This document shows, piece by piece, positions 1 through 64,000 of a stretch of 64,000 nucleotides of DNA. Under the pieces are notes generated by a model. The model made no database searches. It was not told the DNA's origin and worked only from the letters and a program-made list of their open reading frames with translations. How positions within the stretch are numbered: position 1 is the first letter of the stretch; the number at the start of each line of letters is the position of its first letter. Made by a program: the position numbers and the translations under genes. This DNA comes from a virus (taxonomy: Duplodnaviria > Caudoviricetes), in the IMG/VR virus record IMGVR_UViG_2721755486_000001, positions 96,001-160,000 of that record; one strand, written 5' to 3'.

Positions 1-101
1 GCACGGTCCGCGCGCTTGTCGTGCACGCGCTTCAGGAACACGCCGAACGCGACGAACAGCACGAACAGGACAGCGATAACGATTCCGACGGTTGCCAGCA
101 T
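1..101 (-). CDS. Small membrane protein, runs off the left window edge
   Basis: MLATVGIVIAVLFVLFVAFGVFLKRVHDK, GGAGGAG RBS, conserved island promoter at 150-177. Confidence 0.5.
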   Translation of the reverse strand, partial: MLATVGIVIAVLFVLFVAFGVFLKRVHDKRADR

Positions 102-149
102 GGGGTTTTCTCCTCCGATGGGTGGCCCCAGGCTGGGGCCGTCACCCTG

Positions 150-177
150 TACTTAGCGGGTCCAGGCCGCGTGTCAA
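150..177 (-). promoter_or_regulatory. Island promoter family A (TTGAC-16 bp spacer ending GACCCGC-TAxxxx)
   Basis: Minus strand TTGACA cgcggcctggacccgc TAAGTA; same pattern at 1733, 3598, 5736, 7423, 20307, 32527. Confidence 0.6.
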
Positions 178-242
178 CAGGTCGAGCGGGACCAACGAAA
201 AGCGGCCCGGGTGGGCCGCTGCGCGATCGTGCGATGGGTGGT

Positions 243-557
243 TCAGAACGGCATCGTGATCCGAGCCTGCACCCCCATGTGCCCGTGCACGCCCTCGTTC
301 GTGACGTTCCGGGCGGCGAACGGGCCAAAGCCGAACTCGAGTTCGCCGGTGTGCGGAACGATTCGAGCATGATGGACAGGGCCAGCCTGCGGCGCGTTCG
401 ACCGGGCCAGGGCGGCCAGCATCGCGGCCTCGCGTCGCTGGCGCTCCCGGCGTTGCTTCGCGACGGTGAAGACGGTGAGCAGGACGAACAGCGCCGCCGC
501 GACGAAGGGCAGCAGAACGTTGAGAAGGTGGTCGAGGTCGGTCAAGAAGTTGAGCAT
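243..557 (-). CDS. Hypothetical single-pass membrane protein
   Basis: ATG after GGAGGAA RBS; hydrophobic LLNVLLPFVAAALFVLLTVFTVA followed by basic residues. Confidence 0.6.
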   Translation of the reverse strand: MLNFLTDLDHLLNVLLPFVAAALFVLLTVFTVAKQRRERQRREAAMLAALARSNAPQAGPVHHARIVPHTGELEFGFGPFAARNVTNEGVHGHMGVQARITMPF

Positions 558-1038
558 GGGTTCCTCCAGTGCGTGAGCCCGGGGCGGTGCGGCGGTCGGG
601 CAGGTCCGGCAAGGTCGGTGAGGATCCACCGAGCACCACCTCCAGACCTAGCAGCTTGTACGGTCTTGGCAAGTCCCCTTACGGGCAAAACCGGCACCGG
701 AGGCCACGTCAAAAGCGGCCGGAGGCCTGGGCGGGGAGAACCCGCTGCGCGCCATGGGCCTGGGCCATCCTCCGCGGCCCGCACCCCGGGCGTCAGCACC
801 GCCTTTCCCGCCTGAATCATCCGGTTCCCCTCCCGCGTACCCGTCCGACCGTAACCTGTGCCAGGGCACGACTAAACGCTATAGGGTCGGGCCATCCGAT
901 GAAGAAATACGATCGGGGCAACCGACCGACAGGGTCCGGTTTATGACGGATGCGTTTTACACGGACCCCCTATAGCGCTAGGTTGAAGGCATAGGGTACG
1001 CGCGAACGCAAAGCCCATTCCCCCACGGAGACCCCACC

Positions 1039-1488
1039 ATGCCGACCACCCCGCAAGCCCTGCTCGAGATCCTCACCAGCGCCAAACTCGCCTGGGCCCG
1101 GTCGATCGACGAGCGCGACCACGGCTTCGACGACGGGGGCGTGTTCGCCCTGAACGCCACGCGCCTCAGCGTCGAGACCAGCATCACCATCGCCGGCAAG
1201 ACCTACGGCGTAACCTACGAGACGAACGACCACGGCCGCGTGTCCCGCGCACCGGCGGACGAAAGCGGCCTGGCCTGGGTCCTGTTCCAGCTCACCCTCA
1301 TGTTCGGCGAGCGCTTCCAGTTCGAAGGCGACAGCCACCAGGAAGACCAGCTCGAGCACCACTACCTGTGCGGCTCCGGCCGCACCAGCCCGGTGGGCCG
1401 GTTCGCAGCGCAGATCCTCGAACAGCTCGAACGCATCGCCGAACGCGCGGCCCAGGCTTTCGCGCAACCCGTCCTCGAAGCGGCCTGA
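1039..1488 (+). CDS. Hypothetical protein
   Basis: 149 aa ORF, GGAG RBS, upstream TTTACA-17-TAGGTT promoter. Confidence 0.7.
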   Translation: MPTTPQALLEILTSAKLAWARSIDERDHGFDDGGVFALNATRLSVETSITIAGKTYGVTYETNDHGRVSRAPADESGLAWVLFQLTLMFGERFQFEGDSHQEDQLEHHYLCGSGRTSPVGRFAAQILEQLERIAERAAQAFAQPVLEAA

Positions 1489-1492
1489 CCCG

Positions 1493-1660
1493 ATGACCAC
1501 CGCCGCCGAACTCCTCGCCAACGACGTCCTGAAGCAAGGCTTCGCCAGCGTCCTGGCGGGGTACGACGCGTACCGCGCGGAGCAGATCCGCGCAGAGGGC
1601 GAGGCCCTGGCCGCCTTGGTGCAGCACGAGGACGAGCGGCGGTCACGCAAGCGCCTGTAA
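1493..1660 (+). CDS. 55-aa protein ending in the shared Arg-rich tail (not in ORF track)
   Basis: Translated by hand: MTTAAELLANDVLKQGFASVLAGYDAYRAEQIRAEGEALAALVQHEDERRSRKRL*; starts 4 nt after the previous stop. Confidence 0.65.
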   Translation: MTTAAELLANDVLKQGFASVLAGYDAYRAEQIRAEGEALAALVQHEDERRSRKRL

Positions 1661-1732
1661 AACGATCCACCGCTCGGGTTCATCCCGGTCAACACGTGCC
1701 ACGGCACGGCCAATAAAAACGGAATGACGGGC

Positions 1733-1760
1733 TTGACGGGTGTCCAAGACCCGCTAGGTT
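1733..1760 (+). promoter_or_regulatory. Island promoter family A
   Basis: TTGACG ggtgtccaagacccgc TAGGTT; palindrome 37 bp upstream. Confidence 0.65.
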
Positions 1761-1802
1761 GAGGATAGAGCAGCACCACATCCGTAGGCAGAGGAGACCA
1801 GC

Positions 1803-2399
1803 ATGGAAAGCGCGAGCAGCATCTTTATTAAGTGTAGTGTGGCCTTGATTTTTGGCTCCTGCGCTGGCCTCGGCATCGTGGATGTCATGGAGGGTGTGTA
1901 TGGGCATTTTCACAGGGCGGAGCAGAGCCGCAGCGACGCGGTACAGAACGATCACGTTCTCCGGAGGACGCTGATCGCGCACGACAGCGACGGTCACAAG
2001 ACGCTGAACGAGGTTGCCCTTGGGGTGCCGCTGGACGATGCCATGCCGGCCTGCGAAGCCGACCCGGAAAAGGCGACGACCCTTTGCCACACGCCGCTGA
2101 CGCGTACCTACGAGGGGTCCAAGGAGCTGAAGGCGGACGTATATGGCTTCCCGGCGCGCAAGGACGATGACGGAAATCCGACGGTGACGAGCATGACGGT
2201 CACCACGAACCTCAGCTCCACCGTTGTCAAGGACGTTACGGCCAACATCACCCGTGTGTCGGCCTACAAGACTTTCCTGCAGACCAGTCAGGTGCTCGGC
2301 ACTCCGACCCACGTGGACGACAACTACACCAGTTGGAGCCCGGACCAGGGCCCGGTCGTTCTCTTGGACAACACGTTCATCAGCCTCTACCAGGACTGA
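1803..2399 (+). CDS. Exported/membrane-anchored hypothetical protein, paralog of 2409..2936
   Basis: GAGGAG RBS, N-terminal hydrophobic segment; HDSDGHKTLNEVALGVPL..PAC..DP matches next gene. Confidence 0.65.
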   Translation: MESASSIFIKCSVALIFGSCAGLGIVDVMEGVYGHFHRAEQSRSDAVQNDHVLRRTLIAHDSDGHKTLNEVALGVPLDDAMPACEADPEKATTLCHTPLTRTYEGSKELKADVYGFPARKDDDGNPTVTSMTVTTNLSSTVVKDVTANITRVSAYKTFLQTSQVLGTPTHVDDNYTSWSPDQGPVVLLDNTFISLYQD

Positions 2400-2408
2400 C
2401 CCACCACC

Positions 2409-2936
2409 ATGCGCAAGCACATCCTCACCCTCGCGCTGGCCCTAGCCGGCCTGACCGTCGGCACCGCGCACGCGGCGTCACCGCTCCACCTGCTGGCGCG
2501 CGACACGCACGGCCACCTGACGCTCAACGGGGTTCCCCTCGGCGTCCCGGTGGCGTCCTTCGCTCCCGCGTGCCAGGGCGATCCCACGGCGGCCACCCCC
2601 CCGTGCGTGCTGACGACTCCGGAGATCGACGGGTACGGCTTCGCACAGGTCTTCGGGCTCCCCGCGGTGAAGGACGGCGCGGGCCGGCCGGTGTTCAGCG
2701 GGGCCAACGTGACCACGCATAACGGCGTGGTCGACGGCGTGCACCTCGTGTTCGCCGACGATCGGTACGTCACGCTCTTCCGCACCGCCACCAACGAGAC
2801 CGTGGGCCTGGCGGACTTCACGGACCGCAACGGCGTGATGGAGTGGCACGGTGTGCTCAAGGACGCGTACATCGTCCTCGTCCCGGAGGGAGAGGGCGCG
2901 GCGTTCGGCGTGGTGCAGGAAGACCCGACGCCCTGA
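2409..2936 (+). CDS. Secreted hypothetical protein
   Basis: Sec signal MRKHILTLALALAGLTVGTAHA; RDTHGHLTLNGVPLGVPV..PAC..DP. Confidence 0.75.
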   Translation: MRKHILTLALALAGLTVGTAHAASPLHLLARDTHGHLTLNGVPLGVPVASFAPACQGDPTAATPPCVLTTPEIDGYGFAQVFGLPAVKDGAGRPVFSGANVTTHNGVVDGVHLVFADDRYVTLFRTATNETVGLADFTDRNGVMEWHGVLKDAYIVLVPEGEGAAFGVVQEDPTP

Positions 2937-2963
2937 ACGGCACCCAACCACCAGGAGGAGCCC

Positions 2964-3284
2964 ATGGTGTTCGACCCGTTGCAGTTGTTTTTCGGTGGCG
3001 CGTGCGTGCTGACGCTCGTCACCCTCATTTGCCCCGTCTGCATGGTCGTGCTGGCGTCGGCGATCCTCTCGTACATGGTCGGCGCCGGCGTGGGCCTGAG
3101 CCTCGCGGTCGGACCCGGCATCGTCGTTCGCGCGCTGACCAGCGATCACACCCTGGGCTGGCCGGACAACTCGGGGCCCATCTGGTGCGTCGGGGTCCCC
3201 TTGGGCCTGGTGGTGTTCGTCACCCTCATGGCCCTGCTGTTCGGCGAGAAGGACGACACCCAGGCATCGCGTGCACACGCCTGA
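2964..3284 (+). CDS. Small membrane protein
   Basis: AGGAGGAG RBS; about three hydrophobic segments. Confidence 0.6.
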   Translation: MVFDPLQLFFGGACVLTLVTLICPVCMVVLASAILSYMVGAGVGLSLAVGPGIVVRALTSDHTLGWPDNSGPIWCVGVPLGLVVFVTLMALLFGEKDDTQASRAHA

Positions 3285-3318
3285 CCGGGTCCCGGCCTCA
3301 CGTGCGGGGCACCACCTG

Positions 3319-3543
3319 ATGCCGGCGCTGCTGGTCCTGCTGCTCGTCATGGCGGCACCCGCCCAGGCGAAGCAGGCCCAGGCCACCCTCAACGTATCCG
3401 TGACGGTGCTCAGCTCGTGCGCCGTGTCCACGGACCAGCGGGTGGCCACCACCTGTACGGGCAGCAGCACCCCGCCCACCGTCGAGCAACGGGAGCAGGG
3501 CACCAGCCCGGGGAAGGTTCGGCTCACCGTCGTCACGTTCTGA
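3319..3543 (+). CDS. Small secreted protein resembling the N-terminus of spore coat U/Csu-type pilins
   Basis: Signal peptide then QATLNVSVTVLSSCAVS...C; start could be 3271. Confidence 0.5.
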   Translation: MPALLVLLLVMAAPAQAKQAQATLNVSVTVLSSCAVSTDQRVATTCTGSSTPPTVEQREQGTSPGKVRLTVVTF

Positions 3544-3597
3544 AGGGCCGTGCCTTGGCACGGCCCGACCGTTCGTCGTAAAGAGCACCAGGCGCAC

Positions 3598-3625
3598 TTG
3601 ACGGCGCTATACGACCCGCTAGGTT
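3598..3625 (+). promoter_or_regulatory. Island promoter family A
   Basis: TTGACG gcgctatacgacccgc TAGGTT; palindrome at 3550. Confidence 0.65.
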
Positions 3626-3678
3626 CAACCATGAGGCAGCGCGGAGGAGCGGTGCCACCAACCCAACGAGGTACCGCC

Positions 3679-4011
3679 ATGTTCCTTTTCGATCCGTTCG
3701 CACCCGTCGGCAGCGATTTCTTGGTCTTTTGTCAGATGGTCGTGTGCTTTTTTGAGATTGTCCTGTTCTCCATGGTGATTCTGGCGACAACCGTGATAGG
3801 GGTGGGGATCTTCGCGTTAATCCTCGACGCGCTCGCCGGTGGCAATGCCGACACGAAAGACACGCCGCAGAAACGGGCTGACGGCGGCCCCGCCGCATCC
3901 ATCGCTTCCTCGACCGACGCCGCTCAGACCGGCTTGCAGTCCATCGCGCTCGATGCAGCGGTCCACCAGTTGACCGACGCGGTGACCCATTCGCAGGGCA
4001 CCCTGTTCTGA
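3679..4011 (+). CDS. Hypothetical membrane protein
   Basis: GAGGT RBS before MFLFDPFAP; long hydrophobic stretch. Confidence 0.6.
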   Translation: MFLFDPFAPVGSDFLVFCQMVVCFFEIVLFSMVILATTVIGVGIFALILDALAGGNADTKDTPQKRADGGPAASIASSTDAAQTGLQSIALDAAVHQLTDAVTHSQGTLF

Positions 4012-4066
4012 ACCGGCGCACGGCGCGAACCCGCGTCACCGTCCACCCACCACCCGGAGGCATGCC

Positions 4067-4333
4067 ATGTCCCTGATCGCTTTGTCCCACCTCATCCAGC
4101 TCGCTGTGCTCACGGGCGCCGAATCCCTTTACGTCGTGTTCGCCGCGGTGCTCGCCGGCACGGTCGGTCTGTTTGACGGCGCGGCCACGGGCCTTGCGGT
4201 CTTGCACGCGCACCTGAACGTGCTCGGCACGATCGCCCGGCACCCCTGGGTCGTGGGCCGCGTGGCGTGGGTGGTGGCGGTGCTCGTCGCGCTGGGCGGG
4301 GCCTGGCTGCACCAGAAGCGCACCGCGCACTGA
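4067..4333 (+). CDS. Small membrane protein
   Basis: GGAGG RBS, hydrophobic 88 aa. Confidence 0.6.
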   Translation: MSLIALSHLIQLAVLTGAESLYVVFAAVLAGTVGLFDGAATGLAVLHAHLNVLGTIARHPWVVGRVAWVVAVLVALGGAWLHQKRTAH

Positions 4334-4337
4334 TGCC

Positions 4338-4649
4338 GTGCTCGACCTGCTGAAACGCGTGCTGGGTGCCGCCCGCCTGGGGAAAACGGCCCCCGAGCCT
4401 GCCCAGACCAGGGTCCGTCTGTTTCCCAAGCGGTACGACCCGATCGGGACCGACGAGGACGGGTACCCGATCTATTCCCGCGAGGACATGGAGGAACTGT
4501 TCGGGGGCATCCTGGCGGAGCGGCTTGAAGCGGTACGGCTCGAAGCCGAGGAGCGGGCCCGGCGCCTGGCGCAGGAGCGCGCGGAGCTGGCCGCCGTCGT
4601 CGACACCGTGACGACCGAACTGCCGGCCGCGCGACGGCGGCGCCTTTAA
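4338..4649 (+). CDS. Hypothetical protein with shared Arg-rich tail
   Basis: Ends QERAELAAVVDTVTTELPAARRRRL*. Confidence 0.65.
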   Translation: MLDLLKRVLGAARLGKTAPEPAQTRVRLFPKRYDPIGTDEDGYPIYSREDMEELFGGILAERLEAVRLEAEERARRLAQERAELAAVVDTVTTELPAARRRRL

Positions 4650-4674
4650 AGCGATTCACCGCACGAGGACCATC

Positions 4675-5493
4675 ATGGCCAACACCTTGGAACCCCACGA
4701 GCTTGAACGCCGACGTGCGATGGTCGAACACATCCACCCGCGATTCCGCCTCGCCAACCAGCTCCACAAAGCGGCACGGACCGGCGACGTCGAACGGGTC
4801 CGCGCGCTGCTGGCCAGCGGGGTCCCGGTCGATGCGGAGAACGCCGTCGGGCTCCCGCCGATATGGTCGGCCGTCCTAGCCTGGTCCGAGGGGCATAGCG
4901 ACAACGACGGGACCGTGCGCGTCCTCGCGGAAGCGGGGGCCGCACTGGACGTGGAATCCTCGCTGGGCTCTGACAACGTCTGCTACGGAGACCTGTTAGC
5001 GTTGGCGCTGTACGAGGCGGGCCCGCACGCGCTGGCCATTCACCGAACGCTCCTCGACGTGGGCTTCCCGGTGGACCGAAGGAACCATGTTAACGAAACG
5101 CCGTTGGACCGCGTGCTGCTCCGGCACCAGGCGTTCGTGGACACCGCCGATGTGACCCGGGGTGTGACTCGGCTGCTGCTGGACCGCGGCGCTGGGGCGA
5201 ACCAGGACCAGCAGCAATGGGCCAGCCAGCTCGCCTGGGCGGTGTGGAGCGAAGACCTCGAGGTGGTGCGGTGGCTGCTCGACGCCGGCGCGGATCCGCG
5301 GCATCCGGACGAGGACGGGCGCAGGGTGGTCGACCATGACCGGCTGTGGGGACCCAGGTACGTGCCGGTGTTGGACCTGGTATGGGAACGGCTGCATGCG
5401 CTCGACGCCCGGGACAGGGCCATGCTGCGCGCGGTTGCGGACGCTGAGCAGGCGGGACGGGAGGTGCCGACCTTCAGGCGCCGGAGGCTGTAA
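4675..5493 (+). CDS. Ankyrin-repeat protein with shared Arg-rich tail
   Basis: LHKAARTGDVERVRALLASG, NETPLD, VVRWLLDAGADP; ends FRRRRL*. Confidence 0.8.
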   Translation: MANTLEPHELERRRAMVEHIHPRFRLANQLHKAARTGDVERVRALLASGVPVDAENAVGLPPIWSAVLAWSEGHSDNDGTVRVLAEAGAALDVESSLGSDNVCYGDLLALALYEAGPHALAIHRTLLDVGFPVDRRNHVNETPLDRVLLRHQAFVDTADVTRGVTRLLLDRGAGANQDQQQWASQLAWAVWSEDLEVVRWLLDAGADPRHPDEDGRRVVDHDRLWGPRYVPVLDLVWERLHALDARDRAMLRAVADAEQAGREVPTFRRRRL

Positions 5494-5735
5494 AGCTGGG
5501 GCGGGTGCCTGGCGGGAACGTCAAAAGCCCCCGGGTCGCATCCGCTCCCAGGGCACAAAACCCGGTGCTGACGCCGAAGGCCCTGGCGGGTAGCAAGGTT
5601 CCCCGCGGCCTGGGCCGAAGGCACCCAACACCGGAGGCGCTTGCGCCGGGTGGGGTGTCATGGGGTTGGCCGGACCCCACCAAGCCCGTGCCCTGGCACG
5701 GATCCCGTATCACCTCACCGTTCCACCGCCACGAC

Positions 5736-5763
5736 TTGACGGCAGGCCAGGACCCGCTAAATC
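5736..5763 (+). promoter_or_regulatory. Island promoter family A
   Basis: TTGACG gcaggccaggacccgc TAAATC; palindrome at 5688. Confidence 0.55.
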
Positions 5764-5804
5764 AGAACGAACGACAACACCGCAGCACTCGAGGAGAGCC
5801 AACC

Positions 5805-7400
5805 ATGAGCGTCATCGCACAACGCCTTCGCACGTCCACGTATTTCCTGAACGAACTGCCCGGCAGCGACAAAAGGATCGACATGATCCGGTTCGCGCGG
5901 AACGAGCGAACGGAGGCCGATGATTACCACGCCGGTGACGTCTACGTTGCATCGGACCGCCTGGACCCGCCATGCCCGTCGTGCGGTGCCACCATGGCAT
6001 ACCAGGAGGAGGACGTGTGGACCTGCGCCGCGTGCGCGGCGGCCCACGGTGAAGCGGTCCTGGCCGGGTCGGCGACGCTCCCGTTCCGCGGAACGGTGAA
6101 GCTGACCTTCGCCGAACGCGACCGGCTGTTCACGGTCATGGAAGAGCGGCTCAACCGCGAGGTGACACTGGCCGAGGCCAACGCGATGTGGGGCGACTGG
6201 AACGCGCGCCTGCAGGCCTTCGTCCCACCGGCTGCGCCCTTCCAGCGCAAACCGTTCGCGGTGGACCTCCCACCCGAGGCCCGGGCCCAGGTGGACCGCA
6301 TGGTGGAGGTGATCGACACCATGTACCCCAAGGGCGATGACCTCGCGGACTTCCTGGCCAACGCCTCGCCGTTGGTCCAGCAGGGGCATGATGCGATGTT
6401 CGACGCGCTGATCCGGGCCGCTGCGGCCCGGGACGGCATCAGCTCCGGCACGTACGTCACGTTCGGCATCGACGGGACCACCCGGGACGCCACGCCCCTC
6501 TGGTGGAAGCTCTTCAGGCAGGTGGCCGGGGGCGATCCGCGCCAGGCGTTCCGACAACCCAGCCGTCCCGAGACCGTGCGCTTTTACGAACTGGCGAAAC
6601 CGCTGGACGTGGCCCATGCCTGGCGCGTGCTGGACATCCTCGCCCACCACCTCCCCGGGTGCGTCACGGTCAACTCGATCCTGGCGCTTCCCAACGGCAA
6701 GCGGGGGTGGGAGAAGCAGGGCGAGGCCGCGCACCACGCCGTCTCAATGGCCTGGGCGGAGCACCGTTTCGTCCAGCAGCTCCACGCCGTCCAGGCCTAC
6801 CGTGCGCGGCACCCCCGTCGCCCGTGGCGCACGCACGAGGCGTTCAACCGGTTGTTCAACAGGACCTGGCGCTCCCAGCTCCACGTCCAACGGTTGATCG
6901 AGGCCGGCGCGAATCCAGCACAAACGCGGATCTGCACCAGCCTGCTGGGCTCGGGGCCTCTGCTGACCACCATCATCGAAAAGCCGCACCTCAGCGACAA
7001 GAAGACCGCGAAACTGGTGGCGTACCTTCTGGCTCACGGCGCGGACGTGAACGAAACGGCTTCCGGCGGCGAAACTGCGCTGACGAACGCTGCAAGCGCG
7101 GGATACCTGGCCACCGCCAACGTGCTGATTGCGGCGGGCGCCGACGTGCACCACCAGGACGACACCGCGTGGAGCGCCGGGCACTGGGCAGTCGTGCACG
7201 CTCACTTCGAACTGTTCGAACGGCTGGTTGCGGCCGGGCTCGACTCCATGCGGGTGATCGGCGACTACGCCCAGGGCCTCTATGGTCTGGAAACACCGAC
7301 CATCGAAGCGTACTACCGGGACTACGAAGCCAGGATCCTTCGAGAAGCGGCGGACGAGGCCCCGGCCGCACCGGTGCGCAGCGCACGGCGTCGCCTCTGA
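5805..7400 (+). CDS. Zn-ribbon plus C-terminal ankyrin-repeat protein with shared Arg-rich tail
   Basis: GAGGAG RBS; CPSC..CAAC; LLAHGADVN, GETALTNAA, LIAAGADVH; ends VRSARRRL*. Confidence 0.8.
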   Translation: MSVIAQRLRTSTYFLNELPGSDKRIDMIRFARNERTEADDYHAGDVYVASDRLDPPCPSCGATMAYQEEDVWTCAACAAAHGEAVLAGSATLPFRGTVKLTFAERDRLFTVMEERLNREVTLAEANAMWGDWNARLQAFVPPAAPFQRKPFAVDLPPEARAQVDRMVEVIDTMYPKGDDLADFLANASPLVQQGHDAMFDALIRAAAARDGISSGTYVTFGIDGTTRDATPLWWKLFRQVAGGDPRQAFRQPSRPETVRFYELAKPLDVAHAWRVLDILAHHLPGCVTVNSILALPNGKRGWEKQGEAAHHAVSMAWAEHRFVQQLHAVQAYRARHPRRPWRTHEAFNRLFNRTWRSQLHVQRLIEAGANPAQTRICTSLLGSGPLLTTIIEKPHLSDKKTAKLVAYLLAHGADVNETASGGETALTNAASAGYLATANVLIAAGADVHHQDDTAWSAGHWAVVHAHFELFERLVAAGLDSMRVIGDYAQGLYGLETPTIEAYYRDYEARILREAADEAPAAPVRSARRRL

Positions 7401-7422
7401 ACCGACGGGTCCGGCTCCCGTG

Positions 7423-7450
7423 TTGACCTGCGCCCAGTACCCGCTACGTT
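7423..7450 (+). promoter_or_regulatory. Island promoter family A
   Basis: TTGACC tgcgcccagtacccgc TACGTT. Confidence 0.6.
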
Positions 7451-7499
7451 GAACCCATGCCGCGTCGGCGATCGGCGCTCACCACCAGGAGGATCTTTC

Positions 7500-7703
7500 A
7501 TGCGCTTCAAACCCCATTGCCCGTCCTGCACGGGTCCCGTCGTGTACACCCGCCGGCCCGAGTGCTGGTCCTGCGCCACCTGCGAGGTCGCGTACGGTGA
7601 GGCGGTCCAGGCGGACCGTGATCCTCCCGCGTACACCGGCACCTTCGGCCGCGCCGAATACGAGCGGCAGCGGGCCCAGGCCACGGCACAGCACAAGGCC
7701 TGA
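7500..7703 (+). CDS. Small Zn-ribbon protein
   Basis: AGGAGG RBS; CPSC..WSCATC..YGEAV resembles the Zn ribbon of 5805..7400. Confidence 0.65.
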   Translation: MRFKPHCPSCTGPVVYTRRPECWSCATCEVAYGEAVQADRDPPAYTGTFGRAEYERQRAQATAQHKA

Positions 7704-7889
7704 CCAGGCCCGACACCATCCCGGCTGGGGCACGTCCGTGCCCTGGCACATCTCCAAGGCCCCACCCGAGGGGCCTTTCCTCATCTGAACCGTCCAGCGT
7801 CGCGTTGCTCCGATGCGCACGGGCAACAGCGCCCGTGTCGTGGTGCTGATGCTGTGGGAATCGTCGTGACCGTGCCGCCTGGCCCCGTC

Positions 7890-8109
7890 GTTCACCCCGT
7901 TGCGTGTTCCCCGGTCCGCCTCTTCTTCGACGCGTAGCTCCGCCCGTACACCGCGCAAGGGTTCGCTTCGCCAGGTCCTCACCCGGTCCCTCCCTCTGAT
8001 CGGGCATGCGGCCTCCGGTCCTGCCCCTGCACGTTGCCCTGGGCCTCGCTGACCCCGCGTCGAGGCGGCTCCAGCGAACACGGCAACAACGACGAGGAAG
8101 GGCAGAACC
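7890..8109 (+). repeat. Structured leader repeat (Frpo/ssi-like), copy 1 of 4
   Basis: Shares CCCGGTCCGCCT..CGACG..TAG..GCAAGG..GTCCTCACCCGGTCC..TGCGGC.TCCGG blocks with 39955, 41995, 43815. Confidence 0.55.
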
Positions 8110-8298
8110 ATGAGCACGATCACCACCCGCACCACCAGCACCCCGAACAACAACGTCGCGGCGTTCCCCCGCACCCCCGAGGCTCACCAGCGAACAGCAG
8201 GGGAAGGCGACACCAAGGAGGTGGTGCTCAACGGCGCGCGAATCCTCATGCGCTTCACCGACGGGCAGTGGTGGAACGTCCGCGTGAGCAACGCCTGA
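8110..8298 (+). CDS. Small hypothetical protein
   Basis: 62 aa ORF directly after the leader repeat. Confidence 0.55.
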   Translation: MSTITTRTTSTPNNNVAAFPRTPEAHQRTAGEGDTKEVVLNGARILMRFTDGQWWNVRVSNA

Positions 8299-8366
8299 CC
8301 CACAACCCGAACCGCAGGGCCCTGGGGCTAGGGCCTGCATCACAACCGAAACACAGGAGATCAACG

Positions 8367-8597
8367 ATGGCTTACTTTCTTCGCACGGGCGACGACTACC
8401 TCGACCAGGCCGTGAAATACAGCTCCAAGGCCGGCGCGGTCGCGGCGTTCCGCGAAACGTCCGACGAGCTGGACCGCTACGGCCAGTCGATCACGGCCTC
8501 CCTCCACATCGCGGACACCCTGGACGAGGTGGTGGAGTACCCGGACTTCGTTCTGGAGCGTGGCCCCCGCGGTGGCATCAAGGGCGAACGCGCGTAA
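8367..8597 (+). CDS. Small hypothetical protein
   Basis: AGGAG RBS before MAYFLRTG; ends LERGPRGGIKGERA. Confidence 0.7.
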   Translation: MAYFLRTGDDYLDQAVKYSSKAGAVAAFRETSDELDRYGQSITASLHIADTLDEVVEYPDFVLERGPRGGIKGERA

Positions 8598-8763
8598 CGA
8601 TCCTAGGGACCATCTGATCAGATGCCGTGGTCTCAAGCCAGCCTCGGGGGCGTCGTCCAACCCGCGCGGGCGGCCTGGCGGAATGCTCTCGAGCTACTTT
8701 TCCAAGGCATTCTTCGGCTAACATTAACCTTTCGTTTAACCACAAAAATCAAGCGAGGACCAG

Positions 8764-9498
8764 ATGGAGCATTTTCGAAAACCGTTCTTTCAAAGTCAGG
8801 ACACGTGGCTTGAAACTCAATACACAGAGGGTGTCCTTGCACTTCAGAGCGGTGACTTCCAAACTGCCAACGAAAGGTTCGGTACGGCTGCTGCGGGCGG
8901 CCACGTGTCTGCGATGTACAACATGTCGATGTTGAACGGTGCAGGGTGCATGAGCCCTTACAACCTAGATCTCGCGATCGACTGCTATTACAAAGCCGCG
9001 CAAGGTGGCCATCCTACGGCAAAGGAAAGTCTGTGGCTTCTCGAGGCCGCTGACCGAGGTGGATTCGGTACGCAGAACTTGGCGAAGTATGCTGAGGCGT
9101 GGCGAAACGACGGGGTTCCTTTGCATCCGATGACTATGATGTGTGCTGCACGCTTGTATGACGTGTTATGTACAAAGTATGGCGCCGCTCGCGACGTGAT
9201 CGCGTACGAACTTGACGCTGCAAGTACCAGCGACAACCCGGCGGTGCTTGCTTTCGTCGACCGGACCGGAATCGCATCTTCCTTCTTTGAGAATGGGATG
9301 AATCGGCTGATCGCTGGTTCCGCTGCGGACCAGATTACCGATGGGCTGAATCAGCTCTGGTTTGGAATGAGAAAATCCGGGTTGACCGAAGAAATAGCGC
9401 TTATGGGGCGTTGCACGATCGTTGGCCACCTTGTCAGCAAATCGCCGTACGGCTCGACCGCGAGACCACTACTCGGTGTACACGACTTTTTCGCATAA
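8764..9498 (+). CDS. Sel1-repeat protein
   Basis: AAAGGHVSAMYNMS, YYKAAQGGHPTA SLR motifs; lower GC than flanks. Confidence 0.75.
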   Translation: MEHFRKPFFQSQDTWLETQYTEGVLALQSGDFQTANERFGTAAAGGHVSAMYNMSMLNGAGCMSPYNLDLAIDCYYKAAQGGHPTAKESLWLLEAADRGGFGTQNLAKYAEAWRNDGVPLHPMTMMCAARLYDVLCTKYGAARDVIAYELDAASTSDNPAVLAFVDRTGIASSFFENGMNRLIAGSAADQITDGLNQLWFGMRKSGLTEEIALMGRCTIVGHLVSKSPYGSTARPLLGVHDFFA

Positions 9499-9608
9499 CC
9501 CAGCGACGACCAACGGTGATGCTTCGGGGACCATTGTGGGCGTGGTGCATCACCTTCCCCGTGGTTCAGCTTTGGGGTGCCGAGGGACACGCTGGGTCTC
9601 ACCAGCGT

Positions 9609-10298
9609 TTACGCGGGCGCTGCTGGCCCCCGGTTCCTGCTGCGCAGGTGCTCGAGGAAGTCGGCGAACGTGAACTTGCCCGCCGCGATGGCGGCCTGGA
9701 ATCGCTGCCCCCATTCGGCGATGGCCACCCGCTCCTCGGGGGTCATCCCGTCGCGCCAGGCTTGCCATTCCCGTTCGCTTTCCGCGGCCAGGCGCGCGTC
9801 CTCCTCGGCCTGCCAGACCTGGTGGGCCGCATCGTCGCGGGCACGCTGCTCGGCCATGTCCCGCAGCATGCGGTTCCACGCTTCGAGCATCAGCTCGCGG
9901 TGGCGCTTGAACGACGGCAGCGGGGCGGGCCAGGGCACCCGTCCGGGGGTGTTCGAACGCATGGTACTCAGCTCACGCAGGACCTCCGCCTCGACGTCGG
10001 CCAGGCGGTGCTCGGCGGCGGCCAGCTCGTCGTACTTGCGGGGCAGGTTGCGCATGCGGTAGTCCAGCTCCTCCTGCTGCCGTTCGATGCGGGTCTGCAC
10101 CGGGTACGAGTCGACCCCGTTGTTCCCGTACCGCTTGCTCGCGTAACCGTGCGGGTCCGTCTCGAACTCGGTCAGCTCTTTCGTGCTGCTTTTGATGCGA
10201 CGGTCATAGTCGATGATCGAATCGCGGGCGCTGGTGACCTTGTTCTGCGCGGCGACGATGCGCGAGGCCAGGCGTTTCGGAAGAGGTGGGCGTTCCAT
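9609..10298 (-). CDS. Hypothetical coiled-coil protein
   Basis: ORF from MERPPLPKR with GC-rich third positions and charged helical content. Confidence 0.65.
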   Translation of the reverse strand: MERPPLPKRLASRIVAAQNKVTSARDSIIDYDRRIKSSTKELTEFETDPHGYASKRYGNNGVDSYPVQTRIERQQEELDYRMRNLPRKYDELAAAEHRLADVEAEVLRELSTMRSNTPGRVPWPAPLPSFKRHRELMLEAWNRMLRDMAEQRARDDAAHQVWQAEEDARLAAESEREWQAWRDGMTPEERVAIAEWGQRFQAAIAAGKFTFADFLEHLRSRNRGPAAPA

Positions 10299-10584
10299 CG
10301 TTGGGCGTGCATGGGTCGGTGGTGCTGGACATGCTACACGACGCGAGGTTGCGGTCGTGCTGGGACCCGGTGCAACACCGCCGGGGCCGGAGGCCCGGCA
10401 CTCGAACACCAACACCAGGACACAGGCACCCCGAACGGCGCCGGGGGCAGGGAGCGGGGCGGTGGCCAGGGGTGGAAGGGCGATCCGTTGGCGCGAGCGA
10501 TGGCCCGGAGGGACCGGGGTTGCTGCGGGCGCGGATGCGGCCGTGTTTGCGGTTTAAGGTGTGCATGGGCACACCTTAAATGAT

Positions 10585-10726
10585 GGCTATAGCGAGGCGT
10601 ATCTCGATAGAAAACGATTCCGGGAATGGTGTCGTAGCCCCTTGCTTAAGTATCTCGGTACGAGATGATGAGTATGTAGGCAGCGCGATCGACGCAACGC
10701 CAAATCCCAACCCCAAGGAGTTCACC
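10585..10726 (+). promoter_or_regulatory. Cassette leader family B
   Basis: GCTATAGCG..CGATAGAAAACGATTCCGGGAATGGTGTCGTAG..TTGCTT..TGTAGGCAGCGCGATCGACGCAA..CCCCAAGGAG; near-identical to 12422-12563. Confidence 0.7.
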
Positions 10727-11248
10727 ATGATCCACCTGTCCCGCAACGAAACCCTGGCTCTGGTTCGCAAAGCCCTTCGCGAAGCCTTCCCGGAAACCTC
10801 GTTCACCCTGCAACCGTCGCGCTCGAAGATCACCGAGCACGGTTGCGACAAGACGGTGTTCGTTAAATGGACCGATGGCCCGAACTCTTCGCAGGTCTTC
10901 GAGGTCATCGCGCGGTTCGAGGATCGAAAGCAAGTCTGGGATCAACCAAAGCCGTGGGACGACAACGCCAAGGTTCACCATCTTCTCGACGGTCACGCTG
11001 TGCGATTCGACCTGTCACGGTTCGGTTACAAACGTGAACTGAGCCAAGGGAGCTGGGACGTCATGGTGGCGAACGGGCGTCTGAACCCGACGCTCTACAC
11101 GACCGAAGCCGCGCAAGGCGCCCCGTCGACCCAACGCGTGAAACATGTCGGCAAGGGCACCTGGGAACGTCAGGAACTGCTCGACCTGGCCGCCGCCGCG
11201 ATGGCCGCCAACGGCCCCGCACCGACCCGGATCCGCGCACGGATGTAA
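10727..11248 (+). CDS. LPD29-like domain protein with shared Arg-rich tail
   Basis: LVRKALREAFPETSF..VKWTDGP recalls large polyvalent protein domain 29; ends TRIRARM*. Confidence 0.65.
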   Translation: MIHLSRNETLALVRKALREAFPETSFTLQPSRSKITEHGCDKTVFVKWTDGPNSSQVFEVIARFEDRKQVWDQPKPWDDNAKVHHLLDGHAVRFDLSRFGYKRELSQGSWDVMVANGRLNPTLYTTEAAQGAPSTQRVKHVGKGTWERQELLDLAAAAMAANGPAPTRIRARM

Positions 11249-11339
11249 TCGCACCTCGCCCACAACGCTGCACCCTGGGCCCGCGGAAACGCGGGTTCGG
11301 CCGTACAGGGCACCCATGCCCATCCGTCCGGAGCATCCC

Positions 11340-11990
11340 ATGAGCACCACCCCGTCCACGGTCCTCGCGACCACGCAGGCCCTGACCGCTACCCAGCGCA
11401 AGGTGGAGGCGGCCCGGGCCGCGCTCCTGCAGTTCGACGAGCAGTTCCAGCGCGAGCAGCAGCACCGGGCGCGCGTCATCAACGCGGTGCGGACCTTCGA
11501 CGCCCTCATGGTCCTGCGACTGCTCGAAGGTGGGCCGGAGGACGACGGCCACGTCCGCCCGGGGGCGCCCGCTCCGAAGCGATTCGAACTGGGCTATCAG
11601 ACGCCGGCCGTCGACCTCGCGGGGGCCGTGGGTGTCGCGGAAGAGGTGCAGGCCTGGCGCGCGGTGACCCCGAAGGCCAGCGTCGTGCGTGCAGAGCTGG
11701 ACGGTCTGCTGGTGGAGCTGGTCGATGCCCTCGGCGAAAAGGACCCGTTCGACGGCCGGTTCTACGTTCCGCACGTCCTGGGGACCGCGCACCTGCTGGT
11801 GTCCGTCGGGTGCCGTGACCGCGTGGTGGACGGCGTCCCGTTGCGCGACCTGCTGCATCAGGCCTGGCGCTACAAGCAACGGAAGGACGATGCCAATGTG
11901 GTGCAGGCGGTGCTGGACCGATGGCTCAAACCGCCGCGCAAGCAGCGTGCGAAACCCGACACCCGCGCCAACACCAACCCGGGGGCCTAG
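11340..11990 (+). CDS. Hypothetical protein
   Basis: GGAG RBS before MSTTPST; second gene of a cassette. Confidence 0.65.
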   Translation: MSTTPSTVLATTQALTATQRKVEAARAALLQFDEQFQREQQHRARVINAVRTFDALMVLRLLEGGPEDDGHVRPGAPAPKRFELGYQTPAVDLAGAVGVAEEVQAWRAVTPKASVVRAELDGLLVELVDALGEKDPFDGRFYVPHVLGTAHLLVSVGCRDRVVDGVPLRDLLHQAWRYKQRKDDANVVQAVLDRWLKPPRKQRAKPDTRANTNPGA

Positions 11991-12421
11991 CGGCCCAGGG
12001 CAGGTCAAAGGCAACATCCCCGGGCCCCGCGCAGCGGACATGGCCGGGCCCCTTGTCCGGGCAGCAGGGGCATGCTGTCCGGGTGCTCCTCACTGCAGGC
12101 CTGGACACCGTCCACCACGGCGAGGTCCGCCCGGCCTGGGCCAGCAGATCCAATGTCCGGGCTGTCCAGGTGTCCGGGCAGAAAAGCTCTGGTGTTGCGC
12201 GGAACGGCACGACGGTTCCTCGACCACCGACGGGCCACCCTCGACAACGGTAATCCGCTGTACCACCTGGACACCTGGACAAAACAAGAAGAACCCCAGC
12301 AGCGCCGGGCACCAGACCATGTCCAAGGTCATGCTCGAACACCTGGGCCAGGGCCTGGACCGGCGTCGGATGAGCCCGGTCAGACCCACGTTAATCCGTG
12401 CCAATGCACACGCTAAAGAAG

Positions 12422-12563
12422 GCTATAGCGTTTCGTGTTTCGATAGAAAACGATTCCGGGAATGGTGTCGTAGACCCCTTGCTTCAGTCCACAGGTACGA
12501 GAAACTGAATGTGTAGGCAGCGCGATCGACGCAATGCCAAAACCACCCCCAAGGAGCCTCACC
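12422..12563 (+). promoter_or_regulatory. Cassette leader family B
   Basis: Direct repeat of 10585-10726. Confidence 0.7.
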
Positions 12564-12989
12564 ATGAACGCAACTTTCAACTTCGCCGATGACCTGAAAA
12601 TCGAAGTGCTCGACGCCGGGTCCCTCGAAAACTATGTGCTGAACGACGACGGTATCGAGACCATCGACGGCGAGTTCACGTTCTATACCCTGGCCGTCCA
12701 AGCCTTCGGTCGCACCTTCAACGTGCGTACGCAACAAGAGCCGAACGGTCACCTCATCGTCCCATCCAGCGAGAACACCGGTGAACCGGACACGGACGCA
12801 ATCATGGCCTGCTCGGAATACTTCGCACTCTTCCAGGCGCTGATCCAGAAGCACCTGGGCATTGAGTTTACGGAAGAAGACCACGAGAACAACGAGTGGG
12901 TTCTGCCCGAGAACATCCAGGCCCTGCATGACGCGGTTGTCGCCCACCTCAAGGCCGTTCTGACGGAAGAAATCGCCGCCACCGCCTGA
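12564..12989 (+). CDS. Acidic hypothetical protein
   Basis: AAGGAG RBS; D/E-rich 141 aa. Confidence 0.7.
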   Translation: MNATFNFADDLKIEVLDAGSLENYVLNDDGIETIDGEFTFYTLAVQAFGRTFNVRTQQEPNGHLIVPSSENTGEPDTDAIMACSEYFALFQALIQKHLGIEFTEEDHENNEWVLPENIQALHDAVVAHLKAVLTEEIAATA

Positions 12990-13014
12990 CATCCAGGCTC
13001 CACGTTCGACCAGG

Positions 13015-13039
13015 GCCAGTCCGCAAGGGCTGGCTTTTG
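13015..13039 (+). terminator. Hairpin-U tract, duplicated at ~13553-13577
   Basis: GCCAGTCC-GCAA-GGGCTGG-(C)TTTT on both sides of 13075..13527. Confidence 0.6.
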
Positions 13040-13074
13040 GGTACCAGCACCCCTTACCGAACCGGAGCCCTTCC

Positions 13075-13527
13075 ATGACCACCACCGCACCGTCCACCCC
13101 TTTGACCGTCAAGCAGGCGGCCCAGGCCTTGGGCGTCAGCGACGGGCGCGTGATGCAGCTCCTGCAGTCCGGCGTGCTTACCCTCATGAATCCCACGACC
13201 GCGCAAACCCGCTCGAAGCACCACCTGGACCCGGCGAGGGTGGAGGCCCTGCGTGCGCAACGTGCGGCCAACAAGCGGGACCCCGCGGTCGTGGAGGCAC
13301 GGCGGCTGGCCCGAATCGCCGAGCGTCGACGCATCGACAAACTGCGCCAGGCCCTGGCCCGCGGGTTGATGACCATGGCCGACGCAGCGCGCGAGCTGGG
13401 CGTTTCTCCCCAACGGGCTTACCAGCTCGTGAACGCGGGGCGATTGCCGACGGTGTTGATCGACGGCCGCCGGCTCGTTCGGCGCGAGGAACTCGACGCG
13501 GTGAAAGCGAGACGGGCACGGGGCTGA
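13075..13527 (+). CDS. Excisionase-like protein with two HTH_17-type domains
   Basis: LTVKQAAQALGVSDGRVMQLLQSG; MTMADAARELGVSPQRAYQLVNAGRL. Confidence 0.8.
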   Translation: MTTTAPSTPLTVKQAAQALGVSDGRVMQLLQSGVLTLMNPTTAQTRSKHHLDPARVEALRAQRAANKRDPAVVEARRLARIAERRRIDKLRQALARGLMTMADAARELGVSPQRAYQLVNAGRLPTVLIDGRRLVRREELDAVKARRARG

Positions 13528-13753
13528 ACGGTTCGACCGGGGCAGGGGCCAGGGCCAGTCCGCAAGGGCTGGTTTTGGGGTACCACAACCCCCCCCGATG
13601 AGGTTCTCCATCCTTTCCGGTCAACTCGACGTCCGCGGCCTTGCCGCAGAACTTGGTCTTTCCCAAACCGAGGTCGGCTTTAGGCTGACCAGGAGTGTTC
13701 CCCAGCTTTCCACCAAACGGATGCTCCTGGACTAGGCGGCTCCGGCCCCGGTC

Positions 13754-14227
13754 ATGGGCGAGACGGCGTCCGGTCCACGGCAACCCAGGTTCTCCGGTGA
13801 CCGTTCCCGTTCAGCGGAACGTGCGCCCGTGCCCGAGGGTTTACTCACCCGACGCCAGGTCGCCCAGGAGCTGGGAATCGTCGTGCAGACCGTGTCGTAC
13901 TTCATCCGGCGCGGGGCACTGGCGACGGTACGGCACAACGGACAAAGCTACGTCCAGCGCGACAGCCTGGAATCGTTCCGCGCGAGCCGATACAGCGCGG
14001 CACGTACGACGCCGACGACGCTGAACGGGGAGGCGGATGTGCTGGGCCTGCACGACGTGATGCGGCTGCTGGGTGTTAACCACCGTCAGGTGGTCGATCG
14101 GCTGGTCCGCGAGGGGCGGCTCAAAGGTACCCGCCCGGACGGCAAGCTCGTCGTGCATCGCGCCGATCTGGAGGCGTTCATGCACGAGCAGCCACGTCGC
14201 AGGGGACGCAAGCCCGTGAAGAACTGA
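13754..14227 (+). CDS. Excisionase-like protein with two HTH_17-type domains
   Basis: LTRRQVAQELGIVVQTVSYFIRRG; LHDVMRLLGV..LVREGRL; start uncertain. Confidence 0.7.
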   Translation: MGETASGPRQPRFSGDRSRSAERAPVPEGLLTRRQVAQELGIVVQTVSYFIRRGALATVRHNGQSYVQRDSLESFRASRYSAARTTPTTLNGEADVLGLHDVMRLLGVNHRQVVDRLVREGRLKGTRPDGKLVVHRADLEAFMHEQPRRRGRKPVKN

Positions 14228-14258
14228 CACCGAGCACAAGGGGGAAACAGGCACCGGT

Positions 14259-14533
14259 GCGAAAACATCAAAAGCTGGGCACAAGGCCCACTCGACCCCG
14301 GCCCGCGCAGCGGAGGAAGCGGGGCTCCAGGGCGCACGCCCGAACATCGCACGCGATCGGGGAGGGCCCATGCCCGTGGGGCAGGTGAAGCGATGAGCAT
14401 GGAGGGTGGCCGGAGGCTCGGGGTTGCAACGGGGCGTGAGCCCCGTTTTTCATGTGCCGTGGCACGGGCCAACCGTTCACCGCGGGGAGGGTCGACCGTT
14501 CGTCAGATAGCACGAAGTTTCTGCGTTCTTACC
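14259..14533 (+). repeat. ~270-bp imperfect direct repeat (second copy 16218-16486)
   Basis: CTGGGCACAAGGCCCACTCG..GCGGGGCTCCAGGGCGCACGCCCGAA..GAGCCCCGTTTTT..palindrome..GTCGACCGTTCGTCAGATAGCACGAAGTTTCTGCGTTCTTACC in both. Confidence 0.8.
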
Positions 14534-14534
14534 G

Positions 14535-14562
14535 TTGCTAAAGACATTGGGGTTTGTAGACT
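14535..14562 (+). promoter_or_regulatory. Cassette promoter TTGCxx..TTTGTAGACTGA (family B)
   Basis: TTGCTA-16-TAGACT; TTTGTAGACTGA also at ~16527, ~18389, ~20927. Confidence 0.6.
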
Positions 14563-14619
14563 GAGTTTATAGGCAGCGCGCAACGACGCAACGCCATCAC
14601 CCCACCCCCGGAGTTCCTC

Positions 14620-15333
14620 ATGATCACCACGACCAGCCCCCTGAAGACCATCGAAGCCATCCGCCGCAGCGCGTACCTCGTGGCCCTCTACTTCACGAAG
14701 ACCACCAGCGAGACCATGCGCATGGAGTTCGACGCCACTGCTGTGGTCAGCGTGACGGTGGACGGCGTGGAGTACATGGTCAAGGTGAGCCGCAGCGCCG
14801 TGGGCGGCGTGGCGATGGAAGAGGACGAGAAGAGCGGTTGCGCAACGCTGAACGTGGCCCTGGACAAAGCCTTGGGCGAAGGCGTGACGCGGCGCGAGCG
14901 GCACGGCATCGAGCGCGAGATTTACCGCACCGCAGGTCTGGCCTTCGACGACGCCGACGATGCACTGACGGCGAAGGGCGCCGGCCTGGTGAACGCGGTT
15001 CGTGCGGCCGAGGCCTTGGGCGATGCGAACCTGCGCGGCATGCTGACCGAACTGCTGGTCCGCGCGCTGCTGGAACGTCACACCCACGTGCTGAACGCGC
15101 TCAGCGGAATCCGGGGTTTGGCGCACCTGGTGTCGAGCGGCCGCCTGCCGGACAGCTCGCTGAGCGAGGTGCTGCGCGAGTTCGCCACGGTCTACAGCCG
15201 GGTCAAGCGGTCCACCGGCGTGCGTCTCGAAGCGCTCCGCAAAGCGTCCGAGGTTCCGGTGACCGAGATCGGCAACGTGAACGTGGTCGCCGACCTCATC
15301 GACACCCTCTACGCGGACGTGGTCCTCCCGTAA
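14620..15333 (+). CDS. Hypothetical protein
   Basis: 237 aa, GGAG RBS after family-B leader. Confidence 0.75.
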   Translation: MITTTSPLKTIEAIRRSAYLVALYFTKTTSETMRMEFDATAVVSVTVDGVEYMVKVSRSAVGGVAMEEDEKSGCATLNVALDKALGEGVTRRERHGIEREIYRTAGLAFDDADDALTAKGAGLVNAVRAAEALGDANLRGMLTELLVRALLERHTHVLNALSGIRGLAHLVSSGRLPDSSLSEVLREFATVYSRVKRSTGVRLEALRKASEVPVTEIGNVNVVADLIDTLYADVVLP

Positions 15334-15437
15334 GGACCGATCGACCAACGTTCAACCAGGGCCCGCGGCAACGCGGGTTTTGGCATAACGGGCCCCATGT
15401 CTTACCCTTCACGCTTGACGCAGGAGAACCGCTCACC

Positions 15438-16184
15438 ATGTCCGCACGCATTACCCCCACCACCGTTCAGGGCCAGGCCTGCCTTCGGCTGAAGGACGCC
15501 ACCGCGTACCTGGGCATGGCCACGAGCAGTAAGCCGTCGGTCTGGCGCAAGGTCCAGTCCGGCGTGTTGCACGGTCTTCAGGACGCCCGGGGCACGTGGT
15601 TTGTCCCGGTCGCGGAGCTGGACCGCTACCTGGCCCAGGCCGCCGACACCTCGCGGGTGGGCCCTCGCGAAGCGGCGGAGCTGCTCGGCGTCTCCATTTT
15701 CACGGTCAAGGCCTGGGCGGAGCGCGGCGTGCTGGACGGCACCCAGGACGATCGGGGCCGGTGGTCGTTCGCACGCAAGACCGTTTCGGCCCACGCGCGG
15801 ACCCTCGTGGAGCAGCGCGAGGGCCTCACCACGTCCGAGGCTGTCCGATTGTGCGGGTTCGGGCACGCCACGACGTTGAACGCGGCGGTGGACCGTGGTG
15901 AGATCCGTGCGTTCGTCGACGCCAGCGGCCGGCGCCGGTTCAAGCAGGACGAGCTGGCGCGATTCCTCGCCGAGCGCGCGAAGCTGGATCCCAACGTGCC
16001 GGGCACCATGAGCAGCCGGGAGGCGGCGGACGTCTTGGGTTTTGCAGCGCTGAGCAGTGTCGGGTGGTTCGCCGAGCGCGGGCACCTGGACCGCGTCCGC
16101 GTCGGGCGGTACTGGCGCTACCCGGTGAAGTCTGTCCAGGCGTTCAAGCGGCAGCGGGACAAGCAGGCCCAGGCCAAAGGCTGA
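15438..16184 (+). CDS. Excisionase-like protein with four tandem HTH_17-type domains
   Basis: LRLKDATAYLG; VGPREAAELLGVSIFTVKAW; LTTSEAVRLCG; MSSREAADVLG; AGGAG RBS. Confidence 0.8.
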   Translation: MSARITPTTVQGQACLRLKDATAYLGMATSSKPSVWRKVQSGVLHGLQDARGTWFVPVAELDRYLAQAADTSRVGPREAAELLGVSIFTVKAWAERGVLDGTQDDRGRWSFARKTVSAHARTLVEQREGLTTSEAVRLCGFGHATTLNAAVDRGEIRAFVDASGRRRFKQDELARFLAERAKLDPNVPGTMSSREAADVLGFAALSSVGWFAERGHLDRVRVGRYWRYPVKSVQAFKRQRDKQAQAKG

Positions 16185-16217
16185 ACCAGGGGCGGGGTGG
16201 GGAACACCGGAACCGGC

Positions 16218-16486
16218 GCGAAAACCAAAACCTGGGCACAAGGCCCACTCGGCCCCGGCACCGCGGAGCGGATGGGAGCGGGGCTCCAGGGCGCACGCCC
16301 GAAGAACGCACGCGGAGGTGGCGCCGGTCAGGGGCGCGGTGAGGTGGCAGGGCGTCGACCGCAGGTGATGGCCCTGTGGTGAGTTGGTCGCGAGCCCCGT
16401 TTTTTCATGTGCCCTGGCACGGGTCAAGCATTCACCGTCGAGGGTCGACCGTTCGTCAGATAGCACGAAGTTTCTGCGTTCTTACC
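16218..16486 (+). repeat. ~270-bp imperfect direct repeat, second copy
   Basis: Aligns with 14259-14533. Confidence 0.8.
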
Positions 16487-16592
16487 ACACAAATCCCGCT
16501 TACCGCCGTTGCTTGTTTTGATGGGTTTTGTAGACTGAATGTATAGGCAACGCGCAACGACGCAATGCCACAACCCCACCCCGGAGTCCTCC

Positions 16593-16775
16593 ATGCGCCC
16601 CATCGTTCACCTCTTCTTCCTCCTGGTCACCGTGCTCCTGATCGGACTTCTGTCCGTCGCTCAGCACATCGGCCGTGGCCACCTGGCCAGCGTCGTCCTC
16701 CTCACCTCCTTCCCGCTGGGCATGGCCGGCACCGCGCTGTACCTTGCGATCCGCGACCGCGTGAAGCGCACCTGA
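16593..16775 (+). CDS. Small two-TM membrane protein
   Basis: GGAG RBS before MRPIVHLFFLL. Confidence 0.6.
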   Translation: MRPIVHLFFLLVTVLLIGLLSVAQHIGRGHLASVVLLTSFPLGMAGTALYLAIRDRVKRT

Positions 16776-16844
16776 ACCCACCGTCCAACCACTTGGCCCG
16801 TCGGGAGGCGGGCACCCCTCACACCCACCCCACGAGATTCGATC

Positions 16845-17279
16845 ATGACCACCGCTACCCCCACCAGCCCCGCCGACTTGAAATCCGGGATCAACTTCAC
16901 GTTCCGGAAGCTCCACCTCACCACCAAGTCCGTCGTGCGCTTCATCGCGCACAGCGGCAAGGTGTTCGAAGCGACCAGCCTCGAGGAAGCCATCGAGCTG
17001 GCCGAGGACGGCCTCGGCGTCTCGCTCGACTACGGTATGGAGGAACACGGTCGTCTCGAACGCGTGACCCTGGTCCGCAGCCGGTCCGGCAAGTGGCTCG
17101 AGCCGAAGGTTCGGCGTGAACGGGTTTGGCCGAACACGCCGGAATGGCAGGCGGTCCGTCAGACCCTTCGGGACGTGCTCGACGCGTTCCAGAACCGCGC
17201 CTTGGTTGGCCCGTGCCCCTACGACGAGGACGGCTACCTCCCGGGCGAGCGCGAGGCGGAGGCGGCGCTGGCCTGCTGA
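16845..17279 (+). CDS. Hypothetical protein
   Basis: 144 aa, GC-rich third positions. Confidence 0.7.
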   Translation: MTTATPTSPADLKSGINFTFRKLHLTTKSVVRFIAHSGKVFEATSLEEAIELAEDGLGVSLDYGMEEHGRLERVTLVRSRSGKWLEPKVRRERVWPNTPEWQAVRQTLRDVLDAFQNRALVGPCPYDEDGYLPGEREAEAALAC

Positions 17280-17363
17280 GCGGCAGAGGCACCCAACGTT
17301 GACCCAGGGGCCGCGGGAACGCGGCTTTCCGGGTACCATCCACCGACCCCATCGGAGCAGCAC

Positions 17364-18080
17364 ATGAGCAACGAACAGAAGCCGAACCAGTTTGAGCGCA
17401 AACTCCGGGCGCAAAGCCCGGTGAATGACCTGATCTACGCGGGGTGCTACGACGACGCGATGGCGGCGATCCGTGCGCAGTTTTGCGGGGATGACCAGAC
17501 GGCGGTGCCGGAACGGTTCAACTTCTACCTTGAGAACTGGCTGTACGACGTTGTTGGCGCGGTACGGAAGCCGGAAGGTCGTTCAGCGTTCATCCGAGAA
17601 CTGCTGACCTTGAGCGACCAGGACCCGGTGATGGCGTTCTGGCGCGTCGCGAACACCCACGGTGTTCAGCCCGACGTTTACCCAGACCTGGTGGACATCC
17701 TTCGCGCTGACCTGAACCGCGTGGTCTCGCTTTACGTGACCCCTGGGCTCAACCTCTCCGCCCGGGAGGGCTCCGAGTTCATGGTTGGGCCGTTGTGGCT
17801 GGTCCTCCTGTTGTGCGTGTGCCGGCCGTCCCGGTCCGGTTCGCTCGGTGTGCTGGCGTACAAGAAGTCGTTCAGCGACGAGGACCTCGAGTGGATCGAC
17901 CAGGCCGCGGCCCTGGCGGTGAAGCATGGCGCGGACCTCGGGCTCTGCAACACGGTCACCTGGAAGCGCAGCAAGCCGGTCCAGCAGGCGATGGTGGCGA
18001 ACATCGAAGCCCGGCACCTGCGCCAGGCGGTGGGCGAGGACACGGCCGACCGGGAGCAACCCATCCGCGCACGGGTCTAA
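17364..18080 (+). CDS. Hypothetical protein with shared Arg-rich tail
   Basis: GGAG RBS; ends IEARHLRQAVGEDTADREQPIRARV*. Confidence 0.7.
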   Translation: MSNEQKPNQFERKLRAQSPVNDLIYAGCYDDAMAAIRAQFCGDDQTAVPERFNFYLENWLYDVVGAVRKPEGRSAFIRELLTLSDQDPVMAFWRVANTHGVQPDVYPDLVDILRADLNRVVSLYVTPGLNLSAREGSEFMVGPLWLVLLLCVCRPSRSGSLGVLAYKKSFSDEDLEWIDQAAALAVKHGADLGLCNTVTWKRSKPVQQAMVANIEARHLRQAVGEDTADREQPIRARV

Positions 18081-18107
18081 CGAGCAGGAGCACCGCCGTT
18101 CTCCCAG

Positions 18108-18134
18108 GAGCCCACCTTCACCGGTGGGCTTTTC
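18108..18134 (+). terminator. Rho-independent terminator
   Basis: AGCCCACC-ttcacc-GGTGGGCT-TTT. Confidence 0.6.
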
Positions 18135-18455
18135 CGTTCTGGCGAGGCGATCGGCATCGCCGGGCCCCATGACCCCAACCCAAGCCGGGGCTCACGCCCG
18201 GCACTCGAACACCAGGACCCTCGCACCCGAACGACGCCCGGGGGCAAGGAGCGGGGCTCCACCGCACGCGTTCAGACCGTGCCCTGGCACGCTCTGACGT
18301 CCGGCTATAGCGGTGGTGGGGCCATAAAAAAATACAAAGGGCGCACCCCGTGAATCGTCGGTCCAAGCCGTTGCCAAGGGCATCGGATTTTGTAGACTGA
18401 ATGTGTAGGGCGGCGCGATCGCCGCAGACCCACCACCCCTCCGAGGACCCCCGCC

Positions 18456-18671
18456 ATGAGCACCACCACCTGGAACATGTTTCGCTTCTACCCCAGCAAC
18501 GAGGACCGCTACACGGAGGCACCGACCAAAACGGAAGCGATAGCGCGTGGCCTGGGCCTGGCGGTCGACGAGCTGGATGCTGCGATGCTGACCTCCGACA
18601 ACTTCGCCGAGGGCTACGTCATCCGGGCAGTGCTCGACACCCGACCGGAGTACAGCGCGGCGCTGGCCTGA
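18456..18671 (+). CDS. Small hypothetical protein
   Basis: GAGG RBS after family-B leader. Confidence 0.65.
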   Translation: MSTTTWNMFRFYPSNEDRYTEAPTKTEAIARGLGLAVDELDAAMLTSDNFAEGYVIRAVLDTRPEYSAALA

Positions 18672-18763
18672 TCACCACCAGCACCACCGTTCGTCCAGGG
18701 CCCATCGCGAAACGATGGGTTCGTCCGTACCGGAGCATCCCGCTCCGTTCTACGGACACCACC

Positions 18764-19012
18764 ATGAGCAAGCAACAACACTACTCGAACGACAAAGACC
18801 TGCACCGCCACGTCGCGGGCCTGGTCAAGCAAGGTTGGACCTTCCAAAAAGGGCGGGTCCACGGGAAACTGATCGCACCCAACGGGCGGCGCATGTCCGT
18901 GGCGGTGAGCCCATCGGACCGTCGGGGATTCGAAAACCACGTGCACCAGGTCGAACGACTTCAAGCTCTACCGGCCGCGCCAACACGGACACGCAAGGGC
19001 AAAGGAAGATGA
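18764..19012 (+). CDS. HicA-like small protein
   Basis: LVKQGWTFQKGRVHGKLIAPNG..VAVSPSDRR resembles the HicA pattern. Confidence 0.55.
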   Translation: MSKQQHYSNDKDLHRHVAGLVKQGWTFQKGRVHGKLIAPNGRRMSVAVSPSDRRGFENHVHQVERLQALPAAPTRTRKGKGR

Positions 19013-19062
19013 GGCAGGGCGGGTAGGTGAGGCGGTGCCCTGGCACGGGCACCGCCTGACGG

Positions 19063-19821
19063 TCAGTCGAAAATGCTGTCCCAGAGCGCGCTCACCGCGG
19101 TGACGGCGAGTCCGACACCGGCGGCCACCGCGACGACGGGCAGGCTCACCGGGGCGGACACGATCCCCACGGCAGCGGCGCCGGCGCCACCAACGACACC
19201 GGTCAGGCCCGCAGCGGTCAGCCCGTTGGCGATCGCGGTCGTGGCGGCCGGGGCCGACAAGGTAAGGGCCGCGCTTACGGTGGGGGCCAGCGATGCGGCA
19301 GCACGTGCGGCGGTGGCCGCGTTCACCGCGCTCGTCACCGTCGACGCCGTGCGCCCGGCGCTCATCATTTGTGCGGCCACACGGACCGTGGAACCCATCA
19401 CCTCCTGCGTTCCCCAGGTCTGGTACCAGCGGTACATGAAAGCGGTCGCGGCGGTGGTTCCCATCGAGCGGACCATCTTGTTGACCTGCTCGCTCGTGTG
19501 CTCATCCTCGATGCACCACGTAACGAAGTGCTCGCAGTTGTTGAAGACGAGGTTGTACTCCTCCTCGCCGATGCGTTGGCGGGCGCGCCGAACGCTTTCC
19601 AGGCGACCGTGCAACCGATCCGGGTGATCGACGAACCGGACTTTGCGGTCTTTGGCAAAGGCCGACATGGGCACCTCCTCGATCACCCCGGTGTCCCACA
19701 GCGCGTCCTTCCCCGAATATTGGATGACCGTGTTGGGCCCGGAGGCAAGCCCGTGGTGCTCGTAGCCGAAGCGCTGTACCCACAAGTGGTCCCCGGCGCG
19801 AATCGTTCGATCGTCGCTCAT
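19063..19821 (-). CDS. LRAT/NC-domain (permuted NlpC/P60) protein with hydrophobic C-terminus
   Basis: GDHL..YEHHG, YNLVFNNCEHFV. Confidence 0.85.
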   Translation of the reverse strand: MSDDRTIRAGDHLWVQRFGYEHHGLASGPNTVIQYSGKDALWDTGVIEEVPMSAFAKDRKVRFVDHPDRLHGRLESVRRARQRIGEEEYNLVFNNCEHFVTWCIEDEHTSEQVNKMVRSMGTTAATAFMYRWYQTWGTQEVMGSTVRVAAQMMSAGRTASTVTSAVNAATAARAAASLAPTVSAALTLSAPAATTAIANGLTAAGLTGVVGGAGAAAVGIVSAPVSLPVVAVAAGVGLAVTAVSALWDSIFD

Positions 19822-20306
19822 GCTGGTCTTCTCGCTTGTTCGTGTTCGTGTTGTCGGACGCCTGCTCTACGGCAGATCGTCGCTGAACTTTACAGCAGCT
19901 TGCGCTCGGGCGGTGCGGTGGGCACCACCAAGGGGGCAGGCAGGACCGTGGCAGGGGCGGGCGGCGATGGGCCCGGCGGGCACCAGGGAAAACGGCGGCG
20001 ACCAGCGACCACACCAACACCCTGGGCCCGTGGCCCCAGGTCAAGGCGGTGCTGACGCCAACGGGCGCGGGCCAGCTCCGTTTCGCACCCAGGGCCGGAG
20101 GCGGGGTTCGTGCCCTCCGCCCATGAGGGTGGTGTCCTCGCGGTCGAGCGACCCCACAGCATCCGCAGCAGCCAAACGATCAACACCTCGCGTTCACCGC
20201 TGACCACAACACCCACCAGACGTTGATGACGCGAGCACCGGTCACGCATGGCGCGCCCACCGGTCGTCCGTGTCCCATGGGCCACCCACGTCTCCTCCCA
20301 CCGTAC

Positions 20307-20334
20307 TTGACGAACCAGGATGACCCGCTAGGGT
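20307..20334 (+). promoter_or_regulatory. Island promoter family A
   Basis: TTGACG aaccaggatgacccgc TAGGGT. Confidence 0.6.
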
Positions 20335-20392
20335 GGCCTGCAGCAGGGCCGCATCGAGCCCTGAACGTCAACGTCAACGAGAGGAGGAGACG

Positions 20393-20647
20393 ATGAGCAA
20401 GCGCACGGCTTTGCAGCTCAAGGAGCCCAACCACGAGGATCCCAAGATCACCCGCCTCACCAACGCCATCGAGCGCAAGCACCGCGTGGTCGGCGTCAAC
20501 CAGGCTGGGGAACGTGTGGCGTACGACTGGGACGGCGTGACCGGTGAATGGCGCCGCGACTGGGAGTACGGTTCGACCACGCCCTTGGGTCGCGCGTTCG
20601 GGGAAGACCGTTCCGTTGGGGCCGGATTCGCGTTCGACGGGTTCTGA
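20393..20647 (+). CDS. Small hypothetical protein
   Basis: GAGGAGGAG RBS before MSKRTALQ. Confidence 0.65.
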   Translation: MSKRTALQLKEPNHEDPKITRLTNAIERKHRVVGVNQAGERVAYDWDGVTGEWRRDWEYGSTTPLGRAFGEDRSVGAGFAFDGF

Positions 20648-20993
20648 CGGAGCGGCACATGGGACTGGTTGACCCGTGCCAACGCACGGACCCGACAGGA
20701 GCAGCGCCCACCACCTCGGTGGGCGTTGTGTTTTGTGGGGCTGACGACGTGCGCCTGAGCGGTGGAGGGCATGACACCTTCCCACGCGGCGGCGGAAGCG
20801 GTTCATCGCCATCCCCCAGCGTATCTACCGCTCGGTACCGAGCGTCGACCGTTCGTCCGAAAGATCGAGTAATGCACGAAGTTTCTGCATTCGTCGCAGT
20901 CGAGCCTATTGCCAACCTCATTGGGTTTTGTAGACTGAAAGCATATGGAAGGCGCAAACACATCGCCGACCCGCCACCCGATGGAGCAAGACC

Positions 20994-21443
20994 ATGAGCA
21001 CCCTGACCCTCACCACCAAGCTGAACGCCCGCATGATGGCCGCCGTCATCCTGGACGACGCTCGCGACATCCGCCGCCTGGCGAAGGAAGGGCTGGACGT
21101 GACCGGCGTCAGCCTGACCGGGGACACTTGGCTCGACATCGCGGTGGCCCGCAACCGCATGAACGCCGCCGCCGCGATCATCATGTTGTCCGGCAGCAAG
21201 ACCAACGTCCTGAACGCGGTCGACAAGACCGGTGACACGGTGCTCGACAAGGCCGTGGGCGTGGTGAGCGAGAAGTTCCTCGTGATGCTCCTGAGCGCGA
21301 GCGACAAGCTCAACCTCCTGCACCGGAACAGCAAGGGGGTCTCGACGCTGGACCTGCTGGTGAAGCTCAACAGCAAGCCTGTGAACGACGCCCTGGCGCG
21401 GAAGCGGAACCGGACCATCGACACCATGGCCCTGGCCGCCTGA
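20994..21443 (+). CDS. Ankyrin-like repeat protein
   Basis: GDTWLDIAV, GDTVLDKAV, GVSTLDLLV at ~35-aa spacing. Confidence 0.65.
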   Translation: MSTLTLTTKLNARMMAAVILDDARDIRRLAKEGLDVTGVSLTGDTWLDIAVARNRMNAAAAIIMLSGSKTNVLNAVDKTGDTVLDKAVGVVSEKFLVMLLSASDKLNLLHRNSKGVSTLDLLVKLNSKPVNDALARKRNRTIDTMALAA

Positions 21444-21807
21444 CCAGCGAACCGCACAACCCCAGGGCCACGACCCTGGATAACAACAGGAGGAGCAGGG
21501 CCAAACCGGAGGAGTGGCCCTGACAACAAGGAGGAGCACAACAACAACTAGGGGAGGAGGGTAAAGCGGCGCCAGATGGCGCCGCTTTTCACATGGGCAG
21601 GCGTAGCGCGGTGCGGGACCCGTGCGCGGGGCTGGTCGTACCGGGTGGCGGGGCAGAACCGGACGAGTGCAAGACAGGGGCCGGGATCTGCAACGCGGCG
21701 GTGGCGATTCACCACCACCCCCGATTCACCACCACCCCCACACCGGGGCCACCGGCCCGGTCCCGAAATCCCGGTGCTGATGCCCGTGCCAGGGCACAAC
21801 CCCAACG

Positions 21808-22485
21808 TCACACGAACACGCACCGCTGCTGCTGCTCGGGTTGCCAGGGGCAGGGCGTGCGCGTCACAGCGTGCACCATCGGGGAGGCGTAGCGCGGATC
21901 GTCCGCGGGGAACTCCACCGGGGCTTTCTTCCACGAGAACGCGGGCAAGACCGGGACGATGAGCCAGTCTGCCTCGGTGGCGAGCATGTCGGCGAAGGCC
22001 TCGACCTCGACCCGGTTGGACCGGAACACCCGGTACTTCCCGACTTGGCGGCGCTCGGCGAACGTCCCATCGAGCAGGCAGGCACGCTGGGCGTACAGCT
22101 CTTCGTGCGACACCAGCCCATGCTTGCGCATCGTGCGGACCTGCAGGCGCTCCCGGGCCAGGGTACGACGGTCGTACTCCGGGTCCTGTGCATGCTCGGC
22201 GATGTCCGCCTCCATCGCTTCAACCACGTCCATCCCGTCGGCTGAACCACGGACGAGCAGGGCAGCCCAATGCTCGCTCGGCACGGTGAAGTAAAAGCCC
22301 ACCCGGTCCGTGTCGAACCAGGACGGGTCCTCCACCCACTCGGGCACGAACACGTCGGCGTGGGGCAGGCGACGTCCCGCCAGATCGTCCAAGGCCCGGA
22401 AGATGTAAAAGTGCGGGTCCAGGGACCGCTCGACCAGGTGGACCGGGCGGCGGCGCTTCAGCTTCTCGTTGGCGGCTACCTTCAT
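21808..22485 (-). CDS. Hypothetical protein
   Basis: ATGA overlap with upstream gene, GGAGG RBS. Confidence 0.7.
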   Translation of the reverse strand: MKVAANEKLKRRRPVHLVERSLDPHFYIFRALDDLAGRRLPHADVFVPEWVEDPSWFDTDRVGFYFTVPSEHWAALLVRGSADGMDVVEAMEADIAEHAQDPEYDRRTLARERLQVRTMRKHGLVSHEELYAQRACLLDGTFAERRQVGKYRVFRSNRVEVEAFADMLATEADWLIVPVLPAFSWKKAPVEFPADDPRYASPMVHAVTRTPCPWQPEQQQRCVFV

Positions 22486-23882
22486 GCGGCACCTCCCATC
22501 CGGCCCGTGGCCGTGGCCTGGCTGGTCGGATTGAGCAGACGCTCCCGTAACGCGGCCAGGCGGTCCTGCACGTCCATGGGCAACGGGGCGCGCACCGGCT
22601 CGACCGCAACCGGAGCGACCGGCACCACCTCGTGCTCGCGCACCGGCAGGGGCTTACCCTCACGCAGGGCGTCCAGGAACTCCGCGTGGCGGGCAACGAT
22701 GGCGTCCTGGCGGTGGGCCAGCTCAGGGTTCAGCGGACGATAGAGCGGTGCCGATTCACCGGGCGACCGTACCGAACGTTCGGCACGCGGCGCGGCAGGT
22801 TCCGCTTTGCCCGTGCGCACGTCCTCCAGACGTTGGGCCAGACCGGCGAGCGCATCGTTGACCGGCTTCTCGCGCAAGGTCCGGCGACGCTGCTCCTCGA
22901 CCACCCGCTGTCCCGGCTTTGCTTGCACCGACCACCGGGCGACGCGTCGCGCTTCCTGCACCCACCGCTCGCCGGTGAGCAAGATGTGCCACCGCGCGTA
23001 GTGCTCGTGCCACCCACCGGGGGCCAGGCGTTCCCGCTCCTCCAATGCGAGGGACGACGGGCTGAACGAGGGGAAGGCGGTCCGCTCGCGATCGGTCATG
23101 CTCGGGCGCACCAGCACGGCGTTTTCCTCGACCAGGGCCCAGGCCGCCTCGTACCATCGGTCCAGGGGCACCTCGAACAGTGCGAACCGGCCTTGCGACA
23201 CGTCACGCGCCCCAAACTCGAATCGAAGGCGAAGGCGGACAGCACCACCCCGTTCGTTGGGCAGGCTCCGCAGGTCCCAACCGAAGTACCCCACCTCGCC
23301 GAAGGCCTGGGCCAAGACACGGAAGCGGGGGAAGGCCCAACGCTGACGCAGCGCGTGCATCGCGGCGTCGGTCCCCTTCACCGACAGCGGCAGCACATGG
23401 TTGGCCCCGTCCAGCAGAGCCTCACGACGGCGCGCGAGCAGCTTGACCGGATCGGTCGCGCGACCGAAGGCCAGCCAGTCCCGCCCGCCCTTGTCGTTCT
23501 GGCATTCCGCGCAGCAGAGCACGCGGTTTTCCTCCAGCGCCGTCCCGCCCAAGGCCAGGGGCACCAGCAGGTCCGCCATGGCACGGGGCGCACCGTCAAC
23601 CCGGCTCCCGGTGACCGAGAGGGTAAGACCGCAGTAGGCGCAGACCCCAGACTGCTGGTCGGCGAGGTACCGCACCATCCACGGCTCAGTGTGGCGCATC
23701 GACGCCCGCAGACCTTCGACAAGCTGGGAGAACAGCAGGTCCTGCAACGACCCGGGTTCCACCTTAACCGGTGGCACCTCGACCGGCTGATCCTCGTGGT
23801 CCGCAGGGTCGTACAGGTCCTCGTACGGCTCGTCGTGGTCGAACACCGTCAGGCTGGTGGGGCGCTTGAACATGCTCCCCAT
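22482..23882 (-). CDS. HNH-like Zn-finger protein with degenerate active site
   Basis: CAYCG...DLLVPLALGG..ENRVLCCAECQNDKG. Confidence 0.65.
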   Translation of the reverse strand: MGSMFKRPTSLTVFDHDEPYEDLYDPADHEDQPVEVPPVKVEPGSLQDLLFSQLVEGLRASMRHTEPWMVRYLADQQSGVCAYCGLTLSVTGSRVDGAPRAMADLLVPLALGGTALEENRVLCCAECQNDKGGRDWLAFGRATDPVKLLARRREALLDGANHVLPLSVKGTDAAMHALRQRWAFPRFRVLAQAFGEVGYFGWDLRSLPNERGGAVRLRLRFEFGARDVSQGRFALFEVPLDRWYEAAWALVEENAVLVRPSMTDRERTAFPSFSPSSLALEERERLAPGGWHEHYARWHILLTGERWVQEARRVARWSVQAKPGQRVVEEQRRRTLREKPVNDALAGLAQRLEDVRTGKAEPAAPRAERSVRSPGESAPLYRPLNPELAHRQDAIVARHAEFLDALREGKPLPVREHEVVPVAPVAVEPVRAPLPMDVQDRLAALRERLLNPTSQATATGRMGGAA

Positions 23883-23884
23883 GG

Positions 23885-24118
23885 TCAGACCTCGCTGCTC
23901 TCAACCGGGGTAGCGCGGCGCAGGCCCGCACCGTGGACGCGCTCGACCGCCTCGACAATGGCGTCCGGCACGGTGATGCCGTTCAGCTTCGCGTACGACA
24001 CCAGCAGCGCGTCCAGGTCCAGGGGGACCAGCAGGCTCCGGCGCTTGTGGGTGGTTTTCGAGCGCTTCGCCCAGTCGGCGTACACGGCCGCGCGGCGTTC
24101 AGGGTTTTTCGACGGCAT
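23885..24118 (-). CDS. Small ribbon-helix-helix-like regulator
   Basis: KRRSLLVPLDLDALLVSYAKLNGITVPDAIVEAV; GGAGGAG RBS; TTGCGC-16-TAGGTT promoter at 24174-24201. Confidence 0.55.
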   Translation of the reverse strand: MPSKNPERRAAVYADWAKRSKTTHKRRSLLVPLDLDALLVSYAKLNGITVPDAIVEAVERVHGAGLRRATPVESSEV

Positions 24119-24225
24119 GGGTCTCCTCCACGTTGACTAAGAAGGCTCGACGCCAAGGCGTCGGCATGACCCCAACCTAGCACCGCCTTGGGTTTGCGCA
24201 AGTCCATACGGTCGTGCCAGGGTAC

Positions 24226-26000
24226 ACCTCCACGGGGTTCGCCGGACGGCACCTGCAGGATCGCTCCGGCCTCGCCGGCCGGGCTGTCGGTTGTACGTTC
24301 GCGCTCGCCGCGCGGGCTGAAGGCTCTGACCTGGGGAGAAGGCTGAACCCGGATCGGTTCGATCGTGCTGTACAGGTGCAGGGGCAAGACGGCTCGGGCC
24401 AGGCGGAGGTCTACCACCACCAGGGGGAGGGTCGGACGCGCGGCTGGCCCGTGGCGTCGTACCGTGATCGAGGGGTGGAGGGATGGCACAGGCGGGGCAC
24501 TGCTCGACGCGCGGAGCGCGAACGGCTGAACGTCCAAGGAGGGAGGCGGCACCGCGCGCACGCGTGACCGGCACCGCCTCAACGGGACGGCACAGGACCC
24601 ACGCCGTCCCTGGTCCAGCGTTCCCGCACCGCAGCGCGGGCGGAGGTCGTGCGTTCGCTTCGCGGCACCGGCGCGGACGGCGCAACCGCTCCCGGTTCCG
24701 GCACCCCTTCGGGGAGCCGCGACCGGTCGGGTCGTCGCCTGATGTCCGCGCTCACGGTGCGCGCTCCGCGACCACGCACGCTGGACCGCCACCCCCAACG
24801 GCAGAGTCGGACACCACCCACGCTCCCCGGGGTACGGCGACCACGGGTCCAGCGTCGTCACCGAAGGACGGCGGGTACCGTTCACGCGTGCGCGTCCCAG
24901 TCGGGCGATGGGGCGGAACGGGAGCGCGGTGGCGGCGCACCGTCCACGGTCTGGATCACCCGTGCCAATGCACATGTTATACCGGTCATCAGGGCGTGAC
25001 CGGGGGCGCTGCGCGCGCTCGGCGGTTCGACCGACCGCACGTCGGACCCACCCGACCCGATCACGCGTTTCGTTGGTGCGAATGCCAGCGTCATACCGGT
25101 TACATGGGTCATACCCGGGGGCGCTGCGCGGCGCGAGCGTCCGGTGTACGTACACGCGCGGCGACGCACCGAGACCGGAGGCAGGGGAAGGCGGACCACC
25201 TCGCTGACGCGAACAACCCCAGCACCGTTACGTCCGCCTGGACTTGGCGACGCGTCGCCACGACCCGATGGGGCTGGGTCGCGCTGCACGCTGCGCGGCA
25301 ACGGCACGTCCAGGCAACGGCGAACGGCAACCCCGGACCCCACCGTCGTACCGCGTCGGCGTCACGCTGGGCGTTCCGTACCGCACGGCGACGGGCACCC
25401 CCACCGGGCAGCGGAGCAACGCTCCCCGGTACGGCAACGGCGAACCCCAACGGCGGGCGTTCGTCCGGGAGGCAGGGGCGGGTCCGAACGCTGAAGGCGA
25501 CACCGAACGGCGAACATCGAGGGAAGGAGGCTGTCCCTGGTGCGAGAGGAAGGGACGGGCACAGGGACAGCAGCGCGCACAGGTGGAGCAAGGACGTGCG
25601 CGGGGAGCAAGAGCGAGGGGGTACTGCGAAGGAGGAAAAGCGGTGAAGCGTCGTGCTGAAGCACTCGGTTCCTGGGATTTCGACGTCACACCTCCCTCTC
25701 GCGAAAAATCAAAGTCGGTACTCGGAGGGGGTGTTTGCGAAAATCCTGGAACGACACACCCTTCGCACCTTCGGTGTTTAAGAACCTACCCCCAGAACCA
25801 CCGCCATCGCCTTGCTGGGCCTGGCTCGGCTGCTTATGCAACGCATAAGCGAAAAACGCACGGCATGCAGCAAAGCACCGTCGAGCAAGGCTCAACCTGC
25901 ATAAGCTGCTTATGCAAGTCGACCGTTCGTCGGCTGGTTCCGCCAAACGCTGGACAAACGGCGAGGACCTGCCATGTTGGGTCATCACCACTTCCAACAG
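24226..26000. other. Long noncoding region between divergent operons; candidate oriT/oriV
   Basis: No credible CDS; ACGGC(A/G)ACGGC-type repeats at 25296-25515, GCTTATGC/GCATAAGC inverted repeats at 25832-25850 and 25898-25916; upstream of the RHH-T4CP-relaxase cluster. Confidence 0.4.
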
Positions 26001-26011
26001 GAGCGCCCAAC

Positions 26012-26497
26012 ATGCCCCGCACCCGCACCGTCCGAAGCCTCGCTGAAAACAGCCAGACCGACCGCAGCGCGACGCGCAACGGCAAGACCCTCGGCATCTA
26101 CGTCTCCACCGCGGAGGCCGCTCGTGTGGAGGAGGCACGCCAGGCTGCCGGATTCGACAGCACGAACCGCATGTTGCGCGACTTGCTGTTCGGTTTCCTC
26201 GATGGCCGCGACCAGCTCGAAGAACTGCGCGCCGAGCTGCTGGACAGCGTGACCCGCACGATCGAGGGAGCCGTCCCGTTGATGACCGATGCCGTCTCCT
26301 CGAAGACCGACGACAACGTCCGTGCGGCGCTGAGCGACACGGGCAAGTCCGAGCGGGAAACCCGGGCACGGTTGCAACTCGAGATGAAGAACCTCAGCAA
26401 CACCGTCCAGGCAGAGGTCGAGAAGATCGACCTGAAGTTCAAGGTGATCAACGACACGCTGGTCGCGATCCAGAAGGCCCTGGCCGCCAAGGCCTAA
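26012..26497 (+). CDS. RHH relaxosome accessory protein (MobC/TrwA-like)
   Basis: AGGAG RBS; KTLGIYVSTAEAARVEEARQAAGFDSTNRMLRDLL plus coiled coil; first gene of the transfer cluster. Confidence 0.55.
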   Translation: MPRTRTVRSLAENSQTDRSATRNGKTLGIYVSTAEAARVEEARQAAGFDSTNRMLRDLLFGFLDGRDQLEELRAELLDSVTRTIEGAVPLMTDAVSSKTDDNVRAALSDTGKSERETRARLQLEMKNLSNTVQAEVEKIDLKFKVINDTLVAIQKALAAKA

Positions 26498-26523
26498 CCC
26501 CGGCGACATCACGGAGGAGACAC

Positions 26524-29136
26524 GTGAAAAAGATCGCACTGGCGGTACTCAAGATGCTGGGCGTTCCCGAAGCCCAGCCCCCGAAGGCAGCAGAACCCCA
26601 ACCCCCGAAGGCAGCAGAACCCCAACCCGTTCAGACCGCCGTTCCGTTGGTGCAGGACCGTGCCCTGGCACCCTTTGTCCTTCCCACCGAGATCGACCGG
26701 ACCAAACCGCTGGCGGGTCAGGCGCTCCTGGCGTACACCAAGCCGGGCTCGGCGGACGGGAAGACCCAGCCGGTCGAACTCGTCCTCACGTTCCGCGACG
26801 CCACCACCTCGGTCGTGATCCTGGGCGGCACCGGGACGGGCAAGACCACGGGCGCTGGCATCCCGCTGCTGAAACGTCTGCACGACGCACGCGTGGCGAT
26901 GCTGGTCACCGACGTGGTGAAGGGCGACTACGCCAACGTCTGCCGTCGCCTGGACGGGAGCGTGATCCTGGGGCCGGCGAGCGACACGATGCCCAGCAAC
27001 CTCCTGGCGGGCTGGTCGGACCAGAAGCTCCGCGATTTCCTGACGCTGTACAGCTCGAAGGTGAAGGGCGGTGAGGCTTACTGGGGGAGCGAGGGCGTCA
27101 CCGACGCGGTGCTGATCGCGCGGTTCATCCGCCACGTCGAGCGCCGGGAGCCCACCCTGGCGGACCTGTTCCACTACCTCAACGAGCCGTTGAAGTTCGT
27201 GGCGCGCTACAAGCTGGCCCACCGGTTCCAGGCGCTCTACACCACCCAGGAGCAGCGAGAGGCGGCGGAGGACACGCTGGTGGCGCTGCGCTCCCGGGAG
27301 ACCGGGGCTTACGTGTTCTCCATGCTGCATTTCGCCAAGGACCCGTCGGCGAAGAAGGGCAAGACCACCGACATCATCACCCAGGTGGGCAGCGCGCCCC
27401 CGACCAAGGTTTCGATGGTGACGACGGACGACGCCAAGATTTTCGAGCAGTACGCCTGGCACGTGGCCAGCCTGCTGACCATCACCCGTCCGTTCTACGA
27501 GAACCCGAAACTGCGCCGGGCCTTCTGCGCGGACGTGGCCACCGGGATCGACTGGTTCGACCTGGTGTACGTACAGCAGCAGTTCATCGTCCTGGAAATG
27601 CCCACCCACACCTACGGGGAGGCAGCGCTGTTCGTCGCCGAAATCCTGCGCATGCAATACCACGACGTCATCCGTGGCGCGCAGGACCACCGGGACAGCC
27701 TGGTGATCGACGGCAAGCGCGTGGTCTACGGCGTCGACCGTTTCACCGGCGAGCTGCACGACGAGTTCCAGAAGATCCTGTCGGCGGACGGCTCCAGCAA
27801 CGATGACTCCAACTGGATCGACATTTCCCGGGGCTACGGCCACATCAACATCTTTCTGACCCAGAGCATCACCTCGCTGCACGGCAAGGCCAAGAACCAT
27901 TTCGCCGTCGAGGCGTTCGTCCAGAACTGCTGCAACGTCGTGTGCTTGCCGACCATCGACGAGCGCACGCTGACCTACATGGAGACCCTGGCCGGGCGCA
28001 AGGCGACGACCGTGCGCGAGCACCTGGTGATCCGGACGGGCCGCGAGGCGTTCGTCTACTTCGCCAGCGCATCGCTGAACGGCGGGGACACCTGGTCGGA
28101 GCTGGTGGAGGTCGGCACCTCCCGGTTCCCGCACATGCGGCACACCGTCATGCAGGAGATCATGGCCCGACCGGCGCTGGTGCGCGCGGCGAGCGCTGAC
28201 CTGGTTGCTCCGATCGAGGAGACCCGGGTTCCCCAATCGACGGACGAGATCACCGGTCGGGTGTTCTGCGTGACCACGGCGGCGATCCACTCGGACGGGT
28301 TCCTGGACTTCAAGAAGCGCCTGAGCCGGGGCGGCCACGCGATCACGGAAACCGTCCGCATGAAGGCGGCGAAGGAAGGCGTGGACGCCCGGGGCCACCT
28401 GTCGGAGGCGCTGGACCGGCTGGACGTGCTGTACCCGAACAAGGGCGACATCGTGGCGGTGGTGCGCGGGGGCGGGGACGTGAAGAACGGGCAGTTCGAC
28501 ACCTACAACGCCCCCGAAAGCGTCGCGGCCCTGGAAGCCCTGCGCGAGCGTGGGGTCTTCGTCGTGGTCGGCGTCGGGCACAGCGCCAACGACGACTGGG
28601 CGATCCACCGGGCCTGCGACCACGTGTGCGACGTGCCTTACCACGCCGGTGAGGTGGTGTCCCACCTGCTCGACAACTTGCGGTCGGCGTCGAACGAGGC
28701 GAACGTGGTGCTCGCCCGGGTGGGCGGCATCACGCTGACCAAGGGCGTCAACACCGGCATGCCGGAACCGCAGCCCAAGCCGCTGGTGAAGCCGGTGGTA
28801 GACGACAAGGAGGACGCGGCGGCGGAAATCGCTCCGACCGTCATGTCGACGGAGGAACCGATCGACCCGCCGTGGGACCCGCTCCCGAAGACCGGGTACA
28901 CCCCGGCCAGCCGTCCGGCGACGCAACCCGACCCGTTCGACGAACCGGGCACCCCGTCCGTGTCGACCATGGGCGCGGGCAACACCGCAGCGGCGGCGTC
29001 GTCGGGCTCGCCCCGTGCCCTGGCACCTGTTCCGGCGAAGAAGCCGAGCTGGCACGCGGGTGTTGGCTCGCGGGACGACCAGGACATTCAGCGGATCTTG
29101 TCCGAGCTGGACGACCCGCAGGACGGCAAGGACTGA
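26524..29136 (+). CDS. VirD4/TraD-like ATPase fused to an exonuclease VII large-subunit-like domain
   Basis: Walker A GGTGTGKT, HDEFQ, SRGYG..LTQS; then DIVAVVRGGG..VVVGVGH..ACD; no N-terminal TM. Confidence 0.7.
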   Translation: MKKIALAVLKMLGVPEAQPPKAAEPQPPKAAEPQPVQTAVPLVQDRALAPFVLPTEIDRTKPLAGQALLAYTKPGSADGKTQPVELVLTFRDATTSVVILGGTGTGKTTGAGIPLLKRLHDARVAMLVTDVVKGDYANVCRRLDGSVILGPASDTMPSNLLAGWSDQKLRDFLTLYSSKVKGGEAYWGSEGVTDAVLIARFIRHVERREPTLADLFHYLNEPLKFVARYKLAHRFQALYTTQEQREAAEDTLVALRSRETGAYVFSMLHFAKDPSAKKGKTTDIITQVGSAPPTKVSMVTTDDAKIFEQYAWHVASLLTITRPFYENPKLRRAFCADVATGIDWFDLVYVQQQFIVLEMPTHTYGEAALFVAEILRMQYHDVIRGAQDHRDSLVIDGKRVVYGVDRFTGELHDEFQKILSADGSSNDDSNWIDISRGYGHINIFLTQSITSLHGKAKNHFAVEAFVQNCCNVVCLPTIDERTLTYMETLAGRKATTVREHLVIRTGREAFVYFASASLNGGDTWSELVEVGTSRFPHMRHTVMQEIMARPALVRAASADLVAPIEETRVPQSTDEITGRVFCVTTAAIHSDGFLDFKKRLSRGGHAITETVRMKAAKEGVDARGHLSEALDRLDVLYPNKGDIVAVVRGGGDVKNGQFDTYNAPESVAALEALRERGVFVVVGVGHSANDDWAIHRACDHVCDVPYHAGEVVSHLLDNLRSASNEANVVLARVGGITLTKGVNTGMPEPQPKPLVKPVVDDKEDAAAEIAPTVMSTEEPIDPPWDPLPKTGYTPASRPATQPDPFDEPGTPSVSTMGAGNTAAAASSGSPRALAPVPAKKPSWHAGVGSRDDQDIQRILSELDDPQDGKD

Positions 29137-29217
29137 TCCACCCACCGGCAGGGCGCCCGCTCCCGCGCTCTGCCGGTGGTTCGAACCTGGGGGCGTACCT
29201 AGTTAGGAGGCGGTGCG

Positions 29218-29667
29218 ATGGGGATCTCGAAGCGAAGTGAGCCGGAGGGGCTGTCCGAGGTGCCGACCGAGGGCGAGAGCCCGTCGGTGATTGATCTGGA
29301 GCGCAACCTGGTGGCGGGGCTGAACGTCCTGCCGGAGGGAAAGCGGAAGGAGACGGTCGCGTTGCTGTTGAACGCGATTCGCACCCGCTCGACGGTCGTG
29401 CGGATCCGTGCGTTCGTCGCCATGGGCAAGGAGCATTGGATGGGCCACGACGATCACGTCCGGATTCAGCGCGCCCGGTGGCGCTACTGGTCGTTGCCGC
29501 GCGACGTGGTGGGGAGCAACGACGAACCGGCGACCGTGCAGGACGTGTCCGAACCGTCCGACCGCGAGGCGGAGAAGAGCTGGGCCCACCTGCTGGTGCG
29601 GTGCTACGGCCTCCCGTTGGGCGTGATCCTCCTGGTGGGCACCCTCGGCTACCTGGCGCTCCGCTGA
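29218..29667 (+). CDS. Hypothetical protein with C-terminal TM
   Basis: AGGAGG RBS; LPLGVILLVGTLGYLAL. Confidence 0.6.
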   Translation: MGISKRSEPEGLSEVPTEGESPSVIDLERNLVAGLNVLPEGKRKETVALLLNAIRTRSTVVRIRAFVAMGKEHWMGHDDHVRIQRARWRYWSLPRDVVGSNDEPATVQDVSEPSDREAEKSWAHLLVRCYGLPLGVILLVGTLGYLALR

Positions 29668-29926
29668 TCCCGATCTTGGTACGGGCGAGTCCGTGCCAGG
29701 GCACATCCCCATCCCGTGACACCCCCCAACCCCTCCCGGCGCTGGGGCCGGTTGACAAGCGGTGCTGACGCCGGTTCCTCGCGTGTCGGTGATCGACCCG
29801 GGCCCAGGGCGCGAAGCGGAATCGCCCGGTCCCGACCGGGTGGGGTTTCAGCGCGGTGGGGCGTAACTTGCGTAACGCTCCGCGACGGCTACCCTGGATC
29901 TTCCCATTCGGCAGGAGGACCAGGGC

Positions 29927-32497
29927 ATGGCCAAGATCGTTCACTGGGCGGCGTTCAAGCCGCCGGCCAACCTGGCACCTGACCAGCCGTACCGCCTGAT
30001 CGGCAGCGCCGTGGTGGGCGGTGCGGTCATCGGGACCGTCGCGTGGGCCGTGGCCGTGGGCGTGGAGTGGTGGGTCGCCAGCAAGACCGGTGCGCTCGGC
30101 GGGGTCAGCCACATGCCCCTGTCCAAGCACGCGCTCTACTGGTTTGAAACGTTCCTCCACCGCGAGATGCGCAACCGTCCGTTCGCCGACAACGTGGCGG
30201 CTTACCAGTACGGGCTGGACCAGATGAACTGGTGGCTGATCAAAGGCAAGGCCGCCCTGGCGACGGTGCCCGGTGTCGGGGTCGGCGCGTACATCACGTC
30301 GAAGATGAACCGCGTCTATTGCAACAGCCGACACCTGTCCGGCATGCAGTTCCACGACGGCAAGGACGCGGTGAAGCTCGCCGAGCAGGCGGTGCTCGAG
30401 CTGAACGGTGACCAGGCCCCGTTCCTCCCGTTGCACCCGGAGCTGACCTGGTTGAGCCAACAGGCGTGGAGCACGTCGGCGATCATCATGGGCGCGGCAG
30501 GTTCCGGGAAAAGTGCGATTCTGGCCCACCTCACGTACGAGGCATTGGTCCAGAACGTGTTCATGGTCATCATGGACGCCAAGGGCACCCAGAGCCACGT
30601 CATCAGGACGATTAACAAGCAGCTCGGGCGGCGGTCGGACAACGTGGCCACCATCAGTCCGTTCTCCGACACCGACGCGGCGTGGGACATTGGGCGGGAC
30701 CTAGTCCGCGACGAGGACGCCACGGTGTTCGCCAACGCTTACGTCCCACCGTCAAACGATCCCATGTGGTCCGACGGTGCGCGGGGCATCCTGCGAACCA
30801 TCGTCTTGTCGATGATCGTCGCCTACCGCGAGGCGTGCGCTCGTGCGGAAGCAGCGGGCGTGGAGAAGCCGAAGCCCTGGCACTGGGGCCACCTGGCGTA
30901 CCGCATCCAGTCGGCGATGAAGGACATTTACACCTGGGCGGCCGAGCACGACCCGGCGACCGCACGGCTGATCGCGGACTACGAGAAGTCCAACACGGTG
31001 AAGAGTTTTGAGGTGACGTTCCGCACGTTCAGCCTAGACATCATCAAGCTGGGCAAGGCGTGGGGAGAACCGGCCGACGGCGAACCGAAGCGTCGCCGCG
31101 TGTCCCTCCGGCTGTTCGTCGACCGGGTGGCGCGCAACGGTCGCAAGGGCGTTCACCAGATCGTGCTGCGCAACAACCTGGAGTACAAGGCCCTGACCAA
31201 GGGCTACCTGCTGGCGATGCACGCGTTCCTGACCGCGAAGATGCTCAGCCTGTCGGACAACCCGACCGATGGCACGGGCCGCACGCTGCTGTTCATGGAG
31301 GACGAGTTCACCAGCCAGGGCAAGAAGGAGTCGATTTTCGACGCGCTCGAGCTGGGCCGGTCGAAGGGCATGGTGCACGTCATCGCGGTGCAGACGGAGG
31401 ACGCTTTGGTCGAACTGTACGGGCAGGAGGGCCGGGGCCGGATCTCGGGCAACACCACGATCAAAATCCTGGGCCGGGCGGCGGCGCCGGAGATGGGGGC
31501 GCAGATGGCCGCCAACTTCCCGAAGCGCACGGTGCAGATCACGCACGAGGGGCGGCCCGCGGCGAAGGGCCAGCCGGCGACACCCACCACCTACGAGAGC
31601 GTCGAGGTCCCGGTGATCCGTCCGGAGATCCTGTCTTCCACCCGGGACATGGGCAAGCAGCGCGGGTCCTGGCTGGGAGGGCGCAAGGCAGGCATCAAAG
31701 CGGTGGTGCGGATCGGATCGGACCTCTACCACTTGCTCTGGCCGTTCATCGACAAGGACAAGATGCCGTCGGCGTCGGACGCGGCCGTTCCTCCGCTGGC
31801 CGCCTGGCTGGTGGGCGGGAAGGTCCCGGCGTTGCAGGACTACGCCCCGATGGTGCAGGTCGAGGCGCTGATGGCGCAGCAGGCCGCCACCCAGGCGGAG
31901 GCGTCCGCTGTTCCGACCGCCACCGCGAACGACGAGTCCGGTGGCGCTGCCCTGGACGCGATGCTCGCGGAGGGGGCGTCCGCGTCCGAGGAGCCGTCCG
32001 CCGAGCACGTGGCACCGACCGCTCCCGCGGCTCCCACACCGTCGAACGACCGCCCGCTGTCCCCGATGGAGCTGTATGAGCTGGAAATGCAGCGCAAGAA
32101 GGAACTGGTGGTGGAGACCGTGGAGGTGGACGTCGAGCGCGACAGCGAGGAGTACCAGCACGCCGTGGTCGACGCCGCCAACCTGCAGCGGGAGCAGGAG
32201 CGCCGCGGCGACTGGCACGACCCGGGCGAGATCGACGAGTCGACCTCACTGCTGCTCGAGGCGGTGGCCGGCCCGCTGGCGGACGCCATCGTTCCCGGTG
32301 GGCACCTGGTGATGGAAGCGTTGAAGATCGCCGAGGGGGCGCAGGCTCCCGCGAAAAACGTGGAGAACGTCATCGACAACCAGACCGGGGAGGTCCGGCA
32401 GGTCACCGTGGTGGCGCCGAATAAGCAGATCAGCATTGTTCGGCATGTCACGGCGCGCACGCAGACCCCGGAGAGCGAGCCCGAGCGGTCGCTTTGA
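29927..32497 (+). CDS. Type IV coupling protein (TrwB/TraD family)
   Basis: Two N-terminal TM segments, Walker A GAAGSGKS, MDAKG, FMEDEF, GRSKG..AVQ; directly upstream of the relaxase. Confidence 0.85.
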   Translation: MAKIVHWAAFKPPANLAPDQPYRLIGSAVVGGAVIGTVAWAVAVGVEWWVASKTGALGGVSHMPLSKHALYWFETFLHREMRNRPFADNVAAYQYGLDQMNWWLIKGKAALATVPGVGVGAYITSKMNRVYCNSRHLSGMQFHDGKDAVKLAEQAVLELNGDQAPFLPLHPELTWLSQQAWSTSAIIMGAAGSGKSAILAHLTYEALVQNVFMVIMDAKGTQSHVIRTINKQLGRRSDNVATISPFSDTDAAWDIGRDLVRDEDATVFANAYVPPSNDPMWSDGARGILRTIVLSMIVAYREACARAEAAGVEKPKPWHWGHLAYRIQSAMKDIYTWAAEHDPATARLIADYEKSNTVKSFEVTFRTFSLDIIKLGKAWGEPADGEPKRRRVSLRLFVDRVARNGRKGVHQIVLRNNLEYKALTKGYLLAMHAFLTAKMLSLSDNPTDGTGRTLLFMEDEFTSQGKKESIFDALELGRSKGMVHVIAVQTEDALVELYGQEGRGRISGNTTIKILGRAAAPEMGAQMAANFPKRTVQITHEGRPAAKGQPATPTTYESVEVPVIRPEILSSTRDMGKQRGSWLGGRKAGIKAVVRIGSDLYHLLWPFIDKDKMPSASDAAVPPLAAWLVGGKVPALQDYAPMVQVEALMAQQAATQAEASAVPTATANDESGGAALDAMLAEGASASEEPSAEHVAPTAPAAPTPSNDRPLSPMELYELEMQRKKELVVETVEVDVERDSEEYQHAVVDAANLQREQERRGDWHDPGEIDESTSLLLEAVAGPLADAIVPGGHLVMEALKIAEGAQAPAKNVENVIDNQTGEVRQVTVVAPNKQISIVRHVTARTQTPESEPERSL

Positions 32498-32526
32498 GGC
32501 GTTGCAAAAAACGCGATCGGGCGGGC

Positions 32527-32554
32527 TTGACGAGGCCCCGGGACCCGTTAACGT
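32527..32554 (+). promoter_or_regulatory. Island promoter family A upstream of the relaxase
   Basis: TTGACG aggccccgggacccgt TAACGT; palindrome at 32592 between promoter and RBS. Confidence 0.55.
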
Positions 32555-32627
32555 GGACCGTGACCCGACGGTTCGGGGATTCGATCTATCCGTGCCAGGG
32601 CACAGGCGTACTATCTAGGAGGGGACC

Positions 32628-35600
32628 ATGCTTACGATGATGGCGCTGAGCCCGAAGGGCCACGACAAGAACGGGAACAACATCGTCAACTACTTCCTGG
32701 CGAAGGAAGCCCGTTATTACGTCAACGAGCTGACGGGGAAGATCGAGAACCAGACGAAATGGATCGGCAAGGGCGCAGAGGCCCTGGGGTTGAAGGGCGA
32801 GGTCAGCGAGGAGGTTCTGCTCAACCTGCTGAACGGCAAGCTCCCGGACGGGGCGAAGGGTGTGCAGAACATCGGCCGGCCCGGGCGTCGTGCGGCGTTC
32901 GACATGTGCGCCACGGCCGAGAAGACCGTGTCCATGCTGATGGCGGACCCGACCAACACCCCGGAAGAGCGGGAAGCGATCATCCAGGCGCACAAGCGCG
33001 CTGCGCGGGCCATGATCAAGTTCATCGAATCCGAGCTGTACGCGCGGGTGGGGGCCCAGGGCAACGAGATCGTCCGCAACGTCGGCATGATCGCGGCGGA
33101 GGTCACGCATTACACCAACCGCCTGCTGGAGCCCAATCTTCACACGCACTTTATTGTCATGAACATGGTGCACTCGATCGGCCCGGACGGGAAGGAACGG
33201 GTGACCACGTTCGAGAACAGCACCCTGATGGCGATCAAGCACGCAGCGGGAGCGATCTACCGGAACCAGCTTGCGCACGAGGTCCAGGAACTGGGCTACC
33301 AGATCGACAAGCACATCCAGCTCAACGCGAAGGGGCGCGAGACCGGGGACGTTTTTTTCCGGGTCGCCGGCGTCGACGAGTTCAGCCGCGATGCGCACAG
33401 CAAGCGCCGCATGGAGATCCTGGCGTACATGGAGGCCCACCCGGAGGTCACCGAGGACCAGGCCGCGGAGCGGACCAGGAAGGACAAGAACGAGCCCGGC
33501 ATCGTTGAGCTGCGCCAGATCTGGAAGGAACACTTCGAGGAAGTCCGGCGCAAGGACCCGAACGCCTACCAGTCCGTGGCGGCGTTGAAGGACCCGGCCG
33601 TTGTGTCGAACCTGGGCCACAAGGACCTGGAGCCGGTGAAGGGGCAGGAGAAGCAGCAGGACATGGCCCCGAAGTCCGACGACGAGATCCTCAAGACCGT
33701 CCACGTCGCGTCGTCCCTGTTCACCCGGTTCGAGCTGATGAAGCAGGTGGCGTTCGAATACGTCGGCCGCCTGGACATGCGCGGGGTGATCGAGAAGACC
33801 GAGGCGATCCTCGACGACGTGAAGCGCGTCGTCGCGTTCGAGCACGACCCGAAGACCGGGGTGGCGCGGTACGCGTCCCAGGCGATGATCGACCTGGAAG
33901 CGGGCATCATCAAGAAGGCCGCGGCGCGCGCCGACGAGCAGTCCATCCGCTTGACCAAGGAGCAGGTCGACGCGGGCCTGGCGAAGTTCCAGGCGAAGAA
34001 CCCGCACCTGAAGCTGAACGCCGAGCAGGAGGGCAGCGTCCGCTACATCTGTTCCGACACCGGGGGCAACGCGATCATCTCGGGCCGGGCTGGCACGGGC
34101 AAGACCACGTCGTTCATCGCCACCAAAATCACGTGGGAGGAGGCCGGCGGGAAGCTCATCGGCGTGTCCGAATCCTGGAAGGCCGCGAAGAAGCTGCAAA
34201 GCGAGAGCGGGGTGGAGAGCTACTCCACCCGTACGACCCTGCACCGGATCAAAAACGGCAAGCTCCCGCTGGACAGCAAGACCATGCTCATCGTGGACGA
34301 GGCAGGCATGCAGACCTCCCAGAGCATCGCGGAGCTGCAGAACCTTTGCGATGCGGCCGGCGCGAAGCTGGTGCTGATGGGCGACCACCTGCAGTTGCAG
34401 CCGGTGGGCGCCGGGTCGGGCTTCCGGATCATGCAGGCCCGGGTCCAGGACCACGCGCTGAAGGAGATCCGCCGTCAGCGCCAGGAGCGCGACCGCATCA
34501 CGGCGAACATGCTGTACGACGAGCGCGACGGCCAGAAGATTTTCGAGCGCTACATGGCCAACGGCCACATTCGCACCTCGGAGACCGAAGTGGAAGCCCG
34601 GGCCATGTTGGTCAAGGACTATTTCAAGTCCGAGGGCGTCGCCGAGTCCGACACGGTGAAGCTGATGGTGAGCGGTGAGCTGCGCGAGGTCGAAATGGCG
34701 GTGCGCGACAAGGTGGTGTTCAGCGCGGGGGACAAGGCGCTGGGCATCAACGCGAACGACATCGGCGTGGTGCGGGCCATGGAGATGAAGGAGGCCGGCG
34801 AGGGCTACTTGATCCAGGTGGAGGTGACGCCGGCCGATCTCAACAAGCCGAAGCACACGGTGTCGATCGACACGAGCGTGTTCAACGAGTTCAACCGGGA
34901 CTACGCGCAGACGTTGGTGATCTGCGGGACCAACCGTGAGGTGCAACAGATGAACGAGGACATTCGCCAGGGATTCAAGGACCGGGGCCTGCTGGGCGAC
35001 GACCAGCGGGTGCGGCTGATCGTCAACGACGAGTGGCGCCAGGAGATCGTGGCCACCGGTGACAAGGTGCTGTTCACCGAGAAGCACGACGACCTGGGCG
35101 TGTCGAACGGCGAGGGCGGGATCGTCACTCAGCTCCGGCCGTCCGACGACAAGAAAAGCCACATCATGACCATCCGGCTGGTCTCCGAGATCCCGGAGCA
35201 GAACGGGCGCTACGTGTCGTTCGACACGAAGGATTGCCCGGACGTCATGCTGGCCTACGCGGGCACCGTCCACAAGAGCCAAGGCCAAAGCATCGACAAG
35301 ACCCTGCACTACGTGGGTCCGGGCGGTGTGCACATGGTCAACAACCAGTCGGCGCTGGTGGCGATGACCCGGATGAAGGACGAGTACGGCATCTACGGCG
35401 TGGACGAGGACCTGCTCGGGCGGATCGACGAGGACGGCACCCGGCGCGGTGGCATCGCCCAGGCCCTGACGGAGCAGGCCCTGAACGTCACCACCATGGA
35501 CGTTCAGCGGATCACCCGCGAGGAAGCGAAAGAGATCCGTCCGCAGCAGCGCGGGGCGGCCCGTCGTTTGGAACCGATCAAGGCACCGCCGGAGCTGGCC

Positions 35601-35996
35601 GAGACCCGGGCGGAGGAGCGCGAGTCGATCAAGGCGCGCAGCATCGCCCAGGCGGCGGAGAGCGAGGAGGCATCCCGCCAGCGCCTGGCCAGCGGGGCGA
35701 CCACCGTGGACCTGCGCACGCGCGAGGCGGCGAACGAGCGGGAGGCGTCGACCGTCCAGACGAAGAGCCAGTTCGCGACGGCCCTGCCGGAACTCACGGC
35801 TCACCGTGCCAAGGTACGGGCGGCGCACGAAGCACGGCAGAAGGCCGAGGCCCAGGCGTTGGCGAAGCGCGAGGCGGAGCAGCAGGCCTTGGCCGTGGCG
35901 CAGAAGACGGAGCAGGCGCGCAAGCTGGAGGCCGAACGGGTGCTGCGCTTGCAGCGCGAGCGCGAGGCCGAGGTGTTCTACGGTCGCAGCCGGTAA
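32628..35996 (+). CDS. MOBF relaxase-helicase (TrwC/TraI-like)
   Basis: N-terminal Y..YY, FDMCATAEKTVS, HYTNRLLEPNLHTH; helicase GRAGTGKT, DEAGM, GDHLQLQPV, YAGTVHKSQG. Confidence 0.92.
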   Translation: MLTMMALSPKGHDKNGNNIVNYFLAKEARYYVNELTGKIENQTKWIGKGAEALGLKGEVSEEVLLNLLNGKLPDGAKGVQNIGRPGRRAAFDMCATAEKTVSMLMADPTNTPEEREAIIQAHKRAARAMIKFIESELYARVGAQGNEIVRNVGMIAAEVTHYTNRLLEPNLHTHFIVMNMVHSIGPDGKERVTTFENSTLMAIKHAAGAIYRNQLAHEVQELGYQIDKHIQLNAKGRETGDVFFRVAGVDEFSRDAHSKRRMEILAYMEAHPEVTEDQAAERTRKDKNEPGIVELRQIWKEHFEEVRRKDPNAYQSVAALKDPAVVSNLGHKDLEPVKGQEKQQDMAPKSDDEILKTVHVASSLFTRFELMKQVAFEYVGRLDMRGVIEKTEAILDDVKRVVAFEHDPKTGVARYASQAMIDLEAGIIKKAAARADEQSIRLTKEQVDAGLAKFQAKNPHLKLNAEQEGSVRYICSDTGGNAIISGRAGTGKTTSFIATKITWEEAGGKLIGVSESWKAAKKLQSESGVESYSTRTTLHRIKNGKLPLDSKTMLIVDEAGMQTSQSIAELQNLCDAAGAKLVLMGDHLQLQPVGAGSGFRIMQARVQDHALKEIRRQRQERDRITANMLYDERDGQKIFERYMANGHIRTSETEVEARAMLVKDYFKSEGVAESDTVKLMVSGELREVEMAVRDKVVFSAGDKALGINANDIGVVRAMEMKEAGEGYLIQVEVTPADLNKPKHTVSIDTSVFNEFNRDYAQTLVICGTNREVQQMNEDIRQGFKDRGLLGDDQRVRLIVNDEWRQEIVATGDKVLFTEKHDDLGVSNGEGGIVTQLRPSDDKKSHIMTIRLVSEIPEQNGRYVSFDTKDCPDVMLAYAGTVHKSQGQSIDKTLHYVGPGGVHMVNNQSALVAMTRMKDEYGIYGVDEDLLGRIDEDGTRRGGIAQALTEQALNVTTMDVQRITREEAKEIRPQQRGAARRLEPIKAPPELAETRAEERESIKARSIAQAAESEEASRQRLASGATTVDLRTREAANEREASTVQTKSQFATALPELTAHRAKVRAAHEARQKAEAQALAKREAEQQALAVAQKTEQARKLEAERVLRLQREREAEVFYGRSR

Positions 35997-36178
35997 GAGG
36001 GAACAGGAGGCCCGGGATACCGGGCCTTCTTGGTACAACCACCCCAGCGTTCCCCTTTGATGACCCTTCAATAGAGTTCGTGCGGTTAAACTGACCAACG
36101 TGGGCTCCCGCGTCGCGGGCGAACCGTCAAGATGCACCTGAACGATGTACTGTATGGCGCAGGGGCGCCAAGGGGAAC

Positions 36179-37087
36179 GTGTTGATCACCATCAATACCG
36201 ACAAGCAGCTCGTTCGTGTCGACACCTGGGACGAGATCAGTGAGCGGGCCGGTTTCACAAACGATCTTGATCCGAAGCAGCACGAGCTGAAAGCGATCAT
36301 CGGGCGGTATGCGTTTCGGGACAAACTTCGGTGTGGGTTGTCGAGCTGCCACACGCCGCACAACCGCGGCTACATCGTGGTGACGAAGAGCGGACTCGAG
36401 ACGAACATCGGCAAGGATTGCGGAAAGACCCACTTCGGTGTGGACTTCAGCGACATGTCGCGTCAGTTTGAGCGCGACGTGACCGAGAAGGAGAACCGCG
36501 AAACGCTCTGGAGCTTCCATTTCCGTCTCGACGATCTGACGCAAGCGATCGACGGGATCCGGAAGGGCGACCGGGGCGCGGATTGGCTGTACAAGCGCTC
36601 ACGACCCCTGGTCGAACTGAACCGGGGGTGTCCGGCGGCGATCGTCCGCCGTGTGGGGGACATGATCAAAACGGGTAGCAGCTTGGTCGTGGTCCCGCGA
36701 GAGGCCACGAAAGCGGAGACCGATGCGGAAGAGGCTCGTACGGGTCGACGGGTACCGCGTCCGCACTACATCGACGAGCCCGTCGGGCAAATCGGGCATC
36801 TGGACGCGTTGTACCGAGAAAACGATGTCCGCGAGATCTTGGTGCTCGACCTGGAAGCGCGGTGCAAGGCACTCGCCGATCTCGACATCGACACCATGAC
36901 CTATGAACAGTTGGCGAAATGGGTCAAGTGGACGGGCACGGTTGAAGAGAAGCTCCAACGGGCGCAGAACGCCGTGGAGTCCGGCCGCCAGTTGCTCACC
37001 CAGCGCAACTTGTCGTGCCTGTCGCGCATCCTCACGGACCCCGTGGATGCCGACGCGTTTGGGGAGTACCTGGCAACGCTCGACTAA
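36179..37087 (+). CDS. Hypothetical protein with Cys/His cluster
   Basis: CGLSSCHTPH..IGKDCG; 302 aa. Confidence 0.7.
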   Translation: MLITINTDKQLVRVDTWDEISERAGFTNDLDPKQHELKAIIGRYAFRDKLRCGLSSCHTPHNRGYIVVTKSGLETNIGKDCGKTHFGVDFSDMSRQFERDVTEKENRETLWSFHFRLDDLTQAIDGIRKGDRGADWLYKRSRPLVELNRGCPAAIVRRVGDMIKTGSSLVVVPREATKAETDAEEARTGRRVPRPHYIDEPVGQIGHLDALYRENDVREILVLDLEARCKALADLDIDTMTYEQLAKWVKWTGTVEEKLQRAQNAVESGRQLLTQRNLSCLSRILTDPVDADAFGEYLATLD

Positions 37088-37114
37088 CCTCTTCGATGAG
37101 GCGTGGCTCGTGCA

Positions 37115-37139
37115 AAAGGCCCGGTTCATCCGGGCCTTT
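37115..37139. terminator. Bidirectional terminator
   Basis: AAAGGCCCGG-ttcat-CCGGGCCTTT between convergent genes. Confidence 0.7.
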
Positions 37140-37157
37140 GTCATACAGCGGTGCGCG

Positions 37158-37598
37158 TCAGCGTCGGCGCGCGCTGGCCATGAGGCGCTCGATCAGGCCC
37201 ACGGCCACGTCGGTGAGACGGTACCCGTCGGCGCTGACCCGTGCCTTGACCTGGCGGTACAGCGGCGTGGGCAGGTCCAGGCTCAGGCGTTCCCGATCGT
37301 CAGCGGGCGCGACCGGCGCGACGGCCACGGTCACCGTCCCGGCCAGCCAGTCCTCCAGCAGACCGCGCAGCAGGGTGGTGAGCGTCGACCCGGAGGCTTC
37401 CGCCCTGGCTTCGAGGAACCGTTTGTGCGCGAGCGGCAGGCGTACGTGGAATCGCGTGCTGCCCGCGGCGTTGTTCCCCTTGCGTTGCGCCTCCGGGGTG
37501 CGGACCAGGCGCAACGCGGGCGGGGGCACCACAACGGCCGGCTTCTCGTCCTGGGCTTTGCGGGCGCTGGGGCGTTGAAACGAAAGCGTCGTCTTCAC
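37158..37598 (-). CDS. Tandem ribbon-helix-helix protein (ParG-like partner of ParA)
   Basis: TRFHVRLPLAHKRFL..TLTTLLRGLLEDW and ERLSLDLPTPLYRQVK..LTDVAVGLIERL; directly downstream of parA. Confidence 0.65.
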   Translation of the reverse strand: MKTTLSFQRPSARKAQDEKPAVVVPPPALRLVRTPEAQRKGNNAAGSTRFHVRLPLAHKRFLEARAEASGSTLTTLLRGLLEDWLAGTVTVAVAPVAPADDRERLSLDLPTPLYRQVKARVSADGYRLTDVAVGLIERLMASARRR

Positions 37599-37608
37599 AG
37601 GCACCCCC

Positions 37609-38307
37609 TCACGCTGCGGCGCGGTCGGCGGCGTGGCACGTCGCCAGCATCGCCAGGACCTCGCGCGCCACGCCCCGCATTTCGGCCTGGGCCTGCGCGT
37701 CCGAGTGCTGGAACACCGTCACCCCGTTGGCCGCCGCTTCGACGTAGCTCTTGCGGGCGTGCATCACGGTGTCCAGCACCGGGATCCCCGTTTCCAGCAA
37801 CGCTTCCCGGGTCAGGCGGGCCAGGCGCGAGCGCGGCGACGCCTGGGTGATCAGGAACGCGGCTTTCGTGCGCCCGTCCGTGATGTCCATCCGGGTGCGC
37901 ACCATGTCGACCAGCTTGGCGTTGGCCCACATGTCGAACGCCGACGGCTGGATGGGCAGCAGCACGAAATCGGCGGCACGCACCGCGGCGATCGTCCCCG
38001 GGTTCGAGGCTTCGATCCCCGGGCAGTCGAACACCCGCAGGTCGCGCGGCTCCCGCACCGTCGCCAGGAACTGGTCGAGTGTGGGGCGCGGGCACGCCAG
38101 CACCGGGAACGGACGGGCACCGTCGCCGGCGGCCTCGTGCCATTCGCTCGCGGACATCTGGGGGTCCAGGTCGAAAAGCTGGGCGTCGTACCCCGGGCCC
38201 AGCTCCACGCCCAGCTCCTGGGCGATGGCGTCCGGCAGGTTCACGCATGTGGTGGTCTTGCTCGTACCGCCCTTGGTGCTGCACGCAACGATGGTGATCG
38301 GCTTCAT
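37609..38307 (-). CDS. parA: ParA family partition ATPase (short, type Ib-like)
   Basis: KGGTSKTT deviant Walker A, DLDPQ, DCPG, ADFVLLPIQPS. Confidence 0.88.
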   Translation of the reverse strand: MKPITIVACSTKGGTSKTTTCVNLPDAIAQELGVELGPGYDAQLFDLDPQMSASEWHEAAGDGARPFPVLACPRPTLDQFLATVREPRDLRVFDCPGIEASNPGTIAAVRAADFVLLPIQPSAFDMWANAKLVDMVRTRMDITDGRTKAAFLITQASPRSRLARLTREALLETGIPVLDTVMHARKSYVEAAANGVTVFQHSDAQAQAEMRGVAREVLAMLATCHAADRAAA

Positions 38308-38684
38308 GAGGGTGTCCTTTTTCTAGGTGTGCCGTGGCACGGCTTGTCGGGTAATGACCGTGCAGTGGCACGGATGACTGGCATGTAACCACGGGTACCG
38401 ATATGATGTCAACATGTGCCGTGGCACGTCTTAATGATCGCTAGAATCCTTGAGGGGAAAGGCTTCCAGCGAAATCAGGCGTTGGGTCACGTGTACATGG
38501 GCGGGCGAGCCCACCGGCGCGCGATGATGGCCGAAGGCGGGGTGCTGGTGGGTTGCCCGAGGTTTTGACGCCACGCGACGGTGGGACCGTCATCGTTACG
38601 TTTGCAAAACCGGATTTGTGTGCAATCCTGGAAAAACGCTCGGCCCTGGGCCGGCTCAACCACGACCTGTTGGAGGTATTTGAA

Positions 38685-39191
38685 ATGTCGCGCTTATCGT
38701 TGTCGCGTGTGTTTGTTCTTCCCCCGGACCTGGCGCTCGAAGACCTGAACGGTCGGACGCTCGACCAGTGGGACCGGTACGGCGTCCTGGGCTGGGACGA
38801 TGGCTGCGCGTCGTACTTCCTGACGCTGCAACCCCGTGGCCACGACATGCCCGTGTGGTCGTTCGGCGACCGGGCGGCGGAGTTCGGCTCGCCCTGGGTC
38901 CTGCAACAGGTCCTGCGAGTGCTGTTCAACGTCGACCAGGCGGGCGTGGAGAAGGGCTGGTTCGCGTTCAAGCCCGGCATGGCGGAGCGCCTGGCGAACG
39001 ATCGGGACACGTATTTCGACCGGCACCCGGTGGCGGAGAACGCACGGGAAGCAGCGGACGACCTGCTCCGATCGTTCCACGAGGAGGACGCGTCGTATCA
39101 GCCGTACGCGGCGCCACTGCCCTTGGACGAGGCGTGGCTGCTGGCGCACGCCCTGGTCGAACCGGTACCGCGCCAGGCGGTCCCGGCATGA
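38685..39191 (+). CDS. Hypothetical protein
   Basis: GGAGG RBS before MSRLSLS. Confidence 0.65.
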   Translation: MSRLSLSRVFVLPPDLALEDLNGRTLDQWDRYGVLGWDDGCASYFLTLQPRGHDMPVWSFGDRAAEFGSPWVLQQVLRVLFNVDQAGVEKGWFAFKPGMAERLANDRDTYFDRHPVAENAREAADDLLRSFHEEDASYQPYAAPLPLDEAWLLAHALVEPVPRQAVPA

Positions 39192-39222
39192 CGGCGCGCT
39201 GGGAGGAGGGCGCACCAAGAAG

Positions 39223-39246
39223 AAAGCGGGCCGTGGCCCGCTTTTT
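39223..39246. terminator. Bidirectional terminator
   Basis: AAAGCGGGCC-gt-GGCCCGCTTTTT. Confidence 0.65.
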
Positions 39247-39248
39247 CG

Positions 39249-39680
39249 TTACTGGTGCTCGGCGTTCCAGCGCTGGATCAGCGCCGAGGTGATCTCGATC
39301 ATCGAGCAATCGAGCTTCACGCATTGCAGCTTGAACCGCTTGTACACCTTCTCGGGCAGGTCCGCCACGAACCGCACGCCCACCTTCGCGTTGTTCGGCT
39401 TGGGCTGACGACCGGGCCAGTCGTCCCGCGGCGTTTTGAAGTCCGGCAGCTCGACCACCTCCAGCTCGAACGCGCCCGACAGCCACCGCTCGACTTCCCG
39501 GGTGAAGGTCTCGGTCATTTGCAGACCGTTCTGCGCGGTCAGGTGCGCGAACGTGTCCTTGTCCTTCTTCCAGAGGTAGCCGTGGACACGTTTGACGGGG
39601 ATGGGATGGCCCCGTGGTGCACGGGTCCGTTTCACAGCCCCTTCGTCGGCCAGGTCCATCACGTCCGTTGTCGTCGCCAT
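39249..39680 (-). CDS. Tandem ribbon-helix-helix-like protein
   Basis: VKRVHGYLWKKDKDTF..MTETFTREVERW and VRFVADLPEKVYKRFK..SMIEITSALIQRW. Confidence 0.6.
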   Translation of the reverse strand: MATTTDVMDLADEGAVKRTRAPRGHPIPVKRVHGYLWKKDKDTFAHLTAQNGLQMTETFTREVERWLSGAFELEVVELPDFKTPRDDWPGRQPKPNNAKVGVRFVADLPEKVYKRFKLQCVKLDCSMIEITSALIQRWNAEHQ

Positions 39681-39954
39681 CCCTTGAAATCCCGTTGATG
39701 CTGAAAGCCCGAGCTTCTCAAGATTCGCCCGGGCGTGCAAGCACTTCTTACGTGCCGTGGCACACCTTGGGCACGCTGACCCACCGGCAACCCCAAGGCG
39801 GGTCCAGCCGGGCACCTCATGGGCTCCCGGTGGCCTGGATCCGTGCCACAGCACGGGTGACCCCCACCCCGAACGTCTGAACCTCGAACGGCTGAACGTC
39901 CCGCGGCGTTGCTCGCCGCGCCGTGCCGGTCTCCCCCGTGGGCGCGTGGTCCAC

Positions 39955-40179
39955 ACCTTTCCGTGGTCGCTGCCCGGTCCGCCTTAACCCGACGTCTAGC
40001 CCAACACTGTGCCCCTGGTGGGGCAATGGTGCGCTCCGCTGATCGGTCCTCACCCGGTCCTTCACCCCTTCGTGGTTCAGGCGTGCGGCTTCCGGCGATC
40101 CCATGGCCCCGGGTCCCGGCAGGGCTTCTCCGACGTCAGGCGGCTCCAGACAGCAGAAACCCACGGAAAGGACACAGCC
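39955..40179 (+). repeat. Structured leader repeat (Frpo/ssi-like), copy 2
   Basis: Aligns with the 7890, 41995 and 43815 leaders. Confidence 0.6.
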
Positions 40180-40575
40180 ATGACCACGACGAACCCACAG
40201 ACCGGCACGAGCAGCGCAAACCGCGACGGTTCCTTCGCCTCCCAGGCTCACCAAACAGCAGGTGTAACGGCACCGGCCCAACCGTTCAAGAACGAGTGCT
40301 ACGCCACCGAGGTGATCAACGGCACCCCCGAGCGTTTCGACGCGATCGAGATTCAGGGCGTCCGCGAGGAGATCGACCTGATCGACCCGGCGAAGAGCTG
40401 CTGCGAGGTGGACAACCAGAACCCGCAGTTTTTCTCCGTCTACCTGCACGAGGTGGAGGGCGGCGTGGCGGGCGTGGCGGACCTTGCGACGCATGAGCTG
40501 GCCGTGGCCTACGCCGAGCAACTGGCGGGTCGCTACGACTGGGCGATCTACGACTACTACCTGACCAACGTTTAA
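40180..40575 (+). CDS. Acidic hypothetical protein
   Basis: AAGGA RBS before MTTTNPQ. Confidence 0.7.
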   Translation: MTTTNPQTGTSSANRDGSFASQAHQTAGVTAPAQPFKNECYATEVINGTPERFDAIEIQGVREEIDLIDPAKSCCEVDNQNPQFFSVYLHEVEGGVAGVADLATHELAVAYAEQLAGRYDWAIYDYYLTNV

Positions 40576-40586
40576 GGACCACGACC

Positions 40587-41345
40587 ATGACGACGACCAC
40601 CATCTCCGGCATCTCCGCACCCCGCGCCCGTGGTTGGGTGCACGACGGCGAGGTCCGCGAACTGGCGATCGACGGGACCACGTACCGCTTCCGGCTCAAC
40701 GTCGAAACCGACGACGACAAGGGCGCCCCGTGGGACGAGGAGGACGGCCACGGCCCGGTGAGCGACTGGACCACGCGCGACAAGCGCCCGGGCGAGTGGG
40801 TCCTTTCGAGCGACCACGGCAGCAAGCGGTTCTACGACGTGGCCGAGGCCAACCGCATCGCGAAGCGTGACGGCTGGGGCTTGTCCGACGCGCAGCGTCA
40901 GGCGTTGATCGCCCGGCTGGCGAAGGACCGCGTGGTGCGCCGCCCCGTGGGCAATGCGACCGTGTCCCACCGTTTCGGCGGGCTGATGCAGGAGCACCGC
41001 CGCGCGACGGAGACCGTGACCATCCCTGGGCGTGACCCGAGCAAACCCCTGACCGAGGGCGAGTTGCGCGCCGAGGCGGTGCGTCTGGACTTCGAGCACC
41101 TGCGCCGCTGGGCCGCCGACCAGTGGCACTGGGTGGGCGTGGTCGTGACTCTGCTGGGCGAGGACGAGGACATGGACGACCTCGTGGCGAACGATTACGG
41201 GCACGCGTTGTGGGGCATCGACAGCGACAGCGACGGGTACCTCGAGGGCGTGGCCATGGATCTGATGGCGGAGGCCGCCAACGAGGCGCACCGCGAGACC
41301 CTGGAAGCGGCGCACTGGGCGTCGCGCGACGTCGAAACCCACTGA
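40587..41345 (+). CDS. Hypothetical protein
   Basis: 252 aa, AAGGA RBS. Confidence 0.75.
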   Translation: MTTTTISGISAPRARGWVHDGEVRELAIDGTTYRFRLNVETDDDKGAPWDEEDGHGPVSDWTTRDKRPGEWVLSSDHGSKRFYDVAEANRIAKRDGWGLSDAQRQALIARLAKDRVVRRPVGNATVSHRFGGLMQEHRRATETVTIPGRDPSKPLTEGELRAEAVRLDFEHLRRWAADQWHWVGVVVTLLGEDEDMDDLVANDYGHALWGIDSDSDGYLEGVAMDLMAEAANEAHRETLEAAHWASRDVETH

Positions 41346-41400
41346 TTCACCCGGATCCGTGCCACGGCACGGGTCCACCCCATCAAAAACGGAGAACACG

Positions 41401-41655
41401 ATGGCACGCAAGAACGCACGCACCGTCCGGACCCAGGCCCTGGTCGACGGGTTCCGCGGCAACGACAACGAGTTTTCCATGCTCAAGGGGGTGCTGTGCA
41501 TGGCCCACGGCTGGAGCTACCCCGACAACCAACGGCTGGGCGTGCTGATCGACAGCTCGCTGATCGCTCAGCGGATGGACGAGATCAACAACGAAGCCCG
41601 GGCCCGCATGCTCGCCGAGCTGGACGCGATGAAGCGGGGCGAGTCGACGACCTGA
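41401..41655 (+). CDS. Small hypothetical protein
   Basis: GGAG RBS before MARKNAR. Confidence 0.7.
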   Translation: MARKNARTVRTQALVDGFRGNDNEFSMLKGVLCMAHGWSYPDNQRLGVLIDSSLIAQRMDEINNEARARMLAELDAMKRGESTT

Positions 41656-41994
41656 CGGGCGGGGTGCCCCGCGAGGGCGGGGCTGCAAAACGGCGCGGGC
41701 AGGCGATTCGGCCACTGATCGCTATCGACGCCACTACGGTGCTGCTGACGCTCAACCGCCGGAGCCCGCGGGACCACGACCGGCCGGGATGGCCTGGCAG
41801 GGCGTGAAAAGCGGCGCTCGAACCGTCCAGCGCGGAGGGCCGCTCCGAGCGTTGGGCGAAGCATCCAGCAGGTGCTCCGCTGACGGCAACGACCACGGCA
41901 CTCGACCGTAGGGCGGCCGAGCATCGACGGGCGGGTTGCCCGTCGGCGGTGGTGTCAAGCGTGGCGCGGTGATCCCTGGGCTCAGGGGTGGTTG

Positions 41995-42227
41995 AAAACG
42001 TTCGTTGCTCCCCGGTCCGCCTTTCACCGACGCATAGGCCAAACCGTCCCACTGGTGGGGCAAGGGTGCTGCGCAGCGTTGCCACGTTCCTCTCCCGTTC
42101 CCCTTGTTCCTCGGCGCGTGCGGCATCCGGGCGTGCCCTGGCCCCGTGGTCCTGTTCGTCCTCTTTATGCGTCAAGGCGGCTCCGAAGAGCAAACGAACT
42201 CAACCCACCCTGAGAAGGAGAAACACC
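41995..42227 (+). repeat. Structured leader repeat (Frpo/ssi-like), copy 3
   Basis: CCCCGGTCCGCCTTT..CCGACG..CTGGTGGGGCAAGGG..GCGTGCGGCATCCGG. Confidence 0.6.
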
Positions 42228-42722
42228 ATGGCTCACCTTACCGACACCACCGCACAAGCCAAACCGCGCCGTTCCTCGCGCCCCAAGGCTTCCCAAGAGC
42301 AAGTTTCCAACGTCAACAACCAGGAGGGGACCATGACGACCAGCACCGCAGCAGCACCGGCAGCAGATGCCACCTTCGCCGACGTGGCGGACGCCACCAG
42401 CAACACCGGTACGGCAGAGGGCACCACGGCAGCAGCACCCGCACCGGCGGGCAAGGCTCCCGAAGCGGACAAGCCGAAGGTCCACTACCTGCGCGTGTTC
42501 GTGCTGGCCACCACGGCCGCCGGCACCCACGAGTTCTTCACCACCATCGTCGGCGCGACCGACGAGGAGATCGCGGGCAAGAAGCACCTGAGCAAGGCCA
42601 CCCGCAAGGCGATGGTCGAGGGGTATCGCTGGCCGATGACCCCGTTCGACGAGCGGAGCGCAGCAGCGCGTCAGCTCGACGTGATGGCAGGCCGTCAGGC
42701 GGATGCGATGGCCCGCGCGTAA
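42228..42722 (+). CDS. Hypothetical protein
   Basis: AAGGAG RBS before MAHLTDT; alternative start MTTSTAA. Confidence 0.65.
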   Translation: MAHLTDTTAQAKPRRSSRPKASQEQVSNVNNQEGTMTTSTAAAPAADATFADVADATSNTGTAEGTTAAAPAPAGKAPEADKPKVHYLRVFVLATTAAGTHEFFTTIVGATDEEIAGKKHLSKATRKAMVEGYRWPMTPFDERSAAARQLDVMAGRQADAMARA

Positions 42723-42778
42723 GGCGTCCCCGGCGGGGTGGTGACACCCCGCTGGACCTTTCCACCGAGGAGATCGCG

Positions 42779-42958
42779 ATGACCCGGAACGACTACAAGA
42801 AGGCCCGACGACTGCTGCGCGACAACGGGCGGTACGCGCTGCGCTGGCTCCCGGCCGACGTGGCGGCGGTGATGGACCGCCTGATGTTCACGAAGACCCG
42901 CGATCCGCTGGCGGACCGGGCGTTCATGAAGGACTACGACCGCCGGCTGGCGGGCTGA
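42779..42958 (+). CDS. Small hypothetical protein
   Basis: GAGGAG RBS before MTRNDYKKARR. Confidence 0.65.
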   Translation: MTRNDYKKARRLLRDNGRYALRWLPADVAAVMDRLMFTKTRDPLADRAFMKDYDRRLAG

Positions 42959-43013
42959 CCAACACGGGACCCGCACGCTACGGTTTGCCGGGTCCCACCC
43001 AACGGAGAGAACG

Positions 43014-43316
43014 ATGCACCACCTGACAACGAAATACGCACCGGACGAACGTGTGGCGGCGGTGGTGCGCCGCACCGGTTGCACCGAGCAACAAGCGGTC
43101 AACGAGCTGATCGCGGAGGAGGGCGGTGTGGACGACGCGGTGCGGAACCTGAACGGCATGGCTCGCACCACGGGCGACGATCCGCGACTGCTCCCCCGGG
43201 CTGACTGGCAGACCCAGGCGCGCGGGACGAACGACGCCGAATACGAGATCTACCGGACGAACGCGGAATCGCTGGGCTGGCGGGTGAAGTCCTACGACGA
43301 GTGGCTCAACAGCTAA
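43014..43316 (+). CDS. Small hypothetical protein
   Basis: GGAG RBS; ends VKSYDEWLNS. Confidence 0.7.
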   Translation: MHHLTTKYAPDERVAAVVRRTGCTEQQAVNELIAEEGGVDDAVRNLNGMARTTGDDPRLLPRADWQTQARGTNDAEYEIYRTNAESLGWRVKSYDEWLNS

Positions 43317-43814
43317 CCCCCAGGCCGTGCCCAGGCACGGCCCGTCCCCGCACGCTACGGTTTGACGGGGACGGCAGCACGACGTGGCCGGCGGACCGAC
43401 TGGCCGCTACCAGGTCCCGGTGCGGGTGGGCCCTGGCAGCGGGGGAGCGGAACGCGCGGGGGCGTTCCGCCAACGTCAACACCGCCCGGGGACCCGGGCA
43501 CTCGAACGGCAGGCCTTCGGCCTCGATCGCGGGCAGGACGTCGTCCCCTGGGCGAGGGCGCGGAAGCGATCGACCGGGCCTCCGGCCCCGGGGTGTTTCC
43601 CTCGGGTCCGGTACCACCCTCGGACGGTGTCCTCGTTCGGCTCGCCCAGCACGTCCTGCCCGACCAGGCGGCGCGCTCTCGCGCGTCGCAACGCTGGCAC
43701 CGTGCCTGGGCACGGCTTGACCATCCCCCCCCTGCACAGCATTTCCCCCGGAACCGCGCACGACGCACCACCCAGTCCACGGCATCGCGATGCGTTCCCG
43801 CGCTGGGTGCGGGT

Positions 43815-44032
43815 CCATTCCCCTGTTGCGCGACTGCTCCCTTTCGCCTCCCGACCGACGTGTAGCCCAACCCGTTCCCCTGTTGGGGCAAGGCACCGCT
43901 GGCGCTCGTCGTCCTCTCCCGGTCCCTTCGGGCGTGCGGCATCCGGCGACGGCCTGGCCCCGGTTCCCGGGCTGGTCTGTTCCCACGTCACGGCGAAAAC
44001 GGGAAGCAGAACCCACTCACAGGAGAACAGAC
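43815..44032 (+). repeat. Structured leader repeat (Frpo/ssi-like), copy 4
   Basis: CCGACGTGTAGCCCAAC..CCCCTGTTGGGGCAAGG..GTCCTCTCCCGGTCC..GCGTGCGGCATCCGGCGA. Confidence 0.6.
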
Positions 44033-44362
44033 ATGACCCGCACCCAGCAACGCATCGCGACCACGAACGTCCTGGCCCAGGACGTTCCCTTCTCGATCCC
44101 GGCTCAACAAAAAGCAGATGTGGTGAAGCTCGACCGCGACACCTGCCTGCGCTACGACCTGACCGGTGGCCCGGTTTACGTCACGCGCGAGGCTGCAGAA
44201 AGCCCCTACATCGAGCAGGCGCTGGAATGGTTCACAGATGCACCGGGCAGCATCGAGACCGGCATGACGGTGGTCATCGCCCCGGGCCTCGAATGCCTGT
44301 TTGGCTTCGACCCGCACGCCTCGAATCGGGACGCGTTTTTCCTCTACATCTGGAAGAACTGA
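44033..44362 (+). CDS. Small hypothetical protein
   Basis: AGGAG RBS before MTRTQQRIA. Confidence 0.65.
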   Translation: MTRTQQRIATTNVLAQDVPFSIPAQQKADVVKLDRDTCLRYDLTGGPVYVTREAAESPYIEQALEWFTDAPGSIETGMTVVIAPGLECLFGFDPHASNRDAFFLYIWKN

Positions 44363-44415
44363 GCACCCAGCCGGGTGCTGCGGCGCCCGGCATCACCACC
44401 ACGAGGACCACGACG

Positions 44416-44640
44416 ATGACCCGCACCCCCAAGACCCGGACGCTTTACTCGGTCCGCTACTACCGCACCGGCCACGTGATCGGCACCGCCATCGGGCACA
44501 AGGCCCGGCTGGTCCCGCTGCGGATCGCCAGACGCATCGCGCGGCGCTTGCGCCGGAGCGGGCTGGAGGTCCAGCTCGCGTCCATGGTCGTGCGCCTGAC
44601 CCCGGCGCAAGCCGAGCACCTGGCGCGGCGCTACGGGTAG
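44416..44640 (+). CDS. Small basic hypothetical protein
   Basis: GAGG RBS before MTRTPKTR. Confidence 0.6.
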   Translation: MTRTPKTRTLYSVRYYRTGHVIGTAIGHKARLVPLRIARRIARRLRRSGLEVQLASMVVRLTPAQAEHLARRYG

Positions 44641-44793
44641 GGAGCGGACCAGACGCTGGGCCGTGCCTTGGCACGGCTTGACGTGCAACAGGTGGCATGA
44701 GAGCCTGGTCGTACAGCAACGGCGACCGGTGATCTCCTCCCGCCGGTTGCGATGCTCGAAGGGCCAGCGAAACGCTGGCCCTTCCCATTGGCG

Positions 44794-45969
44794 CTACGCG
44801 GACCGGCCCGGCAGGCCCATGCGCTCCCGGAGCTTCTGGGTGAGCGTTTCGATGGCGGCGCGTTCGTCCGTCACCTTGGGCGTCTTGTGCAGCTCGACCC
44901 ACCAGGTGCTGATCTGGTCCTCCGGCACGTCGAACCGGCGCAGCCAAGTCTCGGTGGCCACCACCGTGTTCAGGAGCGGGGAGGTGCTGTCGAGCGTCCC
45001 GTCCTGCAACGTGTCGATCGTGTCGGCCACGATCGGGCGCAGCGCCTGGTTGAGGATCACGTACGCGGGCGGCGGCAGGACCGGCTTGCCCGGACCGTCG
45101 GAGATCCCGGTTTCCGGCGCGGCACCCGCCTGGATGATGAGGCCACCGTCGCCCAAGGGCTCGCGGATGAACCAGTCCGGCGGGAGCGCGAGGGACGACG
45201 CACCGCCGACCTCGCGGACCAGCTCCGCGTCGAGCGCGTTCAGCCAGTCCACCGTCTTGATCTTCGTGTAGAGCTTGCGCACGTTCACACGCGCGGGGTC
45301 GCCCACGTCGACGCCGGGCCCGAAGCGGCGGGCGTAGAAGAACTCGCTGGCCTCGTTCGGGCGGCGGCCCATCGGGGGCACGTTCACCGCAAACCCGGCG
45401 TGACCGTGGACGGTGGGCAGGGCCTCGGCGAAGGCGTTGAACATCGCTTGGAACCGAGCGGGGCGGTGCACGAGGAACGCACGCGGGACGGTGAAGGACA
45501 CCGCATCCAGGCCGCGCTTGCGTTCGGCTTTCCAGTCGCTCAGCGCGAACACGGTGAAATCGTAGAAACCGGTGGCGAGCTTGTGGTCGGCGCTGGTCAT
45601 GGCCACGGCCAGCGTCTGGTTGGCGGGCACCGACGACGCCAGGCGTGCGAATCCCGACGGGTCGTAGGCGGTCGGGTCCTCTCCCTCGGCGTACAGCCAG
45701 CGCAGGGGGCCGGTCTTCGACGGCTCCTGGCCGGCGGCCACTTCGCTGGCGTGGTGGTACTCGTCGATCACCGCGCTGTACTGCTCGAAGCAGCTCACGA
45801 GCGCCTTGCGGACCTCGGGGGTGCACCCGTTGCGGAAATACAGGGCGCCCCGGACCACCAGCGCGGCGCCGGTGATCCCCTTGCGGTGCGGGGGCTCGTA
45901 GAGGCCATAAGGCATCGTGTCCGCGCGGCGCGGATCCTTCGCCCAGGCTTCGATCTGATCGTTTGTCAT
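44794..45969 (-). CDS. DUF3396/TsiV-like T6SS immunity protein
   Basis: HGHAGFAV..RRFGPGVDVG..IKTVDWL..IQAG..P.Y..WLRRF; downstream of a VRR-Nuc effector. Confidence 0.8.
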   Translation of the reverse strand: MTNDQIEAWAKDPRRADTMPYGLYEPPHRKGITGAALVVRGALYFRNGCTPEVRKALVSCFEQYSAVIDEYHHASEVAAGQEPSKTGPLRWLYAEGEDPTAYDPSGFARLASSVPANQTLAVAMTSADHKLATGFYDFTVFALSDWKAERKRGLDAVSFTVPRAFLVHRPARFQAMFNAFAEALPTVHGHAGFAVNVPPMGRRPNEASEFFYARRFGPGVDVGDPARVNVRKLYTKIKTVDWLNALDAELVREVGGASSLALPPDWFIREPLGDGGLIIQAGAAPETGISDGPGKPVLPPPAYVILNQALRPIVADTIDTLQDGTLDSTSPLLNTVVATETWLRRFDVPEDQISTWWVELHKTPKVTDERAAIETLTQKLRERMGLPGRSA

Positions 45970-45978
45970 GGCGTCAAC

Positions 45979-46719
45979 TTACCAGATGGGTGGGGCGGGG
46001 AACGGGGCAGGGCCTGGCGCGACCGGCGGAAGCGGAGGGCCTCCGGGTGCGCTGCTGCCACCACCGTACAGATCTTCGAGGTCCGTCTGCGGCGCGCGTT
46101 GCTTGGACGACGAGGTTTGCTTCTCCCCTTCGTCGTCGCCGCACCCGCACTCGGTGGCCCCGAGGTGGGCAAACTTCGCCGGACTGCCCGCGATTTCCAC
46201 GTAGTCGGCCTCTTGGTCAGGGCCGTACCGGTCCCCGGGGAACTTCATTTCGACGACCGTCTTAATGTTCGATTGTACGGGCGGCTGGGTCGGGTCGTTG
46301 ACGATCACGACGTCTGGGCGTCGCACGTCCCCGGACTGGTACTTGGTGCCCTTGCTGGGCCACACGTCTCGGATCCACTGGCGGATGCTCGAATGCGGCT
46401 CAAGCGGATCGTCATAGTCCATGATCGGAGATGGGGGCTCGGTGGTCATGTCGTACGGCTGCTCCGGGCGGTATTCCGTCGGAGCGCCCGTCTCCATTTT
46501 CGAGACCTCGTTCGCTAGGCCCAGACGCTGTTCGACGCACTTCTGGCGCTGGACGCGTCCGGACTTGGTGGCGACACCGATCTGCCGGCATTTGCAGAAC
46601 GTGCGGCACAGGACCTCGCGGTCCTTCGGCGAGAGGCGGGCAGCGCTGGCCCCGACCTGGGTGGTCTGGCCTTCCGGGCTCATCCCGCCGGACGACGATC
46701 CGGGGGCGTACCCAGTCAT
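45979..46719 (-). CDS. VRR-NUC (TseV-like) PD-(D/E)xK nuclease effector
   Basis: RRPDVVIV..VVEMKFPGD; Cys-rich N-terminus. Confidence 0.8.
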   Translation of the reverse strand: MTGYAPGSSSGGMSPEGQTTQVGASAARLSPKDREVLCRTFCKCRQIGVATKSGRVQRQKCVEQRLGLANEVSKMETGAPTEYRPEQPYDMTTEPPSPIMDYDDPLEPHSSIRQWIRDVWPSKGTKYQSGDVRRPDVVIVNDPTQPPVQSNIKTVVEMKFPGDRYGPDQEADYVEIAGSPAKFAHLGATECGCGDDEGEKQTSSSKQRAPQTDLEDLYGGGSSAPGGPPLPPVAPGPAPFPAPPIW

Positions 46720-47237
46720 GCGTCGGTCCCCGGCTGGTGGAACGACAGGGACGAGGCCTGGTGCCCTTCGAGCCAGTCGGTGAACCCGTTCGCATCGGTC
46801 TTGCCCTGGACCACGCGACCGTCGGACGACGTGACGGTGTACGGGTGATTGGGGAGGGGCTGGCGCGTGGCGTCGTCGACCACCTGGAATCGTCCGCGCT
46901 GGGGCGTGTCCTGGCTGGCTTGCGACAGCACGCTCTTGCCGCCACCGATCGACCCACCGGGACCGCTGGTCGGCTCGGCCGTGGCGGTGCTTTGGCTGGC
47001 GATCAGCGATGCGCCGCAGGCGGTCGTGTCACCTTCAGAGGCAACGGGCCGCCCGTCGAAGGTCATGCCCAGGTTTTTGACGCCGACGATCGGGTAAATG
47101 CCGCCGCACTTCGGGCAGGAGACCTTGTCGCCAAGCAGGGCGAGCGGTCGACCGTCAACCTTGTTTTCCGGCGCGCAGGCGAGAACACGACCGCCGTGCG
47201 AGGTGGTGTCCCCCTCGCGAATGAACGCAAAACCCAT
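46716..47237 (-). CDS. PAAR domain protein
   Basis: GDTTSHGG, GDKVSCPKC, GDTTACGASLI. Confidence 0.9.
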   Translation of the reverse strand: MGFAFIREGDTTSHGGRVLACAPENKVDGRPLALLGDKVSCPKCGGIYPIVGVKNLGMTFDGRPVASEGDTTACGASLIASQSTATAEPTSGPGGSIGGGKSVLSQASQDTPQRGRFQVVDDATRQPLPNHPYTVTSSDGRVVQGKTDANGFTDWLEGHQASSLSFHQPGTDA

Positions 47238-47416
47238 GCCGCATACCTCCCTTCCGTTTGGTCGGAGGAATGTAGCACAGCGGGTTTTCCCGTAACCATC
47301 CTGTCAACGTTGACAGGGCGCGGGGCGGTGTGGGAAGGTCCGGCCAGCAGCGCGAACAGGCCCGTCAGGGCTGCTGCAGCGTGAGGGAGGCCGGCCACAG
47401 CGCCGGCCTTCGTCCG

Positions 47417-48115
47417 TCAGGCGTTGTCGATCGGGTCGTTGAACGTCGGGCTGTCGTTCCCGCCACCGCTGCGATTCACCCCGGGCGTCACCTTGTGCCA
47501 TCGGAAGGCTTCCGACGGCTTCACGGCGTTGTTCGCCAGGTGCACCGCCTCCTCGTAGGTCGTGGCGGGGTCCAGCCACACCTTCGCTTCGTCCAGCGTG
47601 AGGACCAGCGGGCGCCGATCGTGGATGTCGCCCAGCAGGCCCTCGGCGGCGTCGGTGACGATCACGAAACCGTCCACCACGCCCGGTGTGCTGGGCGGAG
47701 GGGCACCTTCGCGTACGCTCGACAGCCCGGCGAAATACGTGGGCGGCCCGTTGGCGGTCTGGATGAACCACGGCTGCTTGTGCCCCGGCTCCCCGGTCCA
47801 CTCGTAGTAGCCGTCGCAGGGGACGAGCACGCGGTGCGCTTTCCACATCCATTTCCACGCAGAGCTGGAGGACTTGTCCAGGCGCGCGTTGATCATCATT
47901 TTCTGCTGGCGCTCGACGGCCCAGGCGGGGCGGTAGCCCCACGTTTGCAGACGTGGACCGTCGGGGGTGATGACCGGTTGCTGGGTGCCGGGCGACACGT
48001 TCCAGCTCGGCCGGAACAGGTCCGCGTGACCGCGCAGGCGCGGGTCGTTCTCGTCGGTGGCGAGGGGCACGACGTAGAAAAGGTCGCCCTGACCGCGGGA
48101 GTAACGACCACACAT
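47417..48115 (-). CDS. SOS response-associated peptidase (SRAP/YedK/HMCES family)
   Basis: MCGRY N-terminus, WNVSP, INAR, GYYEW, IHDRRP. Confidence 0.92.
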   Translation of the reverse strand: MCGRYSRGQGDLFYVVPLATDENDPRLRGHADLFRPSWNVSPGTQQPVITPDGPRLQTWGYRPAWAVERQQKMMINARLDKSSSSAWKWMWKAHRVLVPCDGYYEWTGEPGHKQPWFIQTANGPPTYFAGLSSVREGAPPPSTPGVVDGFVIVTDAAEGLLGDIHDRRPLVLTLDEAKVWLDPATTYEEAVHLANNAVKPSEAFRWHKVTPGVNRSGGGNDSPTFNDPIDNA

Positions 48116-48159
48116 GGATGTCTCCTGGTGGCAAACGGACAGCGTAACCTATACCGGGC

Positions 48160-50088
48160 TTAGGCGGCGGGCTCCGCTGGTGCCACGGGCGCGGCTGGCG
48201 CTTCAGCAGCCGCAGCCGGTGCCGCTGGCTCTGCGGCAGGCACGTCCGCAGGGGCAGCCACGTCAGCGTCGTACTCGGCCAGCCAAGCGTCCAGCTCAAG
48301 GACGCATAGGCATTCGTTGTTGCCGGCGTCTTGCTGCGCGCCCTGCTGCGCGACCCCGGCCACACGGAACAGTTCGTCAACGACGGGACCGCCCGAGTTG
48401 CCTTTACGGATCAACTGATTGATTTCAAAACGCTGTAAGCCCGTGCGTGGAAAACGCGCAGTCACGATCGCGGGTTCAATGTTGGCACGTCGACCGTTGT
48501 TCCAGTTTGGGAAGCCGATGAGGTGGGTCGGCGCATGACGATTGATCGGCGCTTCCATCCCTGAGAAGTGACGATGATCCGGCGGCGCGCCTTCGAACTC
48601 GAGCAGCGCCAGATCCCGATGTGCATGCCGGTGCACGACGCGCAGAGGCCATCGCTGACCCGAGACTGGATCAATCGCGGTCACGTTCAACCCCTGCACG
48701 GCTGCTTCGTTGATGTCCGTCGTGAACGGGATTTCTTGGGCGTTCGGACCGTCCCCCAACTGGTATTCACCTTCGGCCCGGAAAACGTGATCACAAGTGA
48801 TCAGCCGGTTGCGTTGCTTGTATGCGAAAGCGGTGCCCTGACCGCCCACCATGGTGGGTTGCCCAGGGACGGGTGGTTGATAGTCCGCGGCCCACTCCAC
48901 GACAAAGACCGCGCGTTCTGCGTCCTCGACGTTGCGGACGATCGCTTCGACCGGCAGCGTCGATGCGGCGAAGTCCGCGTTGCCGTCGCGCTCCCGAGCC
49001 ACTAGTCGGTTGTATTTCTCGGCCAGACGCGTATAGATCGCGTCCGAGTCCCCACGAACCATCCGAACGTACAGCAGTTTTCCCCAAAGAACGTTTTTCA
49101 GCGCCGGCGTTTGCCCAGTCCGAGTTTGCCGCTTCCACGGACGCTTCTCATACGCGAGGGTAGTGCCGTTGGTTACGCGTTGTTCCCATGCGGCTTGGGC
49201 AGCGGCGTACCCGTACCTGTCCCAAGCGTGCAATGCGCCGCGAATCTTGTCGATGAAAATGCGCTTGACGTTAGCGAACTCGTTGATGACGATGCCGGTG
49301 ACTTCCATGCGACGGCGGCGCGTCGACATTCGCGTCTTGGACGGATTGATCTGGAAGTTGTGCTGGTTGATGATCCCAACCAGTTCTTGGCCGAGCGTGA
49401 CAACGCCGCTGTCGAAGGTGCAGATGTTCGACGGCAGCGCTGCTCGAGTGGGCGCCGAAAAGCTGAACGTGATGTCGTCCGCGTAACGCGTGTAGGTGGC
49501 TCGGTGACGCTTCGCCAAGGCCATCAAATCACGGTCCATCGACCGGCACACCTGGTTCGACAGAAAAGGCGAGGTCGGTGCGCCTTGCGGCAGCTCGTTC
49601 CCGACGACGCACATCTGCGCCAAGACTGTGGCGACCTCGTGGGAATAGTTGAACGGAGGTTTTTTCAGTACACCACGCACGCGGTAAAAGCTGATCGACG
49701 GGAAGAACGCTTCCAGGTCCAGATTCAAAACGAACGTTGGGCGTCGCTCCAGATGCCTGCGTGCGTTGGTGACGATGCTGCGGTCTTTGATGAATGCGTG
49801 CGCGCATGGCTTCGGGGTTCCTGCGCGCTCGTACAAATGCGCAAGCACTTTCTCCTGCAGAACCTTCAGCCGACGACGGGGCTCACGGATCAAGCGAAAA
49901 CCGCCGCTACGTTTCGCCATCAAGAACGCTCTGTACGGCGGATGCGGGTATAGGATTTTCTGGACTTGCTCGTATGGGACGCCAAGGACGCCGGTGGAAA
50001 ACACGTGGACGTCCATGCGCTCCCAAGCGTCCATCAGGTCCTGGTTTTCAACGAGGGCCTGGATCAGGATGGTGTTTGGAGTGTTCAT
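48160..50088 (-). CDS. Retron-type reverse transcriptase fused to a trypsin-like serine protease
   Basis: KRSGGFR, NARRH, LDLEAFFPSI, LPQGAPTSP, YTRYADD, VTG; protease TCDHV, DLALL, GNSGGP. Confidence 0.9.
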   Translation of the reverse strand: MNTPNTILIQALVENQDLMDAWERMDVHVFSTGVLGVPYEQVQKILYPHPPYRAFLMAKRSGGFRLIREPRRRLKVLQEKVLAHLYERAGTPKPCAHAFIKDRSIVTNARRHLERRPTFVLNLDLEAFFPSISFYRVRGVLKKPPFNYSHEVATVLAQMCVVGNELPQGAPTSPFLSNQVCRSMDRDLMALAKRHRATYTRYADDITFSFSAPTRAALPSNICTFDSGVVTLGQELVGIINQHNFQINPSKTRMSTRRRRMEVTGIVINEFANVKRIFIDKIRGALHAWDRYGYAAAQAAWEQRVTNGTTLAYEKRPWKRQTRTGQTPALKNVLWGKLLYVRMVRGDSDAIYTRLAEKYNRLVARERDGNADFAASTLPVEAIVRNVEDAERAVFVVEWAADYQPPVPGQPTMVGGQGTAFAYKQRNRLITCDHVFRAEGEYQLGDGPNAQEIPFTTDINEAAVQGLNVTAIDPVSGQRWPLRVVHRHAHRDLALLEFEGAPPDHRHFSGMEAPINRHAPTHLIGFPNWNNGRRANIEPAIVTARFPRTGLQRFEINQLIRKGNSGGPVVDELFRVAGVAQQGAQQDAGNNECLCVLELDAWLAEYDADVAAPADVPAAEPAAPAAAAEAPAAPVAPAEPAA

Positions 50089-50099
50089 GGAAGGACAAG

Positions 50100-50231
50100 G
50101 CCGCCCCGGGGAGCTTTCTCCTGTACCTGCTGCGCGCAATCACGGACAGTCCGGATGCCCAGCGGATCGGGGATACCATGCTGCAAACGTCTGCGTTAAC
50201 GCGAACGAGATTAAGTGGTGCCCGGAGCGGC
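50100..50231 (-). ncRNA. Predicted retron msr-msd RNA
   Basis: Terminal inverted repeats GCCGCTCCGGG (50221-50231) and CCCGGGGCGGC (50100-50110); long imperfect hairpin ~50117-50176; ends 11 nt before the RT ATG. Confidence 0.7.
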
Positions 50232-50236
50232 AAACG

Positions 50237-50266
50237 ATTTTAAGGTCTGATGTTACGCCGCCGCAA
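50237..50266 (-). promoter_or_regulatory. Sigma70-like promoter for the retron transcript
   Basis: TTGCGG-18-TAAAAT ending 5 nt before the first inverted repeat. Confidence 0.55.
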
Positions 50267-50273
50267 TGGGCTC

Positions 50274-50657
50274 TCATTCTCGGTGTTGCTCTTTTTTGAG
50301 CAGGGACGCCAGATGGTGTGCCGATTTAAGGACGATCGCACGTTGGGCCGGGGCCAGTCCGTTCAACGAGGCGATGAGGGTGCGGGCTTCATCGGTGGGG
50401 TGCACGGACGCGGAGGTGAGGATCTCCTCGATCGGCACGTCGAGCACGTCGCAAAACATCACCAGCCGTTCGATGGACATGGCGACCTTGCCACTTTCGA
50501 GGCGCGAGACGCTCTCCTTTTCCAGGCCGAGTTTGTCGGCGAGGACAGCCTGGGTCCAGCCGCGGGCTCGGCGCACAGCAGCGAGGCGCTGACCAATCTC
50601 CTGGACCATTTCCTTGGCACTTCGCTCTACCGCCTTTCCCACAACCAGAATCTCCAA
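50274..50657 (-). CDS. XRE-family HTH regulator
   Basis: IGQRLAAVRRARGWTQAVLADKLGLEKESVSRLESG; true start may be slightly downstream. Confidence 0.85.
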   Translation of the reverse strand: MEILVVGKAVERSAKEMVQEIGQRLAAVRRARGWTQAVLADKLGLEKESVSRLESGKVAMSIERLVMFCDVLDVPIEEILTSASVHPTDEARTLIASLNGLAPAQRAIVLKSAHHLASLLKKEQHRE

Positions 50658-50830
50658 AGCACGTCATTTGATGACGTGAAGTGTGGCGTCTGGCTGTGCG
50701 TTTGTAGATGCTGCAAAGTGCATCTGATGACGCAATGTGCATTTTAAGCGCGTTTTTGCCGAAAAAAAGCGTGCATAAACCCGTACCTCCACACCCGGCG
50801 CGGGGCGGCGGGGTGGTGGCGGTTCAAGCG

Positions 50831-51703
50831 CTAGGCAGCGGGGTCTTGATTCACGCGAGCGGCGCGCTCGCGGGCCAGCTGCTCCGGGGACTTGTCCGCG
50901 GCGATCGTTCCGGTGGGCGGCTCGATGGTGTAGTCCCCCCGCACCAGACGAGGAGCAGGTGCCGTGGCACGGGTAGAGACGGTGGGTTTGGCGGGCGTCG
51001 ACGTGCTCGATGCAGGCGCTGGCGGTGGCCCTGATCGGTCGATCGCGTCCAGTTCGCGTTGGCGCTCTGCAGCGGCGGCGACGTATGCTGGGGATTTCAT
51101 GGCCCGATCGTCGAGGACGCCCTTGGCGACGAAGGCGAGGATGAAACCCAGAATCGCGCCCCCGAACAGACCGCCCATGAACGTGGCGCCGGGGAAGCAC
51201 GCGATCACGAACCAGACCGTGACGCACGACCATCCGTAGACGGACCAGAATGAAGGGAAGCACTTCGCCAGGCGGGGCCCGTAGCGCTGCTCCACGGCGA
51301 TCCTCAACCCGGCCTTCCGTTGCTCCTCGTCGCGGGCCCGCTTCTCGGCTTCCCGGTGCTGCCGGGCTTGTTCCTGGTAGGCCGCCTGTTGGCGCTCCTG
51401 CTCGACACGGGAGAACTCGTTCCGGGCGAGGTCGCCGGCGGCGCGCTTGATCGCGTTGATCGCCAGCTCACGCGAGCACCGGAACCATTCCTTTCCCTCG
51501 CGGTGCTTGCGCAGGCGCAGGTGGCCCTCCCGTTCGACCGCTCGTGCGTCGGGCACGTGCGTCGAGTATTCGACCACCACAGGATGGGGCGAATGGGTCC
51601 CGTTGAGCTGCGCCGCGCGTTCCTCGGGCGTCCCGGTGGTGAAGCCGACCTTGACCAGGCCGGGCATCGCCTTGTTCGACATCACATAGACGTAACCTTC
51701 CAC
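50831..51703 (-). CDS. T5orf172/GIY-YIG-like domain membrane protein
   Basis: GYVYVMSN..PGLVKVGFT..R..L..EWF; two TM segments; GTG start after GGAGG. Confidence 0.75.
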   Translation of the reverse strand: MEGYVYVMSNKAMPGLVKVGFTTGTPEERAAQLNGTHSPHPVVVEYSTHVPDARAVEREGHLRLRKHREGKEWFRCSRELAINAIKRAAGDLARNEFSRVEQERQQAAYQEQARQHREAEKRARDEEQRKAGLRIAVEQRYGPRLAKCFPSFWSVYGWSCVTVWFVIACFPGATFMGGLFGGAILGFILAFVAKGVLDDRAMKSPAYVAAAAERQRELDAIDRSGPPPAPASSTSTPAKPTVSTRATAPAPRLVRGDYTIEPPTGTIAADKSPEQLARERAARVNQDPAA

Positions 51704-51726
51704 GGTTCCCTCCGCTGGGGACGTGT

Positions 51727-52731
51727 TCAATGCAGGTTGTCGGCGGCCTGCCAGATGGTGGCGAGCTGGGCGTGGCCATGCGCTTTGGCCTGGGCGGCAG
51801 CGGCGAGCGCGGAGTGCAGCGGGGGCAGCACAGCGTTGTAGGCGGCGACGGCACGCGCGAGGCCCTTGCACGGGCCCATGTCCGGGATCACGTCCCCGAC
51901 CTTCACGGTGCTCCCGTCCAGGCAGGTCCCTCGCCACTGGGCGATGCGGGCGTTCAGGGCGTTCTCCGCCGACGCTGCATCGGCCTGCACCCGGTCGATC
52001 GAATCGTCGGCGATCGAGATCTGCGACTTGTCGACGCCCATCTGTCCGACGATCACGCCGGCCTGGCCCTGCGCGACACCGTTGCCGGTGGCTTCGAGGC
52101 GCTGGGCGCGATCGAGCTTGGCCTGCTCGGCGGTCACGGCGTGCTCGTAGTAGGCCTGGGCCCGGGGCAGGCGTTCGAGGTGCTGGTGGGCGCTCGCGAC
52201 GAACTGGTTCAGGCTGTCCGTGAGGGCGTTCACCTGGCGGTTGAGCTGCTCGACCCGCTGGCCCCGTTGGCGTGCGGCGATGATCGGCTGGCCGGCCTGG
52301 TTGAGCTGGGCCACCTCCTGGTCGAAATCGGAGGGCTGACCTTTGGCGAAGTGCTCGACACCGGTCTGGGCACCGTTGGCCACCGTGAGGTCGATCCCGT
52401 CGCCGGTGACCGACCCGCTGAAGTTCTGCCCGATGGGCAGGGGCGTTTCCAGGACGGTGAGGGTGATGCTGTTCCCGTCGACCGATCCCGACACGTTGGC
52501 GCTGCTCGACGTCAGGGTGCCGTCGTTCTTCAGCCCGGCGTGGCGGAGCGTACCGGTGAAACGATGGTCGGGCGTTTCGGTGATTTGCAGGAGGTCCGCC
52601 TGGTTGCCGAAGTGGGCCACGTAGGACCCCGAGACGGAGCGGTCACCGCACCCGGCGAGGAGCAGGGTGCTCCCCACGATCGCCGTCACGCACGTCGCCA
52701 GGCCCCGGCCTTTGCGCTGTTGGTCCTTCAT
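51727..52731 (-). CDS. Lipoprotein, hypothetical
   Basis: Lipobox LLLAGC after MKDQQRK. Confidence 0.7.
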   Translation of the reverse strand: MKDQQRKGRGLATCVTAIVGSTLLLAGCGDRSVSGSYVAHFGNQADLLQITETPDHRFTGTLRHAGLKNDGTLTSSSANVSGSVDGNSITLTVLETPLPIGQNFSGSVTGDGIDLTVANGAQTGVEHFAKGQPSDFDQEVAQLNQAGQPIIAARQRGQRVEQLNRQVNALTDSLNQFVASAHQHLERLPRAQAYYEHAVTAEQAKLDRAQRLEATGNGVAQGQAGVIVGQMGVDKSQISIADDSIDRVQADAASAENALNARIAQWRGTCLDGSTVKVGDVIPDMGPCKGLARAVAAYNAVLPPLHSALAAAAQAKAHGHAQLATIWQAADNLH

Positions 52732-52882
52732 CCCCGCCCCCGATCTCGATTGGTCCCACCGTATTGTGTGAACAGTATAGCGACAGCGTGCGGCACCCGG
52801 ACGGGGCGAGCGGGGTGGACCTGCCTTGATGCGCAGATACCGATGAACCATCAGCGTGTGTTGCACAGGTCCGGGCCACGGG

Positions 52883-53404
52883 TCAGTGGGTGCGGAAGGT
52901 GTTCCAGGTGTCTGTGTCGAGGTGCATCGAGGCCATCACCTCGAAGAGGTACAGCTCAAGGTCGTTGTCGATCTGAATGTATGCGATCGACATTTCCCGC
53001 AGCCGGCCCTGGGCGGTGAGGAAGACCTCGCGAAACTGCTCGTCCTTCATCGCCTGGTCCCGCTTCATTTCGTGCGGGAAGTCCATGCTCGCCATTTTGT
53101 AGACCAGGCTGGCGGCCGAGTGGGTCTCGAAGTTCAGGTGTTGCAGCAGGCGTTTGATGACCCCACGCGAGATTCCCACGTAAACGGGGCGGTCCTCGTC
53201 GAGGAACACATAGCAGCCGGGGAAGTCGGTGCTTCGGTCGATGGTCTCGCCGATCACCGACAGCGCGCTCTTGGCCGTTGTGTACCCGACGAAGGTGTTG
53301 GCTGGAATGGGCGATTGGAGGGCGGCCTTAAGCCGTTCCAGGTGAGCGGGCAGCACGGTGGCGGCCAGCTCGTCGAAAGTGTGGGTGCAGTTGTCGATCG
53401 GCAT
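52883..53404 (-). CDS. GIY-YIG nuclease family protein
   Basis: PGCYVF..VYVGIS..RLLQH..E..N. Confidence 0.75.
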   Translation of the reverse strand: MPIDNCTHTFDELAATVLPAHLERLKAALQSPIPANTFVGYTTAKSALSVIGETIDRSTDFPGCYVFLDEDRPVYVGISRGVIKRLLQHLNFETHSAASLVYKMASMDFPHEMKRDQAMKDEQFREVFLTAQGRLREMSIAYIQIDNDLELYLFEVMASMHLDTDTWNTFRTH

Positions 53405-53447
53405 GCGGGGATCAGCGGGGTGGAGGGGAGAGACGCCGATCATACCC

Positions 53448-53651
53448 GGGCATACGGGGCATACATGGGCTCGAGCCCACCGTGCGCGGAGGAGCCCCTC
53501 TAAAGTATGCCCAAGAGGCTGGGCATACTCGACGGAACCGGCTCCCGATCGGGGCAAAACCCGGCCAGCAGGGCGTTCCGGGATGCCGCCAATAGCCCGC
53601 ACCAATCTGTATGCCCGGTGTATCAGGATATTCTATTTTGGCTGGGCATAC
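53448..53651. repeat. Six GGGCATAC/GTATGCCC octamers near the island right end
   Basis: 53448, 53457, 53521, 53644 (+); 53505, 53609 (inverted). Confidence 0.7.
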
Positions 53652-53678
53652 AGCCTGAAACGACCGTCCTACAAGGGC

Positions 53679-53789
53679 TCAGTGTTTTACACCCCGATAA
53701 TGCTGCATCATCGGCGTATGGCTGTCCTTGGACGGTTTCTTGACTGCTTGATCCACGTTGGCTTTTTCCTGCTTTTCCTTGTCTGGCAT
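53679..53789 (-). pseudogene. mutS: mutS 5' replacement fragment across an att-like core
   Basis: MPDKEKQEKANVDQAVKKPSKDSHTPMMQHYRGVKH*; HTPMMQ matches the MutS N-terminal HTPMMQQY motif; divergent from the integrase. Confidence 0.7.
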
Positions 53790-53875
53790 GGCTTTCGGCG
53801 GGGTTCGGTGGGCTTCTTGCGCGATCTACATATACCGTCCGCACCCGTCCTCACGCCAATGCACTCGCGCCTTCA

Positions 53876-53965
53876 GCGTAGCTTTTTGGCGAACGGTCCT
53901 AGGAAACCTACGCTGCGTGCGTGTGTCCCACTTCCAGGAAAACCTACGCCGAGAAAACCTACGCC
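53876..53965. repeat. Integrase arm-type sites AAACCTACGC
   Basis: 53904, 53940, 53955 direct; GCGTAGCTTT inverted variant at 53876. Confidence 0.6.
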
Positions 53966-55291
53966 ATGCAATTCGATGCCCGAGCTGCGAAGCTGCTGCA
54001 ACCAGGCGAACACCTGGTGATCGCCGATTGTCCAGGCCTCCGGTTGGAGGTCAGTGCCACGCGCCGTAGCTGGATCTACCGCTACAAGTCTCCGGTCGAC
54101 GGGCGTATGCGCCAATCCAAGATCGGCGCCTGGCCAGCCATGTCACCGGCGGCGGCTATCGTCGAATGGGAGCGGCTTCGGGCCGCCCGCGATGGTGGCG
54201 CAGATCCCGCTGCAGAGAAGCGCGCGGCACGCACCGCAGCTCAAGGCAAAACAGCCGATAGTTTACCGCACGCCGCTGACTACACCGTCCGTCGGCTGTG
54301 CGACGACTACCTGTCCGGATACATCGAGCGCCGGCGGAAGAGGAAGGGGGCGGACGAGGTCGGGCGTATGTTCAACAAGATGCTCGGTGGTCTAGGGAGC
54401 GTTCGCGCAGACAGTATTACTCGTGCCCAGGCATTTGACTTCCTGGATGGCTTCGCGAGCATTCCTGTGCAGGCCGCCAAGCTTCGTGCCGAGCTCGGCG
54501 CCGCTTGGGACTATGCGTTGGACGCGGGCCGGCTGTCGGATACCGTGCCTAACTGGTGGCGGCAGGTGATGAGGGGGCGACTGCGGAGCAAGGGCAAGCG
54601 CATTGAGGGCAAGTCTGTGGGCACTGCCAAGCGCGTGCTGACGCCCAAGGAGGTCGGCGAATTGGTCCGGTGGATGCCCAACTTCAGTCGGGTGGTGGCG
54701 GATGCGCTGACGCTCTACCTTTGGACCGGCTGCCGCGGTTCGGAAATCGTATCGATGGAGGTACGTGAGCTTAGCGAGGAGCCCGATGGGCTCTGGTGGA
54801 CTATCCCGAAGATGAAGACAAAAAACTCACATCGGGACGCTGCTACAGATTTGCGCGTACCGCTGATTGGCCGTGCGGAGCAGATCGTGCGTCGTCGCAG
54901 GGATATTGCTGTGAATGGCTACTTGTTCCCAGTGCGGCAGACTGGCGATAGGGCGACGGTTGGCCATATTGAACAGAAAACGATTCAAACCGCTGTTCAT
55001 TACCATCAGCCCTATTCGAAGACCAAGCCGAAGTCGAAGAGGCCGAGGCTGACCATCACGCATTGGGCTCCGCATGATCTACGGCGAACCCTACGGACTA
55101 CCTTGACGGCGCAGGGTTGCCCAACCGATGTGGCCGAGGCAATCATTGGGCATATGCAGCCTGGTGTGCAGGGTGTCTACAACCTTCACGCCTACGACCA
55201 CGAGCGACATGCTTGGCTCAAGCGTATCTCAGCATATTGGGAAGCGCAGGCGGCTCACGGAGGTGAATTTTTGCTGGCGGTTGCTCCATGA
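53966..55291 (+). CDS. int: Tyrosine integrase with arm-binding domain
   Basis: GLRLEV..SWIYRY..IGAWP; TGCRGSE, HDLRR, IIGH, YN. Confidence 0.92.
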   Translation: MQFDARAAKLLQPGEHLVIADCPGLRLEVSATRRSWIYRYKSPVDGRMRQSKIGAWPAMSPAAAIVEWERLRAARDGGADPAAEKRAARTAAQGKTADSLPHAADYTVRRLCDDYLSGYIERRRKRKGADEVGRMFNKMLGGLGSVRADSITRAQAFDFLDGFASIPVQAAKLRAELGAAWDYALDAGRLSDTVPNWWRQVMRGRLRSKGKRIEGKSVGTAKRVLTPKEVGELVRWMPNFSRVVADALTLYLWTGCRGSEIVSMEVRELSEEPDGLWWTIPKMKTKNSHRDAATDLRVPLIGRAEQIVRRRRDIAVNGYLFPVRQTGDRATVGHIEQKTIQTAVHYHQPYSKTKPKSKRPRLTITHWAPHDLRRTLRTTLTAQGCPTDVAEAIIGHMQPGVQGVYNLHAYDHERHAWLKRISAYWEAQAAHGGEFLLAVAP

Positions 55292-55556
55292 GTGCTTCAG
55301 GGTTAAATGGCTTGTTGCGAACCCGCTGAACACTTCCTGTCATATGCAATCTCTCGACACGTATCAGGAGATCGTTGAAAATGTTCAGTCATTTGGATTC
55401 TTGGGGGCGCTAAGTACTAACCAGGCTGCGCGCTGGTCACGGTGCGTGTCTTCATCACGTTGTCATGTGCGGTGGGTATGGCATCTGGCAGTCGAGGGAT
55501 GAATGGTGGCGAGACATTAGTGCAAGATCTTTCGAAATCTTAATCTGCGAGTGTGC

Positions 55557-56657
55557 ATGCGAATTAATTATTTGACGGTTAATGGGCTTTTTGGGAAGCC
55601 TGGTGTCATTACCTATTGGTTTAATCCGGATTTGAATATTCTGACTGGACGAAATGGGGCGGGGAAAACAACGATCATAAAATTGGCTTGGGCTTTAATT
55701 AGCGGCAATATATTGCTCGCCCTTCGGGAGGTGAATTTTAAGTCGTGTACTGTTGGTACGGATGAATATACTTGCACTGTCATTCGAACGGGGTCCGTGC
55801 ATTGCAGGATTGAGTTGGAGATCGATGGGGAAAGTCATGTTCTAGAGGACGACGATGAGGAGCCTGACGGTTATTGTGAATATGCTGAGGATAAGGCTCA
55901 ATCACGTATGGTCGGTAGGGGGGGGTCCATTTTCTTCCCTACATTCCGTCGGATCGAAGGTGGATTCTCTATAGCGCCTGCCTCTTCGAATCGACCTCGA
56001 GGTGGCACGAAATCAGTTGGTGAGTTGGAGGAGTCGCTGGTGTCGGTTTCTCGCAAGCTCTCGAATGAAAAGCATTCATTCATTGCTGCATTGTCCAGTC
56101 AGGACATCGTGAGTTTGCTCTTGAAAAGGTACACGGCCTTATCCGAGGAAATAAACGCTTTTCAGGGGGACGTGACCAAAAGCGTTATTGAAAAAATTCG
56201 CCAATACGAGAAAACACAAAACAATCGACAGGATGCGGATGCTCTCCTCTCAGAAACTCGAGCGGAAATTGAGAAAATAGAGGAGTTTAGTTCGCGTACG
56301 CTGACTCCTCTTAATGGGGTTCGAGATCTCGTGGAGAGATTGTTTCAGCACTCTGGCATATCCTTTGGAACTCGATTGAGCTTTGGTGATGCCGCCGCCG
56401 CAGTGACAAGCGATGCATTATCGGCGGGTGAAAAGCAAATGCTCAGCTTCATTTGCTATAACGCATTTCATAAGAACTCCATTATATTTATTGATGAGCC
56501 GGAGCTTAGTCTGCATGTCGATTGGCAGAGAAGGCTTTATTCGATTCTTGAGTCGCAAGAATCGGGCAATCAGTTCATTTTCGCAACACACTCTCCCTTT
56601 ATTTACGCAAAATACCCAGATAAAGAGGTTAGCGTTGGTATCGATAGGGGGGAGTAA
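55557..56657 (+). CDS. ABC/AAA_21 ATPase (PARIS AriA-like)
   Basis: GRNGAGKT, LSAGEKQ, IDEPELSLH, ATHSP; low GC. Confidence 0.8.
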   Translation: MRINYLTVNGLFGKPGVITYWFNPDLNILTGRNGAGKTTIIKLAWALISGNILLALREVNFKSCTVGTDEYTCTVIRTGSVHCRIELEIDGESHVLEDDDEEPDGYCEYAEDKAQSRMVGRGGSIFFPTFRRIEGGFSIAPASSNRPRGGTKSVGELEESLVSVSRKLSNEKHSFIAALSSQDIVSLLLKRYTALSEEINAFQGDVTKSVIEKIRQYEKTQNNRQDADALLSETRAEIEKIEEFSSRTLTPLNGVRDLVERLFQHSGISFGTRLSFGDAAAAVTSDALSAGEKQMLSFICYNAFHKNSIIFIDEPELSLHVDWQRRLYSILESQESGNQFIFATHSPFIYAKYPDKEVSVGIDRGE

Positions 56658-56658
56658 T

Positions 56659-57429
56659 ATGAGTTCCGAAAAGGCGCGCCCAACGGTGGATGAGATCTAT
56701 GAGATCCTTAGGCGGACATCCCTTCCAACGGTCTTGGTGGAGGGGAAGGATGACATTATTTTTTACCGTTCTGTTGAGCATGAGTTACGTGATTTAGATG
56801 TTGATATGTTCCCGGCTGGTAATAAGGATGCTGTGCTTGAGCTTAGGAGGAGAATAAAAGAGAATCCCATATCGGCTCCGGTCGTTTTTGTTGTTGATAA
56901 TGATCTTTGGGTGTATTCGATTGCGGGGCGGCCGAGTGGCATAGAGGACCTTATTACTACAACGGGATATTCAATAGAGAACGATCTATTTATTGATGGC
57001 GATCTCGAGAGTTTTCTACGTCCCGATGAGGTGTCTGGATTTAAATCTGAATTAAAGCTGTTCTTGCGGTGGTATGCGCTTTCAATTAATAGAAATATTA
57101 ATGGGTTGCCGTCAAGTTTTCGCACGCATGCGGGCAAAGTTTTGGACGACAAGGCTTTCTATGAGGCGGAAATGACCCTGCAAGAGGGGGAGGTCTATCC
57201 GGAAGCGTTGCTCGAAGAAATTCAATCCAACTATGGCACCCTGCTGAGAGGGAAGTCACTGTTTGCTTTGCTCCTTCGCCAATTATCGGGAAAGAAGCGA
57301 GATGTGAAGTTTGGAGGTAAGCAATTGATGGAGATTGGGGCGTCTAGAAAGGGCTCTCATTTTCGGAGAATTCAGATCTCGGTGAGGAAATCTGTGGAGC
57401 AAGCCTTGGGTACTCTGCCGGTTTCGTAG
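56659..57429 (+). CDS. DUF4435/TOPRIM-like protein (PARIS AriB-like)
   Basis: VLVEGKDD, VVDND, YSIEN, RGK; 1 nt after the ATPase stop. Confidence 0.75.
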   Translation: MSSEKARPTVDEIYEILRRTSLPTVLVEGKDDIIFYRSVEHELRDLDVDMFPAGNKDAVLELRRRIKENPISAPVVFVVDNDLWVYSIAGRPSGIEDLITTTGYSIENDLFIDGDLESFLRPDEVSGFKSELKLFLRWYALSINRNINGLPSSFRTHAGKVLDDKAFYEAEMTLQEGEVYPEALLEEIQSNYGTLLRGKSLFALLLRQLSGKKRDVKFGGKQLMEIGASRKGSHFRRIQISVRKSVEQALGTLPVS

Positions 57430-57696
57430 CGGGTGCGCTGGTGGGGCCTCTAGGAACTCCGTTTTTGCAAATAATAAGTGTGCCTTCGTGCAGTCCGCAT
57501 TTGCGAAGCCACGTGCGACCCGCCTAGGCAGCTTCCACAATCCAATATGGGCCCGGAAGAGACGTCCGATCGGGGGGGCAATCCCCGTCTCGTCTCGGTT
57601 ATTCGCACCGCTGCCGCTGCATTATCCGTTGCTGATCTCGCAATGGTTGATCTCAGTAGCATCGCTTCGCGTGGATTGCATTGTCAACTCTGGAGG

Positions 57697-57966
57697 TCAA
57701 TTGCGCCGGCTTGTGTTGGGCGGTGGCGGCAGTTCTGAGACTGGACGCGTTTCGGCCCATTCTTCGAGCTCTCTAATGAGCCACCCGACCCGATGCTTCG
57801 ACAGAAGGCGAGGCTTCGGGAATGCTTCTTCGCGCACCAACTTCTGGACACTGGTTTCGGACAGGGCAACGATTGCGGCTGCCGTTGACAGGTCCACGTA
57901 GAGGGGCTTCGCAGAGACCGGCGAAATCGCTCTCCTCTTGCTTCTTGAGTCGCGTCCATTCGGCAT
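57697..57966 (-). CDS. AlpA-family excisionase/regulator
   Basis: LSETSVQKLVREEAFPKPRLLSKHRVGWLIRELEEW. Confidence 0.8.
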   Translation of the reverse strand: MPNGRDSRSKRRAISPVSAKPLYVDLSTAAAIVALSETSVQKLVREEAFPKPRLLSKHRVGWLIRELEEWAETRPVSELPPPPNTSRRN

Positions 57967-58013
57967 GGGCGACAGTGAGCTATCAGACGGCAGTGGGGCT
58001 GCGCAATTGACCG

Positions 58014-58523
58014 TCATTGCGCTACTCCAGATGGCGCCGAGGGTTGCATATCCGATACTCTCCAGCAAGTGTCCTGCGCTAGCCGACGGACTTCGCGCAC
58101 GTAGACGGCCGTCGGGCCTTCCTCACAGTCATAGATGGCCAGGCAGAACCACCCCTTGCCGGCGGGTGACTTTGGTGCCCAATCGGAGAAGTCGCCGGCA
58201 GGCCCGAGGTAGCGCTCACACGCTTTGGCGGGCAGCTCGTCGTCTTCCATCACAACAGACTTGACGTCGAAGCCATTGGCAAAGGCGAACCAATCCAGAC
58301 GGAAGTCTGCGCCGCGCTGCGCTGGCAGCGCCGGGTGGAAGAAGTAGCCGTGCTGGTCTCGTTCGACGGGTACGGGCTCCAACAGCGTGCGTACTGCTCC
58401 GGCAGCGCGAATGATGCGGGTGGCAATGTGTTCCAGATGCGTTGGGCGCATCCGGACGCTGCTCGGGCCTTCAAGAGTGCCGCCGGCGTTGGTGGCCATC
58501 TGCAGGAGGTCGAGGTTTTCCAT
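58014..58523 (-). CDS. Phage hypothetical protein
   Basis: GAGGAGG RBS; VERDQHGYFFHP, GWFCLAIYDCEEGP. Confidence 0.7.
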   Translation of the reverse strand: MENLDLLQMATNAGGTLEGPSSVRMRPTHLEHIATRIIRAAGAVRTLLEPVPVERDQHGYFFHPALPAQRGADFRLDWFAFANGFDVKSVVMEDDELPAKACERYLGPAGDFSDWAPKSPAGKGWFCLAIYDCEEGPTAVYVREVRRLAQDTCWRVSDMQPSAPSGVAQ

Positions 58524-58524
58524 G

Positions 58525-60684
58525 TCACACCTCCTCGGTAGCAGGTTCGGCCAGCAGCTCATCCAACGCTTTACCACTGGCCAGCGCGGTTTCTATCCAG
58601 GCCGGGCGCTTACCGCGCCCGCTCCAGGTGTTGCCGGCCTGGTCGCGGTACCGCACAGGGCGAAGCCGCGCCACCGGCTCGGTCGGAGGTGGGCTCGATT
58701 CTTCGGTGGCGTCTTCGGTCGAGGCGGTGGAGGGCTCCTGGTCTGGGAGCGCGGCAGCCGATGCGCCCGGGCCGCGGAGGATCGCCGGTAGCCAGCGGCG
58801 GCCGACCAGGCGCTCTTCGGCGGCGCCGATCTGCGTTTCCTTCTTCAAGCCGGCGATCGCGTCGGCGGCCTCCTGGCCGGCGGCCTCGCGCACCGCCTCG
58901 AGGCGGCGCGCCTTCGGTACGCTGGCCAGGTATGAACCTGCGGTCGGTGCCCACCAGTCGGCCATGTCCAGGTCGACTGCTGCGGCGAGACGGTGCGCCT
59001 TCGCGTGGCCGTGGGCGTCCTCGCGTTGCTCGACCGTATTGATGCTGTGGGCGACGCAGACGGCCAGGAGGTCGATCTTGTCGACGTGGCTCAGTTCCAG
59101 CAACCAGGGGAAGAGTTGATCGCGATCACGCGGCAGCCGCTCCTCCCACGCGCCGATCAGCTCGTCCATGCGCGTCCAGGCGGCGCACCCCTCTAGGTCG
59201 GGCGCCATGCCTTGCCCACAAGTACGAATGTTGGTCAGGGAAACCTTGGCCACTGAGTCGTAGCGCGCGAGATCGTCGACGGCGTCGAAAAGGGGAGGGA
59301 CCAGCGCATAGAGCAGTTCGGCCAAGGCGACGCACGGGTTGTCGGCGACCAGGGCCTGCAAGGCTGAAGTGCGATGGGCTGTCAGCTGCGTGACCAGGCG
59401 TTCGGACAGAGGGCGCAAGGCTTCCGGCTCGCCCTCGCCTGGCGCGGCAGTGGTTGCCCTACCGGCGTCGCCGGGGTCCGCGTCGCTGGGCTCGGCCGCT
59501 GTGGTGCTCTTGGCCTTCTTCTTGTTCTGCTCGGGCCTGATCAGGCCTCGGTGGATCGACAGTTCGCCCGTCATGTCGATTCGAACGATCACGCCGGCTT
59601 TGGCCTTCTGCCGGTCGGTGAAGATCTCGCGTCGCGCTTCCACCTCCTCAATGCGCGCCTCGACGCTGCCGAGTTCGGTCGACAGCGCTTCGTCCTCGAT
59701 GTCGAGCGCTTGGATCTTCTCGTCCAGCACCTTGGCTTGCGCCTGCAGCTCACCGAGTTCCGCCTGCTCCTCGTCCGTCAGGTCGCGCTTCTTCGGCTGG
59801 CTTTTGCCGAAGAGGGTCATGTCATGGAGGCTGATGCTCTCGTTGGCCTCGACCCAGCTCCAGCCCTCCTCGCGCACGCGCTCCGCAACACCTTCAAGTT
59901 TCTCCAGGGCCAAGCGTTTCAGGAGCGAGCCATCGCCGATGTACCCTCCGCCATCGCTGAACAGGTCACGGAGGACGGGACCTCCGGCCTCCTCGTAGGC
60001 ATCGAGGCCAACGAAGCGGGCAAGGCGGTCCGTCTTCGCATTGATGGCGCCTGGCTTGGCGATTGCCGCACGCAGCATGTCGGGGCGCGTCTGCCATTCA
60101 CCTTGGCTCTTGGCGCGCTTCCACACCTGTTCCTGCCAGGCGTGGTCGTCCGTGATAGCCAGCGCCATCAGTTGATCCAGGTTCAGCTCGCCATCGCGGT
60201 AGCCCTGCACCAGGCGCGGGGAGACGTTGGCTAGCTTGAGGCGGCGTTGCACAGTTAGCGGCGTCGCGCCGAAGCGTGCGGCGATTTCCTCGATCGAGCT
60301 GCCGCTATCGATCATGCGCTTGAAGGCATCGAACTCGTCGGCCGGGTGCATCGCCTCATGCATGTTGGCGGCTACGCTGATCTCCTCCGCCTGGTCGGGG
60401 TCGGCCACCATGCAGAGGAACTCGAAGGACTCTGGCAGCTCCCCGGTGCCGATCCTCAGGTGCGCACCCTCCAGGCGAGTGCCGCCGTCGATCACCTCGA
60501 AGGCGGGGGCGTTCTTCTTGCGGCTGACGTGCGGGATGATGGTCAGGTTCTCAATCTGACCATGGGCGACCAGGGAGGCGCCTATCTCACGCACGCGCTT
60601 GCGTGGCCGGTTGCGTTGGTTGCGCGGCGAGATGATCAGGTCGAGTGCGCGGATGTGAAGCAGGTCGCCAGGTTTGTGGCTCAT
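58525..60684 (-). CDS. ParB/Spo0J-family protein with C-terminal H-NS-like DNA-binding domain
   Basis: NQR..EVIDGGTRL..MHPADE..HTH; C-terminal YRDQAGNTWSGRGKRPAWI. Confidence 0.8.
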   Translation of the reverse strand: MSHKPGDLLHIRALDLIISPRNQRNRPRKRVREIGASLVAHGQIENLTIIPHVSRKKNAPAFEVIDGGTRLEGAHLRIGTGELPESFEFLCMVADPDQAEEISVAANMHEAMHPADEFDAFKRMIDSGSSIEEIAARFGATPLTVQRRLKLANVSPRLVQGYRDGELNLDQLMALAITDDHAWQEQVWKRAKSQGEWQTRPDMLRAAIAKPGAINAKTDRLARFVGLDAYEEAGGPVLRDLFSDGGGYIGDGSLLKRLALEKLEGVAERVREEGWSWVEANESISLHDMTLFGKSQPKKRDLTDEEQAELGELQAQAKVLDEKIQALDIEDEALSTELGSVEARIEEVEARREIFTDRQKAKAGVIVRIDMTGELSIHRGLIRPEQNKKKAKSTTAAEPSDADPGDAGRATTAAPGEGEPEALRPLSERLVTQLTAHRTSALQALVADNPCVALAELLYALVPPLFDAVDDLARYDSVAKVSLTNIRTCGQGMAPDLEGCAAWTRMDELIGAWEERLPRDRDQLFPWLLELSHVDKIDLLAVCVAHSINTVEQREDAHGHAKAHRLAAAVDLDMADWWAPTAGSYLASVPKARRLEAVREAAGQEAADAIAGLKKETQIGAAEERLVGRRWLPAILRGPGASAAALPDQEPSTASTEDATEESSPPPTEPVARLRPVRYRDQAGNTWSGRGKRPAWIETALASGKALDELLAEPATEEV

Positions 60685-60698
60685 ATCGGGCTCCGGGG

Positions 60699-61118
60699 TC
60701 AGTCGATGATGGTGTCGCCTTGCGCCTGCAGCTGAGCTTTGACGAGGGCGTGGGCGAGGTTGAAGGCGTCGAGGCGGGTCCGGCCGAGGGCGGATTCGAC
60801 GTGCGGGGCGGCGGCGCGTAGGGTCAGCTCGTCCAGCCGGCTCAGGGCCACCATGCCCGTCCGCTCCCAGCGGCCGAAAATGGCGGCCATGGCGCGGCGG
60901 GCGGAGTGGATCTGGATCAGCGCATCGGGCGCACGCTGTGCGGCGAGGGCTACGGCCAGCACGTCCAGGAGGCGCGTGAGCCGGTTATAGCTTTGGGTCG
61001 TGGGCGCGTGGATGAAGGCCACCAGGTCGGTGGCGAACGTCAGCCGCAGGCGCGGCTGGGACACGGTGGGCTTGGGTGGACGCACTCGGCGCGGATGGTG
61101 GAGATGGCGCGTGCTCAC
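60699..61118 (-). CDS. Phage hypothetical protein
   Basis: Overlaps the kinase stop; part of the leftward operon. Confidence 0.65.
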   Translation of the reverse strand: MSTRHLHHPRRVRPPKPTVSQPRLRLTFATDLVAFIHAPTTQSYNRLTRLLDVLAVALAAQRAPDALIQIHSARRAMAAIFGRWERTGMVALSRLDELTLRAAAPHVESALGRTRLDAFNLAHALVKAQLQAQGDTIID

Positions 61119-61657
61119 AGGCCACCTCCGGCGAAGGCCTTGTCGCCGACGATGCGGTCGAGTTGGTCGTAGAGCTGGAACAGGCTGCCATCGTTGTGGA
61201 TCTCCTGGTCGCCTTCACGAAGCTGCACGCCGGCTCCTGGAATGCGTGCGTGGGGGCTGGCGGCATCGGGCCGCACCAGGTGGATCAGGTAGCCGCCGCG
61301 GTCGCGGATCATGGCGGCTTCATCCTCGCCATCCACGTCGAGGAAGACGACATCGAGCCCCGCCAGGCTGTCCAGCTCGCGGGCCGCCAAGTCGGTCCAC
61401 AGCGAGGCCTTGACGTGCGAGCGGCCCCACTCGGTGCCCAGCGACTGCATCAGCTGGTGCGGCGAACGGCCGATCCAGTCGATGGCGTTGTGCTCGGCCG
61501 CCGGAGTGAAGTGGGCATCCGTCAGGCCAAGCCCGGCCTGCAGCATCTGGCGCAGGGGCGTGGCGAAGTCGAGAGGCAAGAAGCGGTGCGCTTCTGCCAG
61601 GTAGGCGGCAGCAGTTTCCTTGCCGGATCCTGTGCGGCCGGTCAGTCCAATCAGCAT
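61115..61657 (-). CDS. Deoxynucleoside monophosphate kinase
   Basis: IGLTGRTGSGKET, FATPLR, MQSLGTEWGR, IHNDG. Confidence 0.85.
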   Translation of the reverse strand: MLIGLTGRTGSGKETAAAYLAEAHRFLPLDFATPLRQMLQAGLGLTDAHFTPAAEHNAIDWIGRSPHQLMQSLGTEWGRSHVKASLWTDLAARELDSLAGLDVVFLDVDGEDEAAMIRDRGGYLIHLVRPDAASPHARIPGAGVQLREGDQEIHNDGSLFQLYDQLDRIVGDKAFAGGGL

Positions 61658-61666
61658 GGTCTCTCC

Positions 61667-61891
61667 TCAGTCGAGGTCGTTCGCCTGGCGGCGTTTGTGG
61701 TCGATGAAGTCGGGATCGAGCCGGGGCCGCGCCGGCTGGCGGCGGGCTTGCTCGCGAAGGAAGGCGCGGCGGCTGCGCGCCAGCTTTCTGCGGATCGCGG
61801 GGATCTCGACCTGCTCTTCGGGTCGGCCGGAGCCCTTCACGCGGAGGAACTCCGCGATCAGCTCGGCCTTCGAGATCCGGCGCGCTGTCAT
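61667..61891 (-). CDS. Small phage protein
   Basis: MTARRISK..DHKRRQAND; overlapping-gene operon. Confidence 0.55.
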   Translation of the reverse strand: MTARRISKAELIAEFLRVKGSGRPEEQVEIPAIRRKLARSRRAFLREQARRQPARPRLDPDFIDHKRRQANDLD

Positions 61892-62013
61892 GCCGGTACT
61901 GCCGTCACGCTGCGTGCGCCGCGGTCCAGGGCATCCAGGATCGCGTCGCAGGTGGAGCGGAACAGGCCGGAATAGGTGAGGCGGCCGTCGATGGTGACGT
62001 GGACGTGGATCAT
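61888..62013 (-). CDS. Small phage protein (41 aa)
   Basis: MIHVHVTIDGRLTYSGLFRSTCDAILDAL; ATGA overlaps on both sides. Confidence 0.55.
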   Translation of the reverse strand: MIHVHVTIDGRLTYSGLFRSTCDAILDALDRGARSVTAVPA

Positions 62014-62171
62014 GCCGACCTCCCATCCGAGGTGGGGCGGATCGCGCTGGCCGCTTCGTCCATGGCCGTGGCCAGGCAGGAGATGGCCACCAGTGCGATG
62101 GCGATCAGCGTGGCGACGAGGAGGCCGCGGTTGTTGCGCGTGATGCGCGCGTGGCGGTCGCGGGCGTTCAT
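62010..62171 (-). CDS. Small phage membrane protein
   Basis: MNARDRHAR..LLVATLIAIALVAISC; ATGA overlaps. Confidence 0.5.
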   Translation of the reverse strand: MNARDRHARITRNNRGLLVATLIAIALVAISCLATAMDEAASAIRPTSDGRSA

Positions 62172-62605
62172 GCCGTGGCCTCCGCCGGCGCGGCGAGCGC
62201 CGCCGCCGCTTCGCGATGGGCCTGCTCTAGGTCTGCGAGGCGTGTCATCACGCGGACGGTGAGGCGGCCCTTCTTGAAGTAGGCATTGGCCAGTTCGTAG
62301 TCATCGCGGCCGACGAATTTGAAGCCCGTGAGCAGCAGTGCGCGGCATAGCGCCCGCTCTTGAGCGACCGACATCCCTCCAAGCGAGAGCCTCAGTCTCT
62401 CGCGGAACACGGGGTAGGTGTGCTCGATGCAGATGTTGGCGCCGGCAGCCTTGATGGCCGGGAGGTCTGCCTCCAGCAGCGCCAGGGCCGCCGCCATGTC
62501 CTTAATTTCCAGTAGGCGCCCGCGGTGGCGGCGCTCCTCCATTGCCAGAGCCTGCTGCGGCAGGGGCATGGCCATGATCTGCTCGTAGGTCGGGTGCTTT
62601 GCCAT
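62168..62605 (-). CDS. Phage hypothetical protein
   Basis: AAGGAG RBS; first gene of the leftward operon. Confidence 0.7.
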   Translation of the reverse strand: MAKHPTYEQIMAMPLPQQALAMEERRHRGRLLEIKDMAAALALLEADLPAIKAAGANICIEHTYPVFRERLRLSLGGMSVAQERALCRALLLTGFKFVGRDDYELANAYFKKGRLTVRVMTRLADLEQAHREAAAALAAPAEATA

Positions 62606-62651
62606 TTCGGACTCCTTCCTCGCTTGGTCAATCGGGTCAGCCGTTCACTTG

Positions 62652-62667
62652 CGGCTAATATTAGCCG
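62652..62667. promoter_or_regulatory. Candidate phage repressor operator
   Basis: Perfect palindrome CGGCTAATATTAGCCG; CGGCTAATATT recurs at 63901, GGCTA half-sites at 62695 and 63877. Confidence 0.6.
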
Positions 62668-62831
62668 TGGGCTTTTGTTTTGACAATAGCCTTGGGCTAA
62701 TGATCTGGTGCTGAGAGGGAGGAGGGAACGGAAGAGGCTCGCTGAAGCGGGCTTCGGGCTGGGGCCTGCCCAGGTGGGGGCGGGCTCTGGCACGGACGTG
62801 TCTGATCAACAACTGAACTAAACTCGTCCGG

Positions 62832-63185
62832 ATGGACATCCAAGAAACGAGACGCAAGCGCCTTCGCCAATGGCTGGAGGGTCGGTCAGTCCCTCGACGG
62901 GAGAGGAGCTATTTTTCGCAACTCTTGGGCGGCTCAGCGTCGTTCGGCGAGCGCGCAGCTCGACGGCTTGAGCGTGACTACGGGATGGGGGACGGATTCC
63001 TTGACCAGGAGAGTCAAGAACACGCAGCGGCATGCTCGTCGGCGATAGACCTGGACGCACGGCCGCAGATGTCCGCATGGCCGTTTCAGCGCATTGCGAT
63101 CTCCGCGTACATGGCCCTTTGTGCCAAGACGCGCGAGGACATCGAGGACTACATCGAAATGAAGATCTCGAAGGAACGACGATGA
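62832..63185 (+). CDS. Phage repressor-like HTH protein
   Basis: SYFSQLL..SFGERAARRLE..GM..GFLD. Confidence 0.65.
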   Translation: MDIQETRRKRLRQWLEGRSVPRRERSYFSQLLGGSASFGERAARRLERDYGMGDGFLDQESQEHAAACSSAIDLDARPQMSAWPFQRIAISAYMALCAKTREDIEDYIEMKISKERR

Positions 63186-63352
63186 TCTCGGGTGTGGCAG
63201 TGAGCGCGTTGGCCGGCTTGATGCAGGCTCTACCGCATTGAAAGATCCCTGATCTGAGGCTTTGTTCTTATCGTTGTTACGTCGGGCCAGGCATGAATCG
63301 CTAGGGGCTTGTACTGTCCCGCCGAGCTTTCCACGCAGCTAGCTCGATCACC

Positions 63353-63799
63353 TCAGCCGGCGGACCTCGAGGCCGTCCGGTGGTGACTTGCTGCGACAAC
63401 CTTGATGGCCCCGAGGGCTTCGATACGCCCTTCGCGATCGAGGCCTTCAAGAATCGCAATCGCCTTGCGGATGTGAGGGTCCGGGTGCGCACTCCTTTGC
63501 GGGAGATCGAGCGGTGCCGGAGTACTTTGCTGCTGGTGATGATCTGGGCCCTCCGCATCAATGGACGTATGGGGGTTGTCAAACCACCCCAGTGGCAGGT
63601 CGCATCGCTGCTCGAAAGTCCTTGCTAGATCATCCCCAATCGTTCGTGGCTTGCCTGTGGCGCTGTGAACCGCGCGGGTCTTCAGTTGACTGATCTGGGC
63701 ATGGGACTTCCCCACCGCGTTTGCCAACGCTTGCACCGTTCCGAACTTGCCGATCAAGAGAAGCAGGTTCTCGTGTCGGATCTCGTCGATGGTCTTCAT
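63353..63799 (-). CDS. CI-like repressor
   Basis: IRHENL..QALANAVGKSHAQISQL..IGDDLARTFE..LPLGWFD; divergent from Cro. Confidence 0.75.
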   Translation of the reverse strand: MKTIDEIRHENLLLLIGKFGTVQALANAVGKSHAQISQLKTRAVHSATGKPRTIGDDLARTFEQRCDLPLGWFDNPHTSIDAEGPDHHQQQSTPAPLDLPQRSAHPDPHIRKAIAILEGLDREGRIEALGAIKVVAASHHRTASRSAG

Positions 63800-63917
63800 T
63801 TGGATGCTGGCGATGTCGCTGATCAGTAGGTCAGGACGATTAGATAGCCGCCAGCTAACAAATGGAATGTGCTGTAGGCTATTGGCAAAATGAAAGCCGG
63901 CGGCTAATATTCGGGGC

Positions 63918-64000
63918 ATGGATCTGAGAACCTATCTTCGTGCCGAGCGGGGGAGGGCGGCCGAGCTAGCGCGGCATCTTGGAGTAACGCCGACGACCGT
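63918..64000 (+). CDS. Cro/YdaS-like regulator (partial)
   Basis: MDLRTYLRAERGRAAELARHLGVTPTT. Confidence 0.7.
   Translation, partial: MDLRTYLRAERGRAAELARHLGVTPTT

Follow-up and report, generated by a model that had tools for sequence, protein, structure and literature searches.

A shared C-terminal tail on unrelated proteins of a putative Burkholderiaceae conjugative island as a candidate recruitment signal for protein transfer

Most of the known proteins that conjugation systems transfer have no simple recognisable signal, so it is hard to tell element proteins that are delivered as protein from those made in the recipient. For the VirB/D4 substrates VirF, VirE2, VirE3, VirD5 and VirD2, the available text of two reports describes an Arg-rich C-terminal signal with the consensus R-X(7)-R-X-R-X-R (PMC3937733, PMC3417381). 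In the F-type system of pED208, the leading-region and maintenance proteins PsiB, SSB, ParA, ParB and PsiA reach recipients in a coupling-protein-dependent manner, according to the part of PMC8406263 that was available. A C-terminal basic run with an aliphatic end is also found in the ClpX C-motif-2 degron of MuA, CILEQNRRKKAI, as given in the accessible portion of PMC12723719.

We analysed a 64,000-nt stretch of DNA (the window; positions 96,001 to 160,000 of the virus record IMGVR_UViG_2721755486_000001). The initial annotation of the window had noted six proteins with a common bipartite tail, compared the tail with the positively charged signals of VirB/D4 substrates, of which the Arg-rich signal above is a described case, and proposed that it is an export tag; the analysis supports this proposal in part. 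From the sequence evidence below, we give a probability of about one half to the reading that the tail is an element-specific recruitment signal for proteins exported via the DNA-transfer machinery of the island.

A modular three-part tail on unrelated proteins

All six tail genes are located on the + strand between 1493 and 18080 (Table 1). Their ORFs and ends were confirmed in the sequence, and each product has the helix motif and the basic end that had been claimed. The tail covers about 25–35 residues at the extreme C-terminus and consists of three parts. It opens with an amphipathic helix (one hydrophobic position, then E, any three residues, L, any two residues and two hydrophobics, often then D or E), which across the six window tails reads [ED]-x3-L-x2-hydrophobic-hydrophobic. 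The second is a linker of variable length, mainly acidic and with frequent proline. The third is a basic end, RxR or RRR and often RxRxR, whose final residue is aliphatic and has a free carboxylate. All of the 24 examined tails terminate at a stop codon, and their net charge is +1 to +4 in the last 8 residues, -4 to +1 at positions -9 to -20 and -1 to +7 over the last 30 residues.

Table 1. Tail-bearing genes and transfer genes of the window.
Feature	Position	Strand	Tail-coding positions	C-terminal end	Matches
55-aa protein, hardly more than the tail, no Pfam family	1493–1660	+	~1559–1657	EGEALAALVQHEDERRSRKRL	
103-aa protein, no known family	4338–4649	+	~4548–4646	ERAELAAVVDTVTTELPAARRRRL	tail pattern and tail profile
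Ankyrin-repeat protein, 272 aa from first ATG	4675–5493	+	~5392–5490	DRAMLRAVADAEQAGREVPTFRRRRL	Ank_4, Ank, Ank_2 (Pfam); tail pattern and tail profile
531-aa protein, zinc-ribbon-like stretch and ankyrin repeats	5805–7400	+	~7299–7397	EARILREAADEAPAAPVRSARRRL	
173-aa LPD29-domain protein	10727–11248	+	~11147–11245	ERQELLDLAAAAMAANGPAPTRIRARM	PF18847, E 1.3e-8
238-aa protein, no known family	17364–18080	+	~17979–18077	EARHLRQAVGEDTADREQPIRARV	
870-aa P-loop ATPase, marginally VirD4-like	26524–29136	+			PF02534, 20.8 bits (cut-off 20.1), E 2e-4, one 65-residue stretch
Type IV coupling protein, 856 aa, acidic C-terminal extension	29927–32497	+			PF10412, E 4e-18; PF12696, E 4e-12
MOBF relaxase-helicase, TrwC family	32628–35996	+			PF08751, E 3e-65; NF041492 MobF above cut-off

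The bodies of the six proteins are different. After removal of the last 35 aa no significant mutual similarity was found (best BLASTP E 0.03), and the matches between ankyrin bodies were weak and not better than those of other pairs. Together with the Ank and PF18847 matches, this agrees with the earlier description of two ankyrin proteins, an LPD29-like protein and unknowns. Pfam gave no C-terminal family for any of the six, nor for nine additional proteins with a tail or a tail-like end. Codon usage differs from one tail to another, and a DNA repeat covering the six tails was looked for and not found. Gene starts at 5805 and 10727 are consistent with database homologues; the database copy of the 272-aa ankyrin protein has 257 aa.

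The smallest carrier, with 55 aa overall, is indeed little more than the tail, and is matched by both the tail pattern and the tail profile described below. In its Paraburkholderia island orthologue the start, length and frame are unchanged, with 10 synonymous-only and 19 non-synonymous differences in 56 codons. An Atlas search with the 103-aa protein gave no usable look-alike. For the LPD29 protein, the sole match at E <= 0.001 among 1.84 billion representatives was a 181-aa LPD29 homologue, whose C-terminal residues 146–181 match the tail profile.

In orthologues from B. vietnamiensis, B. gladioli, B. cenocepacia and B. cepacia both the helix and the basic end have been retained, and it is the linker that differs in length and sequence. 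For the 531-aa protein, the helix and the ARRRL end are kept in the orthologues P0017, P0018 and P0020 and in the Paraburkholderia copy, and the linker ranges from about 8 to 17 residues. The C-terminal end of the 238-aa protein appears shortened compared with its orthologues. Alignment of eight orthologues showed that IEARH, a Pro and the R-A opening the basic end are invariant, and that the linker and the length of the basic end are variable. A low-confidence AlphaFold model of this protein (pLDDT 58, below 50 in the tail part) places the helix motif inside helix 205–226 and the last 12 residues in coil.

Arg-rich ends can serve as localisation signals, and ankyrin-repeat proteins make up 3 of the 11 distinct tail carriers, which would suit a nuclear or nucleolar targeting signal of ankyrin-type effectors in a eukaryotic host. 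Such a function is very unlikely: the majority of carriers are non-ankyrin proteins, the tails lie among conjugation and anti-restriction genes, and the helix part would have no explanation.

Distribution of the tail

The tail pattern, [ED]...L..[AVLIM][AVLIMG].{4,22}R.R[LMVI]-stop, was applied to six-frame ORFs of at least 45 aa. It matched 8 of the 87,123 ORFs of the ~7.95-Mb genome, six within these 17 kb and two elsewhere. A profile made from 11 tails recovered the six window tails at E 9e-10 to 1.4e-6 per genome, and the next-best place had E 0.107. The six tails match the pattern and the profile by construction, because both were built from the tails themselves; as an independent test, further genomes were later searched with the pattern, unchanged since its definition on this genome, and tails were found there. 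A basic-x-basic-hydrophobic end was present in 49 of 7,492 gene-like ORFs, seven of them in the island, and many of the remaining 42 are, by eye, porin-like ...RHKF ends.

In a survey of relatives, a sample of about 1,200 genomes whose result is a floor, the tail profile had a C-terminal match in 1 of the 399 genomes taken from the family, and in none of the 400 from the order or the 399 from the class; no tail besides those of the related islands described below came up. The weak matches were mostly wrong-frame Arg/Ala-rich translations. With a genome of 68–69% G+C, such matches could point to a GC-rich coding artefact, in which Ala/Arg-rich ends arise by chance. The counts contradict this, and we consider its probability negligible: two background pattern matches in ~7.95 Mb compare with six in 17 kb, 0 of the 26 weak matches in relatives lie at a C-terminus, and the pattern recurs on an ankyrin protein of a 57% G+C genome. 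A chance origin of the six tails is excluded. The initial annotation had set against its export idea the case that the tail is equally common in chromosomal proteins of GC-rich hosts; since the tail is not common there, in this genome or in the ~1,200 relatives, the idea is not refuted on this point.

In the syntenic Paraburkholderia island, 120 kb with 1,462 ORFs gave 5 matches to the pattern. The 120 kb around the Pandoraea element gave 3 among 1,381 ORFs, and contig C7 of a third genome (G044) gave 1 among 354, in every case inside the element. Several of the further tails in related islands are on proteins without homologue here; at E < 1e-6, this island has no homologue for any of the three carriers from Pandoraea. 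Tail carriers occur in Burkholderia cepacia-complex species, B. gladioli and Pandoraea. In conclusion, the tail is a portable, modular short linear motif with a conserved pattern, restricted to one element family.

This restriction bears on whether the tail could be a degradation tag, recognised by Lon or by ClpXP (C-motif-2 type), AAA+ proteases of the host, by which establishment proteins would be short-lived after transfer. Its ends RRRRL, ARRRL, RARL and RARM are like the MuA degron in the available text of PMC12723719, and transient action would suit leading-region proteins. However, host proteases have host substrates, and the whole tail is on no chromosomal protein of the genome. A terminal degron also needs no invariant helix 15–25 residues upstream, and the confinement to one element family would be left without explanation. 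We regard a degradation tag as unlikely. If the tail were read by a host hub, some host proteins should share the motif as clients of that hub; the tail is not found elsewhere in the genome, which argues for an element-specific reading.

Gene neighbourhood and transfer machinery

The tail genes are upstream of the coupling-protein/relaxase operon on the same strand. Further upstream, UmuDC and methylase genes are encoded on the opposite strand, and the + strand has an ArdA-like gene. Placement upstream of a transfer operon fits a leading region as described in the accessible part of PMC11541004, and the tail genes are probably in the leading region; the position of oriT, and hence this label, is read from gene order alone. 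Single-strand folding of the repeated intergenic DNA is not unusual (z 0.43). Against the transfer reading, only 6 of about 24 genes in the stretch have the tail, and other ankyrin and LPD29 proteins of the island are without it. In its favour, the tail is by eye also absent from the genes at 1803–4333, whose products start with signal-peptide-like or membrane-like stretches. HTH_17 proteins encoded in the tail-gene stretch have basic ends too.

The island had been credited with two VirD4-like ATPases. This holds for the 856-aa protein, a clear coupling protein, but not clearly for the 870-aa ATPase, which barely touches PF02534. A PDB relative of the latter was sought by sequence and none was found, and two of the four tail-bearing genomes (G044 and G345) have no homologue of it. 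The relaxase is the sole TrwC match of the genome. VirB4 (PF03135) was not recognisable anywhere in the genome, and a 1013-aa ATPase about 110 kb upstream, syntenic in G201 and present in G044, gave weak VirD4-like matches only (Pfam, NCBIfam). Pfam and NCBIfam recognised no further mating-pair parts, and the apparatus could not be typed. This genome has no DotA/TraY (TIGR04346); among the tail-bearing elements, only that of Pandoraea has a gene of this family, and the gene stands alone there. DotI/IcmL (PF11393) was absent from all four tail-bearing genomes in a search without positive control. The Pandoraea element is without both the 870-aa ATPase and the 1013-aa VirB4-like ATPase, which leaves the coupling protein and the relaxase as the transfer parts in common: the TrwC relaxase and a homologue of the 856-aa protein are present in 4 of 4 tail-bearing elements.

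The last 200 residues of the coupling proteins of the four elements have a net charge of -15 to -23, and the 856-aa coupling protein is the candidate reader of the tail. Acidic extensions are also on the coupling proteins of G116 and G178, with no tail found within the 20 kb / 40 kb searched. As to co-occurrence of the tail with this coupling-protein and relaxase clade, the tail is confined to islands with both genes, but the coupling proteins of the tail-bearing islands form no tighter group and resemble one another no more than they resemble their counterparts in tail-less elements (scores against G000 were 131–134 bits for G345, and 126–133 bits for tail-less G019 and G135).

This weak link between the tail and coupling-protein phylogeny would also fit docking on another common partner without export, such as the relaxosome or transferred strand, the partition complex, an element-encoded chaperone or inhibitor, or DNA via the Arg-rich end. 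The four elements share further genes of unknown role (a 399-aa protein with 59% identity, a 106-aa protein with 73% and the ArdA-like protein with 42%, the last present in 3 of 3 elements examined: G000, G345 and G044), and the basic ends of the HTH_17 proteins would suit this too. However, no result singles out a partner, and binding to DNA would not explain the strict C-terminal position and the aliphatic last residue. We consider such docking unlikely, with a probability a little above that of a degradation tag.

Phage head genes (terminase, lambda-type portal and a capsid gene; locus L005) lie downstream, just beyond the window, and C-terminal cargo peptides are known from encapsulins. 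That the tail is a packaging signal for these genes is nevertheless extremely improbable. No phage head genes were seen in 120-kb stretches around the tail-bearing Paraburkholderia and Pandoraea islands (for Pandoraea, Pfam was run on ~126–171 kb only), the Paraburkholderia island runs into housekeeping genes, and the coupling protein matched 0 of 50,697 phage records.

Under the preferred reading, recruitment for transfer, the tail, which marks soluble proteins from the probable leading region of one putative Burkholderiaceae integrative conjugative element family, would recruit them to an element-encoded receptor, for which the coupling protein is the obvious candidate. The carriers would be passed into the recipient cell with the DNA or ahead of it, and there the ankyrin, LPD29 and unknown proteins may help the element to establish. 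The receptor, the export and the function in recipients are what we infer from these data. More broadly, and tentatively, large Burkholderiaceae conjugative islands may have an undescribed three-part C-terminal address, with which a changing cohort of proteins (up to six or more: ankyrin, LPD29 and unknowns) would be injected into recipient bacteria via a very divergent apparatus.

Across one element family, otherwise unrelated proteins are thus tied together as a set by one short tail that can be aligned. Should the tail be an export signal, an island's effectors could be listed from sequence, with the tail alone predicting the effector set, and the tail could serve as a portable tag for export. 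Peptides could then be used directly to test whether a divergent coupling protein recognises it, and it would become possible to test what ankyrin and LPD29 proteins do in establishment or anti-defence. In the Burkholderia cepacia complex, B. gladioli and Pandoraea, such islands move defence and competition genes. If the tail is a degron instead, leading-region proteins would be built for short lives.

Comparison with described C-terminal signals

By analogy, the transfer reading fits two precedents, the Arg-rich VirB/D4 signals and F-type protein transfer. In sequence, the tail resembles the Agrobacterium Arg-rich signal without fitting its consensus. Both are C-terminal and Arg-rich, have R-x-R spacing and occur on unrelated proteins, and the Agrobacterium signal is read through the coupling protein, according to the available text (PMC3937733, PMC3417381). 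That signal is placed in the last 20–50 residues; the tails here are likewise at the C-terminal end (24/24). The strict R-X(7)-R-X-R-X-R was found in 0 of 24 tails (last 30 residues searched), and R-x-R-x-R within the last 10 residues in 11 of 24. A search of 720 ORF ends from pTiC58 (150–214 kb) with the tail profile placed none of VirE2, VirE3, VirD5 and VirD2 among the best 15 matches, which had E 2 to 14. Unlike the Agrobacterium signal, the island tail has its basic run at the very end, with an aliphatic closing residue, after a conserved helix and an acidic linker. The island has a relaxase of the MOBF type, and a VirB-type apparatus was not recognised in the genome.

Type IVB C-terminal signals of Dot/Icm systems contain acidic 'E-block' residues, BID is a folded domain of about 100 residues, and XVIPCD is a domain of about 120 residues. 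The island tail is like the Dot/Icm signals in being short and C-terminal with acidic residues about 10–20 from the end (17 of 24 tails have a net negative charge over positions -9 to -20), but its end is strongly basic and this genome has no DotA/TraY. The Bartonella Beps, with a BID domain and a positively charged tail, likewise have a two-part C-terminal signal with a basic tail, as far as the accessible text of PMC8714903 describes it. In contrast, the upstream part of the island tail is one helix of about 10 residues, and no Pfam domain was found in the tails. The Xanthomonas XVIPCD is also a C-terminal module common to unrelated effectors and is read by VirD4, in the available part of PMC8740702, whereas the island tail has about 30 residues and no Pfam family match.

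The likeness to ClpX C-motif-2 of MuA, by likeness only, is in the basic run and the aliphatic last residue at the free C-terminus, as in the accessible portion of PMC12723719. C-motif-2 is read by a host protease and found in host proteins, whereas the island tail includes another conserved part, and the tail as a whole does not occur in the remainder of the genome. For PsiB, SSB, ParA, ParB and PsiA of pED208, the available text of PMC8406263 describes no common linear signal, which differs from the island; the same text presents element-encoded establishment and maintenance proteins as transfer substrates, and in this the putative substrates of the island would be alike.

A C-terminal tail shared by unrelated proteins

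The C-terminal ends quoted in the initial annotation for six proteins of the window matched the translation exactly. All of the six ORFs are on the plus strand, with G+C distributed over the codon positions as in real genes, and the start sites at 5805 and 10727 are consistent with database homologues. Two of the proteins contain ankyrin repeats and one is an LPD29 protein. The other three had no Pfam match, and the 103-aa protein had no match in the ESM Atlas either.

The host genome (G000) contains 7.95 Mb in two chromosomes and a 177-kb plasmid, with 68-69% G+C. In it, the window spans G000:C1:1969597-2033596. A pattern derived from the six tails, [ED]...L..[AVLIM][AVLIMG].{4,22}R.R[LMVI] at the stop, matched 8 of the 87,123 six-frame ORFs (45 aa or longer) in the whole genome: the six tails and two ORFs elsewhere. 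Basic-x-basic-hydrophobic ends were found in 49 of 7,492 gene-like ORFs. Seven of the 49 lie in the island, and many of the others are porin-type as judged by eye. A profile of 11 tails gave E values of 9e-10 to 1.4e-6 for the six tails versus 0.107 for the next best place in the genome. These results confirmed that the shared tail is real and well beyond chance. Pattern and profile found none in host proteins, so the tail is not a common feature of chromosomal proteins in this GC-rich host.

The claim that unrelated bodies share one tail was also borne out, as the bodies without their last 35 residues gave a best E value of 0.03 against one another. Codon usage differs among the tails, and no DNA repeat covers them. 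Together with the unrelated bodies, this indicated that the likeness is at the protein level and does not come from a single ancestral gene. A Pfam run on the tails placed them in no family. General searches of the literature on type IV signals, leading regions and ClpX yielded no description of the tail; with that scope, they are weak evidence of novelty.

An alignment of 14 tails from three genomes showed one invariant Leu and one invariant Arg, and one Glu and a second Arg were present in at least 90% of the tails. The tail starts with a hydrophobic or aromatic residue, followed by E, three residues, L, two residues, two small hydrophobic residues and often D or E. Next comes a linker of some 5-17 residues, often with a Pro near its end, and then a basic end of R-x-R or RRR, often R-x-R-x-R. 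The last residue is L, or M, V or F in a few. Across 24 tails, the charge was +1 to +4 in the last 8 residues and -4 to +1 at positions -9 to -20. In eight orthologues of the last tail protein (17364-18080), IEARH, the Pro and the R-A opening the basic end are invariant; the linker is variable, as is the length of the basic end. The window copy is apparently shortened (RARV versus RARGRARL or RARARSRL in others). In the AlphaFold model of this protein, the helix motif is helical and the basic end is coil, at low confidence (pLDDT 58); with this poor model, Foldseek found no match in the PDB at E <= 0.001.

Two further ends were noticed upstream of the window. About 7.5 kb away, an open frame of 56 codons that lacks a start codon ends in ELHAIADAEASAPVEARARRRL and ranks eighth among the profile places in the genome (E 0.2). 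It appears to be what remains of a seventh gene with the tail, truncated beside a minus-strand gene. A 188-aa protein with a weak HTH_17 match ends in KDLEQFEKLRGPVRRRW, a tail-like variant closing in Trp, and its copy in the island of Paraburkholderia sp. BL21I4N1 is conserved, ending RRHW.

Features of the island and its surroundings (window positions unless a fetched locus is named)
Feature	Position	Strand	Remark
Tail protein 1	1493-1660	+	
Tail protein, 103 aa	4338-4649	+	
Tail protein	4675-5493	+	ankyrin repeats (Pfam)
Tail protein 4	5805-7400	+	ankyrin repeats (Pfam)
Tail protein	10727-11248	+	LPD29 (Pfam)
Tail protein 6	17364-18080	+	
LRAT/NlpC-P60-like protein	19063-19821	-	directly past last tail gene; C-terminal stretch Ala/Gly/Val-rich
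Candidate oriT region	24119-26000		no gene-like ORF; G+C dip to 0.58
25-nt inverted repeat	25882-25932		within the stretch without gene-like ORF
870-aa ATPase	26524-29136	+	marginally VirD4-like
Coupling protein	29927-32497	+	clear assignment
MOBF TrwC relaxase	32628-35996	+	
ParA and small partner		-	downstream of tail genes
PAAR protein, 246-aa protein, TsiV-family immunity protein	44794-47237	-	type VI effector-immunity style cargo
Apparent defence islet	48160-50139; 53921-57429	-; +	G+C lowered to 0.50-0.57
719-aa protein	58525-60684	-	ParB-like N-terminal part, H-NS C-terminal DNA-binding domain
Promoter-like unit (TTGAC, 17 nt, CCCGCTAGGTT)	1732-1760; 3597-3625; 5735-5763; 7422-7450		ahead of gene groups in tail region
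Palindrome GTGCC-N4-GGCAC	3545; 5683; 7731; 18274; 19030		
Long intergenic repeats	10579-10730; 12415-12567; 14228-14619; 16190-16582; 18384-18444		76-100% identical
Repeat motif GTCGACCGTTCGTC	25908-25932		within the inverted repeat
56-codon open frame	L004:12310-12480 (G000:C1:1961907-1962077)		
188-aa protein	L004:4367-4933 (G000:C1:1953964-1954530)		
1013-aa ATPase	L024:16425-19466	-	VirD4-like matches weak
DotA/TraY-family protein, Pandoraea element	L064:6443-9040 (G345:C1:139443-142040)		TIGR04346, E 2e-100
Prophage head and tail module	L005 and L006 (G000:C1:2033597-2073596)		after the window

Island setting and transfer apparatus

The island extends about 90 kb upstream past the window edge. 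This part contains further ankyrin genes, another LPD29 gene, genes for methylases, UmuDC and topoisomerase III, ArdA-like and DUF6876 genes, and a primase of the P4 type. The ATPase, coupling protein and relaxase genes lie downstream of the tail genes. Two VirD4-like ATPases had been annotated here; the second is a clear coupling protein, and the first, of 870 aa, could be called VirD4-like only marginally.

A further ATPase of 1013 aa is encoded about 110 kb upstream of the coupling protein, with identities of 76% to its counterpart in the Paraburkholderia island and 37% to that in a more distant relative (G044). Around it are proteins of 1544, 575 and smaller sizes without known family, and together with the ATPase they could form a mating-pair module that is highly divergent. 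Sequence searches of the PDB typed neither the 1013-aa nor the 870-aa ATPase. Neither PF03135 VirB4 nor DotA/TraY was found in the G000 genome, and no further mating-pair protein was recognised. With a clear coupling protein and relaxase beside these absences, the element looks like a very large integrative conjugative element whose transfer apparatus could not be typed.

The tail genes share their strand with the transfer operon and lie upstream of it. Leading-region genes are placed in this way relative to an oriT between them and the transfer operon (PMC11541004 for the concept). The stretch at about 24.1-26.0 kb that lacks gene-like ORFs, with its G+C dip and inverted repeat, is therefore a candidate oriT region, placed there by inference.

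The recurring palindrome suggests a single regulator for the whole tail-region set. The long repeats stand before genes about every 1.9 kb, and their motif is found again in the inverted repeat. Hairpin promoters in this repeated DNA were considered and found unsupported, as the single-strand fold of one repeat copy was not unusual (z 0.43).

The type VI effector-immunity style cargo of the window is also kept in the Paraburkholderia island. The apparent defence islet contains a retron-type reverse transcriptase whose C-terminal part is protease-like, a PtuA-like ATPase and an ORF that weakly resembles an integrase.

After the window there is a prophage; it encodes a terminase of the gpA type and a portal of the lambda type, together with a 692-aa capsid-containing protein and a 3193-aa tail protein. 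No phage module was seen in the stretches fetched around the Paraburkholderia and Pandoraea islands, so we treated the prophage as an element separate from the island. For the same reason, the idea that the tail is a phage-capsid packaging signal was dropped.

Occurrence of the tail in related elements

A peptide-pattern scan of 185,579 species genomes for the coupling protein matched only the Paraburkholderia island, with a single protein and with an alignment alike. This island is syntenic with that of G000 over more than 100 kb. In the 120 kb fetched from it, the pattern fixed on G000 matched 5 of 1,462 ORFs. Three of the five tails are orthologous to tails 1, 4 and 6. The other two belong to different proteins (ends 533039 and 553623), and Burkholderia database records contain tailed homologues of one of them. 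Database orthologues from B. vietnamiensis, B. gladioli, B. cenocepacia and B. cepacia also keep the tail.

A family-wide profile search gave 27 places in 22 of 399 other genomes (E <= 0.01). All were inspected, and only one was at a C-terminus, in G345 (Pandoraea cepalis according to a database record). Here three adjacent ORFs carry the tail (3 of 1,381 ORFs in 120 kb), with no homologue in the G000 island, and they adjoin an ArdA-like gene, ParA, a coupling protein and a TrwC relaxase. In G044 the pattern matched one tail, on an ankyrin protein (1 of 354 ORFs of contig C7). Since the profile did not detect it (5.9 bits locally), the genome surveys give minimum counts. Samples at order and class level gave 0 of 400 and 0 of 399 genomes with a match at E <= 0.001. 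The family, order and class counts are all lower bounds, with only 19 candidates scored in each genome and a profile that performs weakly on tails of lower G+C.

The profile, whose 35 positions are too few for a library of 1.84 billion representatives, returned a single match from it at E <= 0.001; this is a tail-bearing LPD29 orthologue. A word-indexed search with a 48-residue tail alignment (8,000 candidates scored) returned 19 proteins, 4 from the window and 15 of already aligned families, and thus no new carrier family; being selected by the tail, these matches are uninformative on tail-less homologues. The last tail protein had no tblastn match in 72,556 plasmids.

Of the 185,579 species genomes, that of Paraburkholderia sp. 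BL21I4N1 contains the one close relative of the coupling protein (84% identity); one at 48% was found, in G044, among 198 family genomes scored. The Pandoraea protein is 24% identical, nothing beyond matches of 22-28% was found in plasmids, and there was no match in phages. The stretches fetched around four more distant coupling proteins had no pattern match: 0 of 1,521 ORFs (G019, 120 kb fetched), 0 of 1,424 (G135, 120 kb), 0 of 219 (G116, 20 kb) and 0 of 516 (G178, 40 kb). As transfer parts, all four tail-bearing elements have the coupling protein and the relaxase in common; neither the 870-aa nor the 1013-aa ATPase is present in the Pandoraea element. That element has a DotA/TraY-family protein, and DotI/IcmL was not found in its genome.

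Possible function of the tail

Any explanation has to account for a strict C-terminal position, unrelated soluble carriers, two short parts that stay conserved while the linker drifts, confinement to one element family, and host proteins without the tail. A host hub, including a host protease, should have host clients with the tail. None were found, which points to a receptor that would be encoded by the element and not by the host.

In type IV systems, coupling proteins are known to act as the receptors of substrates. Those of all four tail-bearing elements have an acidic C-terminal extension, which could meet the basic end of the tail. The gene order would fit tail genes as a leading region, with oriT between them and the transfer operon. 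Arg-rich C-terminal transport signals are established in Agrobacterium (PMC3937733, PMC3417381), and so is the conjugative transfer of establishment proteins by an F-type plasmid (PMC8406263). The export tag proposed in the initial annotation is the best-supported mechanism, and we give it about an even chance. Several points weigh against it: acidic extensions also occur on coupling proteins outside the tail-bearing elements and are thus not specific, the coupling proteins of the tail-bearing elements resemble one another no more than they resemble tail-less ones, and the apparatus is untyped.

A degron that would give the carriers a built-in short half-life is a live rival, because the tail end resembles the MuA-type ClpX degron (PMC12723719); the lack of host clients in the genome counts against a host protease.

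The comparison with Agrobacterium also speaks against an export tag. The tail does not fit the Agrobacterium consensus (Vergunst 2005, in the form quoted in PMC3417381), and the tail profile did not recognise Agrobacterium substrates among its best 15 matches. As an export tag, the tail would work like known C-terminal type IV signals, yet it belongs to no defined signal family.

Follow-up and report, generated by a model that had tools for sequence, protein, structure and literature searches.

Coupling proteins of conjugation systems (T4CPs, among them VirD4, TrwB, TraD and Cag-beta) join an N-terminal transmembrane (TM) domain to a nucleotide-binding domain of P-loop type that contains a helical insert. 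In the available portion of PMC7431656, MobB of CloDF13 is given as the coupling ATPase of a mobilizable element without its own mating-pair apparatus, and TrwB, MobB and PcfC are described as non-functional in transfer once the TM part has been deleted. The HerA-nuclease machines (HerA-NurA, SIR2-HerA, DUF4297-HerA, TdpAB, MAD7-MAD8) also combine an FtsK/HerA ring ATPase with a DNA-degrading effector, and mad8 is named as the ATPase partner in the ATPase-nuclease module MAD7-MAD8 in the accessible part of PMC13662399. Exonuclease VII (ExoVII) appears in the available portion of its structural description only as the XseA-XseB repair enzyme, with no other context given for the catalytic fold; there, a strand from XseB completes the XseA nuclease fold in E. 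coli (PMC10835039). XseA and XseB homologues are equal in number across the genomes analysed by Poleszak et al., as far as the accessible part of that study goes. D155, R205, H238 and D241 of E. coli XseA are catalytic, and alanine substitutions abolish ExoVII activity (available portion of PMC3439923).

Here we describe a gene, P0001, from the DNA-transfer (Dtr) operon of a Burkholderia-type mobile element, that appears to join a coupling-type ATPase to the ExoVII catalytic domain. It encodes, in order, a TM-less T4CP-like ATPase, an ExoVII-type nuclease domain and an acidic tail. The gene and its neighbours occupy the following positions in the window, meaning the whole 64,000-nucleotide stretch of DNA analysed:

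26012-26497, + strand: small upstream gene, 161 aa; codon periodicity begins in frame near 25950
26524-29136, + strand: fusion gene P0001, 870 aa, GTG start, no internal stop
26524-26700, + strand: P0001 N-terminus, 59 residues; conserved short hydrophobic peptide KKIALAVLKMLG, then the Pro-rich repeat PQPPKAAE twice
26701-28191, + strand: P-loop ATPase resembling T4CPs, residues 60-556; its nucleotide-binding domain has a helical insert
28192-28251, + strand: linker, residues ~557-576; predicted disordered, length varies among relatives
28252-28692, + strand: XseA catalytic-domain homologue, residues 577-723 (Pfam, hhalign, AlphaFold2 with Foldseek, VIA-align)
28726-29133, + strand: Pro/Ala/Asp-rich tail, residues 735-870; invariant columns in seven relatives
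29218-29667, + strand: 149-aa protein; a single hydrophobic anchor near its C-terminus, around residues 122-146 (hydropathy)
29927-32497, + strand: canonical T4CP, 856 aa (TrwB_AAD_bind E 4.2e-18, TraG-D_C E 4.3e-12)
32628-35996, + strand: MOBF relaxase-helicase of TrwC type, 1122 aa (TrwC E 2.8e-65, AAA_30 E 3.6e-47)

The P0001 start is preceded by a Shine-Dalgarno sequence (GGAGGAG, 4 nt upstream of the GTG), its GC1/GC2/GC3 values (0.66/0.45/0.91) are in line with those of other real genes in the window, and homologues with 70-88% identity share the starting peptide MK.IA.AVL. Within this peptide, which is too short and too weakly hydrophobic for a TM helix, K2, I4, A5, A7, V8 and L9 are invariant across seven close relatives. 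The linker is gap-rich in the family alignment and has pLDDT below 50 over residues 557-574 (498-515 of the AlphaFold2 model). Three conserved motifs mark the tail (DPFDEPG at 803-809, PRALA at 830-834 and GSRD..DI.RI..ELD at 848-863), which occurs only in the Burkholderia-type lineage and is absent from family members of 612-743 aa. An overlapping antisense ORF (26509-29145, 878 aa) was dismissed as the usual high-GC shadow frame, and no Rfam family reached its gathering score within 20000-40000. RNA libraries from two studies contain contigs ~90% identical to the fusion cluster, possibly DNA carry-over and thus no proof of transcription; one 18,094-letter contig in RNA-library run X15, with the same caveat, spans 26398-31864.

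The ATPase half carries a Walker A motif, GGTGTGKT (residues 101-108, nt 26824-26847), and a Walker B motif, D413-E414. Both are invariant in alignments of 8-29 relatives, the G, K, D and E residues in 29. When an AlphaFold2 model of residues 60-740 (pLDDT 86.5) was searched with Foldseek, the best matches were Cag-beta 8dol (E 2.1e-9) and TrwB 1gl7 (E 6.2e-9); matches to 8dol and TrwB 1gl7/1e9s spanned E 2e-9 to 2e-8 with target TM-scores of 0.45-0.61. HerA-type complexes (SIR2-HerA, DUF4297-HerA, TdpAB and HerA-NurA) came next after the T4CPs (E 1.4e-7 to 4e-7), VirB4 also ranked below the T4CPs, and the modelled ATPase appears closer to T4CPs than to HerA. Profile matches were modest: P0001 scored 20.8 bits against Pfam T4SS-DNA_transf (cut-off 20.1) with no stretch passing by itself, 17.8 bits against TraG-D_C (cut-off 22), and weakly against DUF87, while TrwB_AAD_bind was matched by 26 of 32 family members (E up to 0.01). 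No TM segment was found in P0001, whose best 19-residue Kyte-Doolittle mean is 1.16 compared with 2.09 in the neighbouring T4CP. A prior sequence-only reading of this DNA had proposed a second, TM-less VirD4-like ATPase, and the Walker motifs, the fold match to Cag-beta and TrwB, and the hydropathy all bear this out. Judging from the model, P0001 may be a soluble member of the T4CP branch of FtsK/HerA ATPases, a placement to which we give an even chance jointly with the whole explanation set out below.

The nuclease half was recognised by several comparisons. The XseA-like motifs earlier placed at ~28255-28660 are present there beyond chance according to Pfam, hhalign and structure matches: VFCVTT at residue 580, LDF with D595, VRGGG at 647-651, GVGH at 683-686, and P705. 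D155, R205 and H238 of XseA correspond to D595 (nt 28306-28308), R648 followed by GGG (from nt 28465) and H686 (nt 28579-28581), and the downstream TP motif is shared as well, but the D241 equivalent is shifted, GHSAND placing it one position later than GHxxD. Pfam Exonuc_VII_L (PF02601) matched residues 589-725 with E 3.3e-4 (1.5e-5 when the domain is scored by itself), and hhalign of the family profile against XseA of the same genome gave 95.9% (E 5e-9). PF02601 was also matched by 25 of the 32 family members, with a best E of 6.7e-17. An AlphaFold2 model of residues 560-745 (pLDDT 88.1, pTM 0.81) had E. coli XseA 8txr as its top Foldseek match (E 4.7e-7). VIA-align likewise ranked 8txr first for the nuclease domain among 48,161 chains (Z 15.1; next chain Z 11.6), superposing 127 residues on XseA residues 137-264 at an rmsd of 2.7 Å and 24% identity. 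The predicted structure of this region is thus an ExoVII fold, with 8txr first by both methods.

Other parts of XseA are missing. No OB-fold family was matched in P0001, where the region upstream of the nuclease domain is ATPase and linker, and neither the long helical XseB-binding domain nor the C-terminal domain of XseA is in the protein; the shortest family members stop ~10-15 residues past the TPT motif. P0001 accordingly covers only positions 24-151 of 315 in the PF02601 model and 140-269 of 389 in TIGR00237. Its own scores, 20.7 bits for PF02601 (25.1 for the domain alone; gathering cut-off 35.9) and 22.7 for TIGR00237 (cut-off 180), fall below the curated cut-offs and count against the explanation we prefer. 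An architecture of ATPase plus ExoVII catalytic domain is supported by sequence comparison and modelling, and the earlier proposal of a fused exonuclease VII-like domain is upheld by the fold, the hhalign match and the kept catalytic residues.

No XseB-like gene lies within the window, as had been stated before, and the 7.95-Mb genome has a single XseB match (PF02609), at C1:3606754, ~1.6 Mb away. The genome's one canonical XseA (C1:1148437, 461 aa) is separate from P0001. A weak third PF02601 match on contig C2 was set aside, its open frame apparently carrying conserved sigma-70 factor motifs. Because a strand of XseB completes the fold in E. coli, the XseB-free domain of P0001 may be weak or inactive.

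This absence of XseB favours an alternative in which P0001 has no nuclease chemistry and serves as a second substrate receptor or an adaptor, its ExoVII-like domain only binding ssDNA or a partner and the protein helping the membrane T4CP to recruit the relaxosome. By analogy with the TraD tail on TraM, docking of the acidic tail onto the upstream accessory protein is conceivable; the tail does carry three conserved short motifs, and one relative is named 'TraM recognition domain-containing protein' at NCBI. The XseA fold is also described, in the available portion of PMC10835039, as related to non-nuclease 3-dehydroquinate dehydratases. However, conservation within the family is hard to explain without catalysis. 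The 32 aligned members are only 13-35% identical in the nuclease domain (one 77% relative excepted), yet D595, G649, G650, H686 and P705 are kept in all 32 and R648 in 29, so that the catalytic D, R and H persist across very divergent proteins. An acidic residue follows the nuclease His by 2-5 places in 26 of the 32, and RGGG is lost in a few fused members. Moreover, what the family shares is the nuclease domain, the tail being confined to one lineage, and we consider the adaptor role improbable.

In this lineage, the surroundings of P0001 point to conjugation. The canonical T4CP two genes downstream has a hydrophobic segment from residue 24 and is the genome's only PF10412 match, and the relaxase matches NCBIfam MobF above cut-off (E 1.4e-55). 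In the upstream 161-aa protein a short segment at the N-terminus may be ribbon-helix-helix and the C-terminal half is coiled-coil-like; the protein is possibly a relaxosome accessory factor. Its gene is full-length in three of four related loci, represented by the C-terminal half in L009 and not detected in L004. Of the neighbours named in the sequence-only reading, the T4CP and the TrwC relaxase were recovered by Pfam, but the ribbon-helix-helix label of the upstream gene is unconfirmed because searches of Pfam, NCBIfam and PDB sequences gave no match. The 149-aa gene directly follows the fusion in all four related loci (46-83% identity) and matched no known family in Pfam, NCBIfam or PADLOC searches. 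The order of small gene, fusion, 149-aa gene, T4CP and TrwC is kept in 5/5 Burkholderia/Paraburkholderia loci, whose fusion proteins are 70-88% identical. Gaps between the five genes are 26, 81, 259 and 130 nt, and no + strand terminator-like site was found in 25500-36500.

Conflict genes are numerous in the window, with a defence block at 44-58 kb. The RT-protease (retron) gene at 48160-50139 lies 19 kb off on the opposite strand in a block of defence-type genes separate from P0001, and a formerly suggested link between P0001 and the retron finds no support. Two secreted proteins of the window (198 and 175 aa) were considered as type IV pilins and rejected.

P0001 resembles T4CPs both in its nucleotide-binding domain and in its place in a Dtr operon beside a MOBF relaxase, but it differs in lacking the N-terminal TM domain, in its added nuclease domain, in Pfam scores at or below gathering cut-offs, and in coexisting with a canonical T4CP. 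MobB of CloDF13 and the TraA- or MobF-linked T4CPs of small plasmids likewise pair a relaxase with their own coupling ATPase and have no mating-pair apparatus of their own; unlike P0001, these have no nuclease domain and are the sole T4CP of their element. VirB4 (PF03135) was not matched in the genome carrying P0001 or in both Paraburkholderia genomes with the cluster, and frequent self-transfer is therefore not evident. A TrbI/VirB10 gene is present on contig C3, with a weak AAA_10 match 3 kb from it, so the element may have access in trans to a secretion system.

Our preferred explanation, in which we have about as much belief as disbelief, is that P0001 is an ATP-driven, XseB-independent ssDNA nuclease acting on conjugative DNA intermediates. 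A ring-forming T4CP-type motor would carry the ExoVII catalytic domain on a flexible linker and would stand in both for XseA's OB fold, in DNA binding, and for its XseB-coated helix and C-terminal domain, in oligomerisation. The ATPase ring would bind or thread DNA and pass it on to tethered nuclease domains, as many as six of them. As the presumed second cistron of a Dtr operon comprising the accessory gene, the fusion, the anchored 149-aa protein, the T4CP and TrwC, P0001 would most likely act on a conjugative intermediate, probably the relaxase-capped single strand; during coupling it may trim or remove ssDNA or relaxase-DNA complexes that have stalled. Hexamer formation, nuclease activity, an ssDNA substrate and a role in transfer are what we infer from sequence, models and gene context.

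The transfer role is only partly supported. In its favour are the conserved gene order in the Burkholderia-type loci and the ATPase-only relatives on small plasmids, which adjoin TraA or MobF relaxases; one of the relaxase-linked relatives, a 499-aa protein from a Selenomonas plasmid, also has no hydrophobic segment. By contrast, a soluble T4CP is not expected to couple alone, because TM-less TrwB, MobB and PcfC mutants are non-functional, and the picture outside the Burkholderia lineage is different.

A broader search showed the fusion to be a family, with the nuclease C-domain in 35 of the best 150 clusters (50% identity) related to P0001. Two of the 35 fused clusters (P0021 and P0023) have two N-terminal TM helices, as is typical of T4CPs, and TM-bearing T4CPs enter the family-profile matches from about E 1e-40. 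The ATPase tree requires 7-13 gains or losses of the C-domain, and one near relative has ankyrin repeats in its place; together with the loss of RGGG in a few members, this turnover argues against the preferred explanation. Among proteins of 30-477 aa, a search for stand-alone or split nuclease domains gave one truncated fragment only. Related loci were sought by genome-contig scans, queried with an 8-sequence alignment, and by metagenome scans. The former returned two full loci and one 375-bp fragment; the latter returned 14 loci, namely two of Burkholderia type, ten of enterobacterial plasmid type (one a 1.3-kb fragment), L017, which belongs to neither type, and L022, which proved to be an ordinary T4CP beside VirB11 and VirB3. 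The fusion gene was found in 0/395 other scored genomes of the same taxonomic family.

The enterobacterial carriers are 21 cryptic plasmids of ~40 kb, a widespread type known from Klebsiella, Salmonella, Citrobacter and Serratia; all 21 are typed non-mobilizable. Neither a relaxase nor another T4CP is recognisable near the fusion in any of the 21 or in metagenomic contig L017. Compared with plasmid pLH375-4, the window has the fusion in common, plus a weak ankyrin match, and nothing else; the LPD7 protein of pLH375-4 shows no HUH-type motif. The transfer association suggested earlier therefore stands for the Burkholderia-type loci but is weakened overall, two of the three lineages seen being without a relaxase or T4CP.

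These plasmids bring two further readings into play. One is element maintenance, in which P0001 would process ssDNA from relaxase-driven rolling-circle replication of the excised element or resolve replication intermediates on the cryptic plasmids. The fusion behaves as a backbone gene, present in all 21 plasmids that share the DUF927-type replicase at >= 92% identity; ParA genes lie near it in both the Burkholderia-type and the plasmid elements, and the missing VirB4 fits as well. Yet no replication gene adjoins P0001 in the window, and no fusion match came from a related family of ~30-kb plasmids whose DUF927 replicase is distant (67 records, < 60% identity). The T4CP-type fold also points to transfer-type DNA handling, for which the TrbI/VirB10 gene leaves a secretion system possibly available in trans, and we think maintenance very improbable.

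The other reading, the main rival, which we take seriously while thinking it rather unlikely, makes P0001 a weapon against plasmids or phages: as a decoy coupling protein it would recognise foreign DNA, including relaxase-ssDNA complexes that are incoming or competing, and the ExoVII-type nuclease would destroy them. By analogy with HerA-nuclease logic, mobile elements might use it for exclusion or fertility inhibition, or carry it as defence cargo. In structural similarity to the ATPase, HerA defence complexes follow directly after T4CPs; their effectors are separate proteins of other folds, and that of P0001 is of ExoVII type and fused in cis. The variable C-terminal module is a pattern of conflict systems too, and conflict genes abound in the window. 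The enterobacterial carriers, which keep the fusion in 21/21 replicase-sharing plasmids, are cryptic, without a recognised relaxase, and hold type III R-M and toxin-antitoxin genes; one of them, pTy031_01, is listed under 'phage defence (R-M)' in PMC5245908. PADLOC mad8 was matched by family members P0013 (E 1.9e-11) and P0007 (E 8.9e-6), and HerA weakly by P0006 (E 0.0013). However, the mad8 matches are limited to the generic ATPase core, and at a threshold of E 0.01 PADLOC gave nothing for P0001 itself. The IMG/VR scans turned up no family member, and the Burkholderia lineage keeps the gene within the Dtr operon, not in the defence block.

Coupling proteins naturally bind relaxase-capped conjugative ssDNA, and ExoVII removes 5'-tyrosyl adducts. 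ExoVII is also reported, in the available portion of PMC10835039, to process DNA-protein crosslinks. A more specific and unlikely proposal draws on these properties: P0001 might be a 'T-strand shredder', whose T4CP-like ring recognises relaxase-capped ssDNA while the tethered, XseB-independent ExoVII domain degrades it. If this were true, elements without a mating apparatus could sabotage the transfer of helper or competitor plasmids or destroy incoming ones, and the family would amount to anti-conjugation immunity of a new class, assembled from conjugation parts.

We did not find the combination of a T4CP-like ATPase and an ExoVII catalytic domain described in the literature searched. That literature, which excludes most subscription journals, gave no report of a nuclease domain on any T4CP, and a search for XseA-like domains outside ExoVII itself gave only ExoVII structure-function work. 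The manner in which ExoVII engages DNA is given as still unclear in the available portion of PMC10835039. Sequence and models suggest that the fusion family ties the ExoVII catalytic domain, free of OB fold and XseB, to a different DNA-handling engine, and it would offer a natural minimal system for ExoVII chemistry. For conjugation, the presence in a relaxase operon of a second coupling-type ATPase that is soluble and has its own nuclease domain would mean either that DNA undergoes a so far unrecognised processing step during coupling or that the protein is a weapon against conjugative DNA. In the cryptic ~40-kb enterobacterial plasmids, where the fusion is the sole T4CP-like gene, a role for it would help to explain how they persist or move.

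The open reading frame at 26524-29136 (+) encodes P0001, an 870-aa product in which an ATPase resembling type IV coupling proteins (T4CPs) is fused to a C-terminal domain of the exonuclease VII (ExoVII) type and an acidic tail. The window has a GC content of ~0.66 and occupies C1:1969597-2033596, on the largest of the three contigs of a 7.95-Mb genome. The 870 open codons of the frame have GC1/GC2/GC3 values of 0.66/0.45/0.91, the signature of real genes in the window. Its GTG start has GGAGGAG ahead of it, and the N-terminal peptide of P0001 is shared by the start of homologues at 70-88% identity. An antisense ORF, slightly longer than the fusion ORF, was dismissed as a shadow frame. In P0001, residues 101-108 (GGTGTGKT) form the Walker A motif and D413-E414 the Walker B motif. 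No membrane-spanning hydrophobic segment was found in the protein, its best 19-residue hydropathy mean being 1.16 compared to 2.09 in the downstream T4CP. The sequence-only reading had noted a TM-less ATPase joined to an ExoVII-like domain in this ORF; the frame, motifs, hydropathy, and profile and structure matches all confirm that observation.

An AlphaFold2 model of residues 60-740 (pLDDT 86.5) has a low-confidence linker at protein residues 557-574. Its best structural matches were Cag-beta (8dol, E 2.1e-9) and TrwB (1gl7 and 1e9s, E 6e-9 to 2e-8), with HerA defence complexes, HerA-NurA, and VirB4 ranking after them. Among 1.84 billion representatives searched with a profile, 1963 proteins matched at E <=0.001 and 181 at E <=1e-30; the best ~70 matches have no TM segments, and classical T4CPs, with 2-4 TM segments at the N-terminus, enter the ranking from about E 1e-40. 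The ESM Atlas gave a concordant picture. Judging from motifs and model, the ATPase of P0001 is of the coupling-protein type, with its motifs intact. P0001 differs from classical T4CPs, however, in having no TM anchor. Because the TM-less T4CP deletion mutants described in PMC7431656 were inactive in transfer, we set aside a role for P0001 as a stand-alone coupling protein.

For the C-terminal domain, the sequence evidence for an ExoVII assignment is weak in P0001 alone and firm at the level of the family. The Pfam PF02601 match at residues 589-725 (E 3.3e-4) scores 20.7 bits, below the 35.9-bit cut-off, and the NCBIfam xseA match has an E of 4.8e-5; when PDB sequences were searched with a family profile, E. 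coli XseA, the large ExoVII subunit (8txr), came out on top at E 0.0059. Of the 32 aligned family members, 25 give a PF02601 match, the best at E 6.7e-17. With hhalign, the family profile aligned to the 461-aa XseA of the same genome over 122 columns (95.9% probability, E 5e-9) that take in RGGG, GVGH..D, and the TP motif. Structure searches with a predicted model also recovered the ExoVII catalytic fold. With an AlphaFold2 model of residues 560-745 (pLDDT 88.1, pTM 0.81), Foldseek placed three 8txr XseA chains on top (E 4.7e-7 to 6.2e-6) and generic SIS and flavodoxin-like folds below them, and VIA-align (all-against-representatives, 48,161 chains) ranked 8txr_A first (Z 15.1; next chain, Z 11.6), with an rmsd of 2.7 A and 24% identity over 127 residues, at XseA residues 137-264.

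Poleszak et al. (PMC3439923) describe D155, R205, H238, and D241 as essential for ExoVII activity, and the P0001 equivalents are D595, R648, and H686. Residues D595, H686, G649, G650, and P705 are kept in 32/32 members and R648 in 29/32, and an acidic residue lies 2-5 positions past the His in 26/32. By alignment and model, we assign the C-terminal domain as an ExoVII catalytic domain whose catalytic residues are intact. That the domain serves instead as a non-catalytic adaptor is improbable, given that the catalytic triad is strictly conserved.

P0001 contains the XseA catalytic core alone (Pfam positions 24-151 of 315). It is not an XseA orthologue, as four features that define XseA are absent: the OB fold, the XseB-binding helix or C-terminal domain, a cognate XseB (the small ExoVII subunit), and a score above the cut-off. 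Since the shortest family members stop 10-15 residues past the TPT motif, an XseB-binding helix is not a trait shared across the family. The genome encodes a single canonical XseA at C1:1148437 and a single XseB at C1:3606754. Both are distant from the window, in line with the earlier observation that no XseB-like gene is seen. Poleszak et al. (PMC3439923) state that XseA and XseB homologues were equal in number in the genomes they analysed; the fused domain departs from this equality, an argument for its working independently of XseB. The E. coli nuclease fold, however, is completed by an XseB strand (PMC10835039), so that we can only infer XseB-free activity of the P0001 nuclease domain.

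In the window, the fusion gene takes second place in a row of five genes that share its orientation:

26012-26497 (+), small upstream gene, 161 aa, no family match
26524-29136 (+), fusion gene, 870 aa
29218-29667 (+), 149-aa protein, hydrophobic anchor at the C-terminus
29927-32497 (+), T4CP, hydrophobic segment in the N-terminal part; nothing else in the genome matches PF10412
32628-35996 (+), TrwC/MOBF relaxase-helicase, co-oriented with the fusion

The gaps between these genes are 26, 81, 259, and 130 nt, and no terminator-like site was found on the + strand of the row. Two Paraburkholderia genomes and two metagenome contigs share this gene order, with identities of 70-88% for the fusion and 49 to 84% for the T4CP. 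The fusion gene of this Burkholderia-type lineage lies within a relaxase operon.

Searches for VirB4 (PF03135) gave no match in the genome that carries the window or in the two Paraburkholderia genomes. A TIGR03744 search of the former also gave no match, but neither did its control, and TrbL (PF04610) had no match anywhere in that genome. The only secretion-type genes found there are on contig C3 (C3:159232-162839), namely a homologue of TrbI/VirB10 (E 2.3e-27) and, at a distance of 3 kb, a frame of 842 aa that matches AAA_10 weakly. These C3 genes could represent a divergent type IV secretion system mobilising the window's element in trans. Given the TrbI/VirB10 homologue and no VirB4 match, the element looks mobilizable in trans rather than self-transmissible.

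Several features flank the DNA-transfer operon. Directly after the relaxase, a 302-aa protein (36179-37087, +) shows a full-length match (E 2.3e-69) to PHROG 7003, a group of unknown function, and has no Pfam or NCBIfam family. On the other side, 1.9 kb (24118-26012) separate the operon from a divergent HNH-like operon. This stretch has no codon periodicity, a GC of 0.7-0.77 at all three codon positions, Arg-rich nonsense as its longest ORF, and no Rfam match; with 82-85% identity in three related loci, its conservation is close to that of the genes on either side. The stretch is a candidate oriT, regulatory region, or non-coding RNA. The divergently transcribed trio (21808-24118, -; 77, 466, and 225 aa) is complete in 3/4 related loci, and two of its genes are present in the remaining one (L004). 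Its 466-aa member gave a match to HNH endonuclease PHROGs (E 9.8e-8) and a weak one to the HNH region of Cas9d.

A speculative link to a retron found no support. The gene meant was probably that at 48160-50139 (-), whose 659-aa product joins a reverse transcriptase domain (RVT_1, E 6.9e-20) to a trypsin-like peptidase domain (E 4.2e-14). It lies on the opposite strand, 19 kb away from the fusion gene, in a block of its own together with an integrase and a PARIS-like pair. The tyrosine integrase (53921-55291) is part of a low-GC insert (53921-57429, +; GC 0.50-0.57), beside an AAA_15/AAA_21 ATPase (55551-56657) and then a DUF4435 protein (frame 56413-57429), the two components of which the PARIS defence system consists. 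At 44794-48115 (-), a PAAR protein (46716-47237), a VRR-NUC nuclease (45979-46719), and the immunity protein TsiV (44794-45969, E 1.6e-85) make up an effector-immunity block of type VI secretion, next to a gene for an SOS-response-associated peptidase (SRAP; 47417-48115, -). A 719-aa protein (58525-60684, -) has ParB-like N-terminal regions (PRTRC ParB, E 1.8e-10, and ParB HTH) and a C-terminal H-NS DNA-binding domain (E 2.8e-13), and a deoxynucleotide monophosphate kinase-like gene lies at 61115-61657.

The proposed link to DNA transfer was supported in part: a transfer operon is clear in one of the three fused lineages examined, the Burkholderia-type. A second large lineage is carried by ~40-kb enterobacterial plasmids (Klebsiella, Salmonella, Citrobacter, Serratia, and others), in which the homologue (658 aa, 28-30% identical) is annotated as a "DUF87 domain-containing protein." All 21 of 21 enterobacterial plasmid records are typed non-mobilizable, and the fusion is present in 21/21 plasmids with a DUF927-type replicase at an identity of at least 92%. 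One of them, pLH375-4, carries type IV pilins, a DotA/TraY-family protein, an LPD7 protein, ankyrin proteins, ParA, H-NS, and type III restriction-modification and toxin-antitoxin genes; neither a relaxase nor another T4CP was seen on it. An S. Typhi plasmid of this family is described as cryptic in PMC5245908. In the third context, a low-GC metagenomic contig of 11.5 kb (L017), TerD, an HTH protein, and DUF285 are near the fusion, and no transfer gene was found near it. More distant, unfused relatives on small plasmids adjoin TraA or MobF relaxases. We consider a maintenance or replication role for the fusion unlikely but conceivable.

The C-domain occurs in 35 of the best 150 50%-identity clusters, a count that is partly circular since its HMM was built from members of the same set. 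Most of these clusters retain RGGG and GH, whereas RGGG has been lost in a few. In a FastTree phylogeny of 142 ATPase domains, P0001 belongs to a set of 52 rows with good support, half of them fused (26) and half unfused (26). This tree requires 7-13 changes of the fused state, with the number of losses inflated because some "unfused" rows are truncated contig-end proteins. P0022, an unfused near relative, has ankyrin repeats in place of the nuclease domain. Two metagenomic fused members, P0021 (931 aa) and P0023 (794 aa), carry a pair of TM helices N-terminal to the ATPase and are membrane-anchored T4CP-like proteins bearing an ExoVII-type domain. Ankyrin-repeat proteins also recur around the ATPase family, with two in the window (4675-7400, +) and three on an enterobacterial plasmid (L002, 20435-22203).

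This pattern of an ATPase with a variable C-terminal module would also fit an anti-plasmid or anti-phage ATPase-nuclease, as would the HerA-effector defence complexes among the structural neighbours of the ATPase, two family members that match mad8, and the cryptic plasmids that serve as carriers. We regard this explanation as less likely than a role in transfer, though it is the main rival.

The fusion gene is rare, being found in 0/395 other scored genomes of the same taxonomic family. No paper describing an ATPase-ExoVII architecture was found in the literature searched, largely outside subscription journals, and the fusion is best described as a new domain architecture from two known modules. 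P0001 combines a coupling-type ATPase, a flexible linker, and an ExoVII catalytic domain, without a membrane anchor, OB fold, or XseB. Its lineage-specific tail has three conserved short motifs, and a conserved 149-aa membrane protein is encoded directly downstream; the tail motifs and this neighbour suggest that P0001 may dock to partners. In our preferred reading, the ATPase would form a ring, like TrwB and Cag-beta, that binds or threads DNA, and the tethered nuclease domains would cut single-stranded DNA, the substrate probably being the relaxase-bound T-strand or related ssDNA.

Follow-up and report, generated by a model that had tools for sequence, protein, structure and literature searches.

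A type XI retron locus combining a reverse transcriptase-serine protease fusion with a conserved, covarying noncoding RNA

The window (the whole 64,000-nucleotide stretch of DNA that was analyzed) encodes, at positions 50088-48160 of the minus strand, a 642-residue fusion of a reverse transcriptase (RT) and a trypsin-like protease, preceded by a covarying noncoding RNA (ncRNA) and a conserved promoter. The locus adds an ordinary member to the known type XI class of retrons and is very likely intact. The explanation that we favor for the locus as a whole, and regard as likely, is that of a self-contained type XI retron whose protease would be held by the RT-msDNA complex and released by a phage product.

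In the available text of Mestre 2020 (PMC7736814), type XI has no recognizable ncRNA module and figures among the retron classes for which no ncRNA was found computationally, as it does again in the available text of Toro 2026. The family-wide ncRNA consensus described here fills the gap stated in these two reports. It consists of four parts, namely, a promoter, the a1/a2 helix, a single msr hairpin, and two conserved single-stranded blocks flanking a variable template. The consensus makes canonical type XI retrons annotatable as complete units, shows type XI RNA to be a relative of type I-C RNA, and provides the exact nucleotides for mutation. In a compact one-protein system, the consensus also makes two questions testable: which proteins are the targets of a retron-fused protease, and whether a guanosine is indispensable for priming in retrons.

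The RT-protease fusion and its two active sites

The open reading frame delineated by the program spans 48160..50139 on the minus strand, and the start backed by homologues is the ATG at 50088, which yields the 642-residue protein. The gene and its domains are as follows.

48160..50088, minus strand: RT-protease gene, 642 residues plus stop (PADLOC RT-Protease_XI; full length against 21 homologues)
49288..49914, minus strand: RT domain, residues 59-267 (Pfam RVT_1, 6.6e-20; Eco2 RT, 7.2e-40 by sequence)
48904..49206, minus strand: conserved helical region between RT and protease, residues about 295-395 (many invariant residues, e.g., RMVRG at 342-346)
48352..48837, minus strand: trypsin-like serine protease domain, residues 418-579 (Pfam Trypsin_2, 3.8e-14; triad invariant; fold of MarP Rv3671c and of DegS/HtrA/DegP)
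48163..48252, minus strand: Ala/Pro-rich C-terminal tail, residues 613-642 (pLDDT below 50; variable or absent in homologues)

The best PADLOC model was RT-Protease_XI (558 bits, E value of 5.8e-168), with residues 34-604 aligned and both domains spanned; the runners-up were RT-TIR_XII (355 bits) and RT-Toprim_I-C (289 bits). By these scores, the RT falls within the retrons rather than outside them and, there, with type XI, the class that the initial annotation had named and that is defined in the available text of Mestre 2020 (PMC7736814). The NCBIfam models retron_Ec67_fus (256.6 bits; cutoff, 450) and Retron_TIR (308.6 bits; cutoff, 600) both scored under their cutoffs.

The retron signatures and the full catalytic triad read in the initial annotation are all in place. 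In the RT, NARRH occupies residues 108-112, YADD residues 202-205, and VTG residues 263-265. The protease motifs TCDHV, RDLALL, and GNSGGP contribute His434 (codon 48789-48787), Asp492 (codon 48615-48613), and Ser565 (codon 48396-48394), respectively. NAxxH (N108, A109, and H112), YADD, VTG, and the three triad residues are invariant columns in a 22-sequence alignment covering 50-95% identity. Computation establishes both the identity of the protein and the integrity of its two active sites.

The AF2 model of the fusion has a mean pLDDT of 83.7. The best PDB matches by sequence were solved retron RTs, and the closest solved structure was that of retron Eco2, both by the sequence match listed above and by Foldseek (E value of 3e-22 over about 380 aligned columns). 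Phe55, which is at least 90% conserved, aligned with F46 of Eco2. The RT-TIR_XII profile extended beyond the RT domain over the helical region, to residue 372. Foldseek matched the protease domain to the MarP and DegS/HtrA folds (E value of about 1e-11), and no PDB protease passed an E value of 0.01 in the sequence search. In Pfam, the C-terminal domain is Trypsin_2, a C-terminal Toprim nuclease domain being absent, and no PDZ domain was found at E values of ≤0.01. No membrane anchor was predicted.

Promoter and noncoding RNA upstream of the gene

The region 5' of the RT-protease gene contains the following elements, listed in the 5' to 3' direction of the minus strand.

50261..50266, minus strand: -35-like hexamer TTGCGG (with the loci anchored on a1, 17 of 23 have TTG 16-18 nt 5' of the -10 box)
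50237..50242, minus strand: -10 box TAAAAT, 5 nt before a1 (22 of 23 loci share a TAnnnT at this offset, TACAAT being the usual form)
50100..50231, minus strand: msr-msd ncRNA, a1 to a2, 132 nt (covariance model R1, 118.5 bits, E value of 6e-26, full length)
50221..50231, minus strand: a1 arm GCCGCTCCGGG, pairing with a2 (9 of 9 core pairs vary on both sides; 95.7% of cells paired; 23 loci)
50211..50215, minus strand: CTTAA motif in the single-stranded linker 3' of a1 (TT in 26 of 26 rows, the first A in 25 and the second in 26 of 26; model alignment)
50188..50207, minus strand: msr stem-loop CGTTCGCG-TTAA-CGCAGACG (7 pairs, of which 5 vary on both sides and 2 never; 98.7% of cells paired)
50168..50187, minus strand: conserved segment TTTGCAGCATGGTATCCCCG (conserved in A2)
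50127..50167, minus strand: variable segment of 41 nt that presumably forms the body of the msd template (sequence not conserved among loci; folds no better than shuffles)
50114..50126, minus strand: purine-rich GTACAGGAGAAAG, the presumed template start, 3 nt before a2 (pattern in 27 of 38 upstream regions; conserved in A2)
50100..50110, minus strand: a2 arm CCCGGGGCGGC, pairing with a1 (same covariation analysis) and ending 11 nt 5' of the RT start codon

As the initial annotation had reported, the a1/a2 inverted repeats (50231-50221 and 50110-50100) form 11 pairs, including one G-U, and enclose 110 nt; the short msr-like stem-loop that it had placed around GCGTTAACGC is the palindrome at 50188-50207. 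The a1/a2 helix scored 31, versus a mean of 18.0 and a maximum of 27 for shuffles, with none of 100 shuffles of the same 201 nt reaching 31. Covariation was assessed in 23 distinct loci with a MAFFT alignment that was not fitted to any structure. In this set, 94.2% of the cells of the a1/a2 and msr helices were paired, versus 31-50% when the partners were slid by 1-3 columns, and 16 of the 20 pairs changed on both sides. None of 500 shuffles reached any of the covariation measures, and RNAalifold was concordant. The inverted repeats are therefore conserved in homologues as a covarying helix, and the RNA structure is established computationally.

The covariance model that had been proposed as a check on the ncRNA was built from the homologues (R1). 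With E values of ≤3e-14, R1 matched the window, the Paraburkholderia sp. GAS42 locus L001, and each of the 25 loci from L009 to L033. L001, with an RT 73% identical, scored 130 bits. Of the R1 matches, 23 had served as seeds of the model, L023 and L024 duplicate the seed L022 without being seeds themselves, and the independent ones are L030, L033, and L094. All RT-protease loci with 42% identity or more had the ncRNA on their 5' side, and one further isolate genome had it as well. In the 7.95-Mb host genome, the sole match was the ncRNA of the window. Among 23 clade-8 RT loci in genomes of the same order, R1 matched only the one locus with a full-length RT-protease gene and gave no match in the other 22. 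Within these clade-8 loci and the host genome, the ncRNA is strictly tied to RT-protease genes. Homologous RNA was present at the RT-Toprim loci L050, L052, and L079. When positions 46000-54000 were scanned against Rfam (E values of ≤1), no retron family was matched; the only two hits were to animal RNA families and at chance level.

In divergent type XI loci (30-37% identity), the layout is preserved even though the a1/a2 sequences differ considerably. These loci carry TTAA[C/T] as well as GTAnAAGAGAAAA, a form akin to GTACAGGAGAAAG, and a further such form, GTAAGAG, occurs in an Ec67-family locus. With filters off, R1 searches of 14 divergent or outgroup loci hit the right places in L083, L090, and L074, with E values of only 0.3-1.2 and among many chance matches. 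Since R1 falls below significance in the divergent type XI loci, their shared layout rests on inspection of motifs and helices. Named plasmids of Pseudoalteromonas and Pseudomonas luteola are among these loci. The divergent branch includes L034, L051, L074, L081, L083, L089, and L090. Plasmid loci of Haematobacter (L091) and Bacillus arachidis (L092) have good a1/a2-type helices, and the TTAA and GAGAAA motifs are not present there in the same form; neither locus was assigned.

The long msd-like hairpin of the initial annotation did not hold up: it is an imperfect fold, and the variable segment was no more stable than its shuffles in the window (z score of -0.31) or across the 23 loci (mean z score of -0.13; below -1 in 4 of the 23 loci and below -2 in none). 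The whole leader alone was likewise indistinguishable from shuffles (z score of -0.12), single-sequence folding being uninformative in this GC-rich DNA. Thus, a classical long msd stem is not evident, and support for the RNA comes from comparison with relatives and not from thermodynamics. A long stable msd hairpin is usual in retrons without defining them.

To our knowledge, a G serves as the priming residue in known retrons. In the interval from a1 to the msr hairpin, G occupied at most 12 of the 26 rows of any alignment column, and the linker lacked any G in 8 of the 26 family members, the window included. Around the a1/a2 helix, invariance was limited to CUUAA on its 5' flank and GAAAG on its 3' flank. 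CUU could pair with the AAG of GAAAG over 3 bp (as GUU/AAC in L051 and as ACU/AGU in L034), a possibility that we set aside because so short a pairing cannot be told from chance. A G at the inner end of a1 is a possible branch point. In view of the eight members without a linker G and of CUUAA and GAAAG as the only invariant letters, reverse transcription may be initiated by an adenosine 2'-OH or, alternatively, by a G base-paired inside a1. In this reading, which we consider rather unlikely as a whole, the canonical type XI ncRNA would break the priming rule of retrons in one of these two ways and give an msDNA with a conserved 5' end (the complement of GGAGAAAG), a hypervariable and weakly structured phage-sensing middle, and a conserved 3' end; this msDNA would hold the HtrA-like protease in check as the Eco2 msDNA cages its nuclease.

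The -10 box TAAAAT, on which the initial annotation had based a start near a1, is present at 50242-50237 and conserved as listed above; it was also found in the independent isolate locus L094. In the window, 18 nt separate TTGCGG from TAAAAT. A generic scan for promoters and terminators returned no promoter site, and the promoter emerged only from the comparison anchored on a1. The promoter is established by this computation; judging from its position, it would start transcription at a1. Four RNA-library runs, available as contigs only, yielded two short contigs from close relatives, over 49946-50192 and 49996-50143; the others covered the neighboring helix-turn-helix (HTH) gene only. Because they originate from close relatives, these contigs are no proof of transcription, nor do they show the RNA ends. 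No Shine-Dalgarno sequence was visible in the subgroup of the window.

Proposed mechanism, neighboring genes, and alternative readings

We infer that msDNA is synthesized at the locus, that it gates the protease, and that the system acts against phages. In the proposed mechanism, a sigma-70-type promoter would drive a transcript from a1, the first 132 nt of which would fold into the retron ncRNA and which would probably continue into the RT-protease gene. The ncRNA would present, in order, the a1/a2 helix, a linker with the invariant CUUAA, the short msr stem-loop, the conserved single-stranded block with GGUAnCCCCG, the variable template, and the purine-rich template start. By analogy with Eco2, the RT domain would copy the segment from a2 to the conserved block into an msDNA of roughly 55-70 nt. 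The resulting RT-msDNA complex would keep the HtrA/MarP-like serine protease, to which the RT is fused, in an inactive state. Release would come from a phage product that cuts, modifies, or binds the msDNA, and the freed protease would then cleave cell or phage proteins, leading to abortion of the infection. The gating step, drawn by analogy with Eco2, has in our view an about even chance of being correct. No functional or phage-defense test of any type XI retron was found in the literature searched.

Two genes flank the retron and are considered neighbors rather than core components.

50274..50657, minus strand: XRE-type HTH gene, upstream (Pfam HTH_31, 4.6e-13; PADLOC HTH_VI, 4.4e-11, and capH, 3.7e-7)
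47417..48115, minus strand: SRAP gene, downstream (Pfam SRAP, 1.4e-43)

These neighbors could form a three-gene unit with the RT-protease, in which the retron promoter would be under the control of the XRE repressor, or this repressor would be a substrate of the protease, as in CapH/CapP-type circuits, and the SRAP protein would act on the msDNA. SRAP proteins bind damaged single-stranded DNA. The order HTH, ncRNA, RT-protease, and SRAP is repeated in L018 (RT, HTH, and SRAP 53%, 48%, and 66% identical, respectively), the HTH protein matches the HTH_VI and capH models, and the SRAP gene has the ribosome-binding site AGGAGA and starts 44 nt past the RT stop codon in the same orientation. However, L018 is the only other locus with the SRAP gene and, beyond L009, which belongs to a near-identical island, the only other one with the HTH gene. 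The four named plasmid loci have unrelated neighbors, and neither tblastn nor an all-against-all tblastx comparison of the flanks detected conserved neighbors beyond close relatives and L018. In one transcriptome contig, a similar HTH gene (about 93% alike, with 30 of 427 letters differing) is followed right past its stop codon by unrelated sequence, which suggests that the HTH gene exists without the retron. The RT-protease has no conserved partner gene across loci, and we regard a three-gene unit as quite improbable.

In another scheme, the protease would not be the effector and would serve for self-processing, by removal of the tail or separation of the RT from the protease, or for maturation of the complex, killing or defense arising from another activity. 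The disordered tail (pLDDT below 50), which varies among homologues, and the kinship of the protease fold to the HtrA-family and MarP-type proteases are compatible with this scheme. Proteases of these two types perform regulated or self-directed cleavage. Nonetheless, no other effector gene is conserved beside the RT-protease, the triad is invariant across 50-95% identity, and the domain fused at the same position in the sister types is the effector in the available descriptions of these systems (Toprim in Eco2 and TIR in type XII). We judge a purely processing role of the protease to be improbable as well, and we retain the protease as the putative effector.

The setting of the locus raises the question of whether the element primarily serves its carrier. 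A relaxase, a coupling protein, and an integrase are encoded within the window, and the retron lies between the relaxase/coupling-protein pair and the integrase, among other cargo; the GC content drops across 48-58 kb. The island DNA of the window is absent from all 77 other species representatives of the genus, among 401 genomes of the order, 2 encode a full-length RT-protease, and near-identical DNA was found in public runs with several organism labels. Spread by a mobilizable island, as put forward in the initial annotation, is plausible and is in part borne out by the three mobility genes, the GC drop, and the absence from the 77 representatives. The same location and sporadic occurrence could fit an addiction or exclusion module that would penalize loss of the island or entry of a competitor, phage defense being secondary or absent. 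The neighbors argue against such a module, since they match the defense models AriA (5e-26) with AriB (5.1e-11) and PDC-S57 (1.6e-23), and from its gene content, the element appears to sit among defense genes in a conjugative-type island. A neighborhood of defense genes is the usual setting of anti-phage genes. In the accessible parts of the sources, the retrons studied so far are anti-phage systems, and a module devoted to the island is, in our assessment, highly improbable.

Finally, the proximity of a2 to the start codon in a subgroup with no visible Shine-Dalgarno sequence, the lack of a stable hairpin in the variable segment, and the lack of a conserved G for priming would suit a mere cis-regulatory leader of the RT-protease mRNA that is not reverse transcribed, but the layout corresponds element for element to that of the Eco2 ncRNA in the available text of PMC12405507, the RT-Toprim loci carry homologous RNA, and validated type XI ncRNAs are reported in the accessible part of Khan et al., all of which make this reading extremely unlikely.

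Comparison with known retrons and proteases

The locus shares with type XI, as described in the available text of PMC7736814 and modeled by PADLOC RT-Protease_XI, a single open reading frame combining a clade-8 retron RT with a C-terminal trypsin-like protease and the lack of a conserved accessory gene. The protein does not differ in any respect; the difference lies in the ncRNA, which is defined and covarying in the window. According to the accessible parts of Khan et al., some of the validated ncRNAs come from type XI, and Table S1 gives the type XI retrons tested. The available text of Toro 2026 provides ncRNAs for protease-less relatives and none for the canonical protease-fused type. The lineages described there have related RTs and ncRNA candidates found by covariation 5' of the RT, with a1/a2 and two or three stem-loops; compared by description only, they differ in lacking a protease and in having separate WYL or DnaB_C proteins.

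Type XII retrons (RT-TIR) share the RT and the helical module with the window protein (RT-TIR_XII, 1.6e-106 over residues 34-372) and have a TIR domain at the C terminus in place of the protease. With HtrA/DegS/DegP and MarP (Rv3671c), the window protein shares the protease fold and the His/Asp/Ser triad in the usual order and motifs. In the HtrA family, the protease domain is followed by one or more PDZ domains, whereas the window protein has neither a PDZ domain nor a membrane anchor and is fused to an RT.

Eco2/Ec67 (type I-C1, RT-Toprim; PDB 9lm3 and 9i2f) differs from the window locus by its effector, which is a Toprim RNase instead of a serine protease. In the available text of PMC12405507, Eco2 has a G directly 3' of the 5' repeat and a long msd hairpin, in contrast to the window family, which has no conserved G and a weak hairpin. 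According to the accessible part of PMC12916289, the nuclease of Eco2 is caged within an msDNA scaffold, and the phage protein DenB starts msDNA decay. The two systems have RTs of the same clade and each consist of one fusion protein, whose N-terminal module of about 370 residues is common to both. The template-stacking aromatic residue F46 of Eco2 is kept as Phe55. As described in the available text of PMC12405507, the Eco2 ncRNA has inverted repeats at its ends, a short stem-loop flanked on either side by a single-stranded segment, and a purine-rich run preceding the 3' repeat. By position, and by analogy with that description, the segment 50168..50187 would correspond to ssRb of Eco2 and to the RNA strand of the terminal RNA-DNA duplex. 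The order of the ncRNA elements is the same in both systems, and the expected msDNA lengths are similar.

RT-protease protein and ncRNA of the retron

The RT-protease gene was called as a minus-strand ORF, and its start was set to the ATG at position 50088 because close relatives begin with MNTP, MNIP, or MTTP at that point of the homologue alignment.

48160-50139, minus strand: RT-protease ORF as called; 642 aa from ATG 50088
Residues 59-267: RVT_1 domain (Pfam, 6.6e-20)
Residues 418-579: Trypsin_2 domain (Pfam, 3.8e-14)

The best PADLOC profile was RT-Protease_XI (5.8e-168), which covered residues 34 to 604, and the RT-TIR_XII (1.6e-106) and RT-Toprim_I-C (1.9e-86) profiles matched the first 364 to 372 residues only. 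No NCBIfam model scored above its own cutoff, those for TIR and Ec67 retrons included. Alignment of 22 sequences (50 to 95% identity) revealed that the retron motifs NAxxH (N108, A109, H112), YADD (202 to 205), and VTG (263 to 265) were invariant, as was the protease triad (His434 in TCDH, Asp492 in RDLA, Ser565 in GNSGGP). Motif invariance and domain coverage indicate that the gene is full length, with both active sites intact. The closest solved protein was retron Eco2/Ec67, both by sequence (7.2e-40, residues 51 to 293) and by fold (Foldseek E value of 3e-22, ~380 aligned columns), the latter comparison using an AF2 model with a mean pLDDT of 83.7. The fold of the protease domain resembled MarP (Rv3671c) and DegS/HtrA/DegP (Foldseek E values of ~1e-11). 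Phe55, conserved at at least 90% in the 22-sequence alignment, aligned with F46 of Eco2, which is described as stacking on the template base and as required for msDNA synthesis and defense (PMC12405507). The 30 C-terminal residues were Ala/Pro rich, modeled with pLDDT values of <50, and variable among homologues.

The promoter and ncRNA occupy the minus strand between the stop codon of the upstream XRE-type HTH gene (50274) and the RT start.

50266-50261, minus strand: -35-like TTGCGG
50242-50237, minus strand: -10 box TAAAAT
50231-50221, minus strand: a1 arm, GCCGCTCCGGG
After a1, minus strand: linker, CACCACTTAATCT
50207-50188, minus strand: msr stem-loop, CGTTCGCG-TTAA-CGCAGACG
50187-50168, minus strand: conserved segment, TTTGCAGCATGGTATCCCCG
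50167-50127, minus strand: variable segment, 41 nt
50126-50114, minus strand: GTACAGGAGAAAG, then CTC before a2
50110-50100, minus strand: a2 arm, CCCGGGGCGGC

The initial annotation had described 11-bp a1/a2 repeats with one G-U pair enclosing ~110 nt, and the same helix was recovered here (11 pairs, one G-U, 110 nt). Its score of 31 exceeded those of all 100 shuffles (mean of 18.0, maximum of 27). The folding energy of the leader alone was uninformative (z of -0.12), Rfam had no match, and no Shine-Dalgarno sequence was visible before the RT start in the window's subgroup. In the window, a2 and the RT start codon are 11 nt apart. The positions of TTGCGG and TAAAAT place the predicted transcript start at approximately the first base of a1. 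Among 23 loci anchored on a1, TAnnnT (mostly TACAAT) was present at one offset in 22, and TTG occurred 16 to 18 nt further upstream in 17; an independent locus (L094) displayed TTGTAG-17-TACAAT. The TAAAAT box proposed from the window sequence was therefore correctly called and is conserved.

Conservation of the ncRNA among type XI relatives

A protein search retrieved 2,953 relatives at E values of ≤1e-20 among 8,000 scored candidates, and both Pfam domains were present in 119 of the best 120. Scanning metagenome contigs with a pattern from the 22-sequence alignment matched 599 stretches, 438 of which encode a relative; the best 80 of these provided loci L009 to L088. Locus L001, from the genome collection, belongs to Paraburkholderia sp. 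GAS42 (RT 73% identical). A helix of 9 to 14 pairs recurred upstream of the RT-protease genes with a constant spacing of 100 to 119 nt and differing sequences (e.g., ACCGCCTCGGG/CCCGAGGCGGT, GCCGTCCTGGC/GCCAGGACGGC, TGCTGCTCTGGTTG/CGACCGGAGCAGCA, and GAAGGGGCGAG/TTCGCCCCTTC), with a conserved GTAnnGGnGAAAG directly before the 3' arm.

For covariation, 23 distinct loci were aligned with MAFFT, fitted to no structure. RNAalifold returned 19 pairs, with compensatory changes in 15. In a 20-pair structure, 94.2% of the cells were paired versus 31 to 50% with partners slid by 1 to 3 columns, both sides had changed in 16 of the pairs, and none of 500 shuffles reached any of five covariation measures. 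The signal was carried by the a1/a2 core (double changes in 9/9 pairs) and the msr stem (5/7); a further CC/GG pairing was invariant and neither supports nor counters the structure.

R1, a covariance model built from the 23 aligned loci, found the RNA in the window, in L001, and in each of the 25 loci from L009 to L033 at E values of ≤3e-14. Twenty-three of these matches were its own seeds, and two (L023 and L024), although not seeds, are identical to seed L022; L030 and L033, both truncated by the end of their contig, were independent. R1 had no second match in the 64-kb window. In 23 of 401 genomes from the same order, the type XI profile had a match at E values of ≤1e-60, and the protease part was also matched in only two of these (G000 and G088); R1 matched the G088 locus, L094 (E value of 2.9e-25). 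None of 22 RT-only loci was matched, and the whole 7.95-Mb host genome contained a single match, at the retron locus. Thus, the ncRNA goes together with RT-protease genes and nothing else. The intact RT-protease retron with a readable ncRNA reported in the initial annotation was confirmed, and its interpretation was supported in every part that sequence could test.

The long msd-like hairpin also proposed was not supported beyond chance, a departure from the textbook retron: the stability of the variable segment did not exceed that of shuffled sequences (mean z of -0.13 over 23 loci; below -1 in 4 and below -2 in none). Clean stems of 8 to 13 pairs occurred in this segment in four loci (L013, L017, L019, and L029).

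Surroundings of the retron

No neighbor gene was found conserved across RT-protease loci. The upstream XRE HTH gene and the downstream SRAP gene recurred only in L009, which is the same island (RT 91% identical; contig ending inside the RT), and in L018 (RT 53% identical), where the HTH-retron-SRAP order is repeated (SRAP at L018 4523-5236). The repeated order may stem either from a common island backbone or from a functional tie to single-stranded msDNA. A transcriptome contig of another organism (run X18) carries an HTH gene that differs at 30 of 427 letters (~93% alike). The contig becomes unrelated precisely where the HTH stop codon falls (window 50274), as if the retron module began there as an insertion.

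29927-35996, plus strand: type IV coupling protein (TrwB/TraG domains) and 1,122-aa TrwC relaxase-helicase
44794-47237, minus strand: PAAR (4.6e-22), VRR-NUC (4.1e-16), and TsiV immunity (1.6e-85) genes in a row
47417-48115, minus strand: SRAP (YedK-like) gene, 44 nt after RT-protease, own AGGAGA site
50831-51937, minus strand: T5orf172/MUG113 protein (candidate defense model PDC-S57, 1.6e-23)
52883-53605, minus strand: weak GIY-YIG-like ORF
53921-55291: tyrosine integrase
55551-57429, plus strand: AriA/AriB-like pair, AAA ATPase (PADLOC AriA, 5e-26; Pfam AAA_21/AAA_15) and DUF4435 protein (AriB, 5.1e-11)
58525-60684, minus strand: 719-aa protein, C-terminal H-NS DNA-binding domain (2.8e-13), weak ParB-HTH match

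The coupling protein, TrwC, and integrase suggest that the retron is cargo of an integrative conjugative or mobilizable element. Just downstream of SRAP and the retron, the PAAR/VRR-NUC/TsiV set encodes a nuclease effector of type VI secretion together with the cognate immunity protein. The T5orf172/MUG113 gene and the GIY-YIG-like ORF both lie between the retron and the integrase. Directly after the integrase, the AAA ATPase gene overlaps the DUF4435 gene in what looks like a PARIS-like defense pair, where the GC content is the lowest in the window (0.50 to 0.57). The 719-aa protein may be an island-encoded silencer. The window contains no tRNA gene. The GC content drops from ~0.67 to 0.50 to 0.61 over 48 to 58 kb, this retron DNA was present in 0/77 other species representatives of the genus (best, a 66% partial RT match), and near-identical DNA occurred in sequencing runs labeled with several organisms and habitats. 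Together with the relaxase, coupling protein, and integrase genes, these observations are consistent with accessory DNA carried by a conjugative or mobilizable island.

Comparison with known retrons

The locus is assigned to an already known class, type XI. Mestre 2020 (PMC7736814) defines this type by the fusion of an RT to a trypsin-like protease, places it in clade 8 alongside types I-C and XII, and describes it as "lacking recognizable ncRNA modules". Toro 2026 again describes no identifiable ncRNA for type XI, with candidates for two protease-less lineages only. Table S1 of Khan et al. includes type XI retrons Mestre-1122, -1143, and -1163 among those assayed for RT-DNA, and the authors state that some validated ncRNAs belong to type XI. 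The literature searched yielded no functional work on type XI retrons. New here are a consensus, backed by covariation, for the ncRNA and promoter of canonical type XI retrons, the apparent kinship of this RNA with that of type I-C, and a question about the priming nucleotide.

R1 was not significant on RT-protease loci of 30 to 37% identity (L034, L051, L074, L081, L083, and plasmid loci L089 of Pseudoalteromonas sp. Bsw20308 and L090 of Pseudomonas luteola), with E values of 0.3 to 1.2 at the right places. These loci keep the order a1, few nucleotides, TTAA[C/T], stem-loop, variable stretch, GTAnAAGAGAAAA, and a2, and the helices exceeded all 100 shuffles in 5/7. Haematobacter and Bacillus arachidis plasmid loci have inverted repeats with different motifs. 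Three RT-Toprim loci, type I-C-like, gave weak R1 matches (E values of 0.03 to 0.04) just upstream of the RT (L050 841-985, L052 99-256, and L079 1450-1600); a YTEGKTD Toprim-like motif was seen in ORFs of L050 and L052. Their upstream RNA aligns with the type XI layout (a1, TGAATTAAT, hairpin GTG-TAAA-CGC, and then a2), and in an Ec67-family E. coli plasmid locus, a1 is followed by G and then ATTTG, with GTAAGAG before a2. Thus, type XI RNA seems to be related to, but diverged from, type I-C RNA.

Priming in Eco2 starts at G15, the nucleotide immediately following its repeat (PMC12405507), whereas the window linker has no G; according to Khan et al., the commonest branching nucleotide is a G preceded by TTA. 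In a 26-row alignment, G between a1 and the hairpin reached at most 12 rows in any column, the linker lacked G in 8 rows, including the window, and the invariant letters were those of CTTAA. With no conserved G in the linker, the type XI priming nucleotide may be either a G within a base pair at the inner end of a1 or a nucleotide other than G.

The order of ncRNA parts is the same in Eco2, namely, a 5' repeat, a short single-stranded stretch, one stem-loop, 9 nt of single strand, an 11-nt RNA-DNA duplex region, the template, and a 3' repeat (PMC12405507). Applied to the window, the Eco2 layout would predict an msDNA of 55 to 70 nt, templated from ~50111-50114 back to ~50178. In Eco2, the msDNA scaffold is reported to keep the fused nuclease caged until decay of the msDNA is set off by phage DenB (PMC12916289); by analogy, we infer that type XI msDNA would gate the protease and that the system would act in defense.
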